Virus record (IMG/VR): IMGVR_UViG_3300009163_002034
Location: 1 to 56,346 of that record
Length of the DNA: 56,346 bases
DNA from: a virus
Lineage: Duplodnaviria > Caudoviricetes
Reading direction: 5' to 3' (one strand)
Positions 1 through 56,346 of the stretch are shown here, piece by piece; positions within the stretch are counted from its first letter, which is position 1, and each line of letters starts with the position of its first letter. Made by a program: the position numbers and the translations under genes. A model generated the notes under the pieces. It searched no databases. It was not told where the DNA came from and worked only from the letters and a program-made list of their open reading frames with translations.

Positions 1-633
1 GGTGCTAATGTAACTGGTGCAGTTGGATTAGCTACCTTTGCAACAACAGCTAATGCAGTAGCTGGTGCAAACGTGTCAGGTGCAGTAGCATTTGCAACAA
101 CAGCTAACAGTGTAGCCGGCGCAAACGTAAGCGGTCAAGTTGGTTTTGCTAACGTTGCAAATAACGTAGCAGGCGCTAATGTAAGTGGTACTGTCTCAAG
201 TGCAACTACCGCAGGTACGGTAACAACTAATGCACAAGCTAATATTACAAGTGTTGGCACATTATCAAGTCTATCAGTATCAGGTAATGCTAACGTTGGT
301 AACTTGGGAGTAAGTGGTGGACTAACATCTACACGATCTCTAGTAACAGTTACAACTAACACAGTAATTGATCAATTTAGCCCAGCAGTATATACAACTG
401 CTAAATATGTTATTAGTGTGACAGGTGATAATGGCGTACAATCAGTTGAAACATTGTTAGCACAAGATGGAACATCTTCTTTCATTACAATCTATGCTGA
501 TGTATGTTCTAACAATACTGCTGATATCATTGAACTGTCTAGTAATATTAACGGTATATCAGGAAACGTAACGTTGTATGCAACTGCTAGTGGTGCAAAC
601 ACAAGAGTGAACATAGTAACTATGTACATTTAA
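1..633 (+). CDS. Tail fibre-like structural protein, C-terminal part (starts upstream of window)
   Basis: Frame open from base 1; GANVSG/FATTANAVA and NITSVGTL repeats shared with the other fibre genes; globular C-terminal domain. Confidence 0.75.
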   Translation, partial: GANVTGAVGLATFATTANAVAGANVSGAVAFATTANSVAGANVSGQVGFANVANNVAGANVSGTVSSATTAGTVTTNAQANITSVGTLSSLSVSGNANVGNLGVSGGLTSTRSLVTVTTNTVIDQFSPAVYTTAKYVISVTGDNGVQSVETLLAQDGTSSFITIYADVCSNNTADIIELSSNINGISGNVTLYATASGANTRVNIVTMYI

Positions 634-649
634 TAAATAAAATTTGTAA

Positions 650-669
650 ATATGGGCTACGGCCCATAT
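650..669 (+). terminator. Intergenic hairpin (terminator or processing site)
   Basis: ATATGGGC-TACG-GCCCATAT perfect 8-bp stem; no strong U-tract. Confidence 0.4.
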
Positions 670-694
670 ATACTTAAACAGGGAATATGGAACT

Positions 695-3600
695 GTGACA
701 GTAAAATACTTTAACGTAAAGACCGGCCTAACAACCGGAAATATACTATTGGATGCAGGTAATAGCAATATTACTGCTAATACGTTCATAGGTAATTTAT
801 CTGTCACAAATATTGCTAATTTGGGTAATGTTGGCAATGTAAAAATATCCGGCGGAACTAACGGATACGTACTTTCTACAGATGGTAGTGGAAATTTAAG
901 TTGGGAAGTCGGTGACACTCTACCGGGAGGCACGAATACACAAGTTCAGTTTAATGATGCCAGTACATTTGGTGGCAATTCAGCCTTTACTTTTAATAAA
1001 ACAACTGGAACTCTTAGTTCAACTATATTTTCAGGTGCCGGTAATGCACTAAGCAATATTCAAGGAGCCAATGTATCCGGTCAAGTTGCATATTCTAATG
1101 TAGCAAACAACGTAGCAGGTGCTAATGTTTTGGGACAAGTAGGTAATGCATTAGTAGCTGGAACGGTATATACAAACGCACAACCTAACATAACAAGTAC
1201 TGGTACATTAACAAGTGTTAGTGTGTCAGGAAATGCTAACATAGGCAATATTGGTACAGGTGGTTTAATAACTGCAACAGGTAACATTAGTGGTGGTAAC
1301 TTAAATACAGGTGGTGTAATATCTGCTACTGGTAATGCTAACGTTGGTAACTTAGGTACAGCCGGTTTAGTCACTGCAACCGGCAATATCATTGGTGGCA
1401 ATTTAACTACGAGTGGCATATTATCTGTTACTGGTACAGGTGTAAGCTCAATCAATGGCAATTTGAACATGAACAGCCAATTTGTTGTTTCAGTTTCAGA
1501 CCCAGTTAACTTACAGGATGTAGCAACAAAGAACTATGTTGATATAAAAGTAACTAGTGGTATATCATATCATCAACCTGTACAGGTAGCAACAACAACT
1601 ACATTAGCAATTGCTACCGGTGGCACGACAGCATACAACTCACCAAATGGCGCTGCTAATGGCATTGGCGCATATATTAGTACAACTGGTACATTCAACT
1701 TAATTGATACTGCAAACGTTCAAACTGTTGATACACGTATCTTAGTTAAAGATGAAGCAAACGCAACATGGAACGGCGTTTACACATATGCAAATACAAC
1801 TGCTATCGTTCGTTCTACTGATACTGACGAATACGGTGCAGATAGTGTAGAAGCATTTAGCATCAATGACTATTTCTATACACAAAATGGCACAGTAAAC
1901 AAAGGTGTTGCTTTTGTTGTAAGTGCCCCGAGTGGAACAATTACATTTGGTACAAGTAATATTACATTCTCAATATTCAGTTCATCACAAGTTTATAGTG
2001 CAGGAACTGGTATTGCGATTACGGGCACAACTATCAGTGCAAATGCCAGTCAAACACAAATTACAGCAGTTGGCACACTAACAACTTTAAGTGTCAGTGG
2101 TAATGCTAATATTGGAAATATTGGTACAGGTGGAATAATTACAGCTACCGGAACTGCAACCGTTGGTAACTTAGCTACAGGTGGAACATTAAGCGCAGGT
2201 GGTAATGCTAACGTAGGTAACTTGGGTGTTACTGGAGTGTTTGCTACTACACTAAGTGCTACGGGTAATGCTAACGCTGGTAACATAGGCGCAACACAAG
2301 GTATATTCACTAATGTAAGTGGTAATGGATCAACATTAAGTTCAATCACAGGTGCTAATGTTACCGGAGCAGTTGCATTTGCAACAACTGCCAATGCAGT
2401 AGCAGGAGCTAACGTGTCAGGAGCAGTTGCATTTGCAACAACTGCCAATGCAGTAGCAGGAGCTAACGTGTCAGGTGCTGTAACTTATGCCGCAACAGCA
2501 AATGCGGTAGCTGGTGCTAATGTCTCCGGAGCAGTTGCATTTGCAACAACAGCAAATAGTGTAGCAGGTGCTAATGTTTCGGGACAAGTAGGTAATGCAT
2601 TAGTAGCTGGAACTGTATATACAAACGCACAACCAAACATCACAAGTACAGGAACATTGGCAAGTTTATCAGTATCAGGTAATGCTACAGTTGGTAATAT
2701 TATTGGCCCACTTGCAAGTGGTAATAGTAATATTTATATTACATCAAATGCCAATATTAGCATGTATGTGAATGGTAATGCTACCGTAAGATTTGTTGTT
2801 ACTGATACCGGCGCTAATATTACAGGTACACTCAGTGCTACAGGTAATGCCAACGTTGGTAATATAGGTGCTACTAACATTGTTGGTACATTATCGACAG
2901 CATCACAAACAAACATTACAAGTACAGGTACATTAGCAAGTTTATCAGTGTCAGGCAACGCTAACGTAGGTAATATTGGCACAGCAGGACAATTTATATC
3001 AAGTGTAATTACTGGTACAGCTCCAATGGTAGTATCATCAACTACTCAAGTTGCTAACTTGAATGCAACAACCGCAGGTACGGTTTACACTAACGCTCAA
3101 CCAAACATTACTAGTACCGGTACATTGGCAAGTTTATCAGTAAGTGGTAATGCCAACGTTGGTAATATAGGTGCTACTAACATTGTTGGAACACTATCAA
3201 CAGCATCACAACCAAACATTACAAGTACCGGCACATTAGCAAGTTTATCAGTAAGTGGTAATGCAACCGTTGGAAATATAATTGGCCCACTTGCAAGTGG
3301 TAATAGTAACATATCTATTACAGCAAACAGTAATATTGCAATGACTGTTGCCGGTACTTCTAACATAATGATTTTAACTGCTACTGGGGCTAACATTACA
3401 GGATCATTGAGTGTGAGTGGTAACGTATCAACCGGTGGTGCAATTTTACCTAGAGTAGTATCTATTACTGATGGTACAAGTGTTACTATAAATGGTGATA
3501 CTACTGATATAGCAACACAAACTAATACTCAAGTTTCAGGTACGCTTACAATTAATGCACCTACCGGAACACCATTCAATGGCCAAAAGTTAATATTTAG

Positions 3601-3772
3601 ATTGCAATCTAGTAACATACAAACGTTCAGTTGGAACGCTGTTTTTGCTGGGTCAACTGATTTAAGTTTACCTACAACAAGTTCAGGTTCGAGTAAATAT
3701 GACTATGTTGGATTCATATATAACACGCCGGCAATTAATTGGCAATTGTTAGCTAAGAATTTTGGATTTTAA
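695..3772 (+). CDS. Tail fibre protein, 1025 aa
   Basis: DVATKNYVD motif, GGTNTQVQFND and GYVLSTDGSGNLSW phage fibre motifs, 18-aa GANVSG repeats. Confidence 0.75.
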   Translation: MTVKYFNVKTGLTTGNILLDAGNSNITANTFIGNLSVTNIANLGNVGNVKISGGTNGYVLSTDGSGNLSWEVGDTLPGGTNTQVQFNDASTFGGNSAFTFNKTTGTLSSTIFSGAGNALSNIQGANVSGQVAYSNVANNVAGANVLGQVGNALVAGTVYTNAQPNITSTGTLTSVSVSGNANIGNIGTGGLITATGNISGGNLNTGGVISATGNANVGNLGTAGLVTATGNIIGGNLTTSGILSVTGTGVSSINGNLNMNSQFVVSVSDPVNLQDVATKNYVDIKVTSGISYHQPVQVATTTTLAIATGGTTAYNSPNGAANGIGAYISTTGTFNLIDTANVQTVDTRILVKDEANATWNGVYTYANTTAIVRSTDTDEYGADSVEAFSINDYFYTQNGTVNKGVAFVVSAPSGTITFGTSNITFSIFSSSQVYSAGTGIAITGTTISANASQTQITAVGTLTTLSVSGNANIGNIGTGGIITATGTATVGNLATGGTLSAGGNANVGNLGVTGVFATTLSATGNANAGNIGATQGIFTNVSGNGSTLSSITGANVTGAVAFATTANAVAGANVSGAVAFATTANAVAGANVSGAVTYAATANAVAGANVSGAVAFATTANSVAGANVSGQVGNALVAGTVYTNAQPNITSTGTLASLSVSGNATVGNIIGPLASGNSNIYITSNANISMYVNGNATVRFVVTDTGANITGTLSATGNANVGNIGATNIVGTLSTASQTNITSTGTLASLSVSGNANVGNIGTAGQFISSVITGTAPMVVSSTTQVANLNATTAGTVYTNAQPNITSTGTLASLSVSGNANVGNIGATNIVGTLSTASQPNITSTGTLASLSVSGNATVGNIIGPLASGNSNISITANSNIAMTVAGTSNIMILTATGANITGSLSVSGNVSTGGAILPRVVSITDGTSVTINGDTTDIATQTNTQVSGTLTINAPTGTPFNGQKLIFRLQSSNIQTFSWNAVFAGSTDLSLPTTSSGSSKYDYVGFIYNTPAINWQLLAKNFGF

Positions 3773-3791
3773 TAGTTAAGGAAAATAGAAC

Positions 3792-3992
3792 ATGGAAGAT
3801 ATTATCAATCAGATTGACGGACGAGTACAAATTATTTTTGAAAAGACCAGTGAATACAACCAAACATATCGTGATGCATTGTGGATGACACAAGAAGAAT
3901 ATGATGCGACATCAAGTGAAACTATTGAGTCAATGAAGCAAGAGAGATTTGATAATTGGTTAGCAATTGTCAATGCACTGCCAACAGAATAA
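3792..3992 (+). CDS. Small acidic protein, possible fibre assembly factor
   Basis: 66-aa ORF with AAGGA RBS between two fibre genes. Confidence 0.55.
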   Translation: MEDIINQIDGRVQIIFEKTSEYNQTYRDALWMTQEEYDATSSETIESMKQERFDNWLAIVNALPTE

Positions 3993-4007
3993 CAGTAGTA
4001 ATAACAT

Positions 4008-7000
4008 ATGGCAAATAGATATTGGGTAGGCGGTACCGGTACTTGGACTACTACTACCACTAACTGGTCGGCAAGTTCAGGTGGTGCTTCGGGCGCATCT
4101 GCACCTACCGCAGCGGACTCTGTATTTTTTGACCAGGCAGCAACTTATACTGTCACTATGACGGGTGCCTTAACCTGCTTAGACATTACAGTATCGGCAG
4201 GTACAGTAACCTTCACTAGCACAGGTACGTTAGCAGTCAGTGGTTCGATGTCGTTATTAGCCGGAACATTGTGGAGTGCAACCGGTACTATAACCTTTAA
4301 CGCAACCACCAGTAAAACAATTACGACCAATGCAGTAACGATAAACAGCCCCATAACCTTTGCTGGTGTAGGTGGCACATGGACGTTGGGTAGTAACCTC
4401 ACCTTAGGTCTTACACTTACTACAACATTAACTAACGGTACAATATCATTATCTACTTTTACCTTAGCTACAGGCATATTTAGTTCAGCCGGCACTGCTG
4501 CCCGCTCAATTAGTTTTGGTACAGGTAATATTGACTTAACACATACTACTGCTGGAACTATTGTATTAGCAATGGCAACTGCTACTTTATTTACAGTATC
4601 AGGCACTGGTGGATTTACTAGTGCAATGTCAGTGACAAGAACATTTCAATTCGGGAGTACTGCTGGCGGATCAGCAACCAACAGTCCAAACCTATCTCTT
4701 ACAAGCGGTGCATCCATACCCACTTTATCAGCAGCTAGTTGGTTTAACACATTAAATTTCAATGGTTCAACGTGTACACCGGCATCAACCACATTAAACT
4801 TAAATGGATTAACACTGGCTTTGGGTGGTACTTATACTAATTTAACACCTACAATGGTTGGTACTGGTACTATTACAAGTAATGGCAATACTACTTTAAC
4901 TAATTTAACAATCAATAGTACATCAGGTACTACTACATTAGGTGCTGACTTTGCATTAACTGCAACAAGTACAACAACGTTAACCAGTGGTACATTAGCA
5001 TTGGGTACTTTTACATTAAGTACTGGTATATTCAGTTCAAATAACTCAACTACTAGATCAATTAGTTTTGGTACAGGCACAATTAATTTAACACATACTA
5101 CAGCAACAACCACAGTATTGAACATGCCAACTGTTACTGGATTTACTTATACAGGTACAGGTGGATTCACCACAGCGGCGACAGTTGCTAGAGCAGTTTT
5201 TTTCGGTAACACAGCCGGTGGCACATCAGCTAATGCGCCAAACATGACAGTAACAGGTACTGGTACATCAGTAATATCCTTTGCAACAGGTAGTTGGTTT
5301 AACACATTGAGTTTTACTAGTACTGTGTTTAACCCAGGTACAACCGCATTAAACTTAAATGGATTGACACTATCACCTAGTGGTACATTTACTAGCTTAA
5401 CACCTACAATGGTTGGTACTGGTACTATTACATCTAGTGGTAATACCACACTTGCATCATTAACTATTGCTAGCACATCAGGTACTACTACATTAGGTGA
5501 TACATTTACGTTAACTGCAACAAGTACAACTACATTAACCAGTGGCACATTAGCACTAGCTAATTTTACATTAAGTACCGGTATATTCAGTTCAGCCGGC
5601 CTACTCACTAGAGCAATATCATTTGGTACTGGTAATATTGCACTAACTCATACTACAGCCGGAACTACAGTATTGTCAATGGCAACTGTTACAGGATTTA
5701 CTTATACAGCTACCACTGGTGGATTTACCAGTGCAATGTCAGTAGCAAGAACATTTACTTTTGGTACTACAGCTGGTTCAACTACTAATGCACCAAACTT
5801 GTCACTTCCGAGCGGTGCATCTATACCCACTTTAACAACTGGTAGTTGGTTTAACACATTAAATTTTAACGGATCAACATGTACACCGGCAGTAACTGCA
5901 TTAAACTTAAATGGATTAACACTGGCTTCGGGTGGTAATTATGCTAGCTTAACACCTACAATGGTTGGTACTGGTACTATTACATCAAACACCAATACCA
6001 CACTTGCATCATTAAATATTGCTAGCACATCAGGCACTACTACATTAGGTGATACATTTACGTTAACTGCAACAAGTACAACTACACTAACTAGTGGAAC
6101 ATTAGCGTTAGGTACTTTTACATTAAGTACAGGTATATTCAGTTCATCTAGCGCAGTCACTAGAGCAATATCATTTGGTACGGGTAATATTGCATTAACA
6201 CATACTACGGCCGCAACAGTAGTATTGAATATGGCAACAGTTACTGGATTTACATATACAGGTACTGGTGGATTTACCAGTGCAATGGGAAATACAAGAA
6301 CATTTACATTTGGTACTACGGGTGGTTCTACAACTAACAGTGTAAACTTAACATTGAGTGGTGCATCAGTTGCAACACTTACAACAGCTAGTTATTTTAA
6401 CAAACTGGATTTTACTACTAGTACATTTAACCCAGGCACAACTACATTAAACTTAAATGGATTGACATTGAGTAATGGTGTTGGTGCAGTATATACTACT
6501 ATGACAGTTAACATGGTTGGTACTGGTACTATTACACCTAATACCAATACTACATTGGGTCCGTTGATTATTAATAATGGTGCCGGCACTACTACATTGG
6601 CGGCTGCACTAAGTTGTACCACATTCACTATGACTGCGGGTACTATTAATTTTGCTACATTTAATTTAACCTGTTCCAGTACAGCCGCATATACCTCTGG
6701 TACCCTGAGCAATATTGGTACTATTACCTGTACAACTTTTACAGTTAACGGAACATTTACATTATCTAGTGGTACTATTACACCAAGTGTTAGTTTTGTA
6801 TTGACCAGTGGTGCCTTCAATTATAACGGTGGTACTTTAAGTGCAGTACCTACATTTACGCATACAGCAGGTACAGTTACTCTTGGTCAAGCATATGCGC
6901 TTACTGCAACCGGTACATATACATTAACTGCTGGAACATTAAATTTAAACGGATATGATTTAACTACTGGTATATTCAGTTCAACTGGTACAGGTGTTCG

Positions 7001-10000
7001 TTCAATAACATTTGGTACTAATACTATTATATTAAATCATTCTACAGCCGCACAAACTGTATTATCCATGGCAATTGTTACTAACTTTACATATACAGGT
7101 ACAGGTGGGTTCGTTACAGATACAACATCAGTAACAAGAACGGTAACCTTTGGCACTACAGGTGGCTCTGCAACCAATGCACCACTCTTAACGTTAACTG
7201 GTAGTGGTACAAATGTAATAACATTTACAACAGGTAGTTGGTTTAAAAATCTTAGTTTTGGTACTACGGCATTTAACCCGGGTACAACTGCATTATCAAT
7301 TGTTGGAGATCTAACACTATCAAGTGGTGGTACATTTACTGGTTTGACAGCTACAATGGTTACTACTGGTACTATTACAAATAATACTAAAACTATAGCT
7401 GCATTAACAATCAACAGCACCTCAGGCACTACTACCTTATCTGCTGCACTAACAGTATCAGGTACTACTACATTAACTAGTGGCACTCTTAATCTAGCCA
7501 ATTTTACAATAACAACCGCTATATTCAGTTCAAGTAACACAAACACCCGGTCAATTACTTTTGGTACAGGTACTATTATATTATCTAATAATACAGCAAC
7601 TACTATATTGTCTATGGCAATTGCTACTAACTTTACATGTGATAATACCAGCGCCGGAGGTTTTGTAGTAGCATCTCTAAATAGCGGGCTTTTAGAAACT
7701 GTAGTATTTGGTACTACGGGCGGATCAACCACTAATGCACCAAATTTAACTGTTGGCAACAGTAATACCACCTTATTTTTAAATATTACTGATAGCTCTT
7801 GGTTTAACACATTAACCTCAACATATACTAATGCATATATAAATTACTCCACAGGAGCTACGACTCAAGTACTTGGAACATATGTAAGTACATTGGCATT
7901 GTCTAATCAGCGTGATAATTATACAGGATTTCTTCCAAACTTTACCAGAACACAAACATATACTACTACCACATCCCAAGTGTTGGCCGGCATTGGTTTT
8001 AACTGTCCGGGTGGAACATTAACTATAGTAGATCCTGTTAGAAATTTTAATGCATTTACAATTAATACCTATGCTGGCACCGTAGTCACTACTTTGGCGC
8101 TAGTGGCAGGTACTATAGATGTAAGTGATGCGGCTAATGCATATGATGGGATTAGTGACTCGATGGGGTTTGGACGAATAGTTTCGTCTAACCAAAATAC
8201 CCGTTCGATGGCATTTGGTTCTAATATTATGCAGCTGGCAAATGCATCATCACCGTATGTTTATGCTACTTCAATATCAATGGCAGATACTACTAATTTT
8301 ACCAGTACTGGAACTGGGGGATTTTGGTTATATCCTTATACCGGTACTGCTATTACTATTGGTACTACAGCTGGTGGATCTGTTACTAGTACTTTCAACC
8401 TATACGTAGGGAACTTTGGTGCACCAGGCGCACTGACCATTACAACTGGTAGTTGGTTTAAAACTTTAAGTTTTATAGCACCATATGGTTTTTCATCGTT
8501 TAGTGGTACTATTACTTCCACTTCTATAAACTGTAGTTCTTTGGCACTTTCCACTTATGTCAGTTTCAGTAATTTAAGTGCAACCATGAGAGATACTGGT
8601 ACTATTACATCTACTAGTCCTGGTACTACTACTATGGGTAACCTAACAATTAATAATGGTGCAGGTACTACTACATTAGCGACAGCACTATCATGTACCA
8701 CTTTTACACAAACAGACGGTACTATTGATTTTGCTACATTTAACTTAACTTGTTCAAGTACAGCAACATATACAACAGGTACATTATCAAATATAGGTAC
8801 TATCAGTTGTACAACATGGACTATTTCTGCGGCCAGTACATTTACATTAACTCAGGGTACTATTACACCAAGTGTTAGTTTTGTATTGACCAGTGGTGCC
8901 TTCAATTATAACGGCGGCACATTGAGTGCTGTACCCACCTTTACGCATACAGCAGGTACAGTAACATTGGGGCAAGCACTATCATTGGCTGCAACAGGTA
9001 CATATACATTAACTGCCGGAACATTAAACTTAAATGGATTTGATTTAACTACAGGTATATTCAGTTCGAGTAACACAAATACTCGTTCAATTACATTCGG
9101 TACAAATAATATTGTATTAGCGCACACCACGGCAGCAACAGTTGTATTGAGTATGGCAATTGCTACTGGATTTACATATACAGGTACGGGTGGTTTTACT
9201 AGTGATATGTCAGTAACAAGAACATTTACTTTTGGTACTACAAGTGGTTCAACAACTAATGCACCCAATTTGTCACTTATATCTGGTGCATCGACTTCAA
9301 CATTTACTGATGGGTCATGGTTTAAAGCACTAGACTTTACTGGAAGTACTTGTACTGTTGCAGTTACTGCTAGTCTACTTGGCATTAACGTAGACACATT
9401 AACGTTAGCAACGGGTGGTACTTACACAAGTTTAATACCAGTTTTTACTAGATCACAAACTTGGACCCCGCAATATAGCAAACAATTAGGTGGTATTGGA
9501 TTTAATGTAGTTGGAGGCACATTCACATTAGGTGGCGCACAAACTTACACAGCAACTTCGGTGACTATTTTAACTGCAGGTACAATGGATTTAGGGGGAT
9601 TTGATTTTACGACTGGTTCATTCCTTTCATCTAACACAAACACCAGATCAATTAATTTTGGTACAAACAACATTATATTAGCAACTACAACTGCCGCAAC
9701 TACAGTATTGAGTATGGCAGTAGTTACTGGATTTACTTATACAGGTACTGGTGGATTTCAAACAGATGCAACATCAGTAACAAGAACGGTTACATTTGGT
9801 ACTACGGGCGGCTCATCAACTAATGCACCAAGCTTGTCAATAACTGGTAGTGGTACAAATGTAATAACACTTACTACCGGTAGTTGGTTTAACACATTGA
9901 GTTTTGGAACTACTGCATTTACAGTTCCAGCTACGTCATTAAGCGTAAATAGTTTAACACTATCCAGTGGTGGTACATTTACCGGATTAACAGCTACAAT

Positions 10001-13000
10001 GGTTGGTACTGGTACTATTACAAGTAATAATAAACCAATTGCGGCATTAACAATCAATCATTCAGGCACTACTACATTAGCAGATGCATTATCTACTGGT
10101 ATAACTGCTACTACTACACTAACCATAGGAACATTAAACTTAAATGGATTTGATTTAACAACTGGTATATTCAGTTCATCTAACACATCTACTCGTTCAA
10201 TTATTTTTGGTAGTAATAATATTATACTATCAACTACTACGGCTGCACAAATTGTGTTAGCAATGGCCACTGCTACTGGATTTACATGGGACAATACAAG
10301 CATTGGCGGGTTTACTAGTACAATGTCAACTACAAGAACATTTCAATTTGGTCAAACTGCCGGCGGCTCTGCAACCAATGCCCCTAACTTAACATTAATC
10401 AGTGGTTCGTCAATTGCTACGCTTACAACAGGTAGTTGGTTTGATAATCTTAGTTTTGGTGGTTCTGGTGGTACTGAGTTTACTTTAGGTACAACTGCAT
10501 TGTCAATTAATGGAAGTTTAACACTATCAAATGCAGCACTTGCTATATTTACTGGTTTAACACCAACAATGGTTGGTACTGGTACTATTACTAGTTACGG
10601 TAAAACTATAGCCGCATTAACAATTAATAGCACCTCAGGTACTACTACATTAGGTGGTGCATTGTCATTTGCACTTGCTACAGCAACAACTACACTAACA
10701 TCAGGTACATTAAACTTGGGTGGATTTGATTTAACAACCGGTATATTCAGTTCAACTAATACGAATACTCGTTCAATAGTTTTTGGTACTAATAATATTA
10801 TATTAGCACATACAACTGCGGCAACAACAGTATTGTCAATGGCAACTGCTACTGGATTTACGTGGGACAATACAAGCACCGGAGGATTTACTGCGGCAGC
10901 AGATATCACTAGGACATTTACATTTGGTACTACTGGCGGATCAACCACCAATGCACCAAATTTATCAATAACTGGTAGTGGCACAGCAATAGCAACAATC
11001 ACAACAGCTAGTTGGTTTAACAATCTTAATTTTAATAGTACTGCATTTACTGTTCCAGCAACCGCATTATCAATTGCCGGCGGTCTAACATTATCAAGTG
11101 CAGCCCTTGCTGTATATACTGGTTTGTCAATTACTATGGTTGATACTGGTACTTTTACTACTAATGGTAAAACCATAGCGGCATTCACTGTTAATAATGG
11201 CGCAGGCACCACTACAATGTTAGGTGCAATAGGTTGTACAACATTTACTATGACCGCCGGCACTATTGATTTTGCTTTCTATGCAATAACTTGTTCAGGT
11301 GCATTTACATATACATCCGGTACTATATTAAACTTCCCAGGAAGTTTAAGCACTACTACATTAACAATTAACGGAACACTGACCATGACCGCTGGTATGA
11401 CTATTACTGCAACAGTCAGTGTAGTATTGCAATCAGGTGCATTTAACTATAACGGCGGAACATTAACTACTCCTGTTTTCACTCAAACAACAGGTGCAGT
11501 AACATTGGGTCAACCATTAACAATTACTGGTGCATACACACTAACAGCCGGTACATTAGACTTAGGTAATAATAACTTAACAGTTGGTACATTTGTCTCA
11601 TCTACTGCTAATACTCGTTCAATATCATTTGGTACAGCAAGTATTACATTAAACACCAGTGTAGCAGCTTCTACTGTATTAAGTATGGCAACTGTTACTG
11701 GATTTACTTATACAGGTACTGGTAATTTTATTAGTGATGCAGCGGTAACAAGAACATTTACATTTGGTACTACCGGTGGTTCTATAACTAATAGTCCTAA
11801 TTTAGCAATAAATGGTAGTGGTACAGCAATAGCAACAATTACAACAGGTAGTTGGTTTAACACATTGAGTTTTGATACTACTGCATTTGTATTACCGGCT
11901 ACATCATTGAATCTAGAATCATTAACATTATCCCCCGGTGGTACATTCACTGGATTGACAATTACTATGCTAGATACTGGTACAATTACTGGAAATAGTC
12001 GTACAATTGTTTCTATGACTATCAATCATTCAGGTACTACTACTATTGCTGGTACACTTTTAACTTGCACCGGCAGTATTACCCTTACAGCGGGCACTTT
12101 AACTTTAACCGCTAATCTTAATTTACTAACAACCAATGGGCAATTTGTCTCAACTAACACTAATACTCGTTCAATTAATTTTGGAGCATTTAACATTGAC
12201 CTTCAATGTACTACATCCGCAACTGTAGTATTGAATATGGCAGACGCCACTGGATTTACATATTCAGGCACCGGTGGTTTCACAAGCCCTTCTACTAGTA
12301 CTAGAACATTTACCTTTGGTACTACTTCGGGTTCAATTACCAATAGCCCTAATTTAACATTAACTGGTGTTGGTACATCAGTGTCAACATTTACAACTGG
12401 TAGTTGGTTTAACACATTAAGTTTTGGTAGTACTGTGTTTACCTTAGCCGCAACAAGTTTAAACTTAAATGGATTGACATTAAGTACTGGTGCCGGTGTA
12501 TATACCAACTTGACAGCCAATATGCGTGGAACTGGTACTATTACTCCGAACACCAATACTACATTAGGTCCGTTAGTTATTAATAATGGTGCCGGCACTA
12601 CCACATTAGCGGCAGCATTAAGTTGTACCACCTTCACTATGACGGCCGGCGCAATTGATTTTGCTACGTTCAACTTAACATGTTCAGGTACAGCAACATA
12701 TACATCAGGTACATTAAGTAATATTGGTACTATAAGTTGTACAACATTTACTGTTAATATTGGAACATTTACATTAACTCAAGGTACTATCACACCAAGT
12801 GTTAGTTTTGTAGTATCTGGTAGTGGTACATTTAACTACAATGGTGGTACATTAAGTGCAGTACCTACATTTACCCAAAGCCAAGGTAATGTGACCCTTG
12901 GCAAAGCATACGCTCTTACTGCGACAGGTACATATTCATTTAGTGGTGCTGGTACACTAGATTTAGCTGGATTTACCTTAACCACTGGTATATTCAGTTG

Positions 13001-15185
13001 CAACCACGGATCAATTCGTTCAATTAGTTTTGGTACAGGTAACATTGTATTAGCACATACAACTGCGGCACAAACAGTGTTGGATATGGCAAATGCCAGT
13101 AACTTTACTTGGACAGGCACTGGCGGTTTTACTACTACAATGTCAGTGACACGAACATTCACTTTTGGTACTACGGGTGGTTCCTCAACTAATGCACCAA
13201 ACTTAACATTGAGTAGTGGCGCATCAGTAGCAACAATTACTACAGGTAGTTATTTTAACACACTTAGTTTTGGTACTACTGCGTTTACAATAGGTACAAT
13301 AACATTAAACTTAAATGGACTGACTTTATCTGCCACCGGCACATATACAACATTAACAGCTAACATGATTGGTACTGGTACTATTACAGGTAATACCAAC
13401 ACCACATTAGTTACCTTAACAATCAATAGTACATCCGGCACTACTACGTTAGGTGACGCATTTAGTTTAGCCGCAACTGGAGTAACAACGTTAACAAGTG
13501 GCACATTGGCATTAGCTACTTTTACTTTAACAACTGGTGTATTCAGTTCAAGTAATGCCAATACTCGTTCAATTAGTTTTGGTACAGGTAATATTGCATT
13601 AACTCACACTACTGCATCTACTACAGTATTGTCAATGGCCACTGCCACTGGATTTACTTATACAACTACTACTGGTGGATTTACCAGTATAATGTCATTG
13701 GCAAGAATATTTGTATTTGGTACTACCGGTGGCTCATCAACTAATGCACCAAATTTAACACTCAGTAGCGGTTCATCAATAGCAACAATTACTACAGGTA
13801 GTTGGTTTAATAAATTAGATTTTGGAACTACAGCATTCAATCCAGGAACCACTGCGTTAAACTTAAATGCATTAACACTATCAAGTGGTGGTACATTTAC
13901 AACATTGACACCAACAATGGTTGGTACTGGTAGCATCACAAGTAATGGCAAAACTATATCCGCATTAACAATCAACAGCACATCAGGTACTACTACATTG
14001 GCTGATGCGTTGTCATTGGCACTTGCCACAGCAACAACTACTTTAACGAGTGGAACACTGGCACTTGGTGGATTTACATTAACTACTGGTATATTCAGTT
14101 CAACTAACGCAAACACTCGCTCAATAAGTTTTGGTACAGGTAATATTGTGTTGGCTCATACTACAGCCGCACAAACTGTATTGTCAATGGCAACTGCTAC
14201 TGGATTTACTTATACAGGTACAGGTGGATTTACCGCAGATGCGTCAGTAACCAGAACATATACATTTGGTACTACTGGTGGTTTAGCAACTAACAGTCCA
14301 AATTTATCAATAACTGGTAGTGGTACTCAAATTGCAACACTTACAACCGGTAGTTGGTTTAACACACTGAGTTTTGGTAGTACTGTGTTTACCTTAGCTA
14401 CAACAAGTTTAAACTTGAACGGATTAACATTATCAACTGGTGCAGGTGTATATACCAACTTGGTACCAACAATGGTTGGGACTGGTTCAATCAATACAAA
14501 TGGTAAAAGTTTATCTACATTAACTATCAATCATTCAGGTACTACTACACTATCAAGTGACGTAACCACAAGTACAAGCACAACATTGACCAGCGGTACA
14601 TTGGCATTGGCAGGATTTACACTGACCCCAACACAATTTATTTCAGGCACGGCAGCTACTAGAGCAATTTCTGGCGCAGGAACTGGGGTAATTTCATTGG
14701 CTAACGATTGGACTGTATCAGACGGTACAGGATTTACTGGTTCTGATTATACCATTAACATGACAAAAGCAACAGCTAAGACCTTTGCAGGAGCCGGGGG
14801 ATCGTATGGTACTCTTGTTCAAGCAGGAGCTGGTGCATTGACTATCAGTGGATCAAATACATTAGCCGATATACAAGCAACTACTAGACCTTCAACAATT
14901 ACTTTTACCGCAGGAACAACACAAACAGTAAGTCTATTTACCCTTGCTGGAACTGTTGGTAACTTAGTAACAATTAACAGCGTCACACCAGGATCACGAT
15001 TCACGTTGTCTAAAGCTAGCGGTACTGTAACAGCAAGTTATTTAAGTATTAAAGATAGTGCTGCTGTTGGCGGTGCAGTTTGGAATGCATATAATGGAAC
15101 TAACACCGACAGCGGAAACAACATAGGTTGGTTATTTATAGCACCATCTATCTCTGGAAACGGAAACTTTATGGCCTTCTTCTAA
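4008..15185 (+). CDS. Giant Thr/Gly-rich repetitive adhesin/fibre-like protein, 3725 aa
   Basis: Starts ANRYWVGGTGTW; about 16 repeat units marked by (G/A)S(W/Y)F(N/K)xL and TGIFSS..TRSIxFGTxNI; beta-helix-like composition. Confidence 0.75.
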   Translation: MANRYWVGGTGTWTTTTTNWSASSGGASGASAPTAADSVFFDQAATYTVTMTGALTCLDITVSAGTVTFTSTGTLAVSGSMSLLAGTLWSATGTITFNATTSKTITTNAVTINSPITFAGVGGTWTLGSNLTLGLTLTTTLTNGTISLSTFTLATGIFSSAGTAARSISFGTGNIDLTHTTAGTIVLAMATATLFTVSGTGGFTSAMSVTRTFQFGSTAGGSATNSPNLSLTSGASIPTLSAASWFNTLNFNGSTCTPASTTLNLNGLTLALGGTYTNLTPTMVGTGTITSNGNTTLTNLTINSTSGTTTLGADFALTATSTTTLTSGTLALGTFTLSTGIFSSNNSTTRSISFGTGTINLTHTTATTTVLNMPTVTGFTYTGTGGFTTAATVARAVFFGNTAGGTSANAPNMTVTGTGTSVISFATGSWFNTLSFTSTVFNPGTTALNLNGLTLSPSGTFTSLTPTMVGTGTITSSGNTTLASLTIASTSGTTTLGDTFTLTATSTTTLTSGTLALANFTLSTGIFSSAGLLTRAISFGTGNIALTHTTAGTTVLSMATVTGFTYTATTGGFTSAMSVARTFTFGTTAGSTTNAPNLSLPSGASIPTLTTGSWFNTLNFNGSTCTPAVTALNLNGLTLASGGNYASLTPTMVGTGTITSNTNTTLASLNIASTSGTTTLGDTFTLTATSTTTLTSGTLALGTFTLSTGIFSSSSAVTRAISFGTGNIALTHTTAATVVLNMATVTGFTYTGTGGFTSAMGNTRTFTFGTTGGSTTNSVNLTLSGASVATLTTASYFNKLDFTTSTFNPGTTTLNLNGLTLSNGVGAVYTTMTVNMVGTGTITPNTNTTLGPLIINNGAGTTTLAAALSCTTFTMTAGTINFATFNLTCSSTAAYTSGTLSNIGTITCTTFTVNGTFTLSSGTITPSVSFVLTSGAFNYNGGTLSAVPTFTHTAGTVTLGQAYALTATGTYTLTAGTLNLNGYDLTTGIFSSTGTGVRSITFGTNTIILNHSTAAQTVLSMAIVTNFTYTGTGGFVTDTTSVTRTVTFGTTGGSATNAPLLTLTGSGTNVITFTTGSWFKNLSFGTTAFNPGTTALSIVGDLTLSSGGTFTGLTATMVTTGTITNNTKTIAALTINSTSGTTTLSAALTVSGTTTLTSGTLNLANFTITTAIFSSSNTNTRSITFGTGTIILSNNTATTILSMAIATNFTCDNTSAGGFVVASLNSGLLETVVFGTTGGSTTNAPNLTVGNSNTTLFLNITDSSWFNTLTSTYTNAYINYSTGATTQVLGTYVSTLALSNQRDNYTGFLPNFTRTQTYTTTTSQVLAGIGFNCPGGTLTIVDPVRNFNAFTINTYAGTVVTTLALVAGTIDVSDAANAYDGISDSMGFGRIVSSNQNTRSMAFGSNIMQLANASSPYVYATSISMADTTNFTSTGTGGFWLYPYTGTAITIGTTAGGSVTSTFNLYVGNFGAPGALTITTGSWFKTLSFIAPYGFSSFSGTITSTSINCSSLALSTYVSFSNLSATMRDTGTITSTSPGTTTMGNLTINNGAGTTTLATALSCTTFTQTDGTIDFATFNLTCSSTATYTTGTLSNIGTISCTTWTISAASTFTLTQGTITPSVSFVLTSGAFNYNGGTLSAVPTFTHTAGTVTLGQALSLAATGTYTLTAGTLNLNGFDLTTGIFSSSNTNTRSITFGTNNIVLAHTTAATVVLSMAIATGFTYTGTGGFTSDMSVTRTFTFGTTSGSTTNAPNLSLISGASTSTFTDGSWFKALDFTGSTCTVAVTASLLGINVDTLTLATGGTYTSLIPVFTRSQTWTPQYSKQLGGIGFNVVGGTFTLGGAQTYTATSVTILTAGTMDLGGFDFTTGSFLSSNTNTRSINFGTNNIILATTTAATTVLSMAVVTGFTYTGTGGFQTDATSVTRTVTFGTTGGSSTNAPSLSITGSGTNVITLTTGSWFNTLSFGTTAFTVPATSLSVNSLTLSSGGTFTGLTATMVGTGTITSNNKPIAALTINHSGTTTLADALSTGITATTTLTIGTLNLNGFDLTTGIFSSSNTSTRSIIFGSNNIILSTTTAAQIVLAMATATGFTWDNTSIGGFTSTMSTTRTFQFGQTAGGSATNAPNLTLISGSSIATLTTGSWFDNLSFGGSGGTEFTLGTTALSINGSLTLSNAALAIFTGLTPTMVGTGTITSYGKTIAALTINSTSGTTTLGGALSFALATATTTLTSGTLNLGGFDLTTGIFSSTNTNTRSIVFGTNNIILAHTTAATTVLSMATATGFTWDNTSTGGFTAAADITRTFTFGTTGGSTTNAPNLSITGSGTAIATITTASWFNNLNFNSTAFTVPATALSIAGGLTLSSAALAVYTGLSITMVDTGTFTTNGKTIAAFTVNNGAGTTTMLGAIGCTTFTMTAGTIDFAFYAITCSGAFTYTSGTILNFPGSLSTTTLTINGTLTMTAGMTITATVSVVLQSGAFNYNGGTLTTPVFTQTTGAVTLGQPLTITGAYTLTAGTLDLGNNNLTVGTFVSSTANTRSISFGTASITLNTSVAASTVLSMATVTGFTYTGTGNFISDAAVTRTFTFGTTGGSITNSPNLAINGSGTAIATITTGSWFNTLSFDTTAFVLPATSLNLESLTLSPGGTFTGLTITMLDTGTITGNSRTIVSMTINHSGTTTIAGTLLTCTGSITLTAGTLTLTANLNLLTTNGQFVSTNTNTRSINFGAFNIDLQCTTSATVVLNMADATGFTYSGTGGFTSPSTSTRTFTFGTTSGSITNSPNLTLTGVGTSVSTFTTGSWFNTLSFGSTVFTLAATSLNLNGLTLSTGAGVYTNLTANMRGTGTITPNTNTTLGPLVINNGAGTTTLAAALSCTTFTMTAGAIDFATFNLTCSGTATYTSGTLSNIGTISCTTFTVNIGTFTLTQGTITPSVSFVVSGSGTFNYNGGTLSAVPTFTQSQGNVTLGKAYALTATGTYSFSGAGTLDLAGFTLTTGIFSCNHGSIRSISFGTGNIVLAHTTAAQTVLDMANASNFTWTGTGGFTTTMSVTRTFTFGTTGGSSTNAPNLTLSSGASVATITTGSYFNTLSFGTTAFTIGTITLNLNGLTLSATGTYTTLTANMIGTGTITGNTNTTLVTLTINSTSGTTTLGDAFSLAATGVTTLTSGTLALATFTLTTGVFSSSNANTRSISFGTGNIALTHTTASTTVLSMATATGFTYTTTTGGFTSIMSLARIFVFGTTGGSSTNAPNLTLSSGSSIATITTGSWFNKLDFGTTAFNPGTTALNLNALTLSSGGTFTTLTPTMVGTGSITSNGKTISALTINSTSGTTTLADALSLALATATTTLTSGTLALGGFTLTTGIFSSTNANTRSISFGTGNIVLAHTTAAQTVLSMATATGFTYTGTGGFTADASVTRTYTFGTTGGLATNSPNLSITGSGTQIATLTTGSWFNTLSFGSTVFTLATTSLNLNGLTLSTGAGVYTNLVPTMVGTGSINTNGKSLSTLTINHSGTTTLSSDVTTSTSTTLTSGTLALAGFTLTPTQFISGTAATRAISGAGTGVISLANDWTVSDGTGFTGSDYTINMTKATAKTFAGAGGSYGTLVQAGAGALTISGSNTLADIQATTRPSTITFTAGTTQTVSLFTLAGTVGNLVTINSVTPGSRFTLSKASGTVTASYLSIKDSAAVGGAVWNAYNGTNTDSGNNIGWLFIAPSISGNGNFMAFF

Positions 15186-15264
15186 ATATCGTAAGTACAG
15201 TACGATTGAAAAAATGATAAATAAGAGTAATATCTGGTAGAACGCTACTTATCATGAGGTAAAA

Positions 15265-18200
15265 ATGAGTTTAATTTTAAAACAAGAACCCGCAAACACT
15301 ATATCAACGCCTCCGGCCGGCAAAAGTACACTATTTGTCAATGACAATAGTGTAATGTCTGTTAAAGACCCATCGGGCAATGTAACTACTTTTCCAACGG
15401 CCCAAGGCGCAAACACACAAGTTTTCTTTAACGATAATGGTGCAATTAACGGGAATACTGCTCTTGTATTTGATAAGAACAATGGATTACTAACTGTAGC
15501 TAATGTAAGTATTACTGGAACATTAAGTGCTGGTAATATCTCTATATCAACTATCAGTGATGGTAATAGTAGTATAGCAATAGCACCAAACGCTAATATA
15601 ACAATGAGCGTTAATGGAAACGCTAATATAATGACAGTGACTGTTTCTGGCGTTAACGTTGCCGGAACGCTTAGTGCCACCGGCAATACTACTTTGGGCA
15701 ATCTTTCTGTTACAGGAACACTGAATGCAGGTGACATATCAGTTGGTAGTATTGCAAATGGTACAAGTAATATTGATATTGTTGGTGTAAGTGGTAATGT
15801 GACTACCAGTGTTAATGGCACAGCAAATGTTTTAGTAGTTGCATCTACTGGTGTTAACGTTGCCGGAACATTCAGTGCTAGCGGTAATGCAAACGTTGGT
15901 AACATAGGTGCTACCAATGGTGTGTTTACTAATGTAAGTGGAAATGGATCAAGTTTAAGTTCTATAACCGGTGCAAATGTAACCGGAACAGTTGGTCTTG
16001 CATCATTTGCAACAACAGCAAATGCAGTAGCAGGCGCTAATGTAAGTGGTGCAGTCAGTTTTGCAACAACAGCTAATAGTGTAGCAGGCGCCAATGTAAC
16101 TGGTGAAGTTGGATTAGCAACATATGCTACAACAGCAAATGCAGTAGCAGGCGCTAATGTAAGTGGTGCAGTTGGAATGGCAGCGTATGCTACTACTGCT
16201 AATAATGTAGCAGGTGCTAACGTAAGTGGACAAGTTGCTTATGCGGCAACAGCAAATAGTGTTGCAGGGGCTAACGTATCAGGTGTTGTATCCAGTGCTA
16301 CTACAGCGGGTACAGTCACTACAGCCGCACAACCAAACATTACAAGTACCGGAATATTAGCAAATCTATCGGTGTCGGGTAATGCTAATGTTGGTAACTT
16401 AGGTGCAACACAAGGTATATTCACTGATGTCTCAGGTAATGGCTCAAGTTTAAGCTCAATAACAGGCGCTAATGTAACAGGTGCAGTATCATTCGCATCA
16501 ACCGCTAATGCAGTAGCAGGTGCTAATGTATCAGGTACGGTGGCTAATGCAACATATGCGACTAGTGCAGGTACTGCAGGTACTGCTGGTTCTGCAACTA
16601 CAGCCGGTACAGTCACAACTAACGCACAACCAAACATCACAAGTACTGGCACGTTATCAAGTTTATCAGTGTCAGGTAACATCGCAGCCGGAAATGTCAA
16701 TGCCGGTAATTTATTAACTGCAAATTATTCAACTTCTGTATTGACTACAGCAGCTCAACCAAACATAACAAGTACCGGCACATTATCAGGTTTATCAGTA
16801 AGTGGTAATGCAAACGTTGGTAACATAGGTGCTAATAATGCAGTATTCACATCAGTAAGTGGTAATGGTTCAAGTTTGAGTTCTATTACAGGCGCAAACG
16901 TAACAGGTGCAGTTGCATTTGCAACTACAGCCAATAGTGTAGCCGGGGCTAACGTTTTAGGTGCGGTTGCTTTTGCAACGACAGCTAATAGTGTAGCCGG
17001 GGCTAACGTTTCAGGTACAGTAGCCAATGCAACATATGCAACCAGTGCTGGTACTGCTGGTACAGTTACAACTAACGCACAACCAAACATAACAAGCACC
17101 GGTACACTTGCAAGTTTATCAGTAAGTGGTAATGCCAACGTAGGTAATATAGGTGCAACATTTGGCGTATTTACTAATGTAAGTGGTAACGGATCAAGTT
17201 TAAGTTCAATCACAGGTGCTAATGTTACCGGTGCCGTATCATTTGCAACGACAGCTAATAGTGTAGCAGGGGCTAATGTAAGTGGTACAGTAGCTAATGC
17301 AACATATGCAACCAGTGCAGGTACTGCTGGTTCTGCAACTACAGCGGGTACTGTAACAACTAATGCACAACCAAACATCACAAGTACTGGCACACTAGCT
17401 TCATTAAGTGTAACCGGTACTGCAACAGCAGGTAACTTAGCAACCGCCGGCACACTAAGTGCAGGTGGTAATGCAAACGTTGGTAACTTAGGTACAGCAG
17501 CCTTAGTCGCAACTGGAACAGGTAGCTTTGGTGGTAATGTTAACTTAAATAGCTTTAATATCACAAGTCTTGCAACACCGGTTAATGACACTGATGCGGC
17601 AACAAAAGCATATGTAGATACTGTGGCACAAGGTCTTGATACTAAGGCTAGTGTTGTGGCTGCAACTACAGCTAATATTACTTTATCAGGTGCACAAACT
17701 ATTGATGGTATATCTATTGTAGCCGGTAATAGAGTATTAGTCAAGAATCAAACAGCGCCGGCAGAAAACGGTCTATATCTATGTGCCACCGGTGCTTGGA
17801 CAAGAACGACAGATATGACAACTTGGGCACAAGTTCCGGGTGCATATGTATTTGTTGAAGGTGGTACTACACAAGCAGATACTGGTTGGGTATGTACATC
17901 AGATGCAGGTGGCACAATTGGTGTAACTGCAATGACTTGGGCACAGTTTTCAGGCGCAGGTAGTTACACGGCAGGAACAGGATTAACTTTAACCGGCACA
18001 ACATTCAGTGTTAATGTTGCACAATCACAAATTACTTCAGTTGGTACATTAACAAGTTTAAGTGTTTCTGGTAATGCAAACATTGGAAATATTGGTACAG
18101 GTGGAGTAATTACAGCTACAGGAACTGCAACAGCAGGGAACTTAGCTACAAGTGGAACATTAAGTGCAGGTGGTAATGCTAACGTTGGTAACTTGGGTGT

Positions 18201-19866
18201 TACTGGAGTATTTGCTACTACAGTAAGTGCTACGGGTAATGCAAACGTTGGTAACATAGGTGCTAATAATGCAGTATTCACATCAGTAAGTGGTAATGGT
18301 TCAAGTTTGAGTTCTATTACAGGCGCAAATGTAACCGGAGCAGTATCATTCGCAACTACAGCTAATAGTGTAGCTGGTGCTAACGTGTCAGGTGCAGTTG
18401 CATTTGCAACGACAGCTAATAGTGTAGCAGGAGCTAACGTAAGTGGTCAGGTAGGTAATGCATTAATTGCAGGCACGGTCTACACAAATGCTCAACCAAA
18501 CATTACAAGTACTGGTACATTGACAAGTTTAAGTGTATCTGGTAATGCTACAGTTGGTAACTTAGTTGGCCCACATGCAAGTGGTAATAGTAACATTGCA
18601 ATTATAGCTAACAGTAACATTGCAATGACAGTTGCTGGAACAGCTAACGTGTTGTTAGTAACCGCTACTGGTGCAAACATTACTGGTACGTTTAGTACTA
18701 GTGGTAATGCTAACGTAGGCAATATTGGTGCTACACAGGGTGTATTCACTAACGTATCAGGTAATGGTTCAACACTAAGCTCAATTACAGGCGCAAACGT
18801 AACAGGTGCAGTATCATTCGCTACAACAGCTAATGCAGTAGCAGGTGCAAACGTAAGTGGTACTGTGAGTTCAGCAACTACAGCCGGAACAGTAACGACA
18901 GCCGCACAGGGTAACATTACAAGTGTTGGAACATTAACAGGACTGACAGTTGGTAATGCTACTGCTAATGCAGTGTTTGGTAATGGTACTATCGTATTGA
19001 ATTCAGGTCTTATCACTGGTAACGCTAATGGTATATCAAGTGTTCAAGCTGGTAATATTGTTGGTACTACATTGGGTGCAACAGTTGTTACTTCAAGTTT
19101 AACCGCAGTTGGTACATTAGCTTCATTAAGTGTGTCGGGTAATGCTACAGTCGGTAACATTGTTGGCCCTCATGCATCAGGTAATAGTAATATTGCAATT
19201 ACTGCTAACAGTAACATCGCAATGACAGTAGCGGGTACTGCTAACGTATTATTGGTAACTGCAACTGGTGCAAACATAACTGGTACATTGAGTGTCAGTG
19301 GTAATGCTAACGTAGGTAATTTAGGCGCAACTAACTTAGTTGGTACAGTAACAACCGCATCACAAACAAGTATAACCGCAGTTGGCACATTAACCTCATT
19401 AAGTGTGTCGGGTAATGCTACAGTGGGTAATATCAGTGCTACTAACCATACTGGTACTACTTCAAACATTACCGGTCAATATATCTCTACGGTAACTACA
19501 GGTACTGCTCCGTTAGTTGTTAGTTCAACTACTCAAGTTGCTAACTTGTCAGTTGCAACAGCAGGCTCAGCTACGACTGCAGGTAGTGCTACTACAGCAG
19601 GCACAGTGACAACAGCGGCTCAACCTAACATTACTTCAGTTGGTACACTAAGTTCATTGAGTGTATCAGGTAATGCTAACGTTGGTAACATTGGTGCTGC
19701 ATCCGGTATATACACTACACTAAGTGCATCAGGTAATGCTAGCGCAGGTAACTTAGTGTTAGCTAATGCGGCAATTATTACAGTAGGTGCAAACACTAAC
19801 GTGGGTACTATTACTGGTAACTTTTCATTGAGTGCAGGTTCTCGTCACGCGGCGACTTACTCCTAA
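15265..19866 (+). CDS. Tail fibre protein, 1533 aa
   Basis: GAGG RBS; DAATKAYVD and LSGAQTIDG..RVLVKNQT..ENGLY fibre module; many GANV(S/T)G repeats. Confidence 0.8.
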   Translation: MSLILKQEPANTISTPPAGKSTLFVNDNSVMSVKDPSGNVTTFPTAQGANTQVFFNDNGAINGNTALVFDKNNGLLTVANVSITGTLSAGNISISTISDGNSSIAIAPNANITMSVNGNANIMTVTVSGVNVAGTLSATGNTTLGNLSVTGTLNAGDISVGSIANGTSNIDIVGVSGNVTTSVNGTANVLVVASTGVNVAGTFSASGNANVGNIGATNGVFTNVSGNGSSLSSITGANVTGTVGLASFATTANAVAGANVSGAVSFATTANSVAGANVTGEVGLATYATTANAVAGANVSGAVGMAAYATTANNVAGANVSGQVAYAATANSVAGANVSGVVSSATTAGTVTTAAQPNITSTGILANLSVSGNANVGNLGATQGIFTDVSGNGSSLSSITGANVTGAVSFASTANAVAGANVSGTVANATYATSAGTAGTAGSATTAGTVTTNAQPNITSTGTLSSLSVSGNIAAGNVNAGNLLTANYSTSVLTTAAQPNITSTGTLSGLSVSGNANVGNIGANNAVFTSVSGNGSSLSSITGANVTGAVAFATTANSVAGANVLGAVAFATTANSVAGANVSGTVANATYATSAGTAGTVTTNAQPNITSTGTLASLSVSGNANVGNIGATFGVFTNVSGNGSSLSSITGANVTGAVSFATTANSVAGANVSGTVANATYATSAGTAGSATTAGTVTTNAQPNITSTGTLASLSVTGTATAGNLATAGTLSAGGNANVGNLGTAALVATGTGSFGGNVNLNSFNITSLATPVNDTDAATKAYVDTVAQGLDTKASVVAATTANITLSGAQTIDGISIVAGNRVLVKNQTAPAENGLYLCATGAWTRTTDMTTWAQVPGAYVFVEGGTTQADTGWVCTSDAGGTIGVTAMTWAQFSGAGSYTAGTGLTLTGTTFSVNVAQSQITSVGTLTSLSVSGNANIGNIGTGGVITATGTATAGNLATSGTLSAGGNANVGNLGVTGVFATTVSATGNANVGNIGANNAVFTSVSGNGSSLSSITGANVTGAVSFATTANSVAGANVSGAVAFATTANSVAGANVSGQVGNALIAGTVYTNAQPNITSTGTLTSLSVSGNATVGNLVGPHASGNSNIAIIANSNIAMTVAGTANVLLVTATGANITGTFSTSGNANVGNIGATQGVFTNVSGNGSTLSSITGANVTGAVSFATTANAVAGANVSGTVSSATTAGTVTTAAQGNITSVGTLTGLTVGNATANAVFGNGTIVLNSGLITGNANGISSVQAGNIVGTTLGATVVTSSLTAVGTLASLSVSGNATVGNIVGPHASGNSNIAITANSNIAMTVAGTANVLLVTATGANITGTLSVSGNANVGNLGATNLVGTVTTASQTSITAVGTLTSLSVSGNATVGNISATNHTGTTSNITGQYISTVTTGTAPLVVSSTTQVANLSVATAGSATTAGSATTAGTVTTAAQPNITSVGTLSSLSVSGNANVGNIGAASGIYTTLSASGNASAGNLVLANAAIITVGANTNVGTITGNFSLSAGSRHAATYS

Positions 19867-19876
19867 TATAGTCAAA

Positions 19877-19918
19877 TTCATAGACACTTTCTTAAAATGA
19901 TAAGTAAGTGTCTATGAA
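19877..19918 (+). promoter_or_regulatory. Hairpin occluding the start of the next gene, with a late-promoter-like motif at its apex
   Basis: TTCATAGACACTT (19877-89) is the exact reverse complement of AAGTGTCTATGAA (19906-18); TAAGTA at 19901-06. Confidence 0.6.
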
Positions 19919-20357
19919 CATCTTTCAATCATCGTATGAAGCAAGGCTTCAAGATTGGTTTCAATTACGGAATTCCGTATCTGGTTTACCCTTACAGGAT
20001 AAATGCATCACTATAGATAAATGGTGGCAAACTGCGCCATTAGTTACCCATCATCTGCACCCGCATGATATGGACAACTGGCCTGATCCCTGGGTACTTT
20101 TGTCCGAAAATACCTACTGTGAGGTTGCAAGATCGTTAGGAATGTGTTATACTCTATTGTTGATAGGTATAACCAACATAGAATTGGTTTTGGCAAAGAA
20201 TAACATAGGTGAAGATGTGGTACTAGTCCTAGTAGACAACGCAAAATATATACTGAATTACTGGCCTAATACGGTCATAAGTAATAGTCTAGCAGAATTC
20301 ACCATAATACAAAAATTAGATATAACAACAATAACAGAGAAGATAAGTAAACTATGA
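19914..20357 (+). CDS. Hypothetical protein, possibly transglutaminase-like cysteine protease fold
   Basis: WPDPWxLL..NxYCEVARSLGMCYTL loosely resembles the BTLCP/C93 catalytic-Cys segment; alternative GTG start at 19908. Confidence 0.5.
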   Translation: MNIFQSSYEARLQDWFQLRNSVSGLPLQDKCITIDKWWQTAPLVTHHLHPHDMDNWPDPWVLLSENTYCEVARSLGMCYTLLLIGITNIELVLAKNNIGEDVVLVLVDNAKYILNYWPNTVISNSLAEFTIIQKLDITTITEKISKL

Positions 20358-22666
20358 TTATAAACGTGATCAAACGATCTGGGGCGAAAGAACCTCTAAC
20401 ATTAGAAAAATGGCAAGCACAAGTAGCAAAAGTATGTACAGGGATAGCAGACGTTAGCCCATCGATGATAGAAATAAAATCACAATTACATTTTTACGAT
20501 GGTATCACAACTAAGCAAATTGATGAGATTACATTACGAGCTATTGTAGATTTGATTGATGTAGAGAATAATCCAGATGTTGGTCACACAAATTATCAAT
20601 ATGTAGCAGGTAAGCAACGTATAAGTATGTTACGCAAAGATGTATATGGTAGCTATTCACCTCCTAAGTTATATGATGTAGTAAAGACAAATGTAGCTAC
20701 AGGGTTGTACACACCTGAATTACTAGAATGGTATAATGAAGAAGATTGGGACAAGATGGATAGTTTCATCGACCACTCTAAGGACGAAAGTTATAGTTAT
20801 GCTGCCATTGAACAATTGATTGAAAAATATTTGGTTAAGAACCGTAGTACAAAACAAACATATGAAACTCCGCAAATCAGATATATGGTCGCGGCCGCCA
20901 CTATCTTTCATAGTGAAGAACCTAACAACGCAAGAATACGTTATATAAAGGAATACTATAATGCTGCCTCTGACGGATTATTTACTCTTGCTACTCCTGT
21001 CCTCGCTGGTCTCGGTACCCCTACTAAGCAATTCAGTTCGTGCGTACTTATTCGCAGTGATGATGACCTTGATAGTATTTTTGCTAGTGGTGAAATGATG
21101 GCTAAGTATGCTAGCAAACGTGCTGGCATTGGATTAGAAATTGGTAGACTACGTTCACTAGGTAGTCCTATTCGTGGTGGCGAGATTATGCACACTGGCA
21201 TGATTCCGTTTTTAAAGAAATGGTTTGGCGACTTACGTAGTTGCTCACAAGGAGGTATTCGTAATGCAAGTGCTACAGTATTTTATCCCATTTGGCATCA
21301 TCAGTTTGATGATCTTATTGTTCTTAAAAACAATCAAGGCACAGAAGAAACAAGAGTTAGACACATGGACTATGGAGTTGTCCTTAGTGCATTCTTTTGG
21401 CGCAGATTCAAGAATAAGGAAAACATCACCTTCTTTGATCCGAATGAGGTACCCGACTTATACGAAGCATTTTACAAGAACACAGAACTATTTGAAGAAC
21501 TGTATGTAAAATACGAAAAGCGTAAAGACTTACGCAAGAAAACAATGAATGCAGAAGATGTGTTTAAGAGTGGAATTCTTAAAGAACGTACAGACACTGG
21601 ACGTATCTATCTAGTCTTCATTGACAATGTGATGAATCAAGGCCCATTTGACCCTGAGTATCATACAATTTACCAGAGTAACTTATGCTGTGAGATTCTT
21701 CTTCCTACTAAATCTTTTAAACGTCTTGATGATAGTGACGGTCGTATCGCTTTATGTACGCTCGGATCTATTAACTGGGGTGCGTTCCGTAATCCTGAAG
21801 ACATGCGTAGGGCTTGTCGTATTCTACACCGTAGCCTCAATAATATATTGGACTATCAAGACTTTTTAAGCATACAATCTAAACTAAGCAATGACGAGAT
21901 TCGTCCATTGGGTATTGGTGTCACTAACTTAGCATACTGGCATGCAAAGCGTGGAATGAAGTATGGCGAAAAAGACTCACTAGCTGAAGTTAAATCTTGG
22001 ATGGAACATCTATCATTCTATCTTACAGAAGCAAGTGTAGAACTAGCCAAAGAACGCGGTGCTTGTTTAGGTAGTGATAAGACACGCTATGGTAAAGGTA
22101 TCTTCCCTTGGGAACTACGTGCTAAGGGCGTTAATGAACTTACAGATTTTACCCCAGAACTTCCTTGGGAAAACTTACGTGCAGAGATGAGAGCTTACGG
22201 TGTACGTAATGCTACACAAATGGCAGTAGCTCCTGTAGAATCTAGTAGTGTGGTAATTAATTCTACAAACGGTATTGAAATGCCAATGAGCTTGATTAGT
22301 GTTAAGGAAAGTAAAGCTGGAAGTTTTGTTCAAGTTGTTCCTGAGTATCATAAATTAAAGAACAAGTATCAAATGATGTGGGAACAAACTGATTGTGAAG
22401 GTTATCTAAAGACAGCAGCAGTTATTGCAGCCTATGTTGATCAATCTATTAGTACAAACACATTCTATAACCCTGCACACTTTGCTGATCGTAAAGTACC
22501 TACAACGCTAATTGCCAAAAACTTAATGCAAAGTCATGTTTGGGGGTTGAAGACATTCTACTATAGTTTGATTAACAAACAAGGTAGTAAAGAAGTAGCA
22601 GACGATGCCCCATTAGAAGTTATTGATTTTGACATGGAAGAAGATTGCGAAAGTTGCAAACTATGA
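20354..22666 (+). CDS. nrdA: Ribonucleotide reductase class Ia alpha subunit
   Basis: ATP cone VIKRSG, QFSSC, SNLCCEI, APVESSS, KTFYY, C-terminal CESCKL. Confidence 0.97.
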   Translation: MIINVIKRSGAKEPLTLEKWQAQVAKVCTGIADVSPSMIEIKSQLHFYDGITTKQIDEITLRAIVDLIDVENNPDVGHTNYQYVAGKQRISMLRKDVYGSYSPPKLYDVVKTNVATGLYTPELLEWYNEEDWDKMDSFIDHSKDESYSYAAIEQLIEKYLVKNRSTKQTYETPQIRYMVAAATIFHSEEPNNARIRYIKEYYNAASDGLFTLATPVLAGLGTPTKQFSSCVLIRSDDDLDSIFASGEMMAKYASKRAGIGLEIGRLRSLGSPIRGGEIMHTGMIPFLKKWFGDLRSCSQGGIRNASATVFYPIWHHQFDDLIVLKNNQGTEETRVRHMDYGVVLSAFFWRRFKNKENITFFDPNEVPDLYEAFYKNTELFEELYVKYEKRKDLRKKTMNAEDVFKSGILKERTDTGRIYLVFIDNVMNQGPFDPEYHTIYQSNLCCEILLPTKSFKRLDDSDGRIALCTLGSINWGAFRNPEDMRRACRILHRSLNNILDYQDFLSIQSKLSNDEIRPLGIGVTNLAYWHAKRGMKYGEKDSLAEVKSWMEHLSFYLTEASVELAKERGACLGSDKTRYGKGIFPWELRAKGVNELTDFTPELPWENLRAEMRAYGVRNATQMAVAPVESSSVVINSTNGIEMPMSLISVKESKAGSFVQVVPEYHKLKNKYQMMWEQTDCEGYLKTAAVIAAYVDQSISTNTFYNPAHFADRKVPTTLIAKNLMQSHVWGLKTFYYSLINKQGSKEVADDAPLEVIDFDMEEDCESCKL

Positions 22667-23394
22667 ACATAGGTATATACGGAGATAGTTTTGCTGAATT
22701 TGATAAAATAGCAAAACATCTTCATTGGTCTACTATAGTAGTAGAAAAATTAAATGCCAAAGTAGAAAACTTTGGGTATCCGGCAACCTCTTTATACTAT
22801 TCGTATAAAAAATTTTTAGAAAATTATACAAAGCACGATTTAATAATAGTTGCGGTAACTAATCCGGATCGGTACATCAAAATGGTTGATTGGTGTGACA
22901 CACCAGATAGAAATAATAGTTATATCAATTCATATGAACATGTTATTCGTTACAAAAACACAATTTTAAATGACCATGACCAACGAATGTTAACTCATTT
23001 AGAAGGATGGTATATAATGTCTGACTCAGATTATAATTCTAGAATGAATGAATTAATGATGAAACACATGGAATCATTGCATAAAAATATTATTTTTTAT
23101 CCGTGTTTTGTAGACTCATTTTTGCCTGAAAGATACAGTGAGAATAATTTTCCTAAGTTTTATGATTTTTTTTCTTTGGTAAAACAGCAAATAAAATTAA
23201 TTAACTATCGTGGGAAAATCGATCTTCATACAAAGGAAAACACGCACATAATGGCAGGGCATCTGTTTCCAGAAATGAATGAGTATGTCGCGGAAACAAT
23301 AGTTTCTAAGATAACAACAGGAGATTGGAAATTTCTAAATTTAGATAATGTAAAATTAAAACATCCAATAACATATTATTACAATATAGAATGA
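22663..23394 (+). CDS. SGNH/GDSL-like hypothetical protein between nrdA and nrdB
   Basis: N-terminal IYGDSF motif and late GHL; ATGA overlap with nrdA stop. Confidence 0.6.
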   Translation: MNIGIYGDSFAEFDKIAKHLHWSTIVVEKLNAKVENFGYPATSLYYSYKKFLENYTKHDLIIVAVTNPDRYIKMVDWCDTPDRNNSYINSYEHVIRYKNTILNDHDQRMLTHLEGWYIMSDSDYNSRMNELMMKHMESLHKNIIFYPCFVDSFLPERYSENNFPKFYDFFSLVKQQIKLINYRGKIDLHTKENTHIMAGHLFPEMNEYVAETIVSKITTGDWKFLNLDNVKLKHPITYYYNIE

Positions 23395-23402
23395 GAGTAA
23401 CA

Positions 23403-24503
23403 ATGAGCAAACAACAATATAACTTAAACACAAAGACAGATTACTTGAATAGAAAAATGTTTTTGGACCCAGAAGGTCCCGTAACCATTCAACGTTTTGA
23501 AGAAGTGAAGTACAACAAGCTAGTAAAAATTGAACAAACCGCACGTGGTTTCTTTTGGGTCCCGGAAGAGATATCATTAACCAAAGATGCAAATGACTTT
23601 AAAGATGCCAGCGACACTGTACGTCACATATTCACCTCTAATCTATTGCGTCAAACTGCACTAGATAGTTTGCAAGGTCGTGGTCCCAGTCAAATCTTTA
23701 CACCAGTATGTAGTATTCCCGAACTAGAAGCATTGATGTACAACTGGAGCTTCTTTGAGACTAACATTCATAGTCGCAGTTATAGTCACATTATTCGTAA
23801 CATCTATAATGTACCAAAAGATGTCTTCAACACTATTCACGATACACAAGAGATTATCAGCATGGCTAGTAGTGTTGGTAAGTATTATGATGACTTGCAT
23901 ACTATTAACTGTCGCAAAGAATTAGGTGAAGTTGTTAGTGAACATGACCATATTAAAGCAATCTGGTTAGCACTTCATGCAAGCTATGCACTAGAAGCAT
24001 TTAGATTTATGGTGTCATTTGCTACCTCATTGGCAATGGTAGAGAACAAAATCTTTATTGGTAATGGCAATATCATTGGATTAATTCTACAAGATGAACT
24101 ATTACATAAAGAGTGGACAGCTTGGATGATTAATCAAGTAATCAAAGAAGATAGTCGTTTTGCTGCCATTAAGCAAGAATGTGAAGCTGAAGTCTATCAA
24201 ATCTACATGGATGTTATTCGTGAAGAAAAAGACTGGGCTAAGTATCTGTTCAAGTACGGTCCTGTTATTGGATTGAACGCAAACATTCTAAATGACTTTG
24301 TAGACTATACAGCAGTAGGTGCATTGAAAGAAATTGGTATCAAGTATCAAAATCCAGCCCCTAAAACTACCCCTATCCCATGGTTTAATAAGCATAGTGA
24401 CACAAGCAAGAAGCAAACAGCACTACAAGAAAACGAATCAACGAATTATGTGATAGGAGTTATGTCTGACTCATTAGATTATGACGCATTACCAAATATT
24501 TAA
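23403..24503 (+). CDS. nrdB: Ribonucleotide reductase class Ia beta subunit
   Basis: FWVPEEI, ETNIHSRSY, DELLH di-iron motifs; ALQENESTNY tail. Confidence 0.97.
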   Translation: MSKQQYNLNTKTDYLNRKMFLDPEGPVTIQRFEEVKYNKLVKIEQTARGFFWVPEEISLTKDANDFKDASDTVRHIFTSNLLRQTALDSLQGRGPSQIFTPVCSIPELEALMYNWSFFETNIHSRSYSHIIRNIYNVPKDVFNTIHDTQEIISMASSVGKYYDDLHTINCRKELGEVVSEHDHIKAIWLALHASYALEAFRFMVSFATSLAMVENKIFIGNGNIIGLILQDELLHKEWTAWMINQVIKEDSRFAAIKQECEAEVYQIYMDVIREEKDWAKYLFKYGPVIGLNANILNDFVDYTAVGALKEIGIKYQNPAPKTTPIPWFNKHSDTSKKQTALQENESTNYVIGVMSDSLDYDALPNI

Positions 24504-24514
24504 AAGGAAATAAA

Positions 24515-24745
24515 ATGACAGCAATTGTATGGAGTAAGTATCATTGTCCTTATTGCGACCAAGCAAAGGCACTATTAACAAGTAAAGGTATACGATTTGA
24601 AGAACGTAAGATCGGAGACGGATATACCAAAGAAGAATTGCTAGAAGCAATCCCGTTAGCAAGAACAGTACCCCAAATAATTTTAGATGGCGTATTAATC
24701 GGTGGTTTCACTGAACTTAAACAAAAATTAACAGAAAGAATATAA
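24515..24745 (+). CDS. nrdC: Glutaredoxin
   Basis: CPYC active site, TVPQI, IGGF. Confidence 0.93.
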   Translation: MTAIVWSKYHCPYCDQAKALLTSKGIRFEERKIGDGYTKEELLEAIPLARTVPQIILDGVLIGGFTELKQKLTERI

Positions 24746-25038
24746 TGGAAATTGGAAAAGTATATACACTGAAACTGAATAGCGGTGAAGAAATGGTTAC
24801 TAAGGTAGTTGCAATTACCCGTGATAATATCATCATAGAAGAACCAGTATCTATTGCTCCCACACAACAGGGTATGCAAATGATCCCTAGCGTATTTACC
24901 GCAGATCCAAAGGGTAAATTTACACTAAATACTACTAGTATTGCTCTATATGCTGAAACTGACGATGGTGTCAAGATGAAGTATCTAGAAGCAACAACTG
25001 GTATTAAAGTACCGGATAAAAAGTTAATTTTAGGATAA
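24745..25038 (+). CDS. Conserved phage hypothetical protein (Sm-like fold suspected)
   Basis: LKLNSGEEMV..Y..ATTGI pattern; translationally coupled to glutaredoxin. Confidence 0.6.
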   Translation: MEIGKVYTLKLNSGEEMVTKVVAITRDNIIIEEPVSIAPTQQGMQMIPSVFTADPKGKFTLNTTSIALYAETDDGVKMKYLEATTGIKVPDKKLILG

Positions 25039-25041
25039 AAA

Positions 25042-25320
25042 ATGCCGCAACTATGTAGGATGGGTGACACAAATCAGATGAAGGGTGCTATATTAAATGG
25101 CGCAACCACTGTATTTGCAAACGGAAAATTAGTTGGTGTTCAAGGTAGTAAAATTAGTCCACACAACCCCAACAACGGTCCCCATGTTGCCGCTATGATT
25201 TCTGATGGTAGTCCTACTGTGTTTGCAGACGGTAAACCAGTAGCACGTGTTGGATCATTAAATAGTTGTCTTTGCGGACATTCAATGGCACAGGGTAGTC
25301 CTGATGTATATGTAGCATGA
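25042..25320 (+). CDS. PAAR-repeat spike tip protein (T4 gp5.4-like)
   Basis: GSPTVFADGKPVARVG, CGH..GSPDVYV. Confidence 0.9.
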   Translation: MPQLCRMGDTNQMKGAILNGATTVFANGKLVGVQGSKISPHNPNNGPHVAAMISDGSPTVFADGKPVARVGSLNSCLCGHSMAQGSPDVYVA

Positions 25321-28300
25321 GCGATACAGGTAAACAAAGCCCATTAGGCGTTAACGCAGTTAATTCTTATCTGATAGCCAAAGGTTTAATGATAAATCCT
25401 ATATTTGCCGGATTTACAGGATCATCATACAATTTTACTGACTACACTTTTGGTAGTATATGCCAAACTACTGCATTGAGAGTATTGACACATGCTATCC
25501 ACGCGGGATACACTTGTAATACTGATGGCGGGCCCTCGCAAACTGCATATAATAATCTTATTAGTATAGGTGCTGGCTTTGTAAACATACCAATATCTAG
25601 TATAATTGCAGGCAACGACCCAGGCACTGACTATAAATGGTTTAAAGTCACCTATACTAATAACATAACTCTGAATATTAACGGCTATGTGAGAATTTCA
25701 GGATCTAATCCTGAAGGTTATAATGGTAATTGGTTAATTGAAAGTGTTGGTTCAGACAGCCCGGGAACAAAATATTTTAGAGTTGCGGTAACAGCTAACT
25801 ATGGCACAACAACTTCACCGGGAACATTTGTAGTTGACACCCAAGTGCCGGCATTAGGTAATGCCAAATCATTGGTATATACTTGGGAAAAACCAATTGG
25901 TTGGATAGGTACAGGTACCTTTAATTTAGGTGATTACAAGGGTTGGGGTGGTTCTCTTTATAAAAATAATAGAGAGTCAAATGGTGAACCAAATGCTAAT
26001 CCAAATACTGCGAATCCGGCAACTCAGTGGGGTTTCAACCGATTACTAGCATTACAAGCTTGGATGGAGTTTAATTATAACAGTACACTTGAAAAGGGTG
26101 ATGATGTTAATCCAATTGGGTACAGAGACTTCTTACAATCATTTAATACAGCAGCCGGCTTCATTAGTTATTCAAACACTGGTATTCTTTCTGTAGATAA
26201 TTCCGCTACATTCTTAGATGGAACCTATAGTAATATGAATGACCTGATATCAGGAGACTTAACTGGTATTAGTCTAGCAACAAAAGCATTTGGTCAAGAT
26301 TTAATAACAATGGGTAAGGTATTAAATCTTGAAACAATATCTACATTTGGTTTACCTAGTAACTTACTAAAAACATTAGCTAAACATAATGCATTGACTC
26401 AAAACATTAGTTTAGCTATTATTAGTGCTGGTATTAACACTAATGAGTTAGATGCAATATTGGGGAATGCAGTACAGCCTACCATTGCACAAGAACAAAA
26501 ATTATATGCTGCCTTCTATTTAACTGTGGGGCAAAGTTTATCTGACGCATTGATTCCGTTGAATTGTAAAACATCAGGATTAACATCAATTGCTGATTTA
26601 TTGAATCCAATTAAATTATTCCCAAATAGTTATTCAACACTGACTGTCCCTGTATATAACACTACTACACAACCTACTAATAGCAAAACTTATTATCCGA
26701 TATATATTAACAATGGAATTAATCCCAACTTAACCAGCACTGGCGTATTAAATCAAATCGGTGCTCAGGTACCAATTGGCACCCCTCAAATAAGCACCAC
26801 TACACCTAGTGCTAACATTGTGATTCAACAACCTGTTGTAGGATTTGGTTCTTATCTATCATCAATTGTTCCACCTGCCCAAGCAACAGCATGTGGAGCA
26901 ATTGCCGCCTCATTTTTACAAGTTAAAAACATTGTTAATGTCCCTTTAGAAAAACTAGGGCAAGTTGTTACCAATATAGAAACTATAGTTGGCTTACCGG
27001 TTAACGGAACATATGTTCCAACTAATTTGACGTTGAGAAATCAAGGAAGACCTAAGATAGCATTGGGAAGTGGTCCACAGGGAACATATACTACTAGCGA
27101 TTTCTTTGGTTGCATGAGTGGATTACCTTATAACGGCCCACTTACTAATATTCTAGCTAGAATTAAAGAAGTTGAGACACCTAAATTATATAATATCTAT
27201 CACGAAACATATCTGGCAGCTTCATGGGAACGTGCTAAAGGATATATAAAACAAAACATATACTATGTAAATGTACAACTAAGCGGTCCTAGAATTGATG
27301 ACTGGTATTATACAATTACAATTGGGCTAGAAACACCCGGTGGGGGATATACTAGAGGTGGCGGTACAACACCTACAGTCAGCCTTTATCCAAACTATTG
27401 CGGTGCTAGCATGGCGGTAACAGTAGATTCAAATGATACACATCTTCCGGGTACTTTTGGTCAAGTGATTGTTCAATCTAAAACTTCCGGTGTGGCTTAC
27501 AAGTATGCTACTACTAGGGTAAACGAAACAAATGCTCCTACCCCACCTGTACCACCTGAGGAATGGATTCGTATTCAAGCACCACCCATTGCAATGTTAC
27601 CAATACAAGCTAATGGTTCATTTTCAACCGGCGCGGTAAACGTAGATGGCTATGCAAGAGGTAGTTTAGGAGGTGTAACTGAGGGTGTTTGGTATTGGCC
27701 AAGGGGGGGATCAGATCCTGGAATGAATCAAGTACTTCAAGGATATATTGATCAAGCTAATGCTGAGATTAATAGTATCAACACAAATAAACAAACTAGC
27801 TGCCAAAGCTTAAACAATTCATGGAATGCAATAGGTTCTCAATTAACAATTGAACAACGTGCTAGAGACTATGGATTAAAACCACCAACAGATACCGGAC
27901 CACCTACTGTAGACAAAAGCGGTACCACTATATTACCACAAAGACAAAATAATTTGTCATTATATCCTACGGTAGTTTATAACTTTGTTGATAGTTTATC
28001 ACAGTATGGCCTCAACACCGAACCGCATATGTACGCTCAGACAATAGAGAACATCACTGATTATTCAACCCCGGGTGGTCAGAGTGCTGTTGCATTGATG
28101 CGTCAACAAAGAAACCAAGAACGATTAGCATTGTTGGGTATTCCGTTAGATAATAACATAGAAGACAAATTACCATACGATCAGCAGAAAATATTAATTG
28201 CTAATGGAACATTACCTACTGCTAGATATGACCCTAATATACCTAGTGGTTCTATAACAGCCAACACAACAAATCCATTTAGTTCGACAACTGTAACCGG

Positions 28301-28820
28301 TCCAGTCTCTACTACGGTACCCGCAACACCAATACAAATTGACCCAATTGGTAATGTTATATATACAACACCAATTGGTATCTATGTTCCGATAGATAGC
28401 ACATATCTCGTAACAAATCCTTTATTTGGAGGACAAACACCACCTATTCCAATAGACACCGGTAAGGCATGGACACCATATACTCCCGGTAACGCTACTT
28501 CAAATATTGTTACTATTTCTGCTAACATAGTTGATAGTAATGTTTCTGCTAACATAGTTAACAATAACGCTATTTATAACAATACTATTATTTTTTCTAA
28601 CATAATTGACGGTAACGCAACTAGTGCAGTTCCAGCAGGAAATGCTATTTATTTTCCTGGTACACCCGGATCGTTTGCAGGCACTGTGTATGGTAACACG
28701 GTAATACCTGGATTAAACACTTGGTACACATCAAACACTTTATATCCATCAACATATACTGTTCAGCAAGCAATTGAAGAAGTTATACGCTGTAACTGCG
28801 ATTGCTGGCAATTAGCATAA
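25317..28820 (+). CDS. Large probable virion/baseplate protein, 1167 aa
   Basis: Overlaps PAAR stop; long ORF ending CNCDCW; function inferred from context only. Confidence 0.6.
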   Translation: MSDTGKQSPLGVNAVNSYLIAKGLMINPIFAGFTGSSYNFTDYTFGSICQTTALRVLTHAIHAGYTCNTDGGPSQTAYNNLISIGAGFVNIPISSIIAGNDPGTDYKWFKVTYTNNITLNINGYVRISGSNPEGYNGNWLIESVGSDSPGTKYFRVAVTANYGTTTSPGTFVVDTQVPALGNAKSLVYTWEKPIGWIGTGTFNLGDYKGWGGSLYKNNRESNGEPNANPNTANPATQWGFNRLLALQAWMEFNYNSTLEKGDDVNPIGYRDFLQSFNTAAGFISYSNTGILSVDNSATFLDGTYSNMNDLISGDLTGISLATKAFGQDLITMGKVLNLETISTFGLPSNLLKTLAKHNALTQNISLAIISAGINTNELDAILGNAVQPTIAQEQKLYAAFYLTVGQSLSDALIPLNCKTSGLTSIADLLNPIKLFPNSYSTLTVPVYNTTTQPTNSKTYYPIYINNGINPNLTSTGVLNQIGAQVPIGTPQISTTTPSANIVIQQPVVGFGSYLSSIVPPAQATACGAIAASFLQVKNIVNVPLEKLGQVVTNIETIVGLPVNGTYVPTNLTLRNQGRPKIALGSGPQGTYTTSDFFGCMSGLPYNGPLTNILARIKEVETPKLYNIYHETYLAASWERAKGYIKQNIYYVNVQLSGPRIDDWYYTITIGLETPGGGYTRGGGTTPTVSLYPNYCGASMAVTVDSNDTHLPGTFGQVIVQSKTSGVAYKYATTRVNETNAPTPPVPPEEWIRIQAPPIAMLPIQANGSFSTGAVNVDGYARGSLGGVTEGVWYWPRGGSDPGMNQVLQGYIDQANAEINSINTNKQTSCQSLNNSWNAIGSQLTIEQRARDYGLKPPTDTGPPTVDKSGTTILPQRQNNLSLYPTVVYNFVDSLSQYGLNTEPHMYAQTIENITDYSTPGGQSAVALMRQQRNQERLALLGIPLDNNIEDKLPYDQQKILIANGTLPTARYDPNIPSGSITANTTNPFSSTTVTGPVSTTVPATPIQIDPIGNVIYTTPIGIYVPIDSTYLVTNPLFGGQTPPIPIDTGKAWTPYTPGNATSNIVTISANIVDSNVSANIVNNNAIYNNTIIFSNIIDGNATSAVPAGNAIYFPGTPGSFAGTVYGNTVIPGLNTWYTSNTLYPSTYTVQQAIEEVIRCNCDCWQLA

Positions 28821-28834
28821 TCAAAGGGTCTACT

Positions 28835-29443
28835 ATGAAAGAGAAAATTAATTTTTTCAGAATTTTTGCCAGCATTACAATTGTAGTATTGGGATTTTTC
28901 TTGACCAATACAAGTGAAAGATACTTTCTATTTGACGACACTATTGAACCAATTGAAGAAGTTGTCAAAGTAGCAAAGAAAGTTGATCCAAAACAACTAG
29001 CTTGTTTAACTAAGAACATCTTTTATGAAGCAGGTGGAGAATCTATACTTGGACAAGCCGCAGTAGCAAGAGTTGTGTTAAACAGAATTACACATGGTTT
29101 TGGATCTAACCCGTGTAATGTTATCTATCAATCAACAACCATACAGCAAGAGAATGATGAAGGTGAAACAGAGAAAGTAAAATTCTGTCAGTTTAGTTGG
29201 GTGTGTGAAAATAAGGGTGAACCAAATAAAAATAGCCCAAGATATCAGCAGGCTTCCCAAATAGCATATGAAGTACTAGCATATGATGCGTATAATGATG
29301 TAGTGCCTACATCTACACTGTTCTTTCATAATCTAAGTGTTCAACCAAATTGGCCCTATCAGCAAGCAAAAAAGATTGGTAATCATATCTTTTATTCAAA
29401 AGTAAAGAAGAAAAATAATAATGACCATCAGCAAAAGCCCTGA
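28835..29443 (+). CDS. SleB-like cell wall hydrolase (Hydrolase_2)
   Basis: CLTKNIFYEAGGE, AVARVVLNR, CQFSW, IGNHIFY; N-terminal hydrophobic anchor. Confidence 0.9.
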   Translation: MKEKINFFRIFASITIVVLGFFLTNTSERYFLFDDTIEPIEEVVKVAKKVDPKQLACLTKNIFYEAGGESILGQAAVARVVLNRITHGFGSNPCNVIYQSTTIQQENDEGETEKVKFCQFSWVCENKGEPNKNSPRYQQASQIAYEVLAYDAYNDVVPTSTLFFHNLSVQPNWPYQQAKKIGNHIFYSKVKKKNNNDHQQKP

Positions 29444-29990
29444 ACGACATACATTTCAAATGAAAAATTATATCAAACGCTGTGGAGAAAAGGGTGAAGA
29501 GCCTGATGAAGATTATCTAAACCTGTATAAATCTTATCAGCAACAGGATGAAGAAAATATAGTAGATCCTAAATGGCAAAAAGATAACATGGAATACGAC
29601 TTACGTAGTACTCAATGGATTATTGATAAAGTTAAAGGTGATGATGTATATGCTCAGAACTTGTATGCCGCAATGTGTAACCGAGACTTTACTAAAAATG
29701 ACGTATGGCCTATATTAACTGAAAAACGCTGGAGTTGCAGTTGGAGACATGCCGGTGGCATTGTTGCTGATATGCTAGAAAAAGGTGACTACATTGATTG
29801 GTACTGTAGTGGTATTAGAAACAACAGTGACTTAGACAATGAAGAATTTCGTCAACTAACTAAAGAACAACAAGAATTTCGTCTTAAGCTCAAAGCATAT
29901 GTTGGTGAGGGAATGGTAACTGATGAGATACGAGAAGATTTATTGAAATTGGGGTGGATAGTATTAGATGATGATATTCTTGATAGCTAA
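29421..29990 (+). CDS. Conserved phage hypothetical protein
   Basis: 189 aa with YAQNLYAAMCN, WSCSWR, DYIDWYCSG. Confidence 0.65.
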   Translation: MTISKSPERHTFQMKNYIKRCGEKGEEPDEDYLNLYKSYQQQDEENIVDPKWQKDNMEYDLRSTQWIIDKVKGDDVYAQNLYAAMCNRDFTKNDVWPILTEKRWSCSWRHAGGIVADMLEKGDYIDWYCSGIRNNSDLDNEEFRQLTKEQQEFRLKLKAYVGEGMVTDEIREDLLKLGWIVLDDDILDS

Positions 29991-30038
29991 ATACAATAGT
30001 TAAATCTCACAAACGGGTTCACCGAGATAAATAGTTAT

Positions 30039-30644
30039 ATGAAAAATAAATATGGCTTATTAATGTATTGTTCATATTGTGGGTCTGAGTTTATAACTAA
30101 ACCTAAATTTTTAGAATTTTGTTCAACACCTTGCAAAAATCCTATAAATCGTGTGGGTAATATACCTTGGAATAAGGGTATAAAAATGACCGCTGAACAA
30201 AAATTAAAATTAAACACAGACGGACTTGTTAAAGGACATGGTTGGAACAAGGGGAAAGCTAATACAGCACAAAAAGAAAAATGGGCTGGCGCCTCAAATC
30301 CAAATTGGGAAGGTAAATTAAACAATCAACGACCCAAAAAACAAATAAATGATGAATTAGTTAAATACAAGAGAGAATGTAGTAAAGCAACACGACGGAC
30401 TCTATATAGACTTAGAAAGCAAAATTTAATGCCAGTGACTGGTAAAAAGAAAACAGATATTCAAGTAGATCATATCATACCCTTTAAACAAGGGTATGAA
30501 CTTAAAATTGATCCTATGATTATAGGACATCTATGTAATTTAAGATTTATAACAGGTGAGGAAAACAGAAAGAAATGGGATATGTTTCAATCTGAGGAAA
30601 TAGTTAATAATATATTGGAGAACTATAATGGCATATTCAGATAA
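30039..30644 (+). CDS. HNH homing endonuclease with NUMOD3-like PWNKG repeats
   Basis: CxxC..CxxxC N-terminus, PWNKG/GWNKG, QVDHIIP..NLRFITGEENRKK; overlaps the iscU start. Confidence 0.8.
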   Translation: MKNKYGLLMYCSYCGSEFITKPKFLEFCSTPCKNPINRVGNIPWNKGIKMTAEQKLKLNTDGLVKGHGWNKGKANTAQKEKWAGASNPNWEGKLNNQRPKKQINDELVKYKRECSKATRRTLYRLRKQNLMPVTGKKKTDIQVDHIIPFKQGYELKIDPMIIGHLCNLRFITGEENRKKWDMFQSEEIVNNILENYNGIFR

Positions 30645-31026
30645 AGTGTTGGATCACTATAATAACCCCCGCAATGCGGGAACCTTTGATAAGGAGGACA
30701 CGCACGTTGGGACTGGTATGGTAGGAGCCCCGGCGTGCGGTTAGTTAGGTGATGTAATGAAGCTTCAAATTAAAGTAGATAAACTAACAGGGATAATAAC
30801 AGATGCCAAATTTAAAACATATGGGTGCGGGTCGGCAATTGCTAGCTCAAGTCTTGTCACTGAGTGGGTCAAAGGTAAAACACTTGATGAAGCTGCCCAG
30901 CTCCGAAACTCTCAAATCGCAGAAGAACTTGCACTCCCCCCGGTCAAAATCCATTGCTCAATCCTTGCAGAAGACGCCATCAAAGCCGCAGTAAATGATT
31001 ATAAACAGAGACATGTTACTCACTGA
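30628..31026 (+). CDS. iscU: Fe-S cluster scaffold IscU, interrupted by an in-frame 9-nt insertion containing TAG (30742-44)
   Basis: GGAG RBS; MAYSDKVLDHYNNPRNAG...VGAPACG*LGDVMKLQIKV...FKTYGCGSAIASSS...LPPVKIHCSILAEDAIKAA. Confidence 0.9.
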
Positions 31027-31720
31027 GGATATTGTCCCCATAACATACATGAGCGCAACCGGCGGCAATTTTTTATGTCATTTTATTATAAGTGCAAAAA
31101 GAAACATAAAAACTGTTATTGAACTTAGTGAGCATGGAAATGCACATAAAACCAATTTCAAAGATATTGTTGGGCCACCCTTAGGCCCCAAAGAGCCCGA
31201 TCAATATAAAATTGATTTTATATTGTCTCAATTAGAACATATAAATCAAAAAGGTATACCAAGTTATCCTGTTGTGCAAAAACCATACTATACCACCTCA
31301 CATATAGTTGATATTAACTTAATTAGTGCTTATTTTAAAAAATTTATTAGAATTACATATGATTTGGATGACATAGAAGAACTTGCTACTGTTTTCTATG
31401 GTAAATGGTACATTGATGAAGGTCATGTTAAATCAGTTATAAATACAAGACGGTCTCATGAAATATTTATTGATATGTACCAATCAAAATTTACTAGACC
31501 AAATTTAGTAAATTTTAATTCAAAATTTACTAAATTAGAAAACATGCCTAATGTGTTGTTCATCTCTTGGAAAGAATTTTTCAAAGGAAATATTGAGGAA
31601 TTAATAACCAAACTAAGTATATTTACAGAGATTGATACAAATAATTTCTCACGTGAATCATTGATGCATTGGAGAAATAAAACTCAATATTGTATTGACA
31701 AATTTATGGATATATGTTAA
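31013..31720 (+). CDS. P-loop/sulfotransferase-like protein
   Basis: YMSATGGNFL N-terminal loop, paralogous to 44695. Confidence 0.5.
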   Translation: MLLTEDIVPITYMSATGGNFLCHFIISAKRNIKTVIELSEHGNAHKTNFKDIVGPPLGPKEPDQYKIDFILSQLEHINQKGIPSYPVVQKPYYTTSHIVDINLISAYFKKFIRITYDLDDIEELATVFYGKWYIDEGHVKSVINTRRSHEIFIDMYQSKFTRPNLVNFNSKFTKLENMPNVLFISWKEFFKGNIEELITKLSIFTEIDTNNFSRESLMHWRNKTQYCIDKFMDIC

Positions 31721-31723
31721 ACT
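31695..31723 (+). promoter_or_regulatory. Sigma70-type promoter
   Basis: TTGACA-N17-TAAACT with extended TG, 6 nt before ATG 31730. Confidence 0.6.
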
Positions 31724-31729
31724 ATTAAT

Positions 31730-32020
31730 ATGAGCAATGAAGTCGCAAAATTTTTAAACAGTCGCCGTCGCCATAAAAACGATGTAGCAGTCGCAAGACA
31801 AGTACGTATTGCCAAAGGATTTGGTATACCTGTTAAAGAACCGCATAAGTTTGCCAAACATCACGCTATGAATTGTGGCAATACAAATTGTGTAATGTGC
31901 GGTAACCCACGCAAGACATTCAAAGAATTAACACAGCAAGAAAAACGTTTGTTTCAAGATGTTGAAAAAACATCAGACAAACATAGTAATGGTATCTTAC
32001 CAAAAGATACAGATAAATAA
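31730..32020 (+). CDS. Basic Zn-binding hypothetical protein
   Basis: CGNTNCVMCGNPRK. Confidence 0.65.
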   Translation: MSNEVAKFLNSRRRHKNDVAVARQVRIAKGFGIPVKEPHKFAKHHAMNCGNTNCVMCGNPRKTFKELTQQEKRLFQDVEKTSDKHSNGILPKDTDK

Positions 32021-32038
32021 ACATTTTAAAGGAAAAAC

Positions 32039-32506
32039 ATGTCAGAAACAATTAACAGTTTACATACAGCATATTCCGGAGAAAGCCAGGCACACACTAA
32101 GTATAGATACTTTGCAAAAATCGCACGTGAAGAAGGCTTTGAGGATATAGCAAAGCATTTTGAGCATACAGCAGACCAAGAGTTACTACACTCATGGGGT
32201 CATTTAGAATTGATTATTGGTAAGCCAACCACTAAGAAATGCTTAGAACTTGCTATTGAAGGTGAAACATATGAGTTTACAGAGATGTATCCTCGCTTCA
32301 AAGAAGTTGCTGAATTTGAGGGTGATTTGGCTGCTGCCAATGAAGCACACACTCAGATTGCTGAATCAAAAGAACATGCTGAACAGTTTAAAGCTATGTT
32401 GAAAAAGGCTGAAAAACGTTTTACAGCACTAGCTAAAGTTGAGCAACGCCATGCTGAAGCATACCAAACTAAATTGGATGAATTAAACCAAATGGAGGCA
32501 AGATAA
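32039..32506 (+). CDS. rbr: Rubrerythrin (ferritin-like domain)
   Basis: AYSGESQA..Y.YFA..AREEG, EGETYEFTEMYP, ESKEH. Confidence 0.9.
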   Translation: MSETINSLHTAYSGESQAHTKYRYFAKIAREEGFEDIAKHFEHTADQELLHSWGHLELIIGKPTTKKCLELAIEGETYEFTEMYPRFKEVAEFEGDLAAANEAHTQIAESKEHAEQFKAMLKKAEKRFTALAKVEQRHAEAYQTKLDELNQMEAR

Positions 32507-32640
32507 TGGATCACGTTTGCGTAATTTGCGGTCATGTACATGACGAAGAAACAGAAGGTAAATGGGAAGACTTGCCAGAGGACTTTCCTTGCCCAGAATG
32601 CGGTGGATTTAAAGCCGACTACGAAACTATTGATTTTTAA
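32506..32640 (+). CDS. Rubredoxin, 44 aa (absent from ORF track)
   Basis: MDHVCVICGHVHDEETEGKWEDLPEDFPCPECGGFKADYETIDF; GGAGG RBS. Confidence 0.9.
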   Translation: MDHVCVICGHVHDEETEGKWEDLPEDFPCPECGGFKADYETIDF

Positions 32641-32646
32641 CACTTG

Positions 32647-33513
32647 ATGCAATTGCATGATGGTTATTTGAGTTGGTCTGGGAACGGATCAACTTGGAAT
32701 GTAGATTTTAAACCAGTTACTCGACCCATCAAATCCTTTTATGAAGAAACTGTATTAGTAGCTGAAAAACTTTGGGCTGAAAAGCAAGGCAATATTCACT
32801 TATGCTATAGTGGTGGTCTTGATAGTGAATACGTGTTAGCAGTATTTAGAACGTTAGGTATGCCAATCACACCCGTGATTATGCGTACACAATACAATCA
32901 CCATGAAACACAATACGCATTTAAATATTGTGATAAAAATAATATTACTCCGATTGTCATTGATTTAGATTATGATAAATTTGTAGAGTCCGGCGAGTTC
33001 TTAAAAATCGCAACAGACTATAAAATAGCAGCATTTCAAATGCCTAGCAATTTGTGGCTTACTACTCAAATAGACGGAACAGTAGTAACAGGGGATTCTG
33101 ATCCCCATTTGTTTTTAGTAAATGATAATGAATGGTATGTAGATGAACTAGAACCTTTGTATACACAATTCAATTTCTATGAGCAAAACAATATTTACGG
33201 GACACCTTTCTTTTTAAGTTACACCGCAGAACAGTATTTTGCGTTCTTGACCGACCCAACAATGCAACAGTTAGCAAACAATCAGATACCTGGTAAAACA
33301 GGATCTTATTCTAGCAAAGTTCATGTATATAACAATCAAAATAAATTTGTATTAGAACAACGTGTTAAAAAACACGGGTATGAAATCGTAGAACAAAGTT
33401 CTATTTTTAATCACCCTGACATACAATTAGTAAATAGTTGGAAAGATAAATGGTGGGGCTCCAGTAACCATGAATATTTTAAACTTATCGAAGGGTTATC
33501 ATGGACAAAATAG
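32647..33513 (+). CDS. N-type ATP pyrophosphatase (PP-loop; AsnB/QueC-like superfamily)
   Basis: LCYSGGLDSE. Confidence 0.75.
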   Translation: MQLHDGYLSWSGNGSTWNVDFKPVTRPIKSFYEETVLVAEKLWAEKQGNIHLCYSGGLDSEYVLAVFRTLGMPITPVIMRTQYNHHETQYAFKYCDKNNITPIVIDLDYDKFVESGEFLKIATDYKIAAFQMPSNLWLTTQIDGTVVTGDSDPHLFLVNDNEWYVDELEPLYTQFNFYEQNNIYGTPFFLSYTAEQYFAFLTDPTMQQLANNQIPGKTGSYSSKVHVYNNQNKFVLEQRVKKHGYEIVEQSSIFNHPDIQLVNSWKDKWWGSSNHEYFKLIEGLSWTK

Positions 33514-34031
33514 AAATGATTACACTTACTAAAGAAAATAAAAGTGAGTTTTTTGAAAAATTAAAACAAGCATTGACTGAAAAGTTTGGTGATGAATTAC
33601 CTGAGAACTATGGTACATTACAGCCATGGAGTTTATTAAATTTGATTAACAATGATATAGTAGACACTTATCAATTGTTATATGTAAATGATAAATTTTG
33701 GACAGCAACCGGCGGTATAGTAAGAGAATTTAATAAGGGAAAAGTATATCAAGCAGTGTTTCGTGGATTCTCATATGCTGACCACCGACACAAAGGGTTA
33801 GGTGTAAAATCATATACACATATGTATAATACATCATATCAAATTCAACGAGCTAAAGAACTCAACTGTAATAGTGTAATCATATCCTTTAACGACTATA
33901 ATTACAAGTTATTTGAGTTAAATCAACGATACTTACTACCCAGAGCGTTTCCAAATCATACCTTTGTTGCATCCAGTGAACCTATATTGTTTAACGGTGT
34001 AAAACAATGGTTGTTGACTATGAAATTGTAA
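33501..34031 (+). CDS. GNAT-like acyltransferase
   Basis: HRHKGLG motif A. Confidence 0.5.
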   Translation: MDKIEMITLTKENKSEFFEKLKQALTEKFGDELPENYGTLQPWSLLNLINNDIVDTYQLLYVNDKFWTATGGIVREFNKGKVYQAVFRGFSYADHRHKGLGVKSYTHMYNTSYQIQRAKELNCNSVIISFNDYNYKLFELNQRYLLPRAFPNHTFVASSEPILFNGVKQWLLTMKL

Positions 34032-34043
34032 CTAAATACTAAT

Positions 34044-34751
34044 ATGACATATAAACAACAACTTCTAATAACTCAAGTATATACTCACTTTTTCTTTGTT
34101 TTGGGCGCGATTTTGTTTCCATGGTACGTGACAATTCCTGCAATTGTGCTATCGCAGATTGTGTATGTTGGATTGTGTGGAACAATGTTATTTCATAGAA
34201 CAATTGCACACAGAAACACAATTCATCCTTTAGCAGAAACAGTTTTAATTTTAGTGTCATGGTTAGGGGCTACTTCATCTGCGCTTGCTTGGGCAGGAGT
34301 GCATAGAAAACATCATAGATATAGTGATACTGAAAAAGACCCGCATAGTCCCAAATGGATGGGTAGATGGAAAGCATACTGGCAACTATCTAACAATGAC
34401 ACTGATATAGTAAAGTATGTCCCTGATCTATTAAGAAAACCCTTATACCTATTTCAACATAAGTATTACTTTCATGTGTTATGGCCTATTCACCTAGTTG
34501 GATTGATATTCTTGTCATGGCAATGGTATTGGATTTTGTTAGTTGTGCCAGGCGTTCTCATGTGGTTTGGTGGTAGTATGATTAATGTATTCTGTCATGG
34601 CAATGAAGGTCCACGTAATATACCGTTACTAGGCTTTTTGATTGGCGGAGAAGGATGGCACAAGAATCACCATGAAGAACCAGCTAACCCGTCATTTAGA
34701 CACTGGGGTGATTGGGGCGGACATTTCCACAAATTATTAAGTGTAAAATGA
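34044..34751 (+). CDS. Membrane fatty-acid (delta-9-type) desaturase 1
   Basis: HRTIAH, HRKHH, DPHSP, GEGWHKNHH. Confidence 0.9.
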   Translation: MTYKQQLLITQVYTHFFFVLGAILFPWYVTIPAIVLSQIVYVGLCGTMLFHRTIAHRNTIHPLAETVLILVSWLGATSSALAWAGVHRKHHRYSDTEKDPHSPKWMGRWKAYWQLSNNDTDIVKYVPDLLRKPLYLFQHKYYFHVLWPIHLVGLIFLSWQWYWILLVVPGVLMWFGGSMINVFCHGNEGPRNIPLLGFLIGGEGWHKNHHEEPANPSFRHWGDWGGHFHKLLSVK

Positions 34752-35452
34752 AACTCAAACACCAGTTGCCTACCTATAGTATAATAGATCATTTATCTTT
34801 AGATGAAGAACTACTACTGGAATTGCAGAACTGTGTTAGTGAGTTAAACAATGAATTTAAATCAGTACTTGAAGTTAATAAAGGACTGTGCGGTGTACAT
34901 CATGACTTGTTGAAATCTGTTTACGATAATTTTTTTCAAATTAGTTTGACCGATAGTGTAGTAGAAAATAAAAATATTACAATGAACGAGTGTGAGGTTG
35001 CTCACGACAACTTGTATAAGAATGGATATAGACATAAACAATTATTGGCGTTAGATGATAATAATGTTTTAAATGAATCTACTTATACGTCTAAAACAGA
35101 TATCTATCATAGATATGCACACATTTTTGATAAGGTACTTGCAAAATTTAAAGGTAGCCCTACTAGGATTCGTCTAGTAAAATTGGAAGCAGGCAGTAAC
35201 GTTTCACCGCATATTGATTACGATCCTAGCTATGCAGTTAGAATTATCATACCAATTATTGCAGACCCTGAATGTGTGAATGTATTTTGGGTAAAAAATG
35301 ATGTAGAAGCTACTATGTTTGTTCCTGGAAAAGCATATTTTTTAAACACAGGATACAAACATGCAGTAATGAACATGAGTAAATGTGATAGGTATACTTT
35401 CATGATTTCTATTAATGGTACTGAAGATATAGACCATCTTATACAAAAATGA
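34748..35452 (+). CDS. 2OG-Fe(II) oxygenase, Asp/Asn beta-hydroxylase-like
   Basis: RIRLVKL..PHIDYD..LNTGYKHAVMN..DR. Confidence 0.75.
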   Translation: MKLKHQLPTYSIIDHLSLDEELLLELQNCVSELNNEFKSVLEVNKGLCGVHHDLLKSVYDNFFQISLTDSVVENKNITMNECEVAHDNLYKNGYRHKQLLALDDNNVLNESTYTSKTDIYHRYAHIFDKVLAKFKGSPTRIRLVKLEAGSNVSPHIDYDPSYAVRIIIPIIADPECVNVFWVKNDVEATMFVPGKAYFLNTGYKHAVMNMSKCDRYTFMISINGTEDIDHLIQK

Positions 35453-36036
35453 ACCCATTTACTTATCGTTATTTAGATGTGCCAAACTCACATCAAATAC
35501 AAGAAGAATTAAAAAATTTCATTTTGCCATATTGTGAAGATAAACCAACTGGTCTCTGGTCTGTAGATTTATTGAAATTTTTTGCAAAATGTCCGGAATC
35601 AATTCAATATTTAACCAATTTTAATTTATCAAACAAATTAAAAAAAGTATGTTATATCATTGTTCACCCTGGGTCCGGAGAAAAAGATGCACATGTAGAT
35701 AGAAACATAGAGCCACCAGCATCATTTGGTACTGATACTAACGGGTGCTTAAGTCTTAATTTTGGTATACATAATTGTACAGAAACACCGGTGATATTTT
35801 ATGAATACTTAACTGGACCAAAAGACTATGTACCATTACCAGATCCTTCCGAAGGTTCTTATATATTCTATGCCAAATCAACACTAAAAGAAATTGATAG
35901 GTATATCTTAGATGCCCCGGTTATTATGAACAACACTGTTCCTCACGCTATATACAATAATACAGATAAAATTCGTATATCGGTGAGTTTTAGATTTTCA
36001 ACTGACCCATGGAACTTGACCCAAATAAATCAATAG
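35449..36036 (+). CDS. 2OG-Fe(II)/cupin-like oxygenase
   Basis: AHVD..VPHAIYN..RISVSFRF. Confidence 0.65.
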   Translation: MNPFTYRYLDVPNSHQIQEELKNFILPYCEDKPTGLWSVDLLKFFAKCPESIQYLTNFNLSNKLKKVCYIIVHPGSGEKDAHVDRNIEPPASFGTDTNGCLSLNFGIHNCTETPVIFYEYLTGPKDYVPLPDPSEGSYIFYAKSTLKEIDRYILDAPVIMNNTVPHAIYNNTDKIRISVSFRFSTDPWNLTQINQ

Positions 36037-36653
36037 TTATATTCAGTCACCCTAGAAGTGGTAGTACTTGGATACAGGATAGTTTACCTCAATTTAATTT
36101 GAGTGAATTGTTTACCATGTACTGCCATATAAAAAGTGTAGATATCAATAGTGGGATACGATATCGTTACTCATCTGAACCTGCAAATGATTTAGACTAC
36201 AGATTTGAATTGTTTGACAAGTTTCAAAAACAACATAATGCAATATCTGTAAAGGTTCACTTACATTTACTTACTGATGAAATATGTAATTTTTTTGAGA
36301 GCAAAGACTTACAATATATATTACTGGAACGCAATAATAATATGGATACGTTTTGGAGTCTATTAATTGCACTTAACACACTAGAATTACATAACACAAT
36401 AAATACAAAAACTATTTTTGTCTCTCGTCAGTCATTTGATGACGCAGTTTATATTATGAATGAGTGCAAGAATAGAATAGATGAGGTTAGAAGACGATTT
36501 AAACCAATTGAGATTATATATGAAGATTTGATTCAAGAGCCAATTTCTGCTGTATGGAATCCTAGTTCAAAATACATAATTCAAAATGCTAAAGATAAAA
36601 CAGAAATAACTAACATTGAAGAAGTAACTTTTTGGTTAAAGGATAAAATATAA
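36009..36653 (+). CDS. Sulfotransferase-like protein (Stf0-type)
   Basis: HPRSGST PAPS-binding loop, LLER, YEDL. Confidence 0.7.
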   Translation: MELDPNKSIVIFSHPRSGSTWIQDSLPQFNLSELFTMYCHIKSVDINSGIRYRYSSEPANDLDYRFELFDKFQKQHNAISVKVHLHLLTDEICNFFESKDLQYILLERNNNMDTFWSLLIALNTLELHNTINTKTIFVSRQSFDDAVYIMNECKNRIDEVRRRFKPIEIIYEDLIQEPISAVWNPSSKYIIQNAKDKTEITNIEEVTFWLKDKI

Positions 36654-36654
36654 C

Positions 36655-37416
36655 ATGCAATTAGGATCAACATCACATAATATTAATTTATTGACTTTGG
36701 GAGTGACAATTAGTGTTGTTTTGGGATTTTTTAACTCACCAATGTTCACTCTATCTAATATGTTAGTAACTTTGGTCAGTTTCTATATACTGAATATTCT
36801 AGGTAATTGGATGACATTACATAGATATTACTCACACAGATCATTTGAATTTAAAAACAATTTCTTAAAATTGATTTTCACTTTATTAGCAGTACTATCC
36901 GGTAGAGGTAGTCCACTCGGTTGGTCATATCTACATAGAAAACATCATGCATATTCTGACACAGAACAAGATCCGCATAGCCCTAAATATTTAGGATACA
37001 AGATTTTTGGTTTTAACCATTATAAAAAACAAGAAGAAGAATCAATGCAAATCTTTCTAGTAAAAGATTTGATGACTAAAGAACAATTGTTTATCCACAA
37101 ATGGTATATAGCTATCATATTGTCATTTGTGTGTGCGTTAGCACTAATCAATTTAGAGTTATTATATTTTGTTTGGATACTTCCTACTTTTTTAGTTCAC
37201 TTGAGTCAAAACAATTTTAACTATTTTGGACATACAAATGGATATAGAAACTTTGAAACAAAAGATGATAGCAGAAATAATATATGGTTATTTCCTTTTA
37301 TATTAGGAGAAGCTTGGCATAATAATCATCATTATGATGCTAAAAACTACTCAACTAAAAAGAACAAATATGAATTTGATCCATTAAGTTTTGTCATAAC
37401 TATAATAAAAAAATGA
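36655..37416 (+). CDS. Membrane fatty-acid desaturase 2
   Basis: HRYYSH, HRKHH, DPHSP, GEAWHNNHH. Confidence 0.9.
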   Translation: MQLGSTSHNINLLTLGVTISVVLGFFNSPMFTLSNMLVTLVSFYILNILGNWMTLHRYYSHRSFEFKNNFLKLIFTLLAVLSGRGSPLGWSYLHRKHHAYSDTEQDPHSPKYLGYKIFGFNHYKKQEEESMQIFLVKDLMTKEQLFIHKWYIAIILSFVCALALINLELLYFVWILPTFLVHLSQNNFNYFGHTNGYRNFETKDDSRNNIWLFPFILGEAWHNNHHYDAKNYSTKKNKYEFDPLSFVITIIKK

Positions 37417-38018
37417 TAATATACACTCCTATCGATCTACCTAAAATAGAACCTGATAATTGGGAAGTATTTTGGGATATATGGAATACACATCAAAATT
37501 ACTTAGTCAAAACAAAAAATAATACACCATTATCTAATGCGTCTATTGGGGTTGCTGATCTGTGGTTGGGTTTAGATATTTTAAAAAAAACAACAGCGTA
37601 TACAGCTTGGCAGGCACCTTTTTTTGATATTAAACATTTATTACCTAATATGTATAATTCATTAGTAACTTTGTTCCCTACTGCTACTGTTATTAGATTA
37701 GTGCAAAGTCAAAAAAACTTTGGGGCTCACACTGATGATAATAGAAATGTTTGGTATATACGTGCATATTTACACTATACTAGTTCAAAATCTCAATGGT
37801 ATTTTACTAAACCACATGATTCAAGGGGTAACAGAACATATATTGAGTTACCGGAAGAAACCAATTGGTTTGCATATAATGACTTAAATTGTTGGCACGG
37901 GACTGATTTTGACCCTAATAATAAAAAGATTTTACTACAAGTTTTTGGTAATTATACACCTCCCTCACTGATCGAACAAAGTATCAATAAATACAAAAAC
38001 TATACCATAGACTTTTAA
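37413..38018 (+). CDS. 2OG-Fe(II)/cupin-like oxygenase
   Basis: AHTDD..WHG. Confidence 0.55.
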   Translation: MIIYTPIDLPKIEPDNWEVFWDIWNTHQNYLVKTKNNTPLSNASIGVADLWLGLDILKKTTAYTAWQAPFFDIKHLLPNMYNSLVTLFPTATVIRLVQSQKNFGAHTDDNRNVWYIRAYLHYTSSKSQWYFTKPHDSRGNRTYIELPEETNWFAYNDLNCWHGTDFDPNNKKILLQVFGNYTPPSLIEQSINKYKNYTIDF

Positions 38019-38019
38019 A

Positions 38020-38526
38020 ATGTATTATAAACAACTAAATGTCAGTTCTAACATAATTGACAATCTTAAAAAAAAGATAGAAACTACCACAGAAGACCAA
38101 TGGAAAACTACATTAGAGCAAGAATTGATATTATTAACAATTGACGATTTCTCACCAGACCCCGCGATTAAAAAACTTATCACCGATGTAGGTAATATTA
38201 ATAGATTATCAATTTTTAGATTTTTTGGAAAAGAATGTTATAACTGGCACATAGATGCAATAAGAGAATCATCTATTAATATGTTGTTAACAGGATTTGA
38301 TAGTATGTGTATTTTTGGCAATCCAGCAAAAAATCGTAGATTTACTGACATTATTAGATTACAGCATGAACCTGCTCAATATTATATAATGAATGTAAAG
38401 AAGATGCACACTGTCTATAATTTTGGGGATGAAACACGACATGTACTAAGTATAGGATTACCTAGCATAACTTATGAAGGTGCATGTAAATATTTACAAG
38501 ACCATGCCCTAATATTGAATAAATAA
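38020..38526 (+). CDS. 2OG-Fe(II)/cupin-like oxygenase
   Basis: WHID..MHTVYN..R. Confidence 0.6.
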   Translation: MYYKQLNVSSNIIDNLKKKIETTTEDQWKTTLEQELILLTIDDFSPDPAIKKLITDVGNINRLSIFRFFGKECYNWHIDAIRESSINMLLTGFDSMCIFGNPAKNRRFTDIIRLQHEPAQYYIMNVKKMHTVYNFGDETRHVLSIGLPSITYEGACKYLQDHALILNK

Positions 38527-38530
38527 ACTC

Positions 38531-39103
38531 ATGTCATTTGAAGTACGCTATGTAACCGAAGAATACGATGAATTATGTGATAGCATTGTGCTGGCACAAA
38601 AAAAAATAAGTGGAACAAAACCTATTTCCCATGAGAAATATTTAGAAATTAAAAAATCTGCAAGTGATTTAATTAAAATTGGATATTTTGAGAACAATAA
38701 ACTTATAAGTTGGATTATTGTTGCTTTTCGAGAAAGTAAAATGCGTGGTAAATTTTGGGTTATAGCTGGATTGTTTACTACTAATTTTGAAGAACGATTT
38801 TCTTTTGCTAGGCCGGAATTTGGTCTCATATTTAAAAGAGCGTTTGAGATAGCAGAAGAAAAGGGATATTTTCAATATTTTTACTGCGTTTCTGAAAAAA
38901 TAGAGAGGGTATATGAAAGACAGTGGAAGAAGAATCCCTGGGGATTTAATGGTAGATATGATTTAATCACGCTGGATATAGTGCCTGCAAATACTCAACC
39001 AAAATACGAATTATATTGGAAATTGATGGGACAAGAACTAAAGCCTGATAATATGGTAATAAAGGCAAGAATATTAAAAAATTATGATCCACATACTAAA
39101 TAA
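38531..39103 (+). CDS. Hypothetical protein, possible GNAT fold
   Basis: IGYFENNKLISW..AFEIAEEKGY pattern; weak. Confidence 0.45.
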   Translation: MSFEVRYVTEEYDELCDSIVLAQKKISGTKPISHEKYLEIKKSASDLIKIGYFENNKLISWIIVAFRESKMRGKFWVIAGLFTTNFEERFSFARPEFGLIFKRAFEIAEEKGYFQYFYCVSEKIERVYERQWKKNPWGFNGRYDLITLDIVPANTQPKYELYWKLMGQELKPDNMVIKARILKNYDPHTK

Positions 39104-39107
39104 TAAT

Positions 39108-39884
39108 ATGAAAAACTTTTTTACAAGTAGTACCCTTGGCGCTCAGATATTTTTAATTACATCCTTGTTTGGTTCAATACTAGGTGCATATATCTACGGC
39201 ATCGGAGCAACTGAGTTAGTGTTAGTAGTAACTGGATATTTTGTATATGGTTGTCTTGGGATTGTTGTTACATATCATAGACAATTAACACACCAAAGCT
39301 ATACCACATATCCTTTATTAACTAAAGTTTTATCAGTATTTGGTTGTTTTGCAGGTACCGGTAGCCCATTAGCTTGGGTTGCAATTCACTTGAATCATCA
39401 CTTAAAAAGTGACAAACCATCTGACCCTCATAGTCCGTTATATAAAGGATTGAGGATCTTCAATCTAGATTACGTAAATGAAGTTGACGCTAATACTAAA
39501 TGGCGTATGCGCGGATTAGTTACTGATAGATTCCAACAGTTATTGCATCGTTATTATTTTGCTATCATTGGTTTGTACAGTCTTACATTGTTTATAATTG
39601 GTGGATTTTATTTAATGATATTTTTACATTGGTTACCGGCACTGATTACAGGACTTATGAGTAATGTAGTTAATTACATAGGACATAAACCAACTTGGTG
39701 GGGTGGATATCGTAGTTATAATCTTAACGACCAAAGTTCAAATAACTGGTTATGGGCAATACCTAGTTGGGGAGAAGCTTGGCACAACAACCATCATAGA
39801 TTTCCTAAGGATTATACCTTTAGAAAAAAATGGTGGGAGTTAGACATAGCCGGACTTATCATTTCTCTAATTAGGAAAGCATGA
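39108..39884 (+). CDS. Membrane fatty-acid desaturase 3
   Basis: HRQLTH, HLNHH, DPHSP, GEAWHNNHH; alternative start at 39084. Confidence 0.9.
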   Translation: MKNFFTSSTLGAQIFLITSLFGSILGAYIYGIGATELVLVVTGYFVYGCLGIVVTYHRQLTHQSYTTYPLLTKVLSVFGCFAGTGSPLAWVAIHLNHHLKSDKPSDPHSPLYKGLRIFNLDYVNEVDANTKWRMRGLVTDRFQQLLHRYYFAIIGLYSLTLFIIGGFYLMIFLHWLPALITGLMSNVVNYIGHKPTWWGGYRSYNLNDQSSNNWLWAIPSWGEAWHNNHHRFPKDYTFRKKWWELDIAGLIISLIRKA

Positions 39885-40801
39885 TTAAGACTACTCTTAA
39901 TGATTGGCTCGTTTGGAGCTACAATGATGTTCCCTTCGGACAACGAACAAACAAAGATGACGTTTATAAATTTACTATAAATCATCTACCGAGTAGTGAG
40001 CCGATAAAATCTTACAAAGAAGAATTATACAACAACGCTAAGTTAATGAGAGATTACCATACTGGTAAATTTGATGTATTGTTATCCGGCGGCATTGATA
40101 GTGAAGTAATTGTTAGAACTTTTAAAGATTTGGGCATCACTCACAATACCTACATTTTTAAATATGAAGATAATATAAATCACAAAGATGTAGCATCAGC
40201 CATAGAAATTGCTACCAGTTTAAATATCCCATATACAGTAATAGATTTTAATTTAGAAAAATTCTTTAACACAGAGGCATATGATGTGTTTCAAAAAAGC
40301 GGATGCATCAGAGCAGGTAGACTCCCACATTTGAAATTTTTTGATTATTTAGATAATATTCCATTAATGGGAGAGGGAGAACCATATTGGTCAAGAGTAT
40401 TAGTTGGAGACTATAGTAAAAAATCAGAGTGGTTATTTCCTATGAATGAATCAAATCATAATTGTGCAATCTACTTGCATAATTTAGGTAGAGATAATTT
40501 ATGCGACTGGTATGAATTTAGTCCCAACCTCATTAAGGCGTTTAATAATTTATCACTTATACAAGATTTATTAAACGATAATATAGTTGGCAAGACAAGT
40601 TGCTGGACTAGTAGAATCCCTATACATTTAACAATATGGCCCGATATTAAACATAAACATAAATCAACAGGGTATGAGGGTGATAAGTATCCAGGTGTGT
40701 ATCCTGAATATATTACCAAAATTCAAGATTACATGACCAGTACTATCGGCTCCGGTAATGAATATTGGGTTAACTATGATGAGTTAACTCAATTATTTTA
40801 A
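39881..40801 (+). CDS. N-type ATP pyrophosphatase (PP-loop)
   Basis: VLLSGGIDSE. Confidence 0.75.
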   Translation: MIKTTLNDWLVWSYNDVPFGQRTNKDDVYKFTINHLPSSEPIKSYKEELYNNAKLMRDYHTGKFDVLLSGGIDSEVIVRTFKDLGITHNTYIFKYEDNINHKDVASAIEIATSLNIPYTVIDFNLEKFFNTEAYDVFQKSGCIRAGRLPHLKFFDYLDNIPLMGEGEPYWSRVLVGDYSKKSEWLFPMNESNHNCAIYLHNLGRDNLCDWYEFSPNLIKAFNNLSLIQDLLNDNIVGKTSCWTSRIPIHLTIWPDIKHKHKSTGYEGDKYPGVYPEYITKIQDYMTSTIGSGNEYWVNYDELTQLF

Positions 40802-41629
40802 TCTATTGTTTTTCACCCAATTTCCAAAATGCACACTATGATCCTCATATCTATTCATTGCGGTAGATAACGGGAAATAATTTCCTTTTTGCATTTCAGC
40901 AGCCTTAATATCTTCATGAAACACTGGTTCGAGTGTTTCAAATATCATCTTGCTGTTGATATCAACCTTATCATCGTAATAAATTTGCGTCATCCATGAA
41001 AATCCATATTCATTATTGATATCGTTAGGAATCACTGTATTAATTGATAATTTGCCAGGGCTTCCATACTCAACAAAGGTAAATGGATATATACAACACC
41101 ACCATCCATCTGGATGTGATTGTAGTACCCAGTTCTCACCCTGATCCATTATAACGTCCTCAAGATCAATCTGTTTGGACAAGAATGGGTGTATGCCTTC
41201 TTTGAATACATGTAACAAGTCTGTGTTTACATCCATAAACCAAAGCCAGCTACCATTGCTAGTTCCATAGTATGAATGACTGTATTTTAAATTCTGTTCA
41301 GCGGCCAAATCATCTACCCAGTGATGATCAGGTTCGTTAAAGTTTTTAAATACTAACCCAGACTTTCCAACGGTTGCACTTCCGCAATTTAGTGATTTGT
41401 CATTGTTAATAGGGATACCGTTGGTTGACCATTCTAGTCCATGAAACTTGCATGTAATCTGTTGAACATGATCACCTGTGTTGTGTAGTGGATATCGGCG
41501 ATGCGGACAAAACCGATGAAATAGATTTATGCCATCAACCGACTTGTTTAGTATAACTTCCGGAAGAACAAAGTTACCTTTTTCCACAGATGAAATATGT
41601 GAAAATATTTTGGGTATAGGTTTAAACAT
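40793..41629 (-). CDS. Rieske [2Fe-2S] oxygenase alpha-like protein
   Basis: CPHR..CKFHG Rieske motif, DLLHV..HP, EDI..AE; TAAATA 4 nt before the ATG. Confidence 0.8.
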   Translation of the reverse strand: MFKPIPKIFSHISSVEKGNFVLPEVILNKSVDGINLFHRFCPHRRYPLHNTGDHVQQITCKFHGLEWSTNGIPINNDKSLNCGSATVGKSGLVFKNFNEPDHHWVDDLAAEQNLKYSHSYYGTSNGSWLWFMDVNTDLLHVFKEGIHPFLSKQIDLEDVIMDQGENWVLQSHPDGWWCCIYPFTFVEYGSPGKLSINTVIPNDINNEYGFSWMTQIYYDDKVDINSKMIFETLEPVFHEDIKAAEMQKGNYFPLSTAMNRYEDHSVHFGNWVKNNRLK

Positions 41630-41673
41630 TAAATATTTATAATATAATTTCAAGGTATCAATAAAATACAAAT

Positions 41674-42852
41674 ATGAGTCTAAACGGTTATTATGTCGTT
41701 AATGAGGTGTCAATTAAAAATAAACTACAAGCCATACTTGAGGCTAGTAGAACTAAGACTACGGTTCAATGGAATTTCTTTGATGATATTTTTGCCAATG
41801 CAACGAAGTCATTTAACAAACATGAAGTACCCTTAAAGGAACTGTATAGAATTAGAGCACAACAGCTAAGAGACTCATACGATTATTTAATTCTCAATTA
41901 CAGTGGTGGCAGTGATAGTCATAATATCTTGATGACTTTTCTAGAGTATGATATTAAACTAGACCATGTATACATTCAGTGGCCTGAGCAATTAATGAAC
42001 AAAGGCATCTATACTCCTAATGCATTGGATAGAACAAATGCAAACTTTCATTCGGAATGGGATCTAGTAATAAAAAAGGACCTGGAGTGGTTAAGTAAAA
42101 ATCATCCTGAAATTAAAATTGAAATAGGCGACTGGACTACAACTGTTAAAGAACAATTTTATAAAGATGACATATTTGCCAATGATGTTAGTAATTTACC
42201 AAGCATTGCAAGAGCACAAAAACAAAACACCTTTAGTACAACAGAAGGCATACTGGCACTACAAGGTAACAAGGTAGCAAGTATATTTGGTGTAGATAAA
42301 CCCAACATCGTTAAAAAAGGCAACACCTGGTTTTTTTATTTTACTGATACTTCATGTATGGCTCAACCTAATCCAGATAATCCAAGCGGCACTGAATATT
42401 TTTACTGGAGTCCTAGCTTTCCAGATATAGCAATAGCACAGGCATATGCCATGAAAAAATATTTTGAAATAAATACAAGTAAAGAATACCTAGTACGAGC
42501 TTTATCAGAAAGGATGGTGCCTTCAACATCGCAACAGACGGCCTATACTACTAAAAATTATGAAAATTGGTATCATGAGTTTTCTCAACTTTCAGAGATA
42601 TCAAAATTAGTGTGTTACCCATACTGGGATTTTAACCGTTTTCAAGCAGACAAGCCATTTGCAATCCTGACTGGATTTAAAATGGGAACACGAGGATGGG
42701 ATAATATACTTACCAAATTACCCAAATTTGATAGAGTTCAACAGGCATGGGAGTATCATTGGAAGAGTTATTTGAACAAAATAGATATGAAATTTCTAAG
42801 AAATAATGACACGTTGACCGTTTGTAAAACCAACTGGCATATGCTTGCATAA
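41674..42852 (+). CDS. N-type ATP pyrophosphatase (PP-loop), long type
   Basis: RAQQLRDSYDYLILNYSGGSDS, GVDKP, FYWSP. Confidence 0.75.
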   Translation: MSLNGYYVVNEVSIKNKLQAILEASRTKTTVQWNFFDDIFANATKSFNKHEVPLKELYRIRAQQLRDSYDYLILNYSGGSDSHNILMTFLEYDIKLDHVYIQWPEQLMNKGIYTPNALDRTNANFHSEWDLVIKKDLEWLSKNHPEIKIEIGDWTTTVKEQFYKDDIFANDVSNLPSIARAQKQNTFSTTEGILALQGNKVASIFGVDKPNIVKKGNTWFFYFTDTSCMAQPNPDNPSGTEYFYWSPSFPDIAIAQAYAMKKYFEINTSKEYLVRALSERMVPSTSQQTAYTTKNYENWYHEFSQLSEISKLVCYPYWDFNRFQADKPFAILTGFKMGTRGWDNILTKLPKFDRVQQAWEYHWKSYLNKIDMKFLRNNDTLTVCKTNWHMLA

Positions 42853-42869
42853 TACGTAGAATATAAATC

Positions 42870-43184
42870 ATGTTTACATTAATTAAAAAATATATACGAG
42901 AAGATGTTACTATTCCATTTTTTGGAGAGCACGAACCATATCCAAAAGAATACTTGATGCAAATTAATGATAGATACATTAAAACCAGCAAGATATTAAA
43001 AAGTACAACAGAGTTTTCGGATGATAAAAAAATACAGACTACAACAATATTATGGAAAACGTCAGATGCTTTTTTAGACTTTGTGGTAGACAGTTCTTAT
43101 CATATAGCTACCTACATGAGAAAACAACACATTTATAATTTAAAAAATAATATCAGAACAGAAACCAACTGTATAGGAAAATAA
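42870..43184 (+). CDS. Small hypothetical protein, paralogue of 44379
   Basis: KKxxRxxVxxP(F/W) start and xWxTxxAF motif; dimeric alpha-beta barrel suspected. Confidence 0.6.
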   Translation: MFTLIKKYIREDVTIPFFGEHEPYPKEYLMQINDRYIKTSKILKSTTEFSDDKKIQTTTILWKTSDAFLDFVVDSSYHIATYMRKQHIYNLKNNIRTETNCIGK

Positions 43185-43185
43185 C

Positions 43186-44322
43186 ATGGAATATTTTAAC
43201 CCACATTCAAATGAGTGGTTATTAAACAAATTTGAAAGTTATAAAAAATTACGAGAATTAGACAAAGCACAATATGATGAAAAATACAATGTACATTTAA
43301 TAACAAGATACAAAGATGTTAGACTTGCGCTATCAGACCACAGCATATTTTCGTCTGCTAAAGGAAATCTAATAGTAGAAAATGAAGATCGTTTTGAAAT
43401 GACTCCGGGGGCAAGCGATGACCCTATACATACAATTTATAAAAATATTGCTTTTGCTGCGTACAGTAAGGACAATATACAAAGAATAAGTGATTGTACA
43501 AACGAGCACATCAAACGCCTACTCAAAAAAGGAACATTTAATATATCAGAAGTTATAGAAGAAATAAGTGCATGGGCGACCGTAGAAATAATGAATCTTC
43601 CATATGATAAAGAATATGTTAAAAACTTGGTCATGGATATTCAGCGTCATTCTCCCAAATGTGTCTCAGTGAATGTTGATGACAGATCCCATAATGAACT
43701 GATTAAGTTACTAATCTCATTAACTACTATAGATTGTACTAAGTCTACAGGACCAGGGATATATCATGAATACATGAACAACAACCCAACTGGCGCAACT
43801 GTACTTTCTTTATTCGCAGGCCCTTGTATTTCCGGTGCAAGTTCATTGACAGGCGCACTACAATTTTTAACTTTGGATTTAGCCAGAGAAAATCAATTAA
43901 AGGTCTTGTTAGAAAATAAAAGTTTAATTCCGTTAGCAATAAATGAGTCATTACGATTTAACGCATCGACTGGGCGGTTTAGTAGAACTGTCACCAAAGA
44001 TGTGACTTTACATAATATTAGTTTAAAACCGGGAGATAGAGTAGCATTGTGTTTAGAATCAGCTAACAGAGACTCAAATATATTTGATAATCCGGATGTA
44101 TTTGATATACATAGAAATACTAGTGGTCATTTGGGATTTGGTTACGGCGCACACGCATGTATTGCGCTTGCGATTAGTAAGGCAATAATGAACATTTATT
44201 TGGATACGTTATTAGATAACGGAATGTATCAAATAATTACTGAAAATACTGATTTGAAATATGTGATGACCGCTAGTGGAAATGATGACATGATATCCAA
44301 TATCATTATAGAGAGCATATAA
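43186..44322 (+). CDS. Cytochrome P450
   Basis: ESLR (ExxR), SANRD, HLGFGYGAHACIA heme-Cys motif. Confidence 0.92.
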   Translation: MEYFNPHSNEWLLNKFESYKKLRELDKAQYDEKYNVHLITRYKDVRLALSDHSIFSSAKGNLIVENEDRFEMTPGASDDPIHTIYKNIAFAAYSKDNIQRISDCTNEHIKRLLKKGTFNISEVIEEISAWATVEIMNLPYDKEYVKNLVMDIQRHSPKCVSVNVDDRSHNELIKLLISLTTIDCTKSTGPGIYHEYMNNNPTGATVLSLFAGPCISGASSLTGALQFLTLDLARENQLKVLLENKSLIPLAINESLRFNASTGRFSRTVTKDVTLHNISLKPGDRVALCLESANRDSNIFDNPDVFDIHRNTSGHLGFGYGAHACIALAISKAIMNIYLDTLLDNGMYQIITENTDLKYVMTASGNDDMISNIIIESI

Positions 44323-44378
44323 TTTTAAACAAATTGAATTTCCTTAGATAAATACATCTGTATCATACAGGAGAATAT

Positions 44379-44690
44379 ATGTATCAAATAATAAAAAAAT
44401 TAGTAAGACCGGGCGTAGACACACCATGGCCTGATACTCTAGTAACTATGGATCCACAGCTTATAGAACATTTCAAAACAAATCACATAGAAACCGGTAA
44501 ACATATTTTTCGAAACACCGACGATCATAAAAACGGATTAGAACGTACATTGACTGTTTTGTGGGAAACTAAAGAAGCATGGGAAGAGTTTGAAGCAGAT
44601 CCATTAATGACGGAAATGCGTAATCATGTTTCACAACTATTTAAAGATGCAGGGATAACGGAAGAAATTGTAAGTTTCTCCGAAATTTAA
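44379..44690 (+). CDS. Small hypothetical protein, paralogue of 42870
   Basis: AGGAG RBS; LWETKEAWEEF. Confidence 0.65.
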   Translation: MYQIIKKLVRPGVDTPWPDTLVTMDPQLIEHFKTNHIETGKHIFRNTDDHKNGLERTLTVLWETKEAWEEFEADPLMTEMRNHVSQLFKDAGITEEIVSFSEI

Positions 44691-44694
44691 TTTA

Positions 44695-45630
44695 GTGCCC
44701 TCTATATTTGACTTACCTCATCTTTTTATTGTATTCGCCCCCGGCGCCGGGGGCAACTTTTTGTCAGGAATATTCGCCGGCCTAATTAATAAAGAATATT
44801 CTGATTTAGCAATATCAGAATCAGGAAGCTCACACACAACAATCTCTAAAAAATTTGATGTAAATAGTGATCTTTCTATGGGAACATTTATTGACGATAC
44901 ATCAAGTATCGATAAAAAAATAAAACACTATAGAGAATTGTTTAGCGATTTGATAATAAATCATCCAATAGTATCTTGGACACATGATTTTAACAATATC
45001 GAACTATATCGCAATATTTTCCCTAATTCAAAAATAATTGTAGTAACACAGTACACTGACGCTGAACAGTTAGCAGTCACGTTCATGCATGTGATTAAAA
45101 ATCTAATGGATAATGATGTATCCACTGCAATACCAATTAGTCAATTTAAATCTATACAAAAAATCTTCAAAGAAGATTGCATAAATGTGCTTAGAAAAAA
45201 AATGAGCGAAACTCATATTAATTTAATATTCTCTGACCCCAAATATAAAAATATCGTAACATATATCTACTTAAAAAGAATGATGGGGTGGTATGGGTTA
45301 CTCCACTTAGTAGAAGATGTACCTAAACAACATTTTTTGGAGATTATTAAATATGGTACAAGCAATAAACCTTACGAAATTGACAAATATTTAAATAGTG
45401 ATTGTGTTTTACTACCATATTCGTCTATTATGTCAGGAGATGTTCATGTATTATTGAAAGTAATAAAAAATGTGTTATCCAGAGAATTGACCAACACTGA
45501 AAAAATATTTGTAAATGACAACTATTATAAATATAGAGCTAAACAAAATTTAGATATTTTAACAAATTCAAAAATGTATTATAAAAATCTTAGAAATTTA
45601 AATGTAGAAAGAAACATAAATGATAACTGA
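44695..45630 (+). CDS. P-loop/sulfotransferase-like protein
   Basis: FAPGAGGNFL; GTG start. Confidence 0.5.
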   Translation: MPSIFDLPHLFIVFAPGAGGNFLSGIFAGLINKEYSDLAISESGSSHTTISKKFDVNSDLSMGTFIDDTSSIDKKIKHYRELFSDLIINHPIVSWTHDFNNIELYRNIFPNSKIIVVTQYTDAEQLAVTFMHVIKNLMDNDVSTAIPISQFKSIQKIFKEDCINVLRKKMSETHINLIFSDPKYKNIVTYIYLKRMMGWYGLLHLVEDVPKQHFLEIIKYGTSNKPYEIDKYLNSDCVLLPYSSIMSGDVHVLLKVIKNVLSRELTNTEKIFVNDNYYKYRAKQNLDILTNSKMYYKNLRNLNVERNINDN

Positions 45631-46867
45631 TTTGGGTTTTTATAGTGTACGTGGGAAAAGTTTTTCTACAAACAAAGTCATGGCTGTTCTTGAGGCACAA
45701 AAAACAAACGCTGAAGTAGAATGGAATTATTTTGATGATGTATTCAATAAAGCAGATTGGTTAACTGAACCTGAAATTTCATTAGAAGAATTATACCGAA
45801 TTCGAGCGCAACAAATTCGTGATGCGTATGATTATGTTGTTATATATGTCAGTGGGGGCGCTGATAGTTCAAATGTTGTTAGGACTTTTATAAATAATAA
45901 TATTCATATAGATGAAGTAATTACAGAAATACCGGAATCTGGTATTAAAAATTTTGATTGGAACGATAAAGATTTTACCGCAAGTAATTTAATGTCCGAA
46001 GCAAAGTATGCACAATATCCTATACTTCATGAAATTTCTATCAATTCTCCGTCGACACGTATAACTGTTCACGACTTTTTTACCGGTGTTGTTAATGTGG
46101 AATCAGACGAATGGATATATCAAAATGAGGGAGACATTATTAGCATGTCAAACTATCAGTATGGGCGCATGGACCCCTTCCCTCATTTAAAAGACTTAGC
46201 AGAACAAGGTAAAAAAATTGCATCTGTATGGGGTACTGATAAACCAGTACTGGCCGTTTGGGGTGATGGATACATTTATACATTGATTGCTGACTCCGCA
46301 GTGTATGTGCCTAAATATCCCTTCAAGACAGTATATCCTAATGTAAATAGAGTATTATTTTATTGGTCCCCTGAATTACCAGAACTAATGATTAAGCAGT
46401 CGCATATTGTCGCCCGAGAAATTCTTAAACCTGAAAATAAATTTATTTTACGGGCTGCTATAGATCAAGGAAAGCGTAGTAAGGAAGTGAGCCTACTAGG
46501 AGTTGATGATACATTAAAGAATATTTTTAATTCTGCGGCCGATACAAATGTATCTTACTCACCTAAAACAATATATCAACGAAGCATAGTTCCTTTTATA
46601 TATCCAAACACATTTAGAGAAGACGTATTTCAGGTACTCAAGTTTGAACAATCGCAAACCTTCTGTCCGGCTATTAATAATTGGATGAAATCATTACATG
46701 GAAATAGTCGCATAGGAGAAATGATTATTAGTGATTTTTCCTTGTTTTATAAAAACATATTACCCAAGTATTTAAATCCAAATAAAACAGGATTTAATAT
46801 GTGTCTAAAAAGGTTCCGTATTGGATCTATAAAAAGTTTTTTACCAAAATCAAATAACAACTTATGA
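45620..46867 (+). CDS. N-type ATP pyrophosphatase (PP-loop), long type
   Basis: RAQQIRDAYDYVVIYVSGGADS, GTDKP, FYWSP; paralogue of 41674. Confidence 0.75.
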   Translation: MITDLGFYSVRGKSFSTNKVMAVLEAQKTNAEVEWNYFDDVFNKADWLTEPEISLEELYRIRAQQIRDAYDYVVIYVSGGADSSNVVRTFINNNIHIDEVITEIPESGIKNFDWNDKDFTASNLMSEAKYAQYPILHEISINSPSTRITVHDFFTGVVNVESDEWIYQNEGDIISMSNYQYGRMDPFPHLKDLAEQGKKIASVWGTDKPVLAVWGDGYIYTLIADSAVYVPKYPFKTVYPNVNRVLFYWSPELPELMIKQSHIVAREILKPENKFILRAAIDQGKRSKEVSLLGVDDTLKNIFNSAADTNVSYSPKTIYQRSIVPFIYPNTFREDVFQVLKFEQSQTFCPAINNWMKSLHGNSRIGEMIISDFSLFYKNILPKYLNPNKTGFNMCLKRFRIGSIKSFLPKSNNNL

Positions 46868-47808
46868 AAAAAAATATAATTTCAATATTATTACTACTAT
46901 GTATTAGTTCTGCATGGTCAGATACAATCAAATTAATCGTGCCGTTTGCTGCCGCAGGCCCCATTACAGATATTGCGAGAGCGATTGCTCCTACATTATC
47001 TAAAAAATTAGATAAAACTATAATAATAGAAAATAAGCCAGGGGCAAGTGGCGCAATTGCAATGGAATTGGTATCTAATTCCCCATCAGATGGGCTAACT
47101 TTAATTATGGTTAATAATGGACTACTAAACATAAATCCAATGTTGAATACTGCTACTAGCTATAAGTCATCCGATGTAGTATCCGTAGGAGTATTTGCAA
47201 CTGCACCAATCATATTGTATACTAGTTCTTCTATCCCTGTCAAAAACTTAAAAGAACTAATAGATTACATAAAGAGTAATCCTGGAAAGGCAAGCTGGGC
47301 TAGTCCGGGTTTAGGAACTAATCCACATTTACTTGGGGAAATGCTTAAAGCGCAACATGATTTAGACATGGTGCATGTTATGTATAAAGGTACATTACCT
47401 GCAACCATAGATGTGGCCGAGGGTAGAGTCACTATGATGTTTGATATTCTAAATCCAAGAATGACATCATTGTTTGATGCAGGAAAAACGAAGCCTATTG
47501 CAGTAATGGGAACTGAGCGAATACCATCACTACCTAATGTTCCAACTGTCGTAGAAGAAGGCTACTTTTTCTTAATTACTCAATCTTGGGTTGGTATATC
47601 TGTTAAATCTGATACTCCCGAACCTATTTTAAAACAGTTAAGAACTGTACTGACAGAAACTGTAGAAGATCCAGAGACAAAAGCTAACTTAAAATTTTTA
47701 GGACTGAATCCGTCAAATATAAAACCAGCGGCCGCACAAAAATTCATAGATGATGAAAAGAACAAGTGGACAAAGGTAATTAAAAAAGCAAACATTAAGA
47801 TAGAATAA
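46864..47808 (+). CDS. tctC: Tripartite tricarboxylate transporter substrate-binding protein (Bug/TctC family)
   Basis: Signal peptide; IVPFAAAGPITDIAR, ENKPGASG, YKG, LPNVPTVVEEG. Confidence 0.9.
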   Translation: MKKNIISILLLLCISSAWSDTIKLIVPFAAAGPITDIARAIAPTLSKKLDKTIIIENKPGASGAIAMELVSNSPSDGLTLIMVNNGLLNINPMLNTATSYKSSDVVSVGVFATAPIILYTSSSIPVKNLKELIDYIKSNPGKASWASPGLGTNPHLLGEMLKAQHDLDMVHVMYKGTLPATIDVAEGRVTMMFDILNPRMTSLFDAGKTKPIAVMGTERIPSLPNVPTVVEEGYFFLITQSWVGISVKSDTPEPILKQLRTVLTETVEDPETKANLKFLGLNPSNIKPAAAQKFIDDEKNKWTKVIKKANIKIE

Positions 47809-47870
47809 AATGAAGAAGTATTAACTTAGTGTTACATATAACACTATGGGTAAACTGTTGAAAAAAGTAG

Positions 47871-47899
47871 TTGACATCAATTCCTAGCTATGCTACACT
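47871..47899 (+). promoter_or_regulatory. Sigma70-type early promoter
   Basis: TTGACA-N17-TACACT with TG extension. Confidence 0.7.
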
Positions 47900-47966
47900 T
47901 CAGCATGAGTTGAGAAATCAACACAAAAGAATTTTTGAGTTATGGGCAGATAGATGAAAAAAGAGG

Positions 47967-47995
47967 TTGACACTAATTCAACTATCTGCTATAAT
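47967..47995 (+). promoter_or_regulatory. Sigma70-type early promoter
   Basis: TTGACA-N17-TATAAT with TG extension. Confidence 0.8.
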
Positions 47996-48071
47996 TCAGA
48001 CATGAATTGCAAAAAGCACAAAAAACAGTGCTTAATTGCAGTAATTTTTAACCAGGACTAAATAAAACACT

Positions 48072-48239
48072 ATGATGAAAAATATCAATCAATCGCTGAA
48101 ACATACGAGCTTGTGGGCAATAGCACCAGAATGTTCCGTGTTAGCTGCCTTTGAGGGAAATTATTCAACACCGACAAGTATTCGCGGCAATAACGATCAG
48201 ATGCTCCAGGGGTTCATAGGACGAGGAAGTTACAACTAA
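48072..48239 (+). CDS. Putative attenuator leader peptide, 55 aa
   Basis: MMKNINQSLKHTSLWAIAPECSVLAAFEGNYSTPTSIRGNNDQMLQGFIGRGSYN; TAAATA 7 nt upstream; overlaps the antiterminator strand. Confidence 0.6.
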   Translation: MMKNINQSLKHTSLWAIAPECSVLAAFEGNYSTPTSIRGNNDQMLQGFIGRGSYN

Positions 48240-48272
48240 AGTAACACTCAACAAGTTTTATGAAACCCCTGG
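48206..48272 (+). promoter_or_regulatory. Antiterminator helix
   Basis: CCAGGGGTT-CATAGGAC (48206-22) pairs with GTTTTATG-A-AACCCCTGG (48255-72). Confidence 0.7.
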
Positions 48273-48300
48273 GATTGAAAAGTCTCAGGGGTTTTTGTTT
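48263..48300 (+). terminator. Rho-independent terminator
   Basis: AAACCCCTGGGATT-GAAA-AGTCTCAGGGGTTT stem followed by TTGTTT. Confidence 0.88.
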
Positions 48301-48328
48301 ATGTGTTGCTTAAAAGCAACAAAGGAAT

Positions 48329-48357
48329 TTGACAATAAATGGATAAAGAGATACAAT
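48329..48357 (+). promoter_or_regulatory. Sigma70-type promoter preceded by a TGTTGCT-N4-AGCAACA palindrome
   Basis: TTGACA-N17-TACAAT. Confidence 0.6.
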
Positions 48358-48485
48358 ACAAAACTTCTGAAACAAAGCGTGATTGGTTTAAAGATCATGT
48401 TCTGACAAAGGAGCAACTAGCACAGTTGATAGCTAACAAGTTACAACGTGCAAAGGTCTATCAGATCCTGTATAAGGTAAAATGA
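48339..48485 (+). CDS. Small basic hypothetical protein, 48 aa (absent from ORF track)
   Basis: AAAGGA upstream; MDKEIQYKTSETKRDWFKDHVLTKEQLAQLIANKLQRAKVYQILYKVK. Confidence 0.45.
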   Translation: MDKEIQYKTSETKRDWFKDHVLTKEQLAQLIANKLQRAKVYQILYKVK

Positions 48486-48489
48486 TAGA

Positions 48490-48792
48490 CAGCGTGAATA
48501 GGCAACGAGAGCCGTAATACAGCGCAAAATGTATAGAATGGGCGGACAGTATACATGAACGTGTGGCGATAACACATTAGTAAGACTACTGGGTAGGGTA
48601 TTGACCCTATCATGTCGTGTAGCAATACACGGCATTCTAAAACATACTAACGGGGTAACCCTGCAGTAGCTTTCTAGATAAGCAGGCTGCAAGTTTCTTG
48701 AAAAGTAGGTGGTATAACGGGGTCTAGTGTGTTTTAGAATGCTTACTACAGATGAACAACTCATATCCCTCTGACGGGTATGCTGTAGTGAC
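48490..48792 (+). ncRNA. Structured non-coding region (one or more ncRNAs)
   Basis: GC-richer stretch; hairpins TGTCGTGTA-GCAA-TACACGGCA, 18-bp stem 48632-49/48725-42, TACTACAG/CTGTAGTG. Confidence 0.5.
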
Positions 48793-48802
48793 AGATTTTT
48801 AT

Positions 48803-48897
48803 TCTCCGGTACTCTAATTGGTAAGAGACCTGACTGTTAATCAGACGTAAAGGCTGCAAAGCGTAATATGGAGGTTCGATGCCTCTCTGGGGAGCCA
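48803..48897 (+). tRNA. tRNA-Asn(GTT) with long variable region
   Basis: CCTGA-CTGTTAA-TCAGA anticodon arm, TTCGATG T-loop, GCCA end. Confidence 0.8.
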
Positions 48898-48903
48898 AAT
48901 TTA

Positions 48904-48978
48904 GGTGCGTTCATATAATGGTCATTATCTCGGATTGTCTATCCGAAGACGGGAGTTCGATTCTCCCACGCATCGCCA
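48904..48978 (+). tRNA. tRNA-Asp(GTC)
   Basis: TCGGA-TTGTCTA-TCCGA; GCCA end. Confidence 0.9.
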
Positions 48979-48987
48979 GTATTATGT

Positions 48988-49063
48988 TGGGGTATAGTGT
49001 AATGGCTTATCACAGCGGGCTTTGAACTCGCTAATCTTGGTTCGATTCCAAGTACCCCTACCA
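48988..49063 (+). tRNA. tRNA-Gln(TTG)
   Basis: GCGGG-CTTTGAA-CTCGC; ACCA end. Confidence 0.8.
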
Positions 49064-49070
49064 AAGTTAT

Positions 49071-49144
49071 CTGAGTGAAATGTTACGGTAGCATCCCTGT
49101 CCTGGACACAGGAAGCGGCAGTTCAACTCTGCCCACTCAGACCA
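49071..49144 (+). tRNA. tRNA-Pro(TGG)
   Basis: CCTGT-CCTGGAC-ACAGG (C33 instead of U33); ACCA end. Confidence 0.75.
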
Positions 49145-49148
49145 AATG

Positions 49149-49186
49149 TGTTTCTCATTGTGTACAATTGTATAGAATGAGAAACA
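49149..49186. repeat. Near-perfect 38-nt palindrome between tRNAs
   Basis: TGTTTCTCATT-G-TGTACA-AT-TGTATA-G-AATGAGAAACA. Confidence 0.75.
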
Positions 49187-49195
49187 AAAATCAAT

Positions 49196-49282
49196 GGAGT
49201 GTGTTCCCTGTTGTCGGCTGTAACCCGATAGGCACAATAAGCAGGGTGGCGCCAAGTAGTTCGATTCTATCACACTCCACCA
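49196..49282 (+). tRNA. Atypical tRNA-Tyr(GTA) lacking a canonical D arm
   Basis: GGAGTGT/ACACTCC acceptor, GTCGG-CTGTAAC-CCGAT, TTCGATT, ACCA. Confidence 0.65.
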
Positions 49283-49288
49283 GTATAT

Positions 49289-49363
49289 GGGGGCAGCAGC
49301 GGGCTGCGGTGATCCCTTGCAAGGATCATGACTAGAAGGGTTCAACTCCCTCGGCCTCCACCA
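49289..49363 (+). tRNA. tRNA-Ala(TGC), atypical D arm
   Basis: GATCC-CTTGCAA-GGATC; G3-U70 pair; ACCA. Confidence 0.75.
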
Positions 49364-49368
49364 AGTTT

Positions 49369-49424
49369 AGGATGCTAACAGCAAAGTTAAAAACTTTTCT
49401 TTTGGTGAAAACAAAACGCATCCT
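49369..49424 (+). ncRNA. Small ACAGCAA-motif stem-loop element
   Basis: AGGATGC/GCATCCT stem enclosing TAACAGCAAA and an inner hairpin TTTTC-N7-GAAAA. Confidence 0.5.
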
Positions 49425-49433
49425 GTTTTATAT

Positions 49434-49508
49434 GCTCTATTAGTTCACGTGGTAGAATAACGGTTTTGTAGTCCGTAGAAGGCAGTTCAAGTCTGTCATA
49501 GAGCACCA
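49434..49508 (+). tRNA. tRNA-Thr(TGT)
   Basis: ACGGT-TTTGTAG-TCCGT; ACCA. Confidence 0.8.
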
Positions 49509-49514
49509 ATTAAT

Positions 49515-49589
49515 ACTCCGGTCGTCTAGTGGCTAGGACGCCAGCCTTTCAAGTTGGAGAAGCGGGATCGAAACCCGTTCGGAGTACCA
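49515..49589 (+). tRNA. tRNA-Glu(TTC)
   Basis: CCAGC-CTTTCAA-GTTGG; ACCA. Confidence 0.88.
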
Positions 49590-49591
49590 AA

Positions 49592-50131
49592 TTATTCTAT
49601 ATATTTAGATAGTAATTTTTGTGCCTGCTTCATTGTAAGCCTATTGCCAGCTAAATCAGTAAGCACAAAACATAAACAATATCTATCTTCTTTTGGATTT
49701 ACTACTAAATGTGGTATACCTACTTGAATTAATGCACACCCTGTTACATTAGTAGCATGTACATGCGTAACTTCATTGAGAGAAAATTCAAGATATTCGG
49801 TATCAGCCATTGTTACTTTTACTTGTTTTTTATTTACGGAGTCATTAATAGTAAACCAAAGCATTTTACTATTTTTTCCCTTATATATCCAATTAATCTT
49901 AGTGAAGTCACCGGATAAGTTGTCAGCGTGAATGGTTCCTTGTTGTCCGGGCTTTCTATAGAACAATTCAATCCAAGATACTTTTATTCCTAAATTAAAT
50001 AACAACTCTTTTATTTCGAGATTTATTTCATCTAGACTAATGGATGTGTGATGTTCTGTTATTTTTGTGATATCATACATTTCTCTCATAGGTGAAATGT
50101 ACAATGTCAATGGGTTGCAATAAGGATTCAT
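49592..50131 (-). CDS. 2OG-Fe(II)/cupin-like oxygenase
   Basis: IHAD..IPHLVVN..RYCL; TAAATA 5 nt before ATG. Confidence 0.65.
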   Translation of the reverse strand: MNPYCNPLTLYISPMREMYDITKITEHHTSISLDEINLEIKELLFNLGIKVSWIELFYRKPGQQGTIHADNLSGDFTKINWIYKGKNSKMLWFTINDSVNKKQVKVTMADTEYLEFSLNEVTHVHATNVTGCALIQVGIPHLVVNPKEDRYCLCFVLTDLAGNRLTMKQAQKLLSKYIE

Positions 50132-50155
50132 ATATATATTTAGTAATTAGTTTTT

Positions 50156-50232
50156 GCGACCGTAACTCAGTTGGATAGAGTACCAGGCTACGAACTTGGG
50201 AGTCGGGAGTTCGAATCTCTCCGGTCGCACCA
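50156..50232 (+). tRNA. tRNA-Arg(ACG)
   Basis: CCAGG-CTACGAA-CTTGG; canonical cloverleaf. Confidence 0.93.
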
Positions 50233-50274
50233 ATTTTAAATTTCGTGTCCTTTGTTGACGCTTAATTACATAAT

Positions 50275-50856
50275 TTATTTATTTTGCACTAATTTTTGTA
50301 TTGTGACTAATAGTTCGTTGTAGTTAGACGGCTTGGGTACAATATAATAACTAGCATCATCAATAGTAGGCAAGTCTTCATAGTACAAGTCTAGATCAAA
50401 ACTAACGGCCGCGTGATCTAATTTATAGTTTGCATATTTAAGAAATGCAATATACTGTTTAATTTTTGCAATATTAATGGATACAGTATCAACAAGAGTT
50501 GATTCTTCTTTATTAAAATGCCATTTATAATTTCGTTCATGTGCAATATACCAACTTGCAACTTGTTTAATAAAATCTTTTCTTCTAATTCTTATTTTAT
50601 ATGCCTCACGTAGTAAATATATGGATGCTTCTGTTCCGTATCTATGTAGGTATACAAAATGACATTTAAGAATAAAATCTTTTGAATGCTTAATATAGTT
50701 TAAAAAATTATTAATTTCTTGTTGGCCTGTGTAATCAGGTTCTACAAAATAAGGAATATCTTTTTCATATAACGATTTTATGTACTTACCTAACACAGTA
50801 CTACCTGTTCTGGGAGTTGACAGTATTAGAATAGGTGTTTTTGTTATTGTAAACAT
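50275..50856 (-). CDS. Sulfotransferase-like protein (Stf0-type)
   Basis: STPRTGST, QVASW, YYEDL. Confidence 0.7.
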   Translation of the reverse strand: MFTITKTPILILSTPRTGSTVLGKYIKSLYEKDIPYFVEPDYTGQQEINNFLNYIKHSKDFILKCHFVYLHRYGTEASIYLLREAYKIRIRRKDFIKQVASWYIAHERNYKWHFNKEESTLVDTVSINIAKIKQYIAFLKYANYKLDHAAVSFDLDLYYEDLPTIDDASYYIVPKPSNYNELLVTIQKLVQNK

Positions 50857-50877
50857 ATGATATTTAGTTAGTCATTT

Positions 50878-50952
50878 GTTCTACTAATATAAAGGCTATT
50901 ATACCTGTTTTGTAATCAGGTTATGGCGGTTTGAATCTCTTAGGTCGCACCA
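50878..50952 (+). pseudogene. Chimeric pseudo-tRNA (Thr-TGT body with Arg-ACG 3' end)
   Basis: CCTGT-TTTGTAA-TCAGG arm; acceptor and T stems do not pair; 3' end GAATCTCT..GGTCGCACCA matches tRNA-Arg 50156-50232. Confidence 0.65.
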
Positions 50953-50956
50953 AAGT

Positions 50957-50985
50957 TTGACAATAAATCACAATTGTGATACAAT
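50957..50985 (+). promoter_or_regulatory. Sigma70-type promoter with palindromic spacer
   Basis: TTGACA-ATAAATCACAATTGTGA-TACAAT. Confidence 0.7.
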
Positions 50986-51007
50986 ACATTTTTAAAAGGA
51001 GAACGAC

Positions 51008-51031
51008 ATGAAACGTTCAGGTAAACGATAG
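51008..51031 (+). CDS. Minigene MKRSGKR followed by a 15-bp hairpin (51031-51071)
   Basis: AAAGGAG RBS 6 nt upstream; own promoter; TAG overlaps the hairpin base. Confidence 0.55.
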   Translation: MKRSGKR

Positions 51032-51096
51032 TGTCATTCTTAGACTTCCAAGTATGGTCTAGGGATGGCACATTAAAGAAAATTTAATACTGCTAT

Positions 51097-51170
51097 CCCT
51101 CACAAACATTAAGGTGATGTAACCGGCTCTTAACCGGTAAAACACGGATCGTTACCGTGGTGTGGGACCA
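51097..51170 (+). tRNA. tRNA-Lys(CTT), divergent
   Basis: ACCGG-CTCTTAA-CCGGT; T-loop ATCGTTA; ACCA. Confidence 0.75.
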
Positions 51171-51175
51171 TATTT

Positions 51176-51252
51176 GGGTTCATAGTTTAACGGCTAAAAC
51201 ATCAGACTTTTAATCTGTAAGACTCCCGGTTCGAATCCGGGTGGACTCACCA
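51176..51252 (+). tRNA. tRNA-Lys(TTT)
   Basis: TCAGA-CTTTTAA-TCTGT; ACCA. Confidence 0.88.
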
Positions 51253-51334
51253 TATAAAAACACATTATAAAACGGGTTCGATTCCCTGCTAATAAAATAG
51301 TCTGGTGACGGAAGCTAGTGTGTTTCTATATGGT
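51249..51334 (+). ncRNA. Long-stem RNA enclosing a T-loop (tRNA/Y-RNA-like), copy B
   Basis: ACCATATA-A-AAACACATTA / TAGTGTGTTT-C-TATATGGT stem; inner GGGTTCGATTCCC. Confidence 0.6.
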
Positions 51335-51440
51335 TAGTAGCAAAAGATGGGACTGAAACAGGACTGTTAGTCACAGCCTATGTCAGTTACCGGGGTGTGC
51401 GAAGTCGCAAGAGTAGGCCTGACCGCTAGAGGGTAGCGAC

Positions 51441-51541
51441 ACCATATAAAAACATACTCAGATCAATGGCCATTGTTTTGTTGGTATAGCCTTGTTGAAC
51501 GAGGTGACAGGTTCGATTCCTGGAGTGTGTTTCTATATGGT
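51441..51541 (+). ncRNA. Long-stem RNA enclosing a T-loop (tRNA/Y-RNA-like), copy C
   Basis: ACCATATA-A-AAACATACTC / GAGTGTGTTT-C-TATATGGT stem; inner CAGGTTCGATTCCTG. Confidence 0.6.
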
Positions 51542-52084
51542 ATAGCTGAACAATATACTATATCTATCATGGTCAGATGAGTTTCCACCTGAGTGCCATG
51601 TGTTATGTGCATTAGCCATAACCCATCCTTCTCCAAATGATGAAGGTACATATTGTGGATTCAGCATATTTTCTGTATCATATAGTACAGTGTTTTGTTT
51701 AATATCATTCACTGGGTTCAAGAAAATCATCCCAACTATTACAATTTGTCTACTATCAAGGTGGGGTGTAAGAGAAAATTTAGGTTTATCAAGATGTAAA
51801 GAACAATCGAACTTACATTTTTTTTTAAGTTCTTCCTTAGATACATTATTCCACAACTTTTGAAAATCTTTTATTTCATAAAATTTATCTATGAAAGAGT
51901 AGTCAACTATTAGTTGTCTTATTTCACTAAGAATTTTGGTGGTTATTGCAGAATTATAACGATAAGGATGAATTTCATTAAACTCACATGTGTTTAGCTC
52001 ATTTAAAACTTCTTCATATGTGTATGGCATGTCTAAATGTACTAACTGAGTATATTGCTTAATTTTAGTTGTTGCGAGTATCAT
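51533..52084 (-). CDS. 2OG-Fe(II) oxygenase (prolyl 4-hydroxylase-like)
   Basis: LTPHLDS..NTWHSG..DRYS; start reassigned to ATG 52084 behind TAAATA. Confidence 0.75.
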   Translation of the reverse strand: MILATTKIKQYTQLVHLDMPYTYEEVLNELNTCEFNEIHPYRYNSAITTKILSEIRQLIVDYSFIDKFYEIKDFQKLWNNVSKEELKKKCKFDCSLHLDKPKFSLTPHLDSRQIVIVGMIFLNPVNDIKQNTVLYDTENMLNPQYVPSSFGEGWVMANAHNTWHSGGNSSDHDRYSILFSYTI

Positions 52085-52108
52085 AATGTATTTATTAATA
52101 AATACTAT

Positions 52109-52297
52109 ATGATAGTTCAATCAATACACAGCACAATGAGTGTTACTCGTACAGGTTATAAAAACACTGTATACACTACACTTGAAGACCCTGTAACTCA
52201 CAAAAAAGTTATAGAAGTTGTAGAACACCTTTATGATAAGACGGGTAAAGTAGAACCCTCTAACACTAAAGGTCGTCACGTAGATACAAAAATATAA
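52109..52297 (+). CDS. Small hypothetical protein
   Basis: ATG 4 nt after TAAATA; ends YDKTG..KGRHVD. Confidence 0.55.
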   Translation: MIVQSIHSTMSVTRTGYKNTVYTTLEDPVTHKKVIEVVEHLYDKTGKVEPSNTKGRHVDTKI

Positions 52298-52299
52298 TT

Positions 52300-52377
52300 G
52301 CCCCGATAACCCAATTGGAATGAGGTGTCTCTCTCAAAAGGAGAATCGTGTCGGTTCGAATCCGACTCGGGGTACCA
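52300..52377 (+). tRNA. tRNA-Leu(CAA) without long variable arm
   Basis: TCTCT-CTCAAAA-GGAGA; ACCA. Confidence 0.8.
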
Positions 52378-52382
52378 GTTTT

Positions 52383-52520
52383 GGGATAGACGGTAAGATA
52401 GAGTCCCTAGTAATCTAGCACAGTTTAGGTTGGCTGTGTGACACCGCACACGATTACATGGTAGTATAAACTCTCTTATTCGAGACATACTAGTATAAAG
52501 TACTTCATACTAGTTCCCGC
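52383..52520 (+). ncRNA. Possible structured ncRNA
   Basis: Non-coding; hairpins TGTGTG..CGCACA, ACTAGTAT..ATACTAGT, TCTC..GAGA; ends before a T-run. Confidence 0.4.
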
Positions 52521-52528
52521 TTTTTAAT

Positions 52529-52604
52529 GCCAAGATAGCTCATCAGGTAGAGCACTAGTTTGAAGCACTAGGTGTGGTTGGTTCGAGTCCAACTCTTGGT
52601 ACCA
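52529..52604 (+). tRNA. tRNA-Phe(GAA)
   Basis: CTAGT-TTGAAGC-ACTAG; ACCA. Confidence 0.88.
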
Positions 52605-52611
52605 AACAAAT

Positions 52612-52706
52612 GGAAAGTAATGCAGTCGGGATGGTCCGGCGACTAGTCTTGAAAACTAGGTTCTCATGAAGAATGGGATGGGGTTCGACTCCTCTGCTTT
52701 CCTCCA
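52612..52706 (+). tRNA. tRNA-Ser(TGA), apparent 8/4 cloverleaf
   Basis: GGAAAGTA/TGCTTTCC 8-bp acceptor, GGGG/CCTC 4-bp T stem, CTAGT-CTTGAAA-ACTAG, long variable arm. Confidence 0.75.
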
Positions 52707-52712
52707 AACAAC

Positions 52713-52787
52713 GGTGATATAGCACAGCGGTAGTGCATCTGCTTCATACGCAGCCGGTCGTTAGTTCGAATCTAACTATCACCACCA
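52713..52787 (+). tRNA. tRNA-Met(CAT) (Ile2 not excluded)
   Basis: CTGC-TTCATAC-GCAG; ACCA. Confidence 0.82.
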
Positions 52788-52806
52788 AACTAAATATAAA
52801 TACAAA

Positions 52807-53352
52807 ATGCAATACTATAAAGAACTAGATGTTGATAATTACGATAGCATTATATCTAACACGTTAAATTTTATAAAAGAAAAAACAAATCTGTTAGAGA
52901 TACCTACTACAAATAATTGGCACAACATATCATTCAATGAATACATTAAATATGTGCCTGAATTAAAAACTGCATTCTTAAAATATGATGGATTAGTTCC
53001 TACTAGGGTACATCTATTCGTAGTATATTACAATAACGCACAGCGTATACATAAAGATACCGACTCATTAACTGCTAGAATTAATTTTCCTATACTCAAT
53101 TGCAAAGATACATTTACTAACTTTTATAAAAATGTAGTGTTTAATAAAATGCTCAATCCTAGCAACAATATTGAATATTATATAGCAACAAATACAGACT
53201 ATGAATTTATGGATGGGGTTGAAATAAAAAAAGCAACATTGATTAGAGTACAGGAAGCACATTGTGTTGTTGTTCCACATGATTTCATCGCACCAAGAAT
53301 AACAATGACTGTTGGGTTTGATAAAGACCCTGTATTTTTATTTGACAATTAA
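52807..53352 (+). CDS. 2OG-Fe(II)/cupin-like oxygenase
   Basis: IHKD..ARINFPI..AHCV..PRIT; paralogue of 35449. Confidence 0.65.
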   Translation: MQYYKELDVDNYDSIISNTLNFIKEKTNLLEIPTTNNWHNISFNEYIKYVPELKTAFLKYDGLVPTRVHLFVVYYNNAQRIHKDTDSLTARINFPILNCKDTFTNFYKNVVFNKMLNPSNNIEYYIATNTDYEFMDGVEIKKATLIRVQEAHCVVVPHDFIAPRITMTVGFDKDPVFLFDN

Positions 53353-53364
53353 GACTTTTTAGGT

Positions 53365-53437
53365 GTGACCTTAGTGTAGCGGCAGCACCCCAGATTGTGA
53401 TTCTGTTAGTACGGGTTCGACCCCCGTAGGTCACCCC
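53365..53437 (+). tRNA. tRNA-His(GTG), no encoded CCA, acceptor stem extended by flanking inverted repeat
   Basis: CAGA-TTGTGAT-TCTG; C discriminator; flanks ACTTTTTAGG / CCTAAAAAGT. Confidence 0.8.
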
Positions 53438-53449
53438 TAAAAAGTTTAT

Positions 53450-53526
53450 AGCCTCATAGCTCAGTTGGTTAGAGCAATGTGTTGATAACGCATAGGTCCT
53501 GTGTTCGAGTCACAGTGAGGCTACCA
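53450..53526 (+). tRNA. tRNA-Ile(GAT)
   Basis: ATGTG-TTGATAA-CGCAT; ACCA. Confidence 0.9.
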
Positions 53527-53531
53527 TTTAT

Positions 53532-53564
53532 ACCCCTTTCGCCAAGTTGGTCTAAGGCATCGGC
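53532..53564 (+). pseudogene. 5' half of a disrupted Gln-type tRNA
   Basis: ACCCCTT-TC-GCC-AAGTTGGTCTAA-GGC-A-TCGG; acceptor strand complements 54222-54228. Confidence 0.7.
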
Positions 53565-53586
53565 ACTTATTGGACTAAATAAGTAT

Positions 53587-54123
53587 ATGATTACTGAACA
53601 ACTTATTAGACCGTTATTTGAACAAGGCTTGAGGAATAAAGAGATTCAAGAATTATTGAATGTCTCAAGTTATGTTGTTTCGCATTGGCGTAAAAAGTTA
53701 GGATTCCCTAGGACATTCAAAATAAATGAGACTAGAGACTATGACTGGAAAGCAATACAAGAGGATCACAATAATGGCATGTCTGAAACAAAATTATCAA
53801 AGAAATATGGTATTTCAACGCGGACCATTTATGATGCTAAAAAAGATGGTAGATTAATACCAAGAGAGTATCAGCGTAAGTGGCGCACACATAAACAGAT
53901 ACGTGCCACTGTCAATGAGGCAAACGCTAGATATAGAGCAAGAATGAAGGCACAAGTAGTGCCCGGAGAAGATATTCAACCCATTCAGGACTTTTATGCT
54001 AATTGTCCTGAGGGTTATGAAGTAGACCATATCATTCCTTTAAGTAAGGGTGGTCTACATAGTTTGTCTAATTTACAGTATCTAACGATAACTGAGAATA
54101 GGAAAAAATCAAACAAAATATAG
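53587..54123 (+). CDS. HNH homing endonuclease with N-terminal HTH repeats
   Basis: YEVDHIIPLSKGGLHSLSNLQYLTITENRKK; ATG 5 nt after TAAATA. Confidence 0.85.
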   Translation: MITEQLIRPLFEQGLRNKEIQELLNVSSYVVSHWRKKLGFPRTFKINETRDYDWKAIQEDHNNGMSETKLSKKYGISTRTIYDAKKDGRLIPREYQRKWRTHKQIRATVNEANARYRARMKAQVVPGEDIQPIQDFYANCPEGYEVDHIIPLSKGGLHSLSNLQYLTITENRKKSNKI

Positions 54124-54196
54124 GGGATTCGCCAAGCGGTACGGCATCTGATTTTGATTCAGACATGCGGTGGTTCGATTCCATCATCCCCTGCCA
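54122..54196 (+). tRNA. tRNA-Gln(TTG), overlapping the HNH stop codon
   Basis: AGGGGAT/ATCCCCT, TCTGA-TTTTGAT-TCAGA, GCCA. Confidence 0.9.
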
Positions 54197-54197
54197 A

Positions 54198-54232
54198 ATA
54201 CCCCGGTGGTTCGAGTCCATCAGGGGGTGCCA
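54198..54232 (+). pseudogene. 3' half of the disrupted Gln-type tRNA
   Basis: GGTGG-TTCGAGT-CCATC-AGGGGGT-GCCA. Confidence 0.7.
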
Positions 54233-54237
54233 CATAT

Positions 54238-54357
54238 GACGCTGTAGCTCAATGGTAGAGCACTTAGAAAAGATATCCTGTCAAGGATACAAACAGCAAA
54301 TAACTTCATTCCATGTTAAGGAAGTGGTTGTAGGTTCGAGTCCTGCCAGCGTCACCA
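54238..54357 (+). tRNA. tRNA-like gene with about 56 nt in place of the anticodon loop (identity unclear)
   Basis: GACGCTG/CAGCGTC acceptor, canonical D and T arms, ACCA; insert contains TATCCT-GTCA-AGGATA-CAAACAGCAAA. Confidence 0.7.
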
Positions 54358-54363
54358 AATTTA

Positions 54364-54438
54364 GGATGATTATTTCAGCGGTAGAATACTTCCGTGACAA
54401 GGAAGAGGTCAGTGGTTCGATCCCACTATCATCCACCA
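54364..54438 (+). tRNA. tRNA-Val(GAC)
   Basis: CTTCC-GTGACAA-GGAAG; ACCA. Confidence 0.88.
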
Positions 54439-54452
54439 GACATAAATATAAC

Positions 54453-54983
54453 ATGTTTATAAAACTTAACAAAAATATTCATATACCTGAATATTCAGCA
54501 AAAACTAGTATAATAGGATACGCTAATAAAATTAAATACTCAACTGTATCTGTTCCATTTAATGATATTTTCTCTCTAGTGCCCAAAATATATAGAGATA
54601 AGTTCCTAATATATGTTATGGAAATAACCGGATCAATAGGACCGCACACTGACAGTGAAATATTAAGTACTATCAATATCTATGTCAACCCTGATAATTG
54701 TACTACAAAGTTTTTTGATATTCCAAAAGACTCTATAATTGATACAGTGCAGGTAAAAAATCAAACTAATGGTAAGGTATTTAAGGCATCACAATTATCA
54801 TTGTATGGTTCATTTATCGCAAAAACAGATGAAGCGTGGTTGTTAGATGTAACAAACCCGCATAGTGTAACTTCAAATAAAATTGATTCTTCGTTGATTA
54901 ATAGGACTGCAATAGTTCTGCAAACAAAATTTTATTCTTTTGAACAAGTACAAGAGATGCTTAAAGAAACCGGCTATTTATAA
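54453..54983 (+). CDS. 2OG-Fe(II)/cupin-like oxygenase
   Basis: PHTDS..LLDVTNPHSV..RTA; start reassigned to ATG 54453. Confidence 0.65.
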   Translation: MFIKLNKNIHIPEYSAKTSIIGYANKIKYSTVSVPFNDIFSLVPKIYRDKFLIYVMEITGSIGPHTDSEILSTINIYVNPDNCTTKFFDIPKDSIIDTVQVKNQTNGKVFKASQLSLYGSFIAKTDEAWLLDVTNPHSVTSNKIDSSLINRTAIVLQTKFYSFEQVQEMLKETGYL

Positions 54984-54984
54984 A

Positions 54985-55058
54985 GCCAACATAGCTCCAA
55001 TGGTAGAGCAGTATGCTGAAAATTCATGTATTGCTGGTTCTAGTCAAAGTTGGCACCA
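54985..55058 (+). pseudogene. Degenerate tRNA (GAA, Phe-like)
   Basis: GCCAAC/GTTGGC acceptor and D arm intact; anticodon and T stems broken. Confidence 0.55.
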
Positions 55059-55064
55059 AACAAT

Positions 55065-55139
55065 CTCGCTGTAGTTCAAAGGATAGAATAGAAGTTTCCT
55101 AAACTTTTGATCCAAGTTCAATTCTTGGTGGCGAGACCA
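55065..55139 (+). tRNA. tRNA-Arg(CCT)
   Basis: GAAGT-TTCCTAA-ACTTT; ACCA. Confidence 0.85.
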
Positions 55140-55142
55140 TAA

Positions 55143-55171
55143 TTGACAACAGATCATTTTCCAATTATAAT
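55143..55171 (+). promoter_or_regulatory. Sigma70-type promoter
   Basis: TTGACA-N17-TATAAT. Confidence 0.75.
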
Positions 55172-55179
55172 AACACAAC

Positions 55180-55254
55180 GGGTCATTAGCTCAGTGGAAG
55201 AGTTCTGGTCTTCGAAACCAGCTGTCGGGAGTTCGAATCTCTCATGACCCACCA
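55180..55254 (+). tRNA. tRNA-Arg(TCG)
   Basis: CTGGT-CTTCGAA-ACCAG; ACCA. Confidence 0.88.
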
Positions 55255-55297
55255 ACAAGGCATTAAATACATATAGACAGTAACAAAGGAGTATACT

Positions 55298-55858
55298 ATG
55301 GCTGTTCTAGCATTAGACATTTCAGGAGTTCCCCGGCAGTGGATCTCATACGATGACGCAATCGCCTACCACGCAACCGACTCAGTAGCATGGAGTATGG
55401 GTGAAGTTGTGGCCAAGTACAGAGGTGGCGTTCAACATGATGGAACATTAAGCTACCTAGAATCTCCTTCAATCATTGCGATTAAAGGACATAGCTTTAA
55501 CCCACACAAGCACACGCACGTGGCATTGACCAACAGAACGTTGTTTGGTCGTGACCGTTATGTTTGTGCTTACTGCGGCGGACACTTTCCTAACTATAAC
55601 AATCTAAGTCGTGACCACATTGTACCTAAGTTTTTAGGTGGTGAAAACACTTGGATGAATGTAGTTACAGCGTGTAAAGAATGCAACAGTGACAAAGGTC
55701 ATAAGACATTGAAAGAAGCACGTATGGAATTGTTGTACACACCTTATGCACTTAACCACTACGAAAATATGATTCTACAACATAGAACCATTCTTGCAGA
55801 CCAAATGGAATACTTGTTAGCAGGTGTCCCAAAACATAGTAGAATTTTATTGTCATAG
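55298..55858 (+). CDS. HNH endonuclease (McrA-like HNH family)
   Basis: LFGRDRYVCAYCG..SRDHIVP..GG..WMNVVTACKECNSDKG; AAGGAG RBS. Confidence 0.9.
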   Translation: MAVLALDISGVPRQWISYDDAIAYHATDSVAWSMGEVVAKYRGGVQHDGTLSYLESPSIIAIKGHSFNPHKHTHVALTNRTLFGRDRYVCAYCGGHFPNYNNLSRDHIVPKFLGGENTWMNVVTACKECNSDKGHKTLKEARMELLYTPYALNHYENMILQHRTILADQMEYLLAGVPKHSRILLS

Positions 55859-55887
55859 TATATAATACTATTAAATAAAATACATAT

Positions 55888-55963
55888 TCCTTGATAGCTC
55901 AGTCGGTAGAGCAAAGCACTGTTAATGCTTGGGTCACACGTTCGAACCGTGTTCGAGGAGCCA
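55888..55963 (+). tRNA. tRNA-Asn(GTT)
   Basis: AAGCA-CTGTTAA-TGCTT; GCCA. Confidence 0.9.
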
Positions 55964-55970
55964 CTTATCC

Positions 55971-56044
55971 GCCCTACTAGTACAATGGTAGTACACTGGT
56001 TTTGTAATCCTGTGATGGCAGTTCGATTCTGTCGTGGGGCACCA
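55971..56044 (+). tRNA. tRNA-Thr(TGT)
   Basis: TTTGTAA loop, weak anticodon stem; ACCA. Confidence 0.75.
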
Positions 56045-56067
56045 CATATCTTTGTTAAACAATCTGC

Positions 56068-56096
56068 TTGACAACAAATCAACAATCTGCTATAAT
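56068..56096 (+). promoter_or_regulatory. Sigma70-type promoter
   Basis: TTGACA-N17-TATAAT with TG extension. Confidence 0.8.
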
Positions 56097-56117
56097 AGAA
56101 GCAAGTAAGAAATATAT

Positions 56118-56192
56118 CTGGCGTTCGTTCAACGGATAGGACAACATTCTTCTAAAGTGTTTATAGGGGTTCGATTCCCTTACGCCGGACCA
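56118..56192 (+). tRNA. tRNA-Arg(TCT)
   Basis: ACATT-CTTCTAA-AGTGT; ACCA. Confidence 0.88.
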
Positions 56193-56198
56193 ATAACA

Positions 56199-56334
56199 GT
56201 TGTTGTAAAAATACAACAACACAAAGTTTGACAATAAATCAAATTGGTGCTATAATACATACATGAGTTGAAGAAGTTCTTGGAAACAGAGACACACAAA
56301 AGAACTTGACAATAAATGGTAAAGGTGTTATAAT
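56199..56334 (+). promoter_or_regulatory. Palindromic operator-like site plus two tandem sigma70 promoters
   Basis: GTTGTTGTA-AAAA-TACAACAAC; TTGACA-N17-TATAAT at 56228-56 and 56306-34. Confidence 0.75.
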
Positions 56335-56346
56335 AGACACATAGCA

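Follow-up and report, generated by a model that had tools for sequence, protein, structure and literature searches.

A phage accessory island built on two glutaminase-less AsnB-type PP-loop families, with a possible role in envelope lipid remodelling

What does a phage do with a dense run of adenylating enzymes, desaturases and oxygenases placed between its lysis genes and a tRNA array? The question was raised by IMG/VR virus record IMGVR_UViG_3300009163_002034 (CheckV completeness 9%), whose 56,346 nucleotides are here called the window and also encode an endolysin, a PAAR-like gene, RNR genes and 22 tRNAs. Between 30.6 and 47.8 kb lie 25 close-packed genes, all on the plus strand except one (40793–41671), and neighbours across 30995–47808 are contiguous or overlap at their start and stop codons. 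The region is an accessory island of uncultured, very large phages that form a clade, and a full-text literature search returned no paper describing this combination of enzymes. Two recurring sub-modules build it, each centred on one glutaminase-less AsnB-type PP-loop family (PPA or PPB). The first, (GNAT-like protein)–membrane desaturase–PPA–Rieske oxygenase, is partly duplicated in the window; in the second, ∼100-aa protein–PPB–TctC (a periplasmic binding protein for carboxylates), the PPB and small-protein genes occur twice and TctC once. Soluble AspH/LpxO-type 2OG-Fe(II) cupins surround them, together with a P450 and what may be a sulfotransferase, and one end provides iron, electron and peroxide support through an IscU remnant, rubrerythrin and rubredoxin. 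The original prediction, made from the sequence alone, described a tightly packed, mostly co-oriented ∼17-kb island with four SGGxDS PP-loop proteins, three desaturases, four 2OG-Fe(II)-like oxygenases, a Rieske oxygenase, a P450, rubrerythrin, rubredoxin and, at the far end, a solute-binding protein, and this inventory was borne out.

The SGGxDS motif occurs exactly four times in the six-frame translation of the full 56-kb window (at 32809, 40085, 41902 and 45851), always inside the island, whereas 200 mononucleotide shuffles averaged 0.035 occurrences and never gave more than 1. The four proteins form two undescribed, unnamed families that are new here. PPA1 (32644–33513, +; SGGLDS) and PPA2 (39881–40801, +) share 24% identity, with PPA1 clustering in the tree with paralogues from loci L011 and L002, a minor phage clade among cellular branches. 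PPB1 (41674–42852, +), whose family has no Pfam model, has the paralogue PPB2 (45620–46867, +; SGGADS; 33% identity, E = 5e-40). Searches found 345 homologues of PPA2 and 1037 of PPB1, all unnamed. Both families are predicted to adopt the synthetase-domain fold known from asparagine synthetase B and beta-lactam synthetase, without the glutaminase domain. The AF2 model of PPA2 (pLDDT 91.9) has human asparagine synthetase (ASNS) as its best VIA match (Z 15.1, 270 of 306 residues), and PPA further matches AsnB (Z 14.9), beta-lactam synthetase (12.8) and carbapenam synthetase (11.3), as compared to Z ≤ 9.7 over ∼160 residues for generic PP-loop enzymes. The PPB1 model (pLDDT 90.6) matches ASNS/AsnB at Z 9.3–9.5 over 255–278 residues. 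Because these AsnB-type matches are the best for both families, and because neither family alignment contains an invariant Cys, the reaction would be carboxyl adenylation and amide formation rather than thiolation, which agrees with the carboxyl adenylation proposed earlier.

Three ORFs exceed the Pfam FA_desaturase cut-off of 29.7 bits (33.4, 65.6 and 64.9 bits), each with three His boxes and 3–4 TM-like segments. Des1 (34044–34751, +) is a membrane di-iron acyl desaturase with the boxes HRTIAHR, HRKHH and HKNHH; the membrane acyl desaturase Des2 (36655–37416, +) has orthologues of 46–55% identity in L002, L003, L008 and L009; and Des3 (39084–39884, +), of the same type, is the best conserved gene of the island (70–76% identity in L002, L008, L009 and L010). 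The single minus-strand gene (40793–41671) encodes a Rieske non-haem iron oxygenase alpha subunit (Pfam 28.3 bits, cut-off 20.3) whose residues C55, H57, C74, H77, D151, H154 and H161 are invariant across 13 homologues. The 378-aa cytochrome P450 (43186–44322, +) scores 63.1 bits against a Pfam cut-off of 22.8 and carries the motif FGYGAHACIA.

Four more ORFs share an HxD...H motif followed by R or K ten residues past the distal His, conserved within their families, though only the AspH/LpxO-type cupin at 34712–35452 (+) passes a Pfam cut-off (Asp_Arg_Hydrox, 23.8 versus 22.6 bits). Its residues H167, D169, H217 and R227 are common to its one BLAST homologue among the loci, in a two-sequence alignment. 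The other cupins are at 35449–36036 (+; conserved H82...H166, R176; family in 6 loci), 37413–38018 (+; H106, D108, H162, K172; 6 loci) and 38020–38526 (+; H77, D79, H130, R140; 4 loci). The original prediction also listed one or two GNATs, a GNAT–desaturase–PP-loop trio occurring twice, and three sulfotransferase-like proteins, and here only part of each claim stands. The repeated gene order is real, with PPA1–GNAT1–Des1 at 32644–34751 and GNAT2–Des3–PPA2 at 38531–40801, but the GNAT identity is weak for the first and an ESM Atlas lead for the second. GNAT1 (33501–34031, +) is a probable GNAT-fold acyltransferase judging from its family: the protein itself has no match in the profile scan, 3 of 11 scanned members match Acetyltransf_1 (best E = 7.8e-5, in L003), and a PDB profile search gave acetyltransferase 3jvn at E = 0.039. 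GNAT2 (38531–39103, +; 190 aa), which adjoins a desaturase in five of the six units having it, has no Pfam or PDB match, its sole support being that lead, and no relatedness between GNAT1 and GNAT2 was detectable (hhalign E = 0.12). Among the putative sulfotransferases, the P-loop protein at 36009–36653 (+; HPRSGSTW loop) scores below threshold (Sulfotransfer_1, 18.6 bits versus a cut-off of 22, E = 0.0013; Sulfotransfer_3, E = 0.0017) and finds no PDB support for this function. GGNFL_a (30995–31720, +; 241 aa, motif N-terminal) and GGNFL_b (44695–45630, +; 311 aa) have only the GGNFL motif in common. GGNFL_a has no match in Pfam, NCBIfam or PHROG; GGNFL_b, without a PDB or Pfam match, belongs to a viral family (ESM Atlas viral clusters of 60–412 members) to which the closest clusters bearing a name are DUF2972 and a viral one where 23% of members carry Sulfotransfer_1, and this one row is the only lead to a sulfotransferase for the GGNFL proteins.

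At the upstream end, the predicted IscU (30628–31026, +) is present in broken form: an in-frame TAG at 30742–30744 and two extra codons, read from the DNA, split it into ORFs of 38 and 89 aa covering positions 1–35 and 38–125 of Pfam NifU_N, and the L002 orthologue is unbroken (129 aa). A 96-aa protein matching phrog_4499 (31730–32020, +) is placed straight after IscU in L002 too; with only three Cys, it was ruled out as a rubredoxin. A di-iron protein of rubrerythrin type that lacks a rubredoxin domain of its own (32039–32506, +; Pfam 63.4 bits, E = 3.8e-17; homologues of 67–68% identity in L017 and L020) is followed by a 44-aa rubredoxin (32506–32640, +; CxxCG...CPxCG; 30.3 bits, cut-off 23). 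The opposite end encodes a TctC-family periplasmic solute-binding protein (46864–47808, +; Pfam TctC 189 bits, E = 1.6e-55) with a signal-peptide-like N-terminus. Small protein 1 (42870–43184, +; 104 aa), a member of the PPB-linked ∼100-aa family, is possibly an ABM-type alpha+beta barrel, its PDB profile matches to ABM monooxygenases all being non-significant (E = 0.39–1.9); small protein 2 (44379–44690, +; 103 aa) is its paralogue (26% identity, E = 1e-5).

Linkage was counted over 17 divergent phage loci (units). PPA adjoins the Rieske gene in 13/13 units with a Rieske gene, convergently in some loci and co-directionally in others, a desaturase adjoins PPA in 9, and PPB adjoins a ∼100-aa protein in 7; these adjacencies are kept across PPA identities of 31–74% and across inversions. 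Desaturases are the most expanded family (29 genes in 13 of 17 units), at 3–9 membrane desaturases per locus, with up to nine genes in L008 beside a beta-ketoacyl synthase. PPA homologues were also found in 24 cellular loci from Bdellovibrionota, Alphaproteobacteria, Geobacteraceae and candidate-phyla genomes. The neighbours in 12 annotated cellular loci include FA_desaturase (4), AspH-type cupins (3), GNATs (5), radical SAM (3) and FA_hydroxylase (1), and the order PPA–ORF–GNAT–desaturase in L024 mirrors PPA1–GNAT1–Des1. The cultured Pelagibacter phage Mosig has an adjacent AspH–desaturase pair homologous to that of the window (Mosig_00072, 36% identity over the full length of the 34712–35452 cupin; Mosig_00080, 32% to Des1). 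The earlier proposal that these genes act jointly as a tailoring pathway gains support from the conserved phage linkage and from the recurrence of PPA, desaturase, AspH-type cupin and GNAT in cells. When gene neighbourhoods are compared across relatives, specific adjacencies are conserved but overall content varies greatly.

We tentatively read the island as carrying out oxidation and carboxyl amidation of an acyl-bearing host-envelope lipid during infection. Among the families, the substrate class can be read for the acyl desaturases only; they are also the most expanded family and adjoin both PPA and GNAT2; the AsnB-type folds without invariant Cys fit amide formation; and cellular PPA homologues adjoin the same desaturases, cupins and GNATs. 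Relatives encode fatty-acid-type enzymes, namely an NMO-family protein in four loci (which we take to be the family of FabK), an SDR and a KAS. Rubredoxin is a known electron donor to AlkB-type membrane di-iron enzymes, and Mosig has the AspH–desaturase pair. The lipid acyl 2-hydroxylases LpxO, OlsC and OlsD belong to the AspH-family cupins, OlsE to the di-iron hydroxylases (PMC12971839). Several observations weaken the lipid reading: the PPA/PPB fold gives no substrate specificity, GNAT support is weak or absent, and the window encodes no acyl carrier protein, O-acyltransferase or lipid-transfer protein. Proteins, too, are hydroxylated by enzymes of the AspH type. The Rieske enzyme, which accompanies PPA more constantly than any other partner, best matches carnitine monooxygenase CntA (PDB profile, E = 2.4e-6), which acts on a small quaternary amine, and has no counterpart in cellular PPA loci; neither it nor the P450 has a ferredoxin or reductase within the island. 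Of the three targets offered originally (lipid, virion protein, host surface), most evidence falls to lipid, and the caution that the substrate cannot be read from sequence is upheld. A sulfated product, behind which stands a single sub-threshold match, and an acylated one, given the weak GNAT evidence, were not supported.

The varying gene content, which also counts against the lipid reading, is what a hyperplastic accessory region would show, in which unrelated auxiliary genes with separate host targets are co-located only since the site tolerates insertions. Radical SAM, TauD, ATP-grasp and AhpC genes, among others, are variably present in relatives, and the P450, the 36009–36653 protein and both GGNFL proteins have no homologue among 19 related loci (nor has the P450 one in GenBank phages). 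The island is also more AT-rich than the upstream region (GC 0.30–0.35 versus 0.35–0.44), the Mosig region is similarly mixed, and contigs of runs X3 and X4 that join 31011 to 31735 hint at a variant without GGNFL_a, across a weak joint with 25 letters on one side. We nevertheless consider this explanation unlikely: the three adjacencies persist over divergence and inversions, the PPA association is seen again in bacteria, and neighbouring start and stop codons overlap.

Production of a specialised small molecule or ribosomal peptide, with PPA and PPB as lactam or amide synthetases and the cupins, P450, Rieske and ABM-like proteins as tailoring oxygenases, appears less probable again. Its models are beta-lactam synthetase, carbapenam synthetase, TsnB9 and lasso cyclases, and the first three are among the closest folds. 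The NCBIfam rows that score best for the P450 describe natural-product P450s, each far short of its cut-off; radical SAM enzymes of SPASM and B12 type, as well as ATP-grasp ligases, occur in relatives; and the ∼100-aa proteins adjoining PPB, with a conserved C-terminal ET[IL]S in most relatives, might serve as substrates or carriers. No NRPS, PKS, CDPS, terpene synthase or exporter was found in the window, however, the ∼100-aa proteins weakly resemble folded alpha+beta domains as opposed to leader-core peptides, and membrane desaturases, the commonest family, would be unusual in such clusters. The originally proposed likeness to a biosynthetic gene cluster is likewise loose: there is no scaffold-forming enzyme, and relatives vary by paralogue expansion, more typical of a phage accessory island.

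A further point against the lipid reading is that relatives carry TctC and DctP binding proteins, TauD, SPASM-type and other radical SAM enzymes and ATP-grasp enzymes, which suggest peptides or small polar molecules as targets. There is a slim chance that the island captures dissolved organic carboxylates or osmolytes, with TctC (DctP in relatives) feeding host transporters; once adenylated, amidated and oxidised, the imported compounds would supply phage production with nitrogen, sulfur or carbon. TctC is found in 11/17 units and adjoins PPB in five, L003 carries two DctP genes, L004 encodes TauD, as do four related loci, L011 has an amidohydrolase, and the likeness to CntA also fits. Such capture leaves the desaturases, GNAT-like and AspH-type genes unexplained, transporter membrane subunits are absent, and four divergent adenylating enzymes would be unexpected for simple catabolism.

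Slimmer still is the chance of surface glycan or virion/host protein modification, for example by uronic or nonulosonic acid amidation, N-acetylation or Asp/Asn hydroxylation. Glycosyltransferases abound in four of the 12 cellular PPA loci that were annotated (L021, L035, L023 and L030; L035 with PEP mutase), a content that suits glycan modification just as well as lipid remodelling, and the Mosig region adjoins tail-fibre genes and encodes a carbamoyltransferase as well as an ArnB-like aminotransferase. An N-acetyl sugar amidotransferase is among the PPB fold matches, but at Z 4.6 lies far below AsnB; glycosyltransferases and sugar-nucleotide enzymes are absent from the island, and we know of no role for desaturases in glycan or protein chemistry. 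Finally, tRNA or DNA base modification like that by TilS, QueC or thiolases, aiding the 22-gene tRNA array that begins ∼1 kb downstream, is very improbable despite PPA2 matches to QueC or MnmA in Pfam, NCBIfam and PADLOC, as these matches cover the PP-loop region only (QueC profile positions 4–66 of 210) and PPA and PPB lack an invariant Cys that could support Zn, Fe-S or persulfide chemistry. Against PPA, moreover, TilS, QueC and MnmA reach Z 6–9 and AsnB-type chains 15, and the partners conserved beside the PP-loop genes are oxygenases and membrane enzymes.

Under the envelope lipid reading, the substrate class that we infer is an acyl- and carboxyl-bearing envelope amphiphile, for example an amino-acid lipid, an N-acyl amino acid or a lipid-A-like molecule. 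Its acyl chain would be oxidised by the hydroxylases and by the desaturases, which are located in the membrane and could plausibly draw electrons from rubredoxin, and the GNAT-like proteins may N-acylate it, in whatever order the steps would run. PPA and PPB would adenylate the carboxyl group with ATP and transfer it to ammonia or a presumed amine nucleophile to form an amide or lactam during infection, to the presumed benefit of the phage.

The island at ~30.6-47.8 kb of the window is real, and its core is conserved. Its genes are packed and co-oriented, as the original prediction had stated: from 30995 to 47808 they are contiguous or overlapping, and the Rieske oxygenase gene (40793-41671, minus strand) is the only one off the plus strand. 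Searches with the PP-loop protein PPA2 (39881-40801) and with an alignment built on it returned 19 viral loci. With near-copies left out (L012 of L011, L013 of L015 and L018 of L010), 16 loci and the window make up 17 units, which are not independent: they show about five arrangements, and several loci are closely related. A PPA gene is present in all 17 units (31-74% identical to the window across loci), a desaturase, a Rieske gene and a cupin each in 13, PPB and the solute-binding protein TctC each in 11, a small protein of ~100 aa in 10, GNAT2 in six and GNAT1 in five. When adjacency was defined as a gap of at most 300 bp, PPA adjoined the Rieske gene in 13 units, which are all the units having one; desaturase and PPA were adjacent in nine units, PPB and the small protein in seven, and both desaturase-GNAT2 and PPB-TctC in five. 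In most loci the Rieske gene and PPA converge, whereas in L009, L011 and L019 they run in the same direction, so this adjacency has outlasted rearrangement.

Outside these pairs the gene content is fluid, and the relatives also carry genes of their own, including radical SAM proteins (B12-type, SPASM-type and others), ATP-grasp ligases, NMO-family proteins, TauD, an SDR, DctP, AhpC and an APS-kinase-like protein. In one of them, L008, the desaturase genes number nine and a beta-ketoacyl synthase gene is present. Seven of the nine paralogues lie within 6.5 kb (L008:14043-20610), six of them unbroken after the synthase gene (14816-15976), and the other two are found upstream, next to PPA. Another locus has a tandem duplicate of the Rieske-linked PPA (L004:6892-8744), each copy 42% identical to PPA2, and DUF2828 and DUF7788 proteins occur near the island in two relatives (L003:191-1345 and L020:12738-14165).

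The four SGGxDS proteins that had been predicted were recovered: the motif occurs four times in a six-frame translation of the whole window, every time in the island, compared with a mean of 0.035 in shuffled window sequence. They form two families, PPA (PPA1, 32644-33513, and PPA2, 24% identical) and PPB (PPB1, 41674-42852, and PPB2, 45620-46867, 33% identical), whose profiles are related around the PP-loop only (E 3e-5). In the four window proteins this loop lies at residues 56-78. S69, G71 and D73 are invariant in the alignment of 33 PPA sequences, with G70 and S74 nearly so (at least 90%), and S77, G78, G79, D81 and S82 are invariant in the PPB alignment. Both families are abundant, with at least 345 cluster representatives for PPA at E ≤ 0.001 (764 candidates) and at least 1037 for PPB (1995 candidates). 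No functional name was found among the 120 best PPA matches listed, and neither a Pfam domain nor a functional name among the 120 best PPB matches listed; no Pfam model was found for PPB, and all ten homologue clusters looked up were named 'hypothetical protein'. PPB relatives were obtained via the PPA loci, and PPB2 as a single-protein query for related loci returned none.

Fold comparisons rest on AF2 models of PPA2 (pLDDT 91.9) and PPB1 (pLDDT 90.6), both of which align on PP-loop enzymes and, with the SGGxDS motif present in four of four proteins, place the two families in the PP-loop ATP pyrophosphatase superfamily. The PPA model matches human ASNS with Z 15.1 over 270 residues (rmsd 3.8), followed by E. 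coli AsnB (Z 14.9), beta-lactam synthetase (12.8), carbapenam synthetase (11.3) and TsnB9 (9.9); generic PP-loop enzymes reach Z 9.7 or less over ~160 residues, and Foldseek agrees with the AsnB-type ranking. For the PPB model, ASNS and AsnB (VIA, best chains) gave Z 9.5 and 9.3 over 255 and 278 residues (rmsd 5.4-5.8), a modest margin over the background of the tool, with no Foldseek match below 1e-3 and nothing below E 0.097 in a PDB sequence-profile search. Both families thus have the fold of the AsnB C-terminal synthetase domain. Like AsnB, beta-lactam synthetase, carbapenam synthetase and TsnB9, they combine the SGGxDS loop with a whole-domain fold match (Z 15.1-9.9 over 250-270 residues for PPA, Z 9.5-7.3 over 225-278 residues for PPB). 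Unlike that class, they are 289-415 aa in total, share 7-13% identity with it and do not have an N-terminal Ntn-type glutaminase domain; the four window proteins gave no GATase or Asn_synthase Pfam match, and no longer fused relatives of PPA2 were found, which is itself weak evidence. No Cys is invariant, or nearly so, in either alignment. Since glutaminase domain and invariant Cys are both missing, we read PPA and PPB, two undescribed AsnB-type families, as probable carboxyl-adenylating amide or lactam synthetases whose nucleophile would be ammonia or another amine. This assignment draws on the fold and on known family chemistry, carboxyl adenylation followed by nitrogen attack being expected in the AsnB/beta-lactam synthetase class.

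Other identities were considered and rejected. The Pfam QueC match of PPA2 spans only profile positions 4-66 of 210, the QueC structure 3bl5 scores Z 6.5 versus 15.1 for ASNS, and PPA has no invariant Zn-binding Cys. A thiolase identity (MnmA, TtuA, NcsA, LarE) is argued against by the lack, in both alignments, of an invariant or nearly invariant Cys that could be catalytic or bind Fe-S. An anti-phage defence role was set aside as well, PADLOC having returned only the PP-loop-region QueC match of PPA2 and a marginal MTase match.

The small proteins that adjoin PPB in seven units (42870-43184 and 44379-44690 in the window) end in ET[IL]S in most relatives and have no Pfam match. Six of their nine PDB profile matches, HmoB, YhgC (three times), anthrone monooxygenase and ActVA-Orf6, are presumably ABM-type, judged by title or by fold, with E values of 0.39-0.89, none of them significant. 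They may be partner subunits, small oxygenases or substrates of PPB. A predicted complex of PPB1 with the first of them scored 0.00 without controls, a value uninformative on binding either way.

Most of the remaining enzyme calls in the original prediction stood. All three membrane desaturases (Des1, 34044-34751; Des2, 36655-37416; Des3, 39084-39884) score above the Pfam PF00487 cut-off and have three His boxes and three or four hydrophobic windows, and among the island proteins only they have transmembrane-like segments. The Rieske protein passes its Pfam cut-off with its ligands intact: C55, H57, C74, H77, D151, H154, H161 and E253/D254 are invariant in 13 sequences, and of two Ring_hydroxyl_A matches in homologues one lies above the cut-off and one below. 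The P450 (43186-44322) scores 63.1 bits against a cut-off of 22.8 and has its haem-thiolate loop, FGYGAHACIA, at residue 318; rubrerythrin and TctC (46864-47808) are likewise above their Pfam cut-offs. Rubredoxin is a 44-aa ORF at 32506-32640; an alternative at 31730-32020 was rejected, as it has only three Cys.

Other calls survived in part. The four 2OG-Fe(II)-like ORFs are soluble and share HxD...H with a basic residue ten after the distal His, conserved in all four families; assignment to the AspH/LpxO family (PF05118) holds for 34712-35452, which passes the Asp_Arg_Hydrox cut-off, and the other three cupins, which do not pass it, are possible members. Three sulfotransferase-like proteins had been proposed, and only one (36009-36653) has matches, with both Pfam scores under the cut-off, a PSB-like loop by eye and no PDB match. 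The other two, GGNFL_a (30995-31720) and GGNFL_b (44695-45630), gave no profile match and one ESM Atlas lead only; PDB profile and sequence searches with 44695-45630 and 36009-36653 yielded nothing usable. As for the acetyltransferases, GNAT1 (33501-34031) is backed via its homologues only: three of 11 family members scanned have an Acetyltransf_1 match (L003:4784-5392 with 23.4 bits against a cut-off of 20.7), the window protein itself none. GNAT2 (38531-39103) is unassigned: its family gave no profile match and nothing usable in PDB profile and sequence searches, and no relationship to GNAT1 was found at profile level (hhalign E 0.12).

The IscU gene at 30628-31026 has a TAG stop within its reading frame (30742-30744), with two additional codons right behind it (GAPACG * L G DVMKL); the TAG may mark a pseudogene, read-through or an assembly feature. 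In L002, the closest relative, IscU is intact at 129 aa. TAG serves as the stop in two of 37 genes counted, and no suppressors were found among the 22 tRNAs. Contigs of two sequencing runs (X3 and X4) link 31011 to 31735 via nine other letters, without the GGNFL_a gene, and L002 has the same arrangement, with a phrog_4499 gene directly after IscU. One side of this joint is short (25 letters), so it may stem from a relative.

The window is an entire IMG/VR virus record of 56,346 bases with a CheckV completeness of 9%, and is therefore a piece of a very large phage. GC content is lower in the island (0.30-0.35) than in the DNA upstream (0.35-0.44), where an endolysin gene, a PAAR-like gene, genes for class Ia RNR and ORFs of 1025, 3725 and 1533 aa are found, the 1025-aa ORF with a marginal tail-fibre match. 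The 3725-aa ORF (4008-15185) has no PHROG match, and the 1533-aa ORF (15265-19866) contains a domain at residues ~745-895 that recurs at 46-65% identity in proteins of many phages, where the annotation reads tail fibre, capsid decoration or virion structural protein. At 25042-28820 the 92-aa PAAR-like gene (phrog_281) and the beginning of a 1167-aa ORF without known family overlap, an arrangement that resembles a spike-tip/effector pair. Downstream of the island, 22 tRNA genes lie on the plus strand (48803-56192), with two each for Asn, Gln, Thr and Lys and four for Arg, and two HNH endonuclease genes (53479-54123 and 55298-55858) are found within the array. Public runs with near-identical DNA are labelled freshwater metagenome, and a marine habitat was dropped on the strength of that label. 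One run (X2) has a single contig of 15,853 bases corresponding to 32541-48390 with four substitutions and three inserted letters, and may be the source sample of the record; shorter near-identical pieces occur in X4 and X5, and no RNA runs are among the listed runs holding the stretch. Contigs of three runs show a 3-base insertion (TAC) at 46891, in the signal-peptide region of the TctC gene.

PPA is also found in cells. A search covering one genome per prokaryote species gave 24 cellular loci with PPA homologues (20-32% identity), the majority in Bdellovibrionota. The others come from Alphaproteobacteria, Bradyrhizobium denitrificans and an Acetobacteraceae MAG among them, from one Geobacteraceae MAG and from three MAGs of candidate phyla. 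The Acetobacteraceae homologue has orthologues in nine of 50 genomes of that family. Neighbours within ~6 kb were counted at 12 of the 24 loci, which were annotated: GNAT proteins occur at five (L021, L024, L027, L030 and L036), FA_desaturase at four (L022 with two genes, L024, L026 and L035), glycosyltransferases at four, AspH-type cupins at three (L021, L022 and L035), radical SAM proteins at three, and FA_hydroxylase (L022) and PEP mutase (L035) at one each, with nothing of the kind at L041, L028 and L029. Identity between the phage desaturases and the short ones at L022, L026 and L035 is 26-35%, and the order PPA - ORF - GNAT - desaturase at L024 is that of the PPA1-GNAT1-Des1 trio in the window. 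When 27 phage and 25 cellular PPA sequences were placed in a maximum-likelihood tree, 24 phage sequences fell into a single clade (support 100/94), with PPA1 and two other phage sequences grouped together outside it, in an unresolved backbone with cellular branches. With the root open, transfer may have run in either direction.

No known phage matched the island as a whole. Megablast against GenBank phages gave no match, and tblastn with the P450, PPB1, PPA2 and Rieske proteins found nothing there. Des2 matched three records at E 1e-5, Pelagibacter phage Mosig and two Acinetobacter phage records, and no cyanophage. In Mosig EXVC030M (MT647606) an AspH-type cupin gene adjoins an FA desaturase gene; their products share 36% and 32% identity with the window AspH-type protein and Des1. 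Both belong to a co-oriented block (Mosig_00072-00090, gene names as annotated by the depositors) that also contains another AspH-type gene, radical SAM genes and genes for an N-acetyltransferase, TauD and a peroxiredoxin, and that is adjoined by tail-fibre genes. This 141-kb T4-like phage differs in having no PPA, PPB, Rieske or P450 homologue. A full-text search found no paper on phages that combine PP-loop, desaturase and Rieske genes, though similar genes may be listed in the supplements to the Mosig papers and to the Mar_Mega_1 paper (PMC9723777). Cyanophages are described as carrying membrane Delta9 lipid desaturases (vFAD) of DesC/SCD type with three His boxes, active at Delta9 on C16 in yeast (PMC5776448). 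The island desaturases are likewise phage-borne, of membrane type and with three His boxes. In contrast to vFAD, which are single genes regarded as host-like auxiliary genes, they occur as three to nine divergent paralogues per locus, are shorter (235-266 aa) and are locked to PP-loop and GNAT-like partners.

The island Rieske protein is most like carnitine monooxygenase CntA, to which the SxtT and GbcA type is related, with a full-length profile match at E 2.4e-6 (query 3-248 versus chain 60-351) and both Rieske and mononuclear iron ligands kept. It differs in being shorter (~280 versus 391 aa), in having no reductase partner nearby and in always adjoining PPA; we know of no described association of CntA with PPA.

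Ornithine-lipid metabolism offers a likeness of another kind. A 2026 review of ornithine lipids (PMC12971839) assigns OlsC, OlsD and LpxO to a single family of acyl hydroxylases that depend on 2OG, describes OlsE as a hydroxylase of the di-iron type and states that no gene is known for the ATP-dependent transfer of taurine onto the ornithine-lipid carboxyl, which forms cerilipin. That pathway shares with the PPA loci a GNAT-type N-acyltransferase, an AspH-family 2OG hydroxylase, a di-iron hydroxylase and ATP-dependent amidation of a head-group carboxyl, classes that stand side by side near cellular PPA at L022 and L024. The analogy is one of enzyme classes only: no Ols orthologue was shown, the island has no OlsA- or OlsF-type O-acyltransferase, and desaturation is not among the modifications described in the portions of PMC12971839 used here.

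Starting from the observed folds, motifs and linkage, we infer a substrate, an order of steps and a benefit to the phage. Our preferred reading, tentative and rather less likely than not, is that the island remodels an acyl-bearing, carboxyl-bearing envelope amphiphile. Desaturases and AspH-type hydroxylases would oxidise the acyl chain, GNAT-like proteins would carry out N-acylation, and PPA and PPB would amidate or cyclise the carboxyl group; rubredoxin would provide electrons, rubrerythrin would deal with peroxide and the Fe-S scaffold would lend support. Against lipid remodelling stand the weak GNAT support and the absence of both an acyl carrier protein and an O-acyltransferase. The best-surviving rival is an accessory island of unlinked genes, with which the P450, the 36009-36653 protein and both GGNFL proteins would agree, as they are found in the window only, with no homologue in related loci; the recurrent gene pairs argue against it. 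A pathway to a specialised metabolite or peptide would suit the peptide- and small-molecule-type enzymes, which, like the TctC/DctP binding proteins of the island, also count against lipid remodelling. The likeness to a biosynthetic gene cluster asserted in the original prediction was nevertheless not borne out: no NRPS, PKS, CDPS, terpene or YcaO-type core enzyme is present in the 27 window ORFs scanned, and the beta-ketoacyl synthase of L008 is the only one among related loci. The island is a phage accessory, or auxiliary, gene island and not a classical biosynthetic gene cluster. Capture of a carboxylate could involve the binding proteins, and the Rieske partner, being closest to carnitine monooxygenase and absent from cellular loci, is a further point against lipid remodelling; the desaturases adjoining PPA fit capture less well. 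Modification of glycans or proteins draws on the glycosyltransferase-rich surroundings of some cellular loci, another point against a lipid substrate. Modification of nucleic acids fares worst, the QueC and thiolase identities having been rejected.

A more specific form of the lipid-remodelling proposal strikes us as improbable. PPA and PPB would be stand-alone AsnB-type amide synthetases that amine-cap the head-group carboxylates of amino-acid lipids in bacteria and giant phages, which giant phages would have combined with desaturases, hydroxylases and the Rieske protein into a kit for remaking the membrane lipids of the host while infecting it. Such capping would be likened to the cerilipin-forming taurine transfer, both being ATP-dependent steps.

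Accessory islands that carry oxygenases and single lipid desaturases are already known from phages. What is distinctive here is that the island is organised around two abundant families with gene partners conserved in phages and, for PPA, in bacteria. Even without the lipid reading, the PPA-Rieske and PPB-small-protein pairs offer clearly delimited starting points for finding new enzymes. If that reading is true, PPA would become a concrete candidate for the enzyme that amidates the head groups of bacterial amino lipids at the expense of ATP, a reaction for which the gene is still missing, and very large phages would bring along whole pathways that remodel membranes in several steps, instead of single host-like genes.
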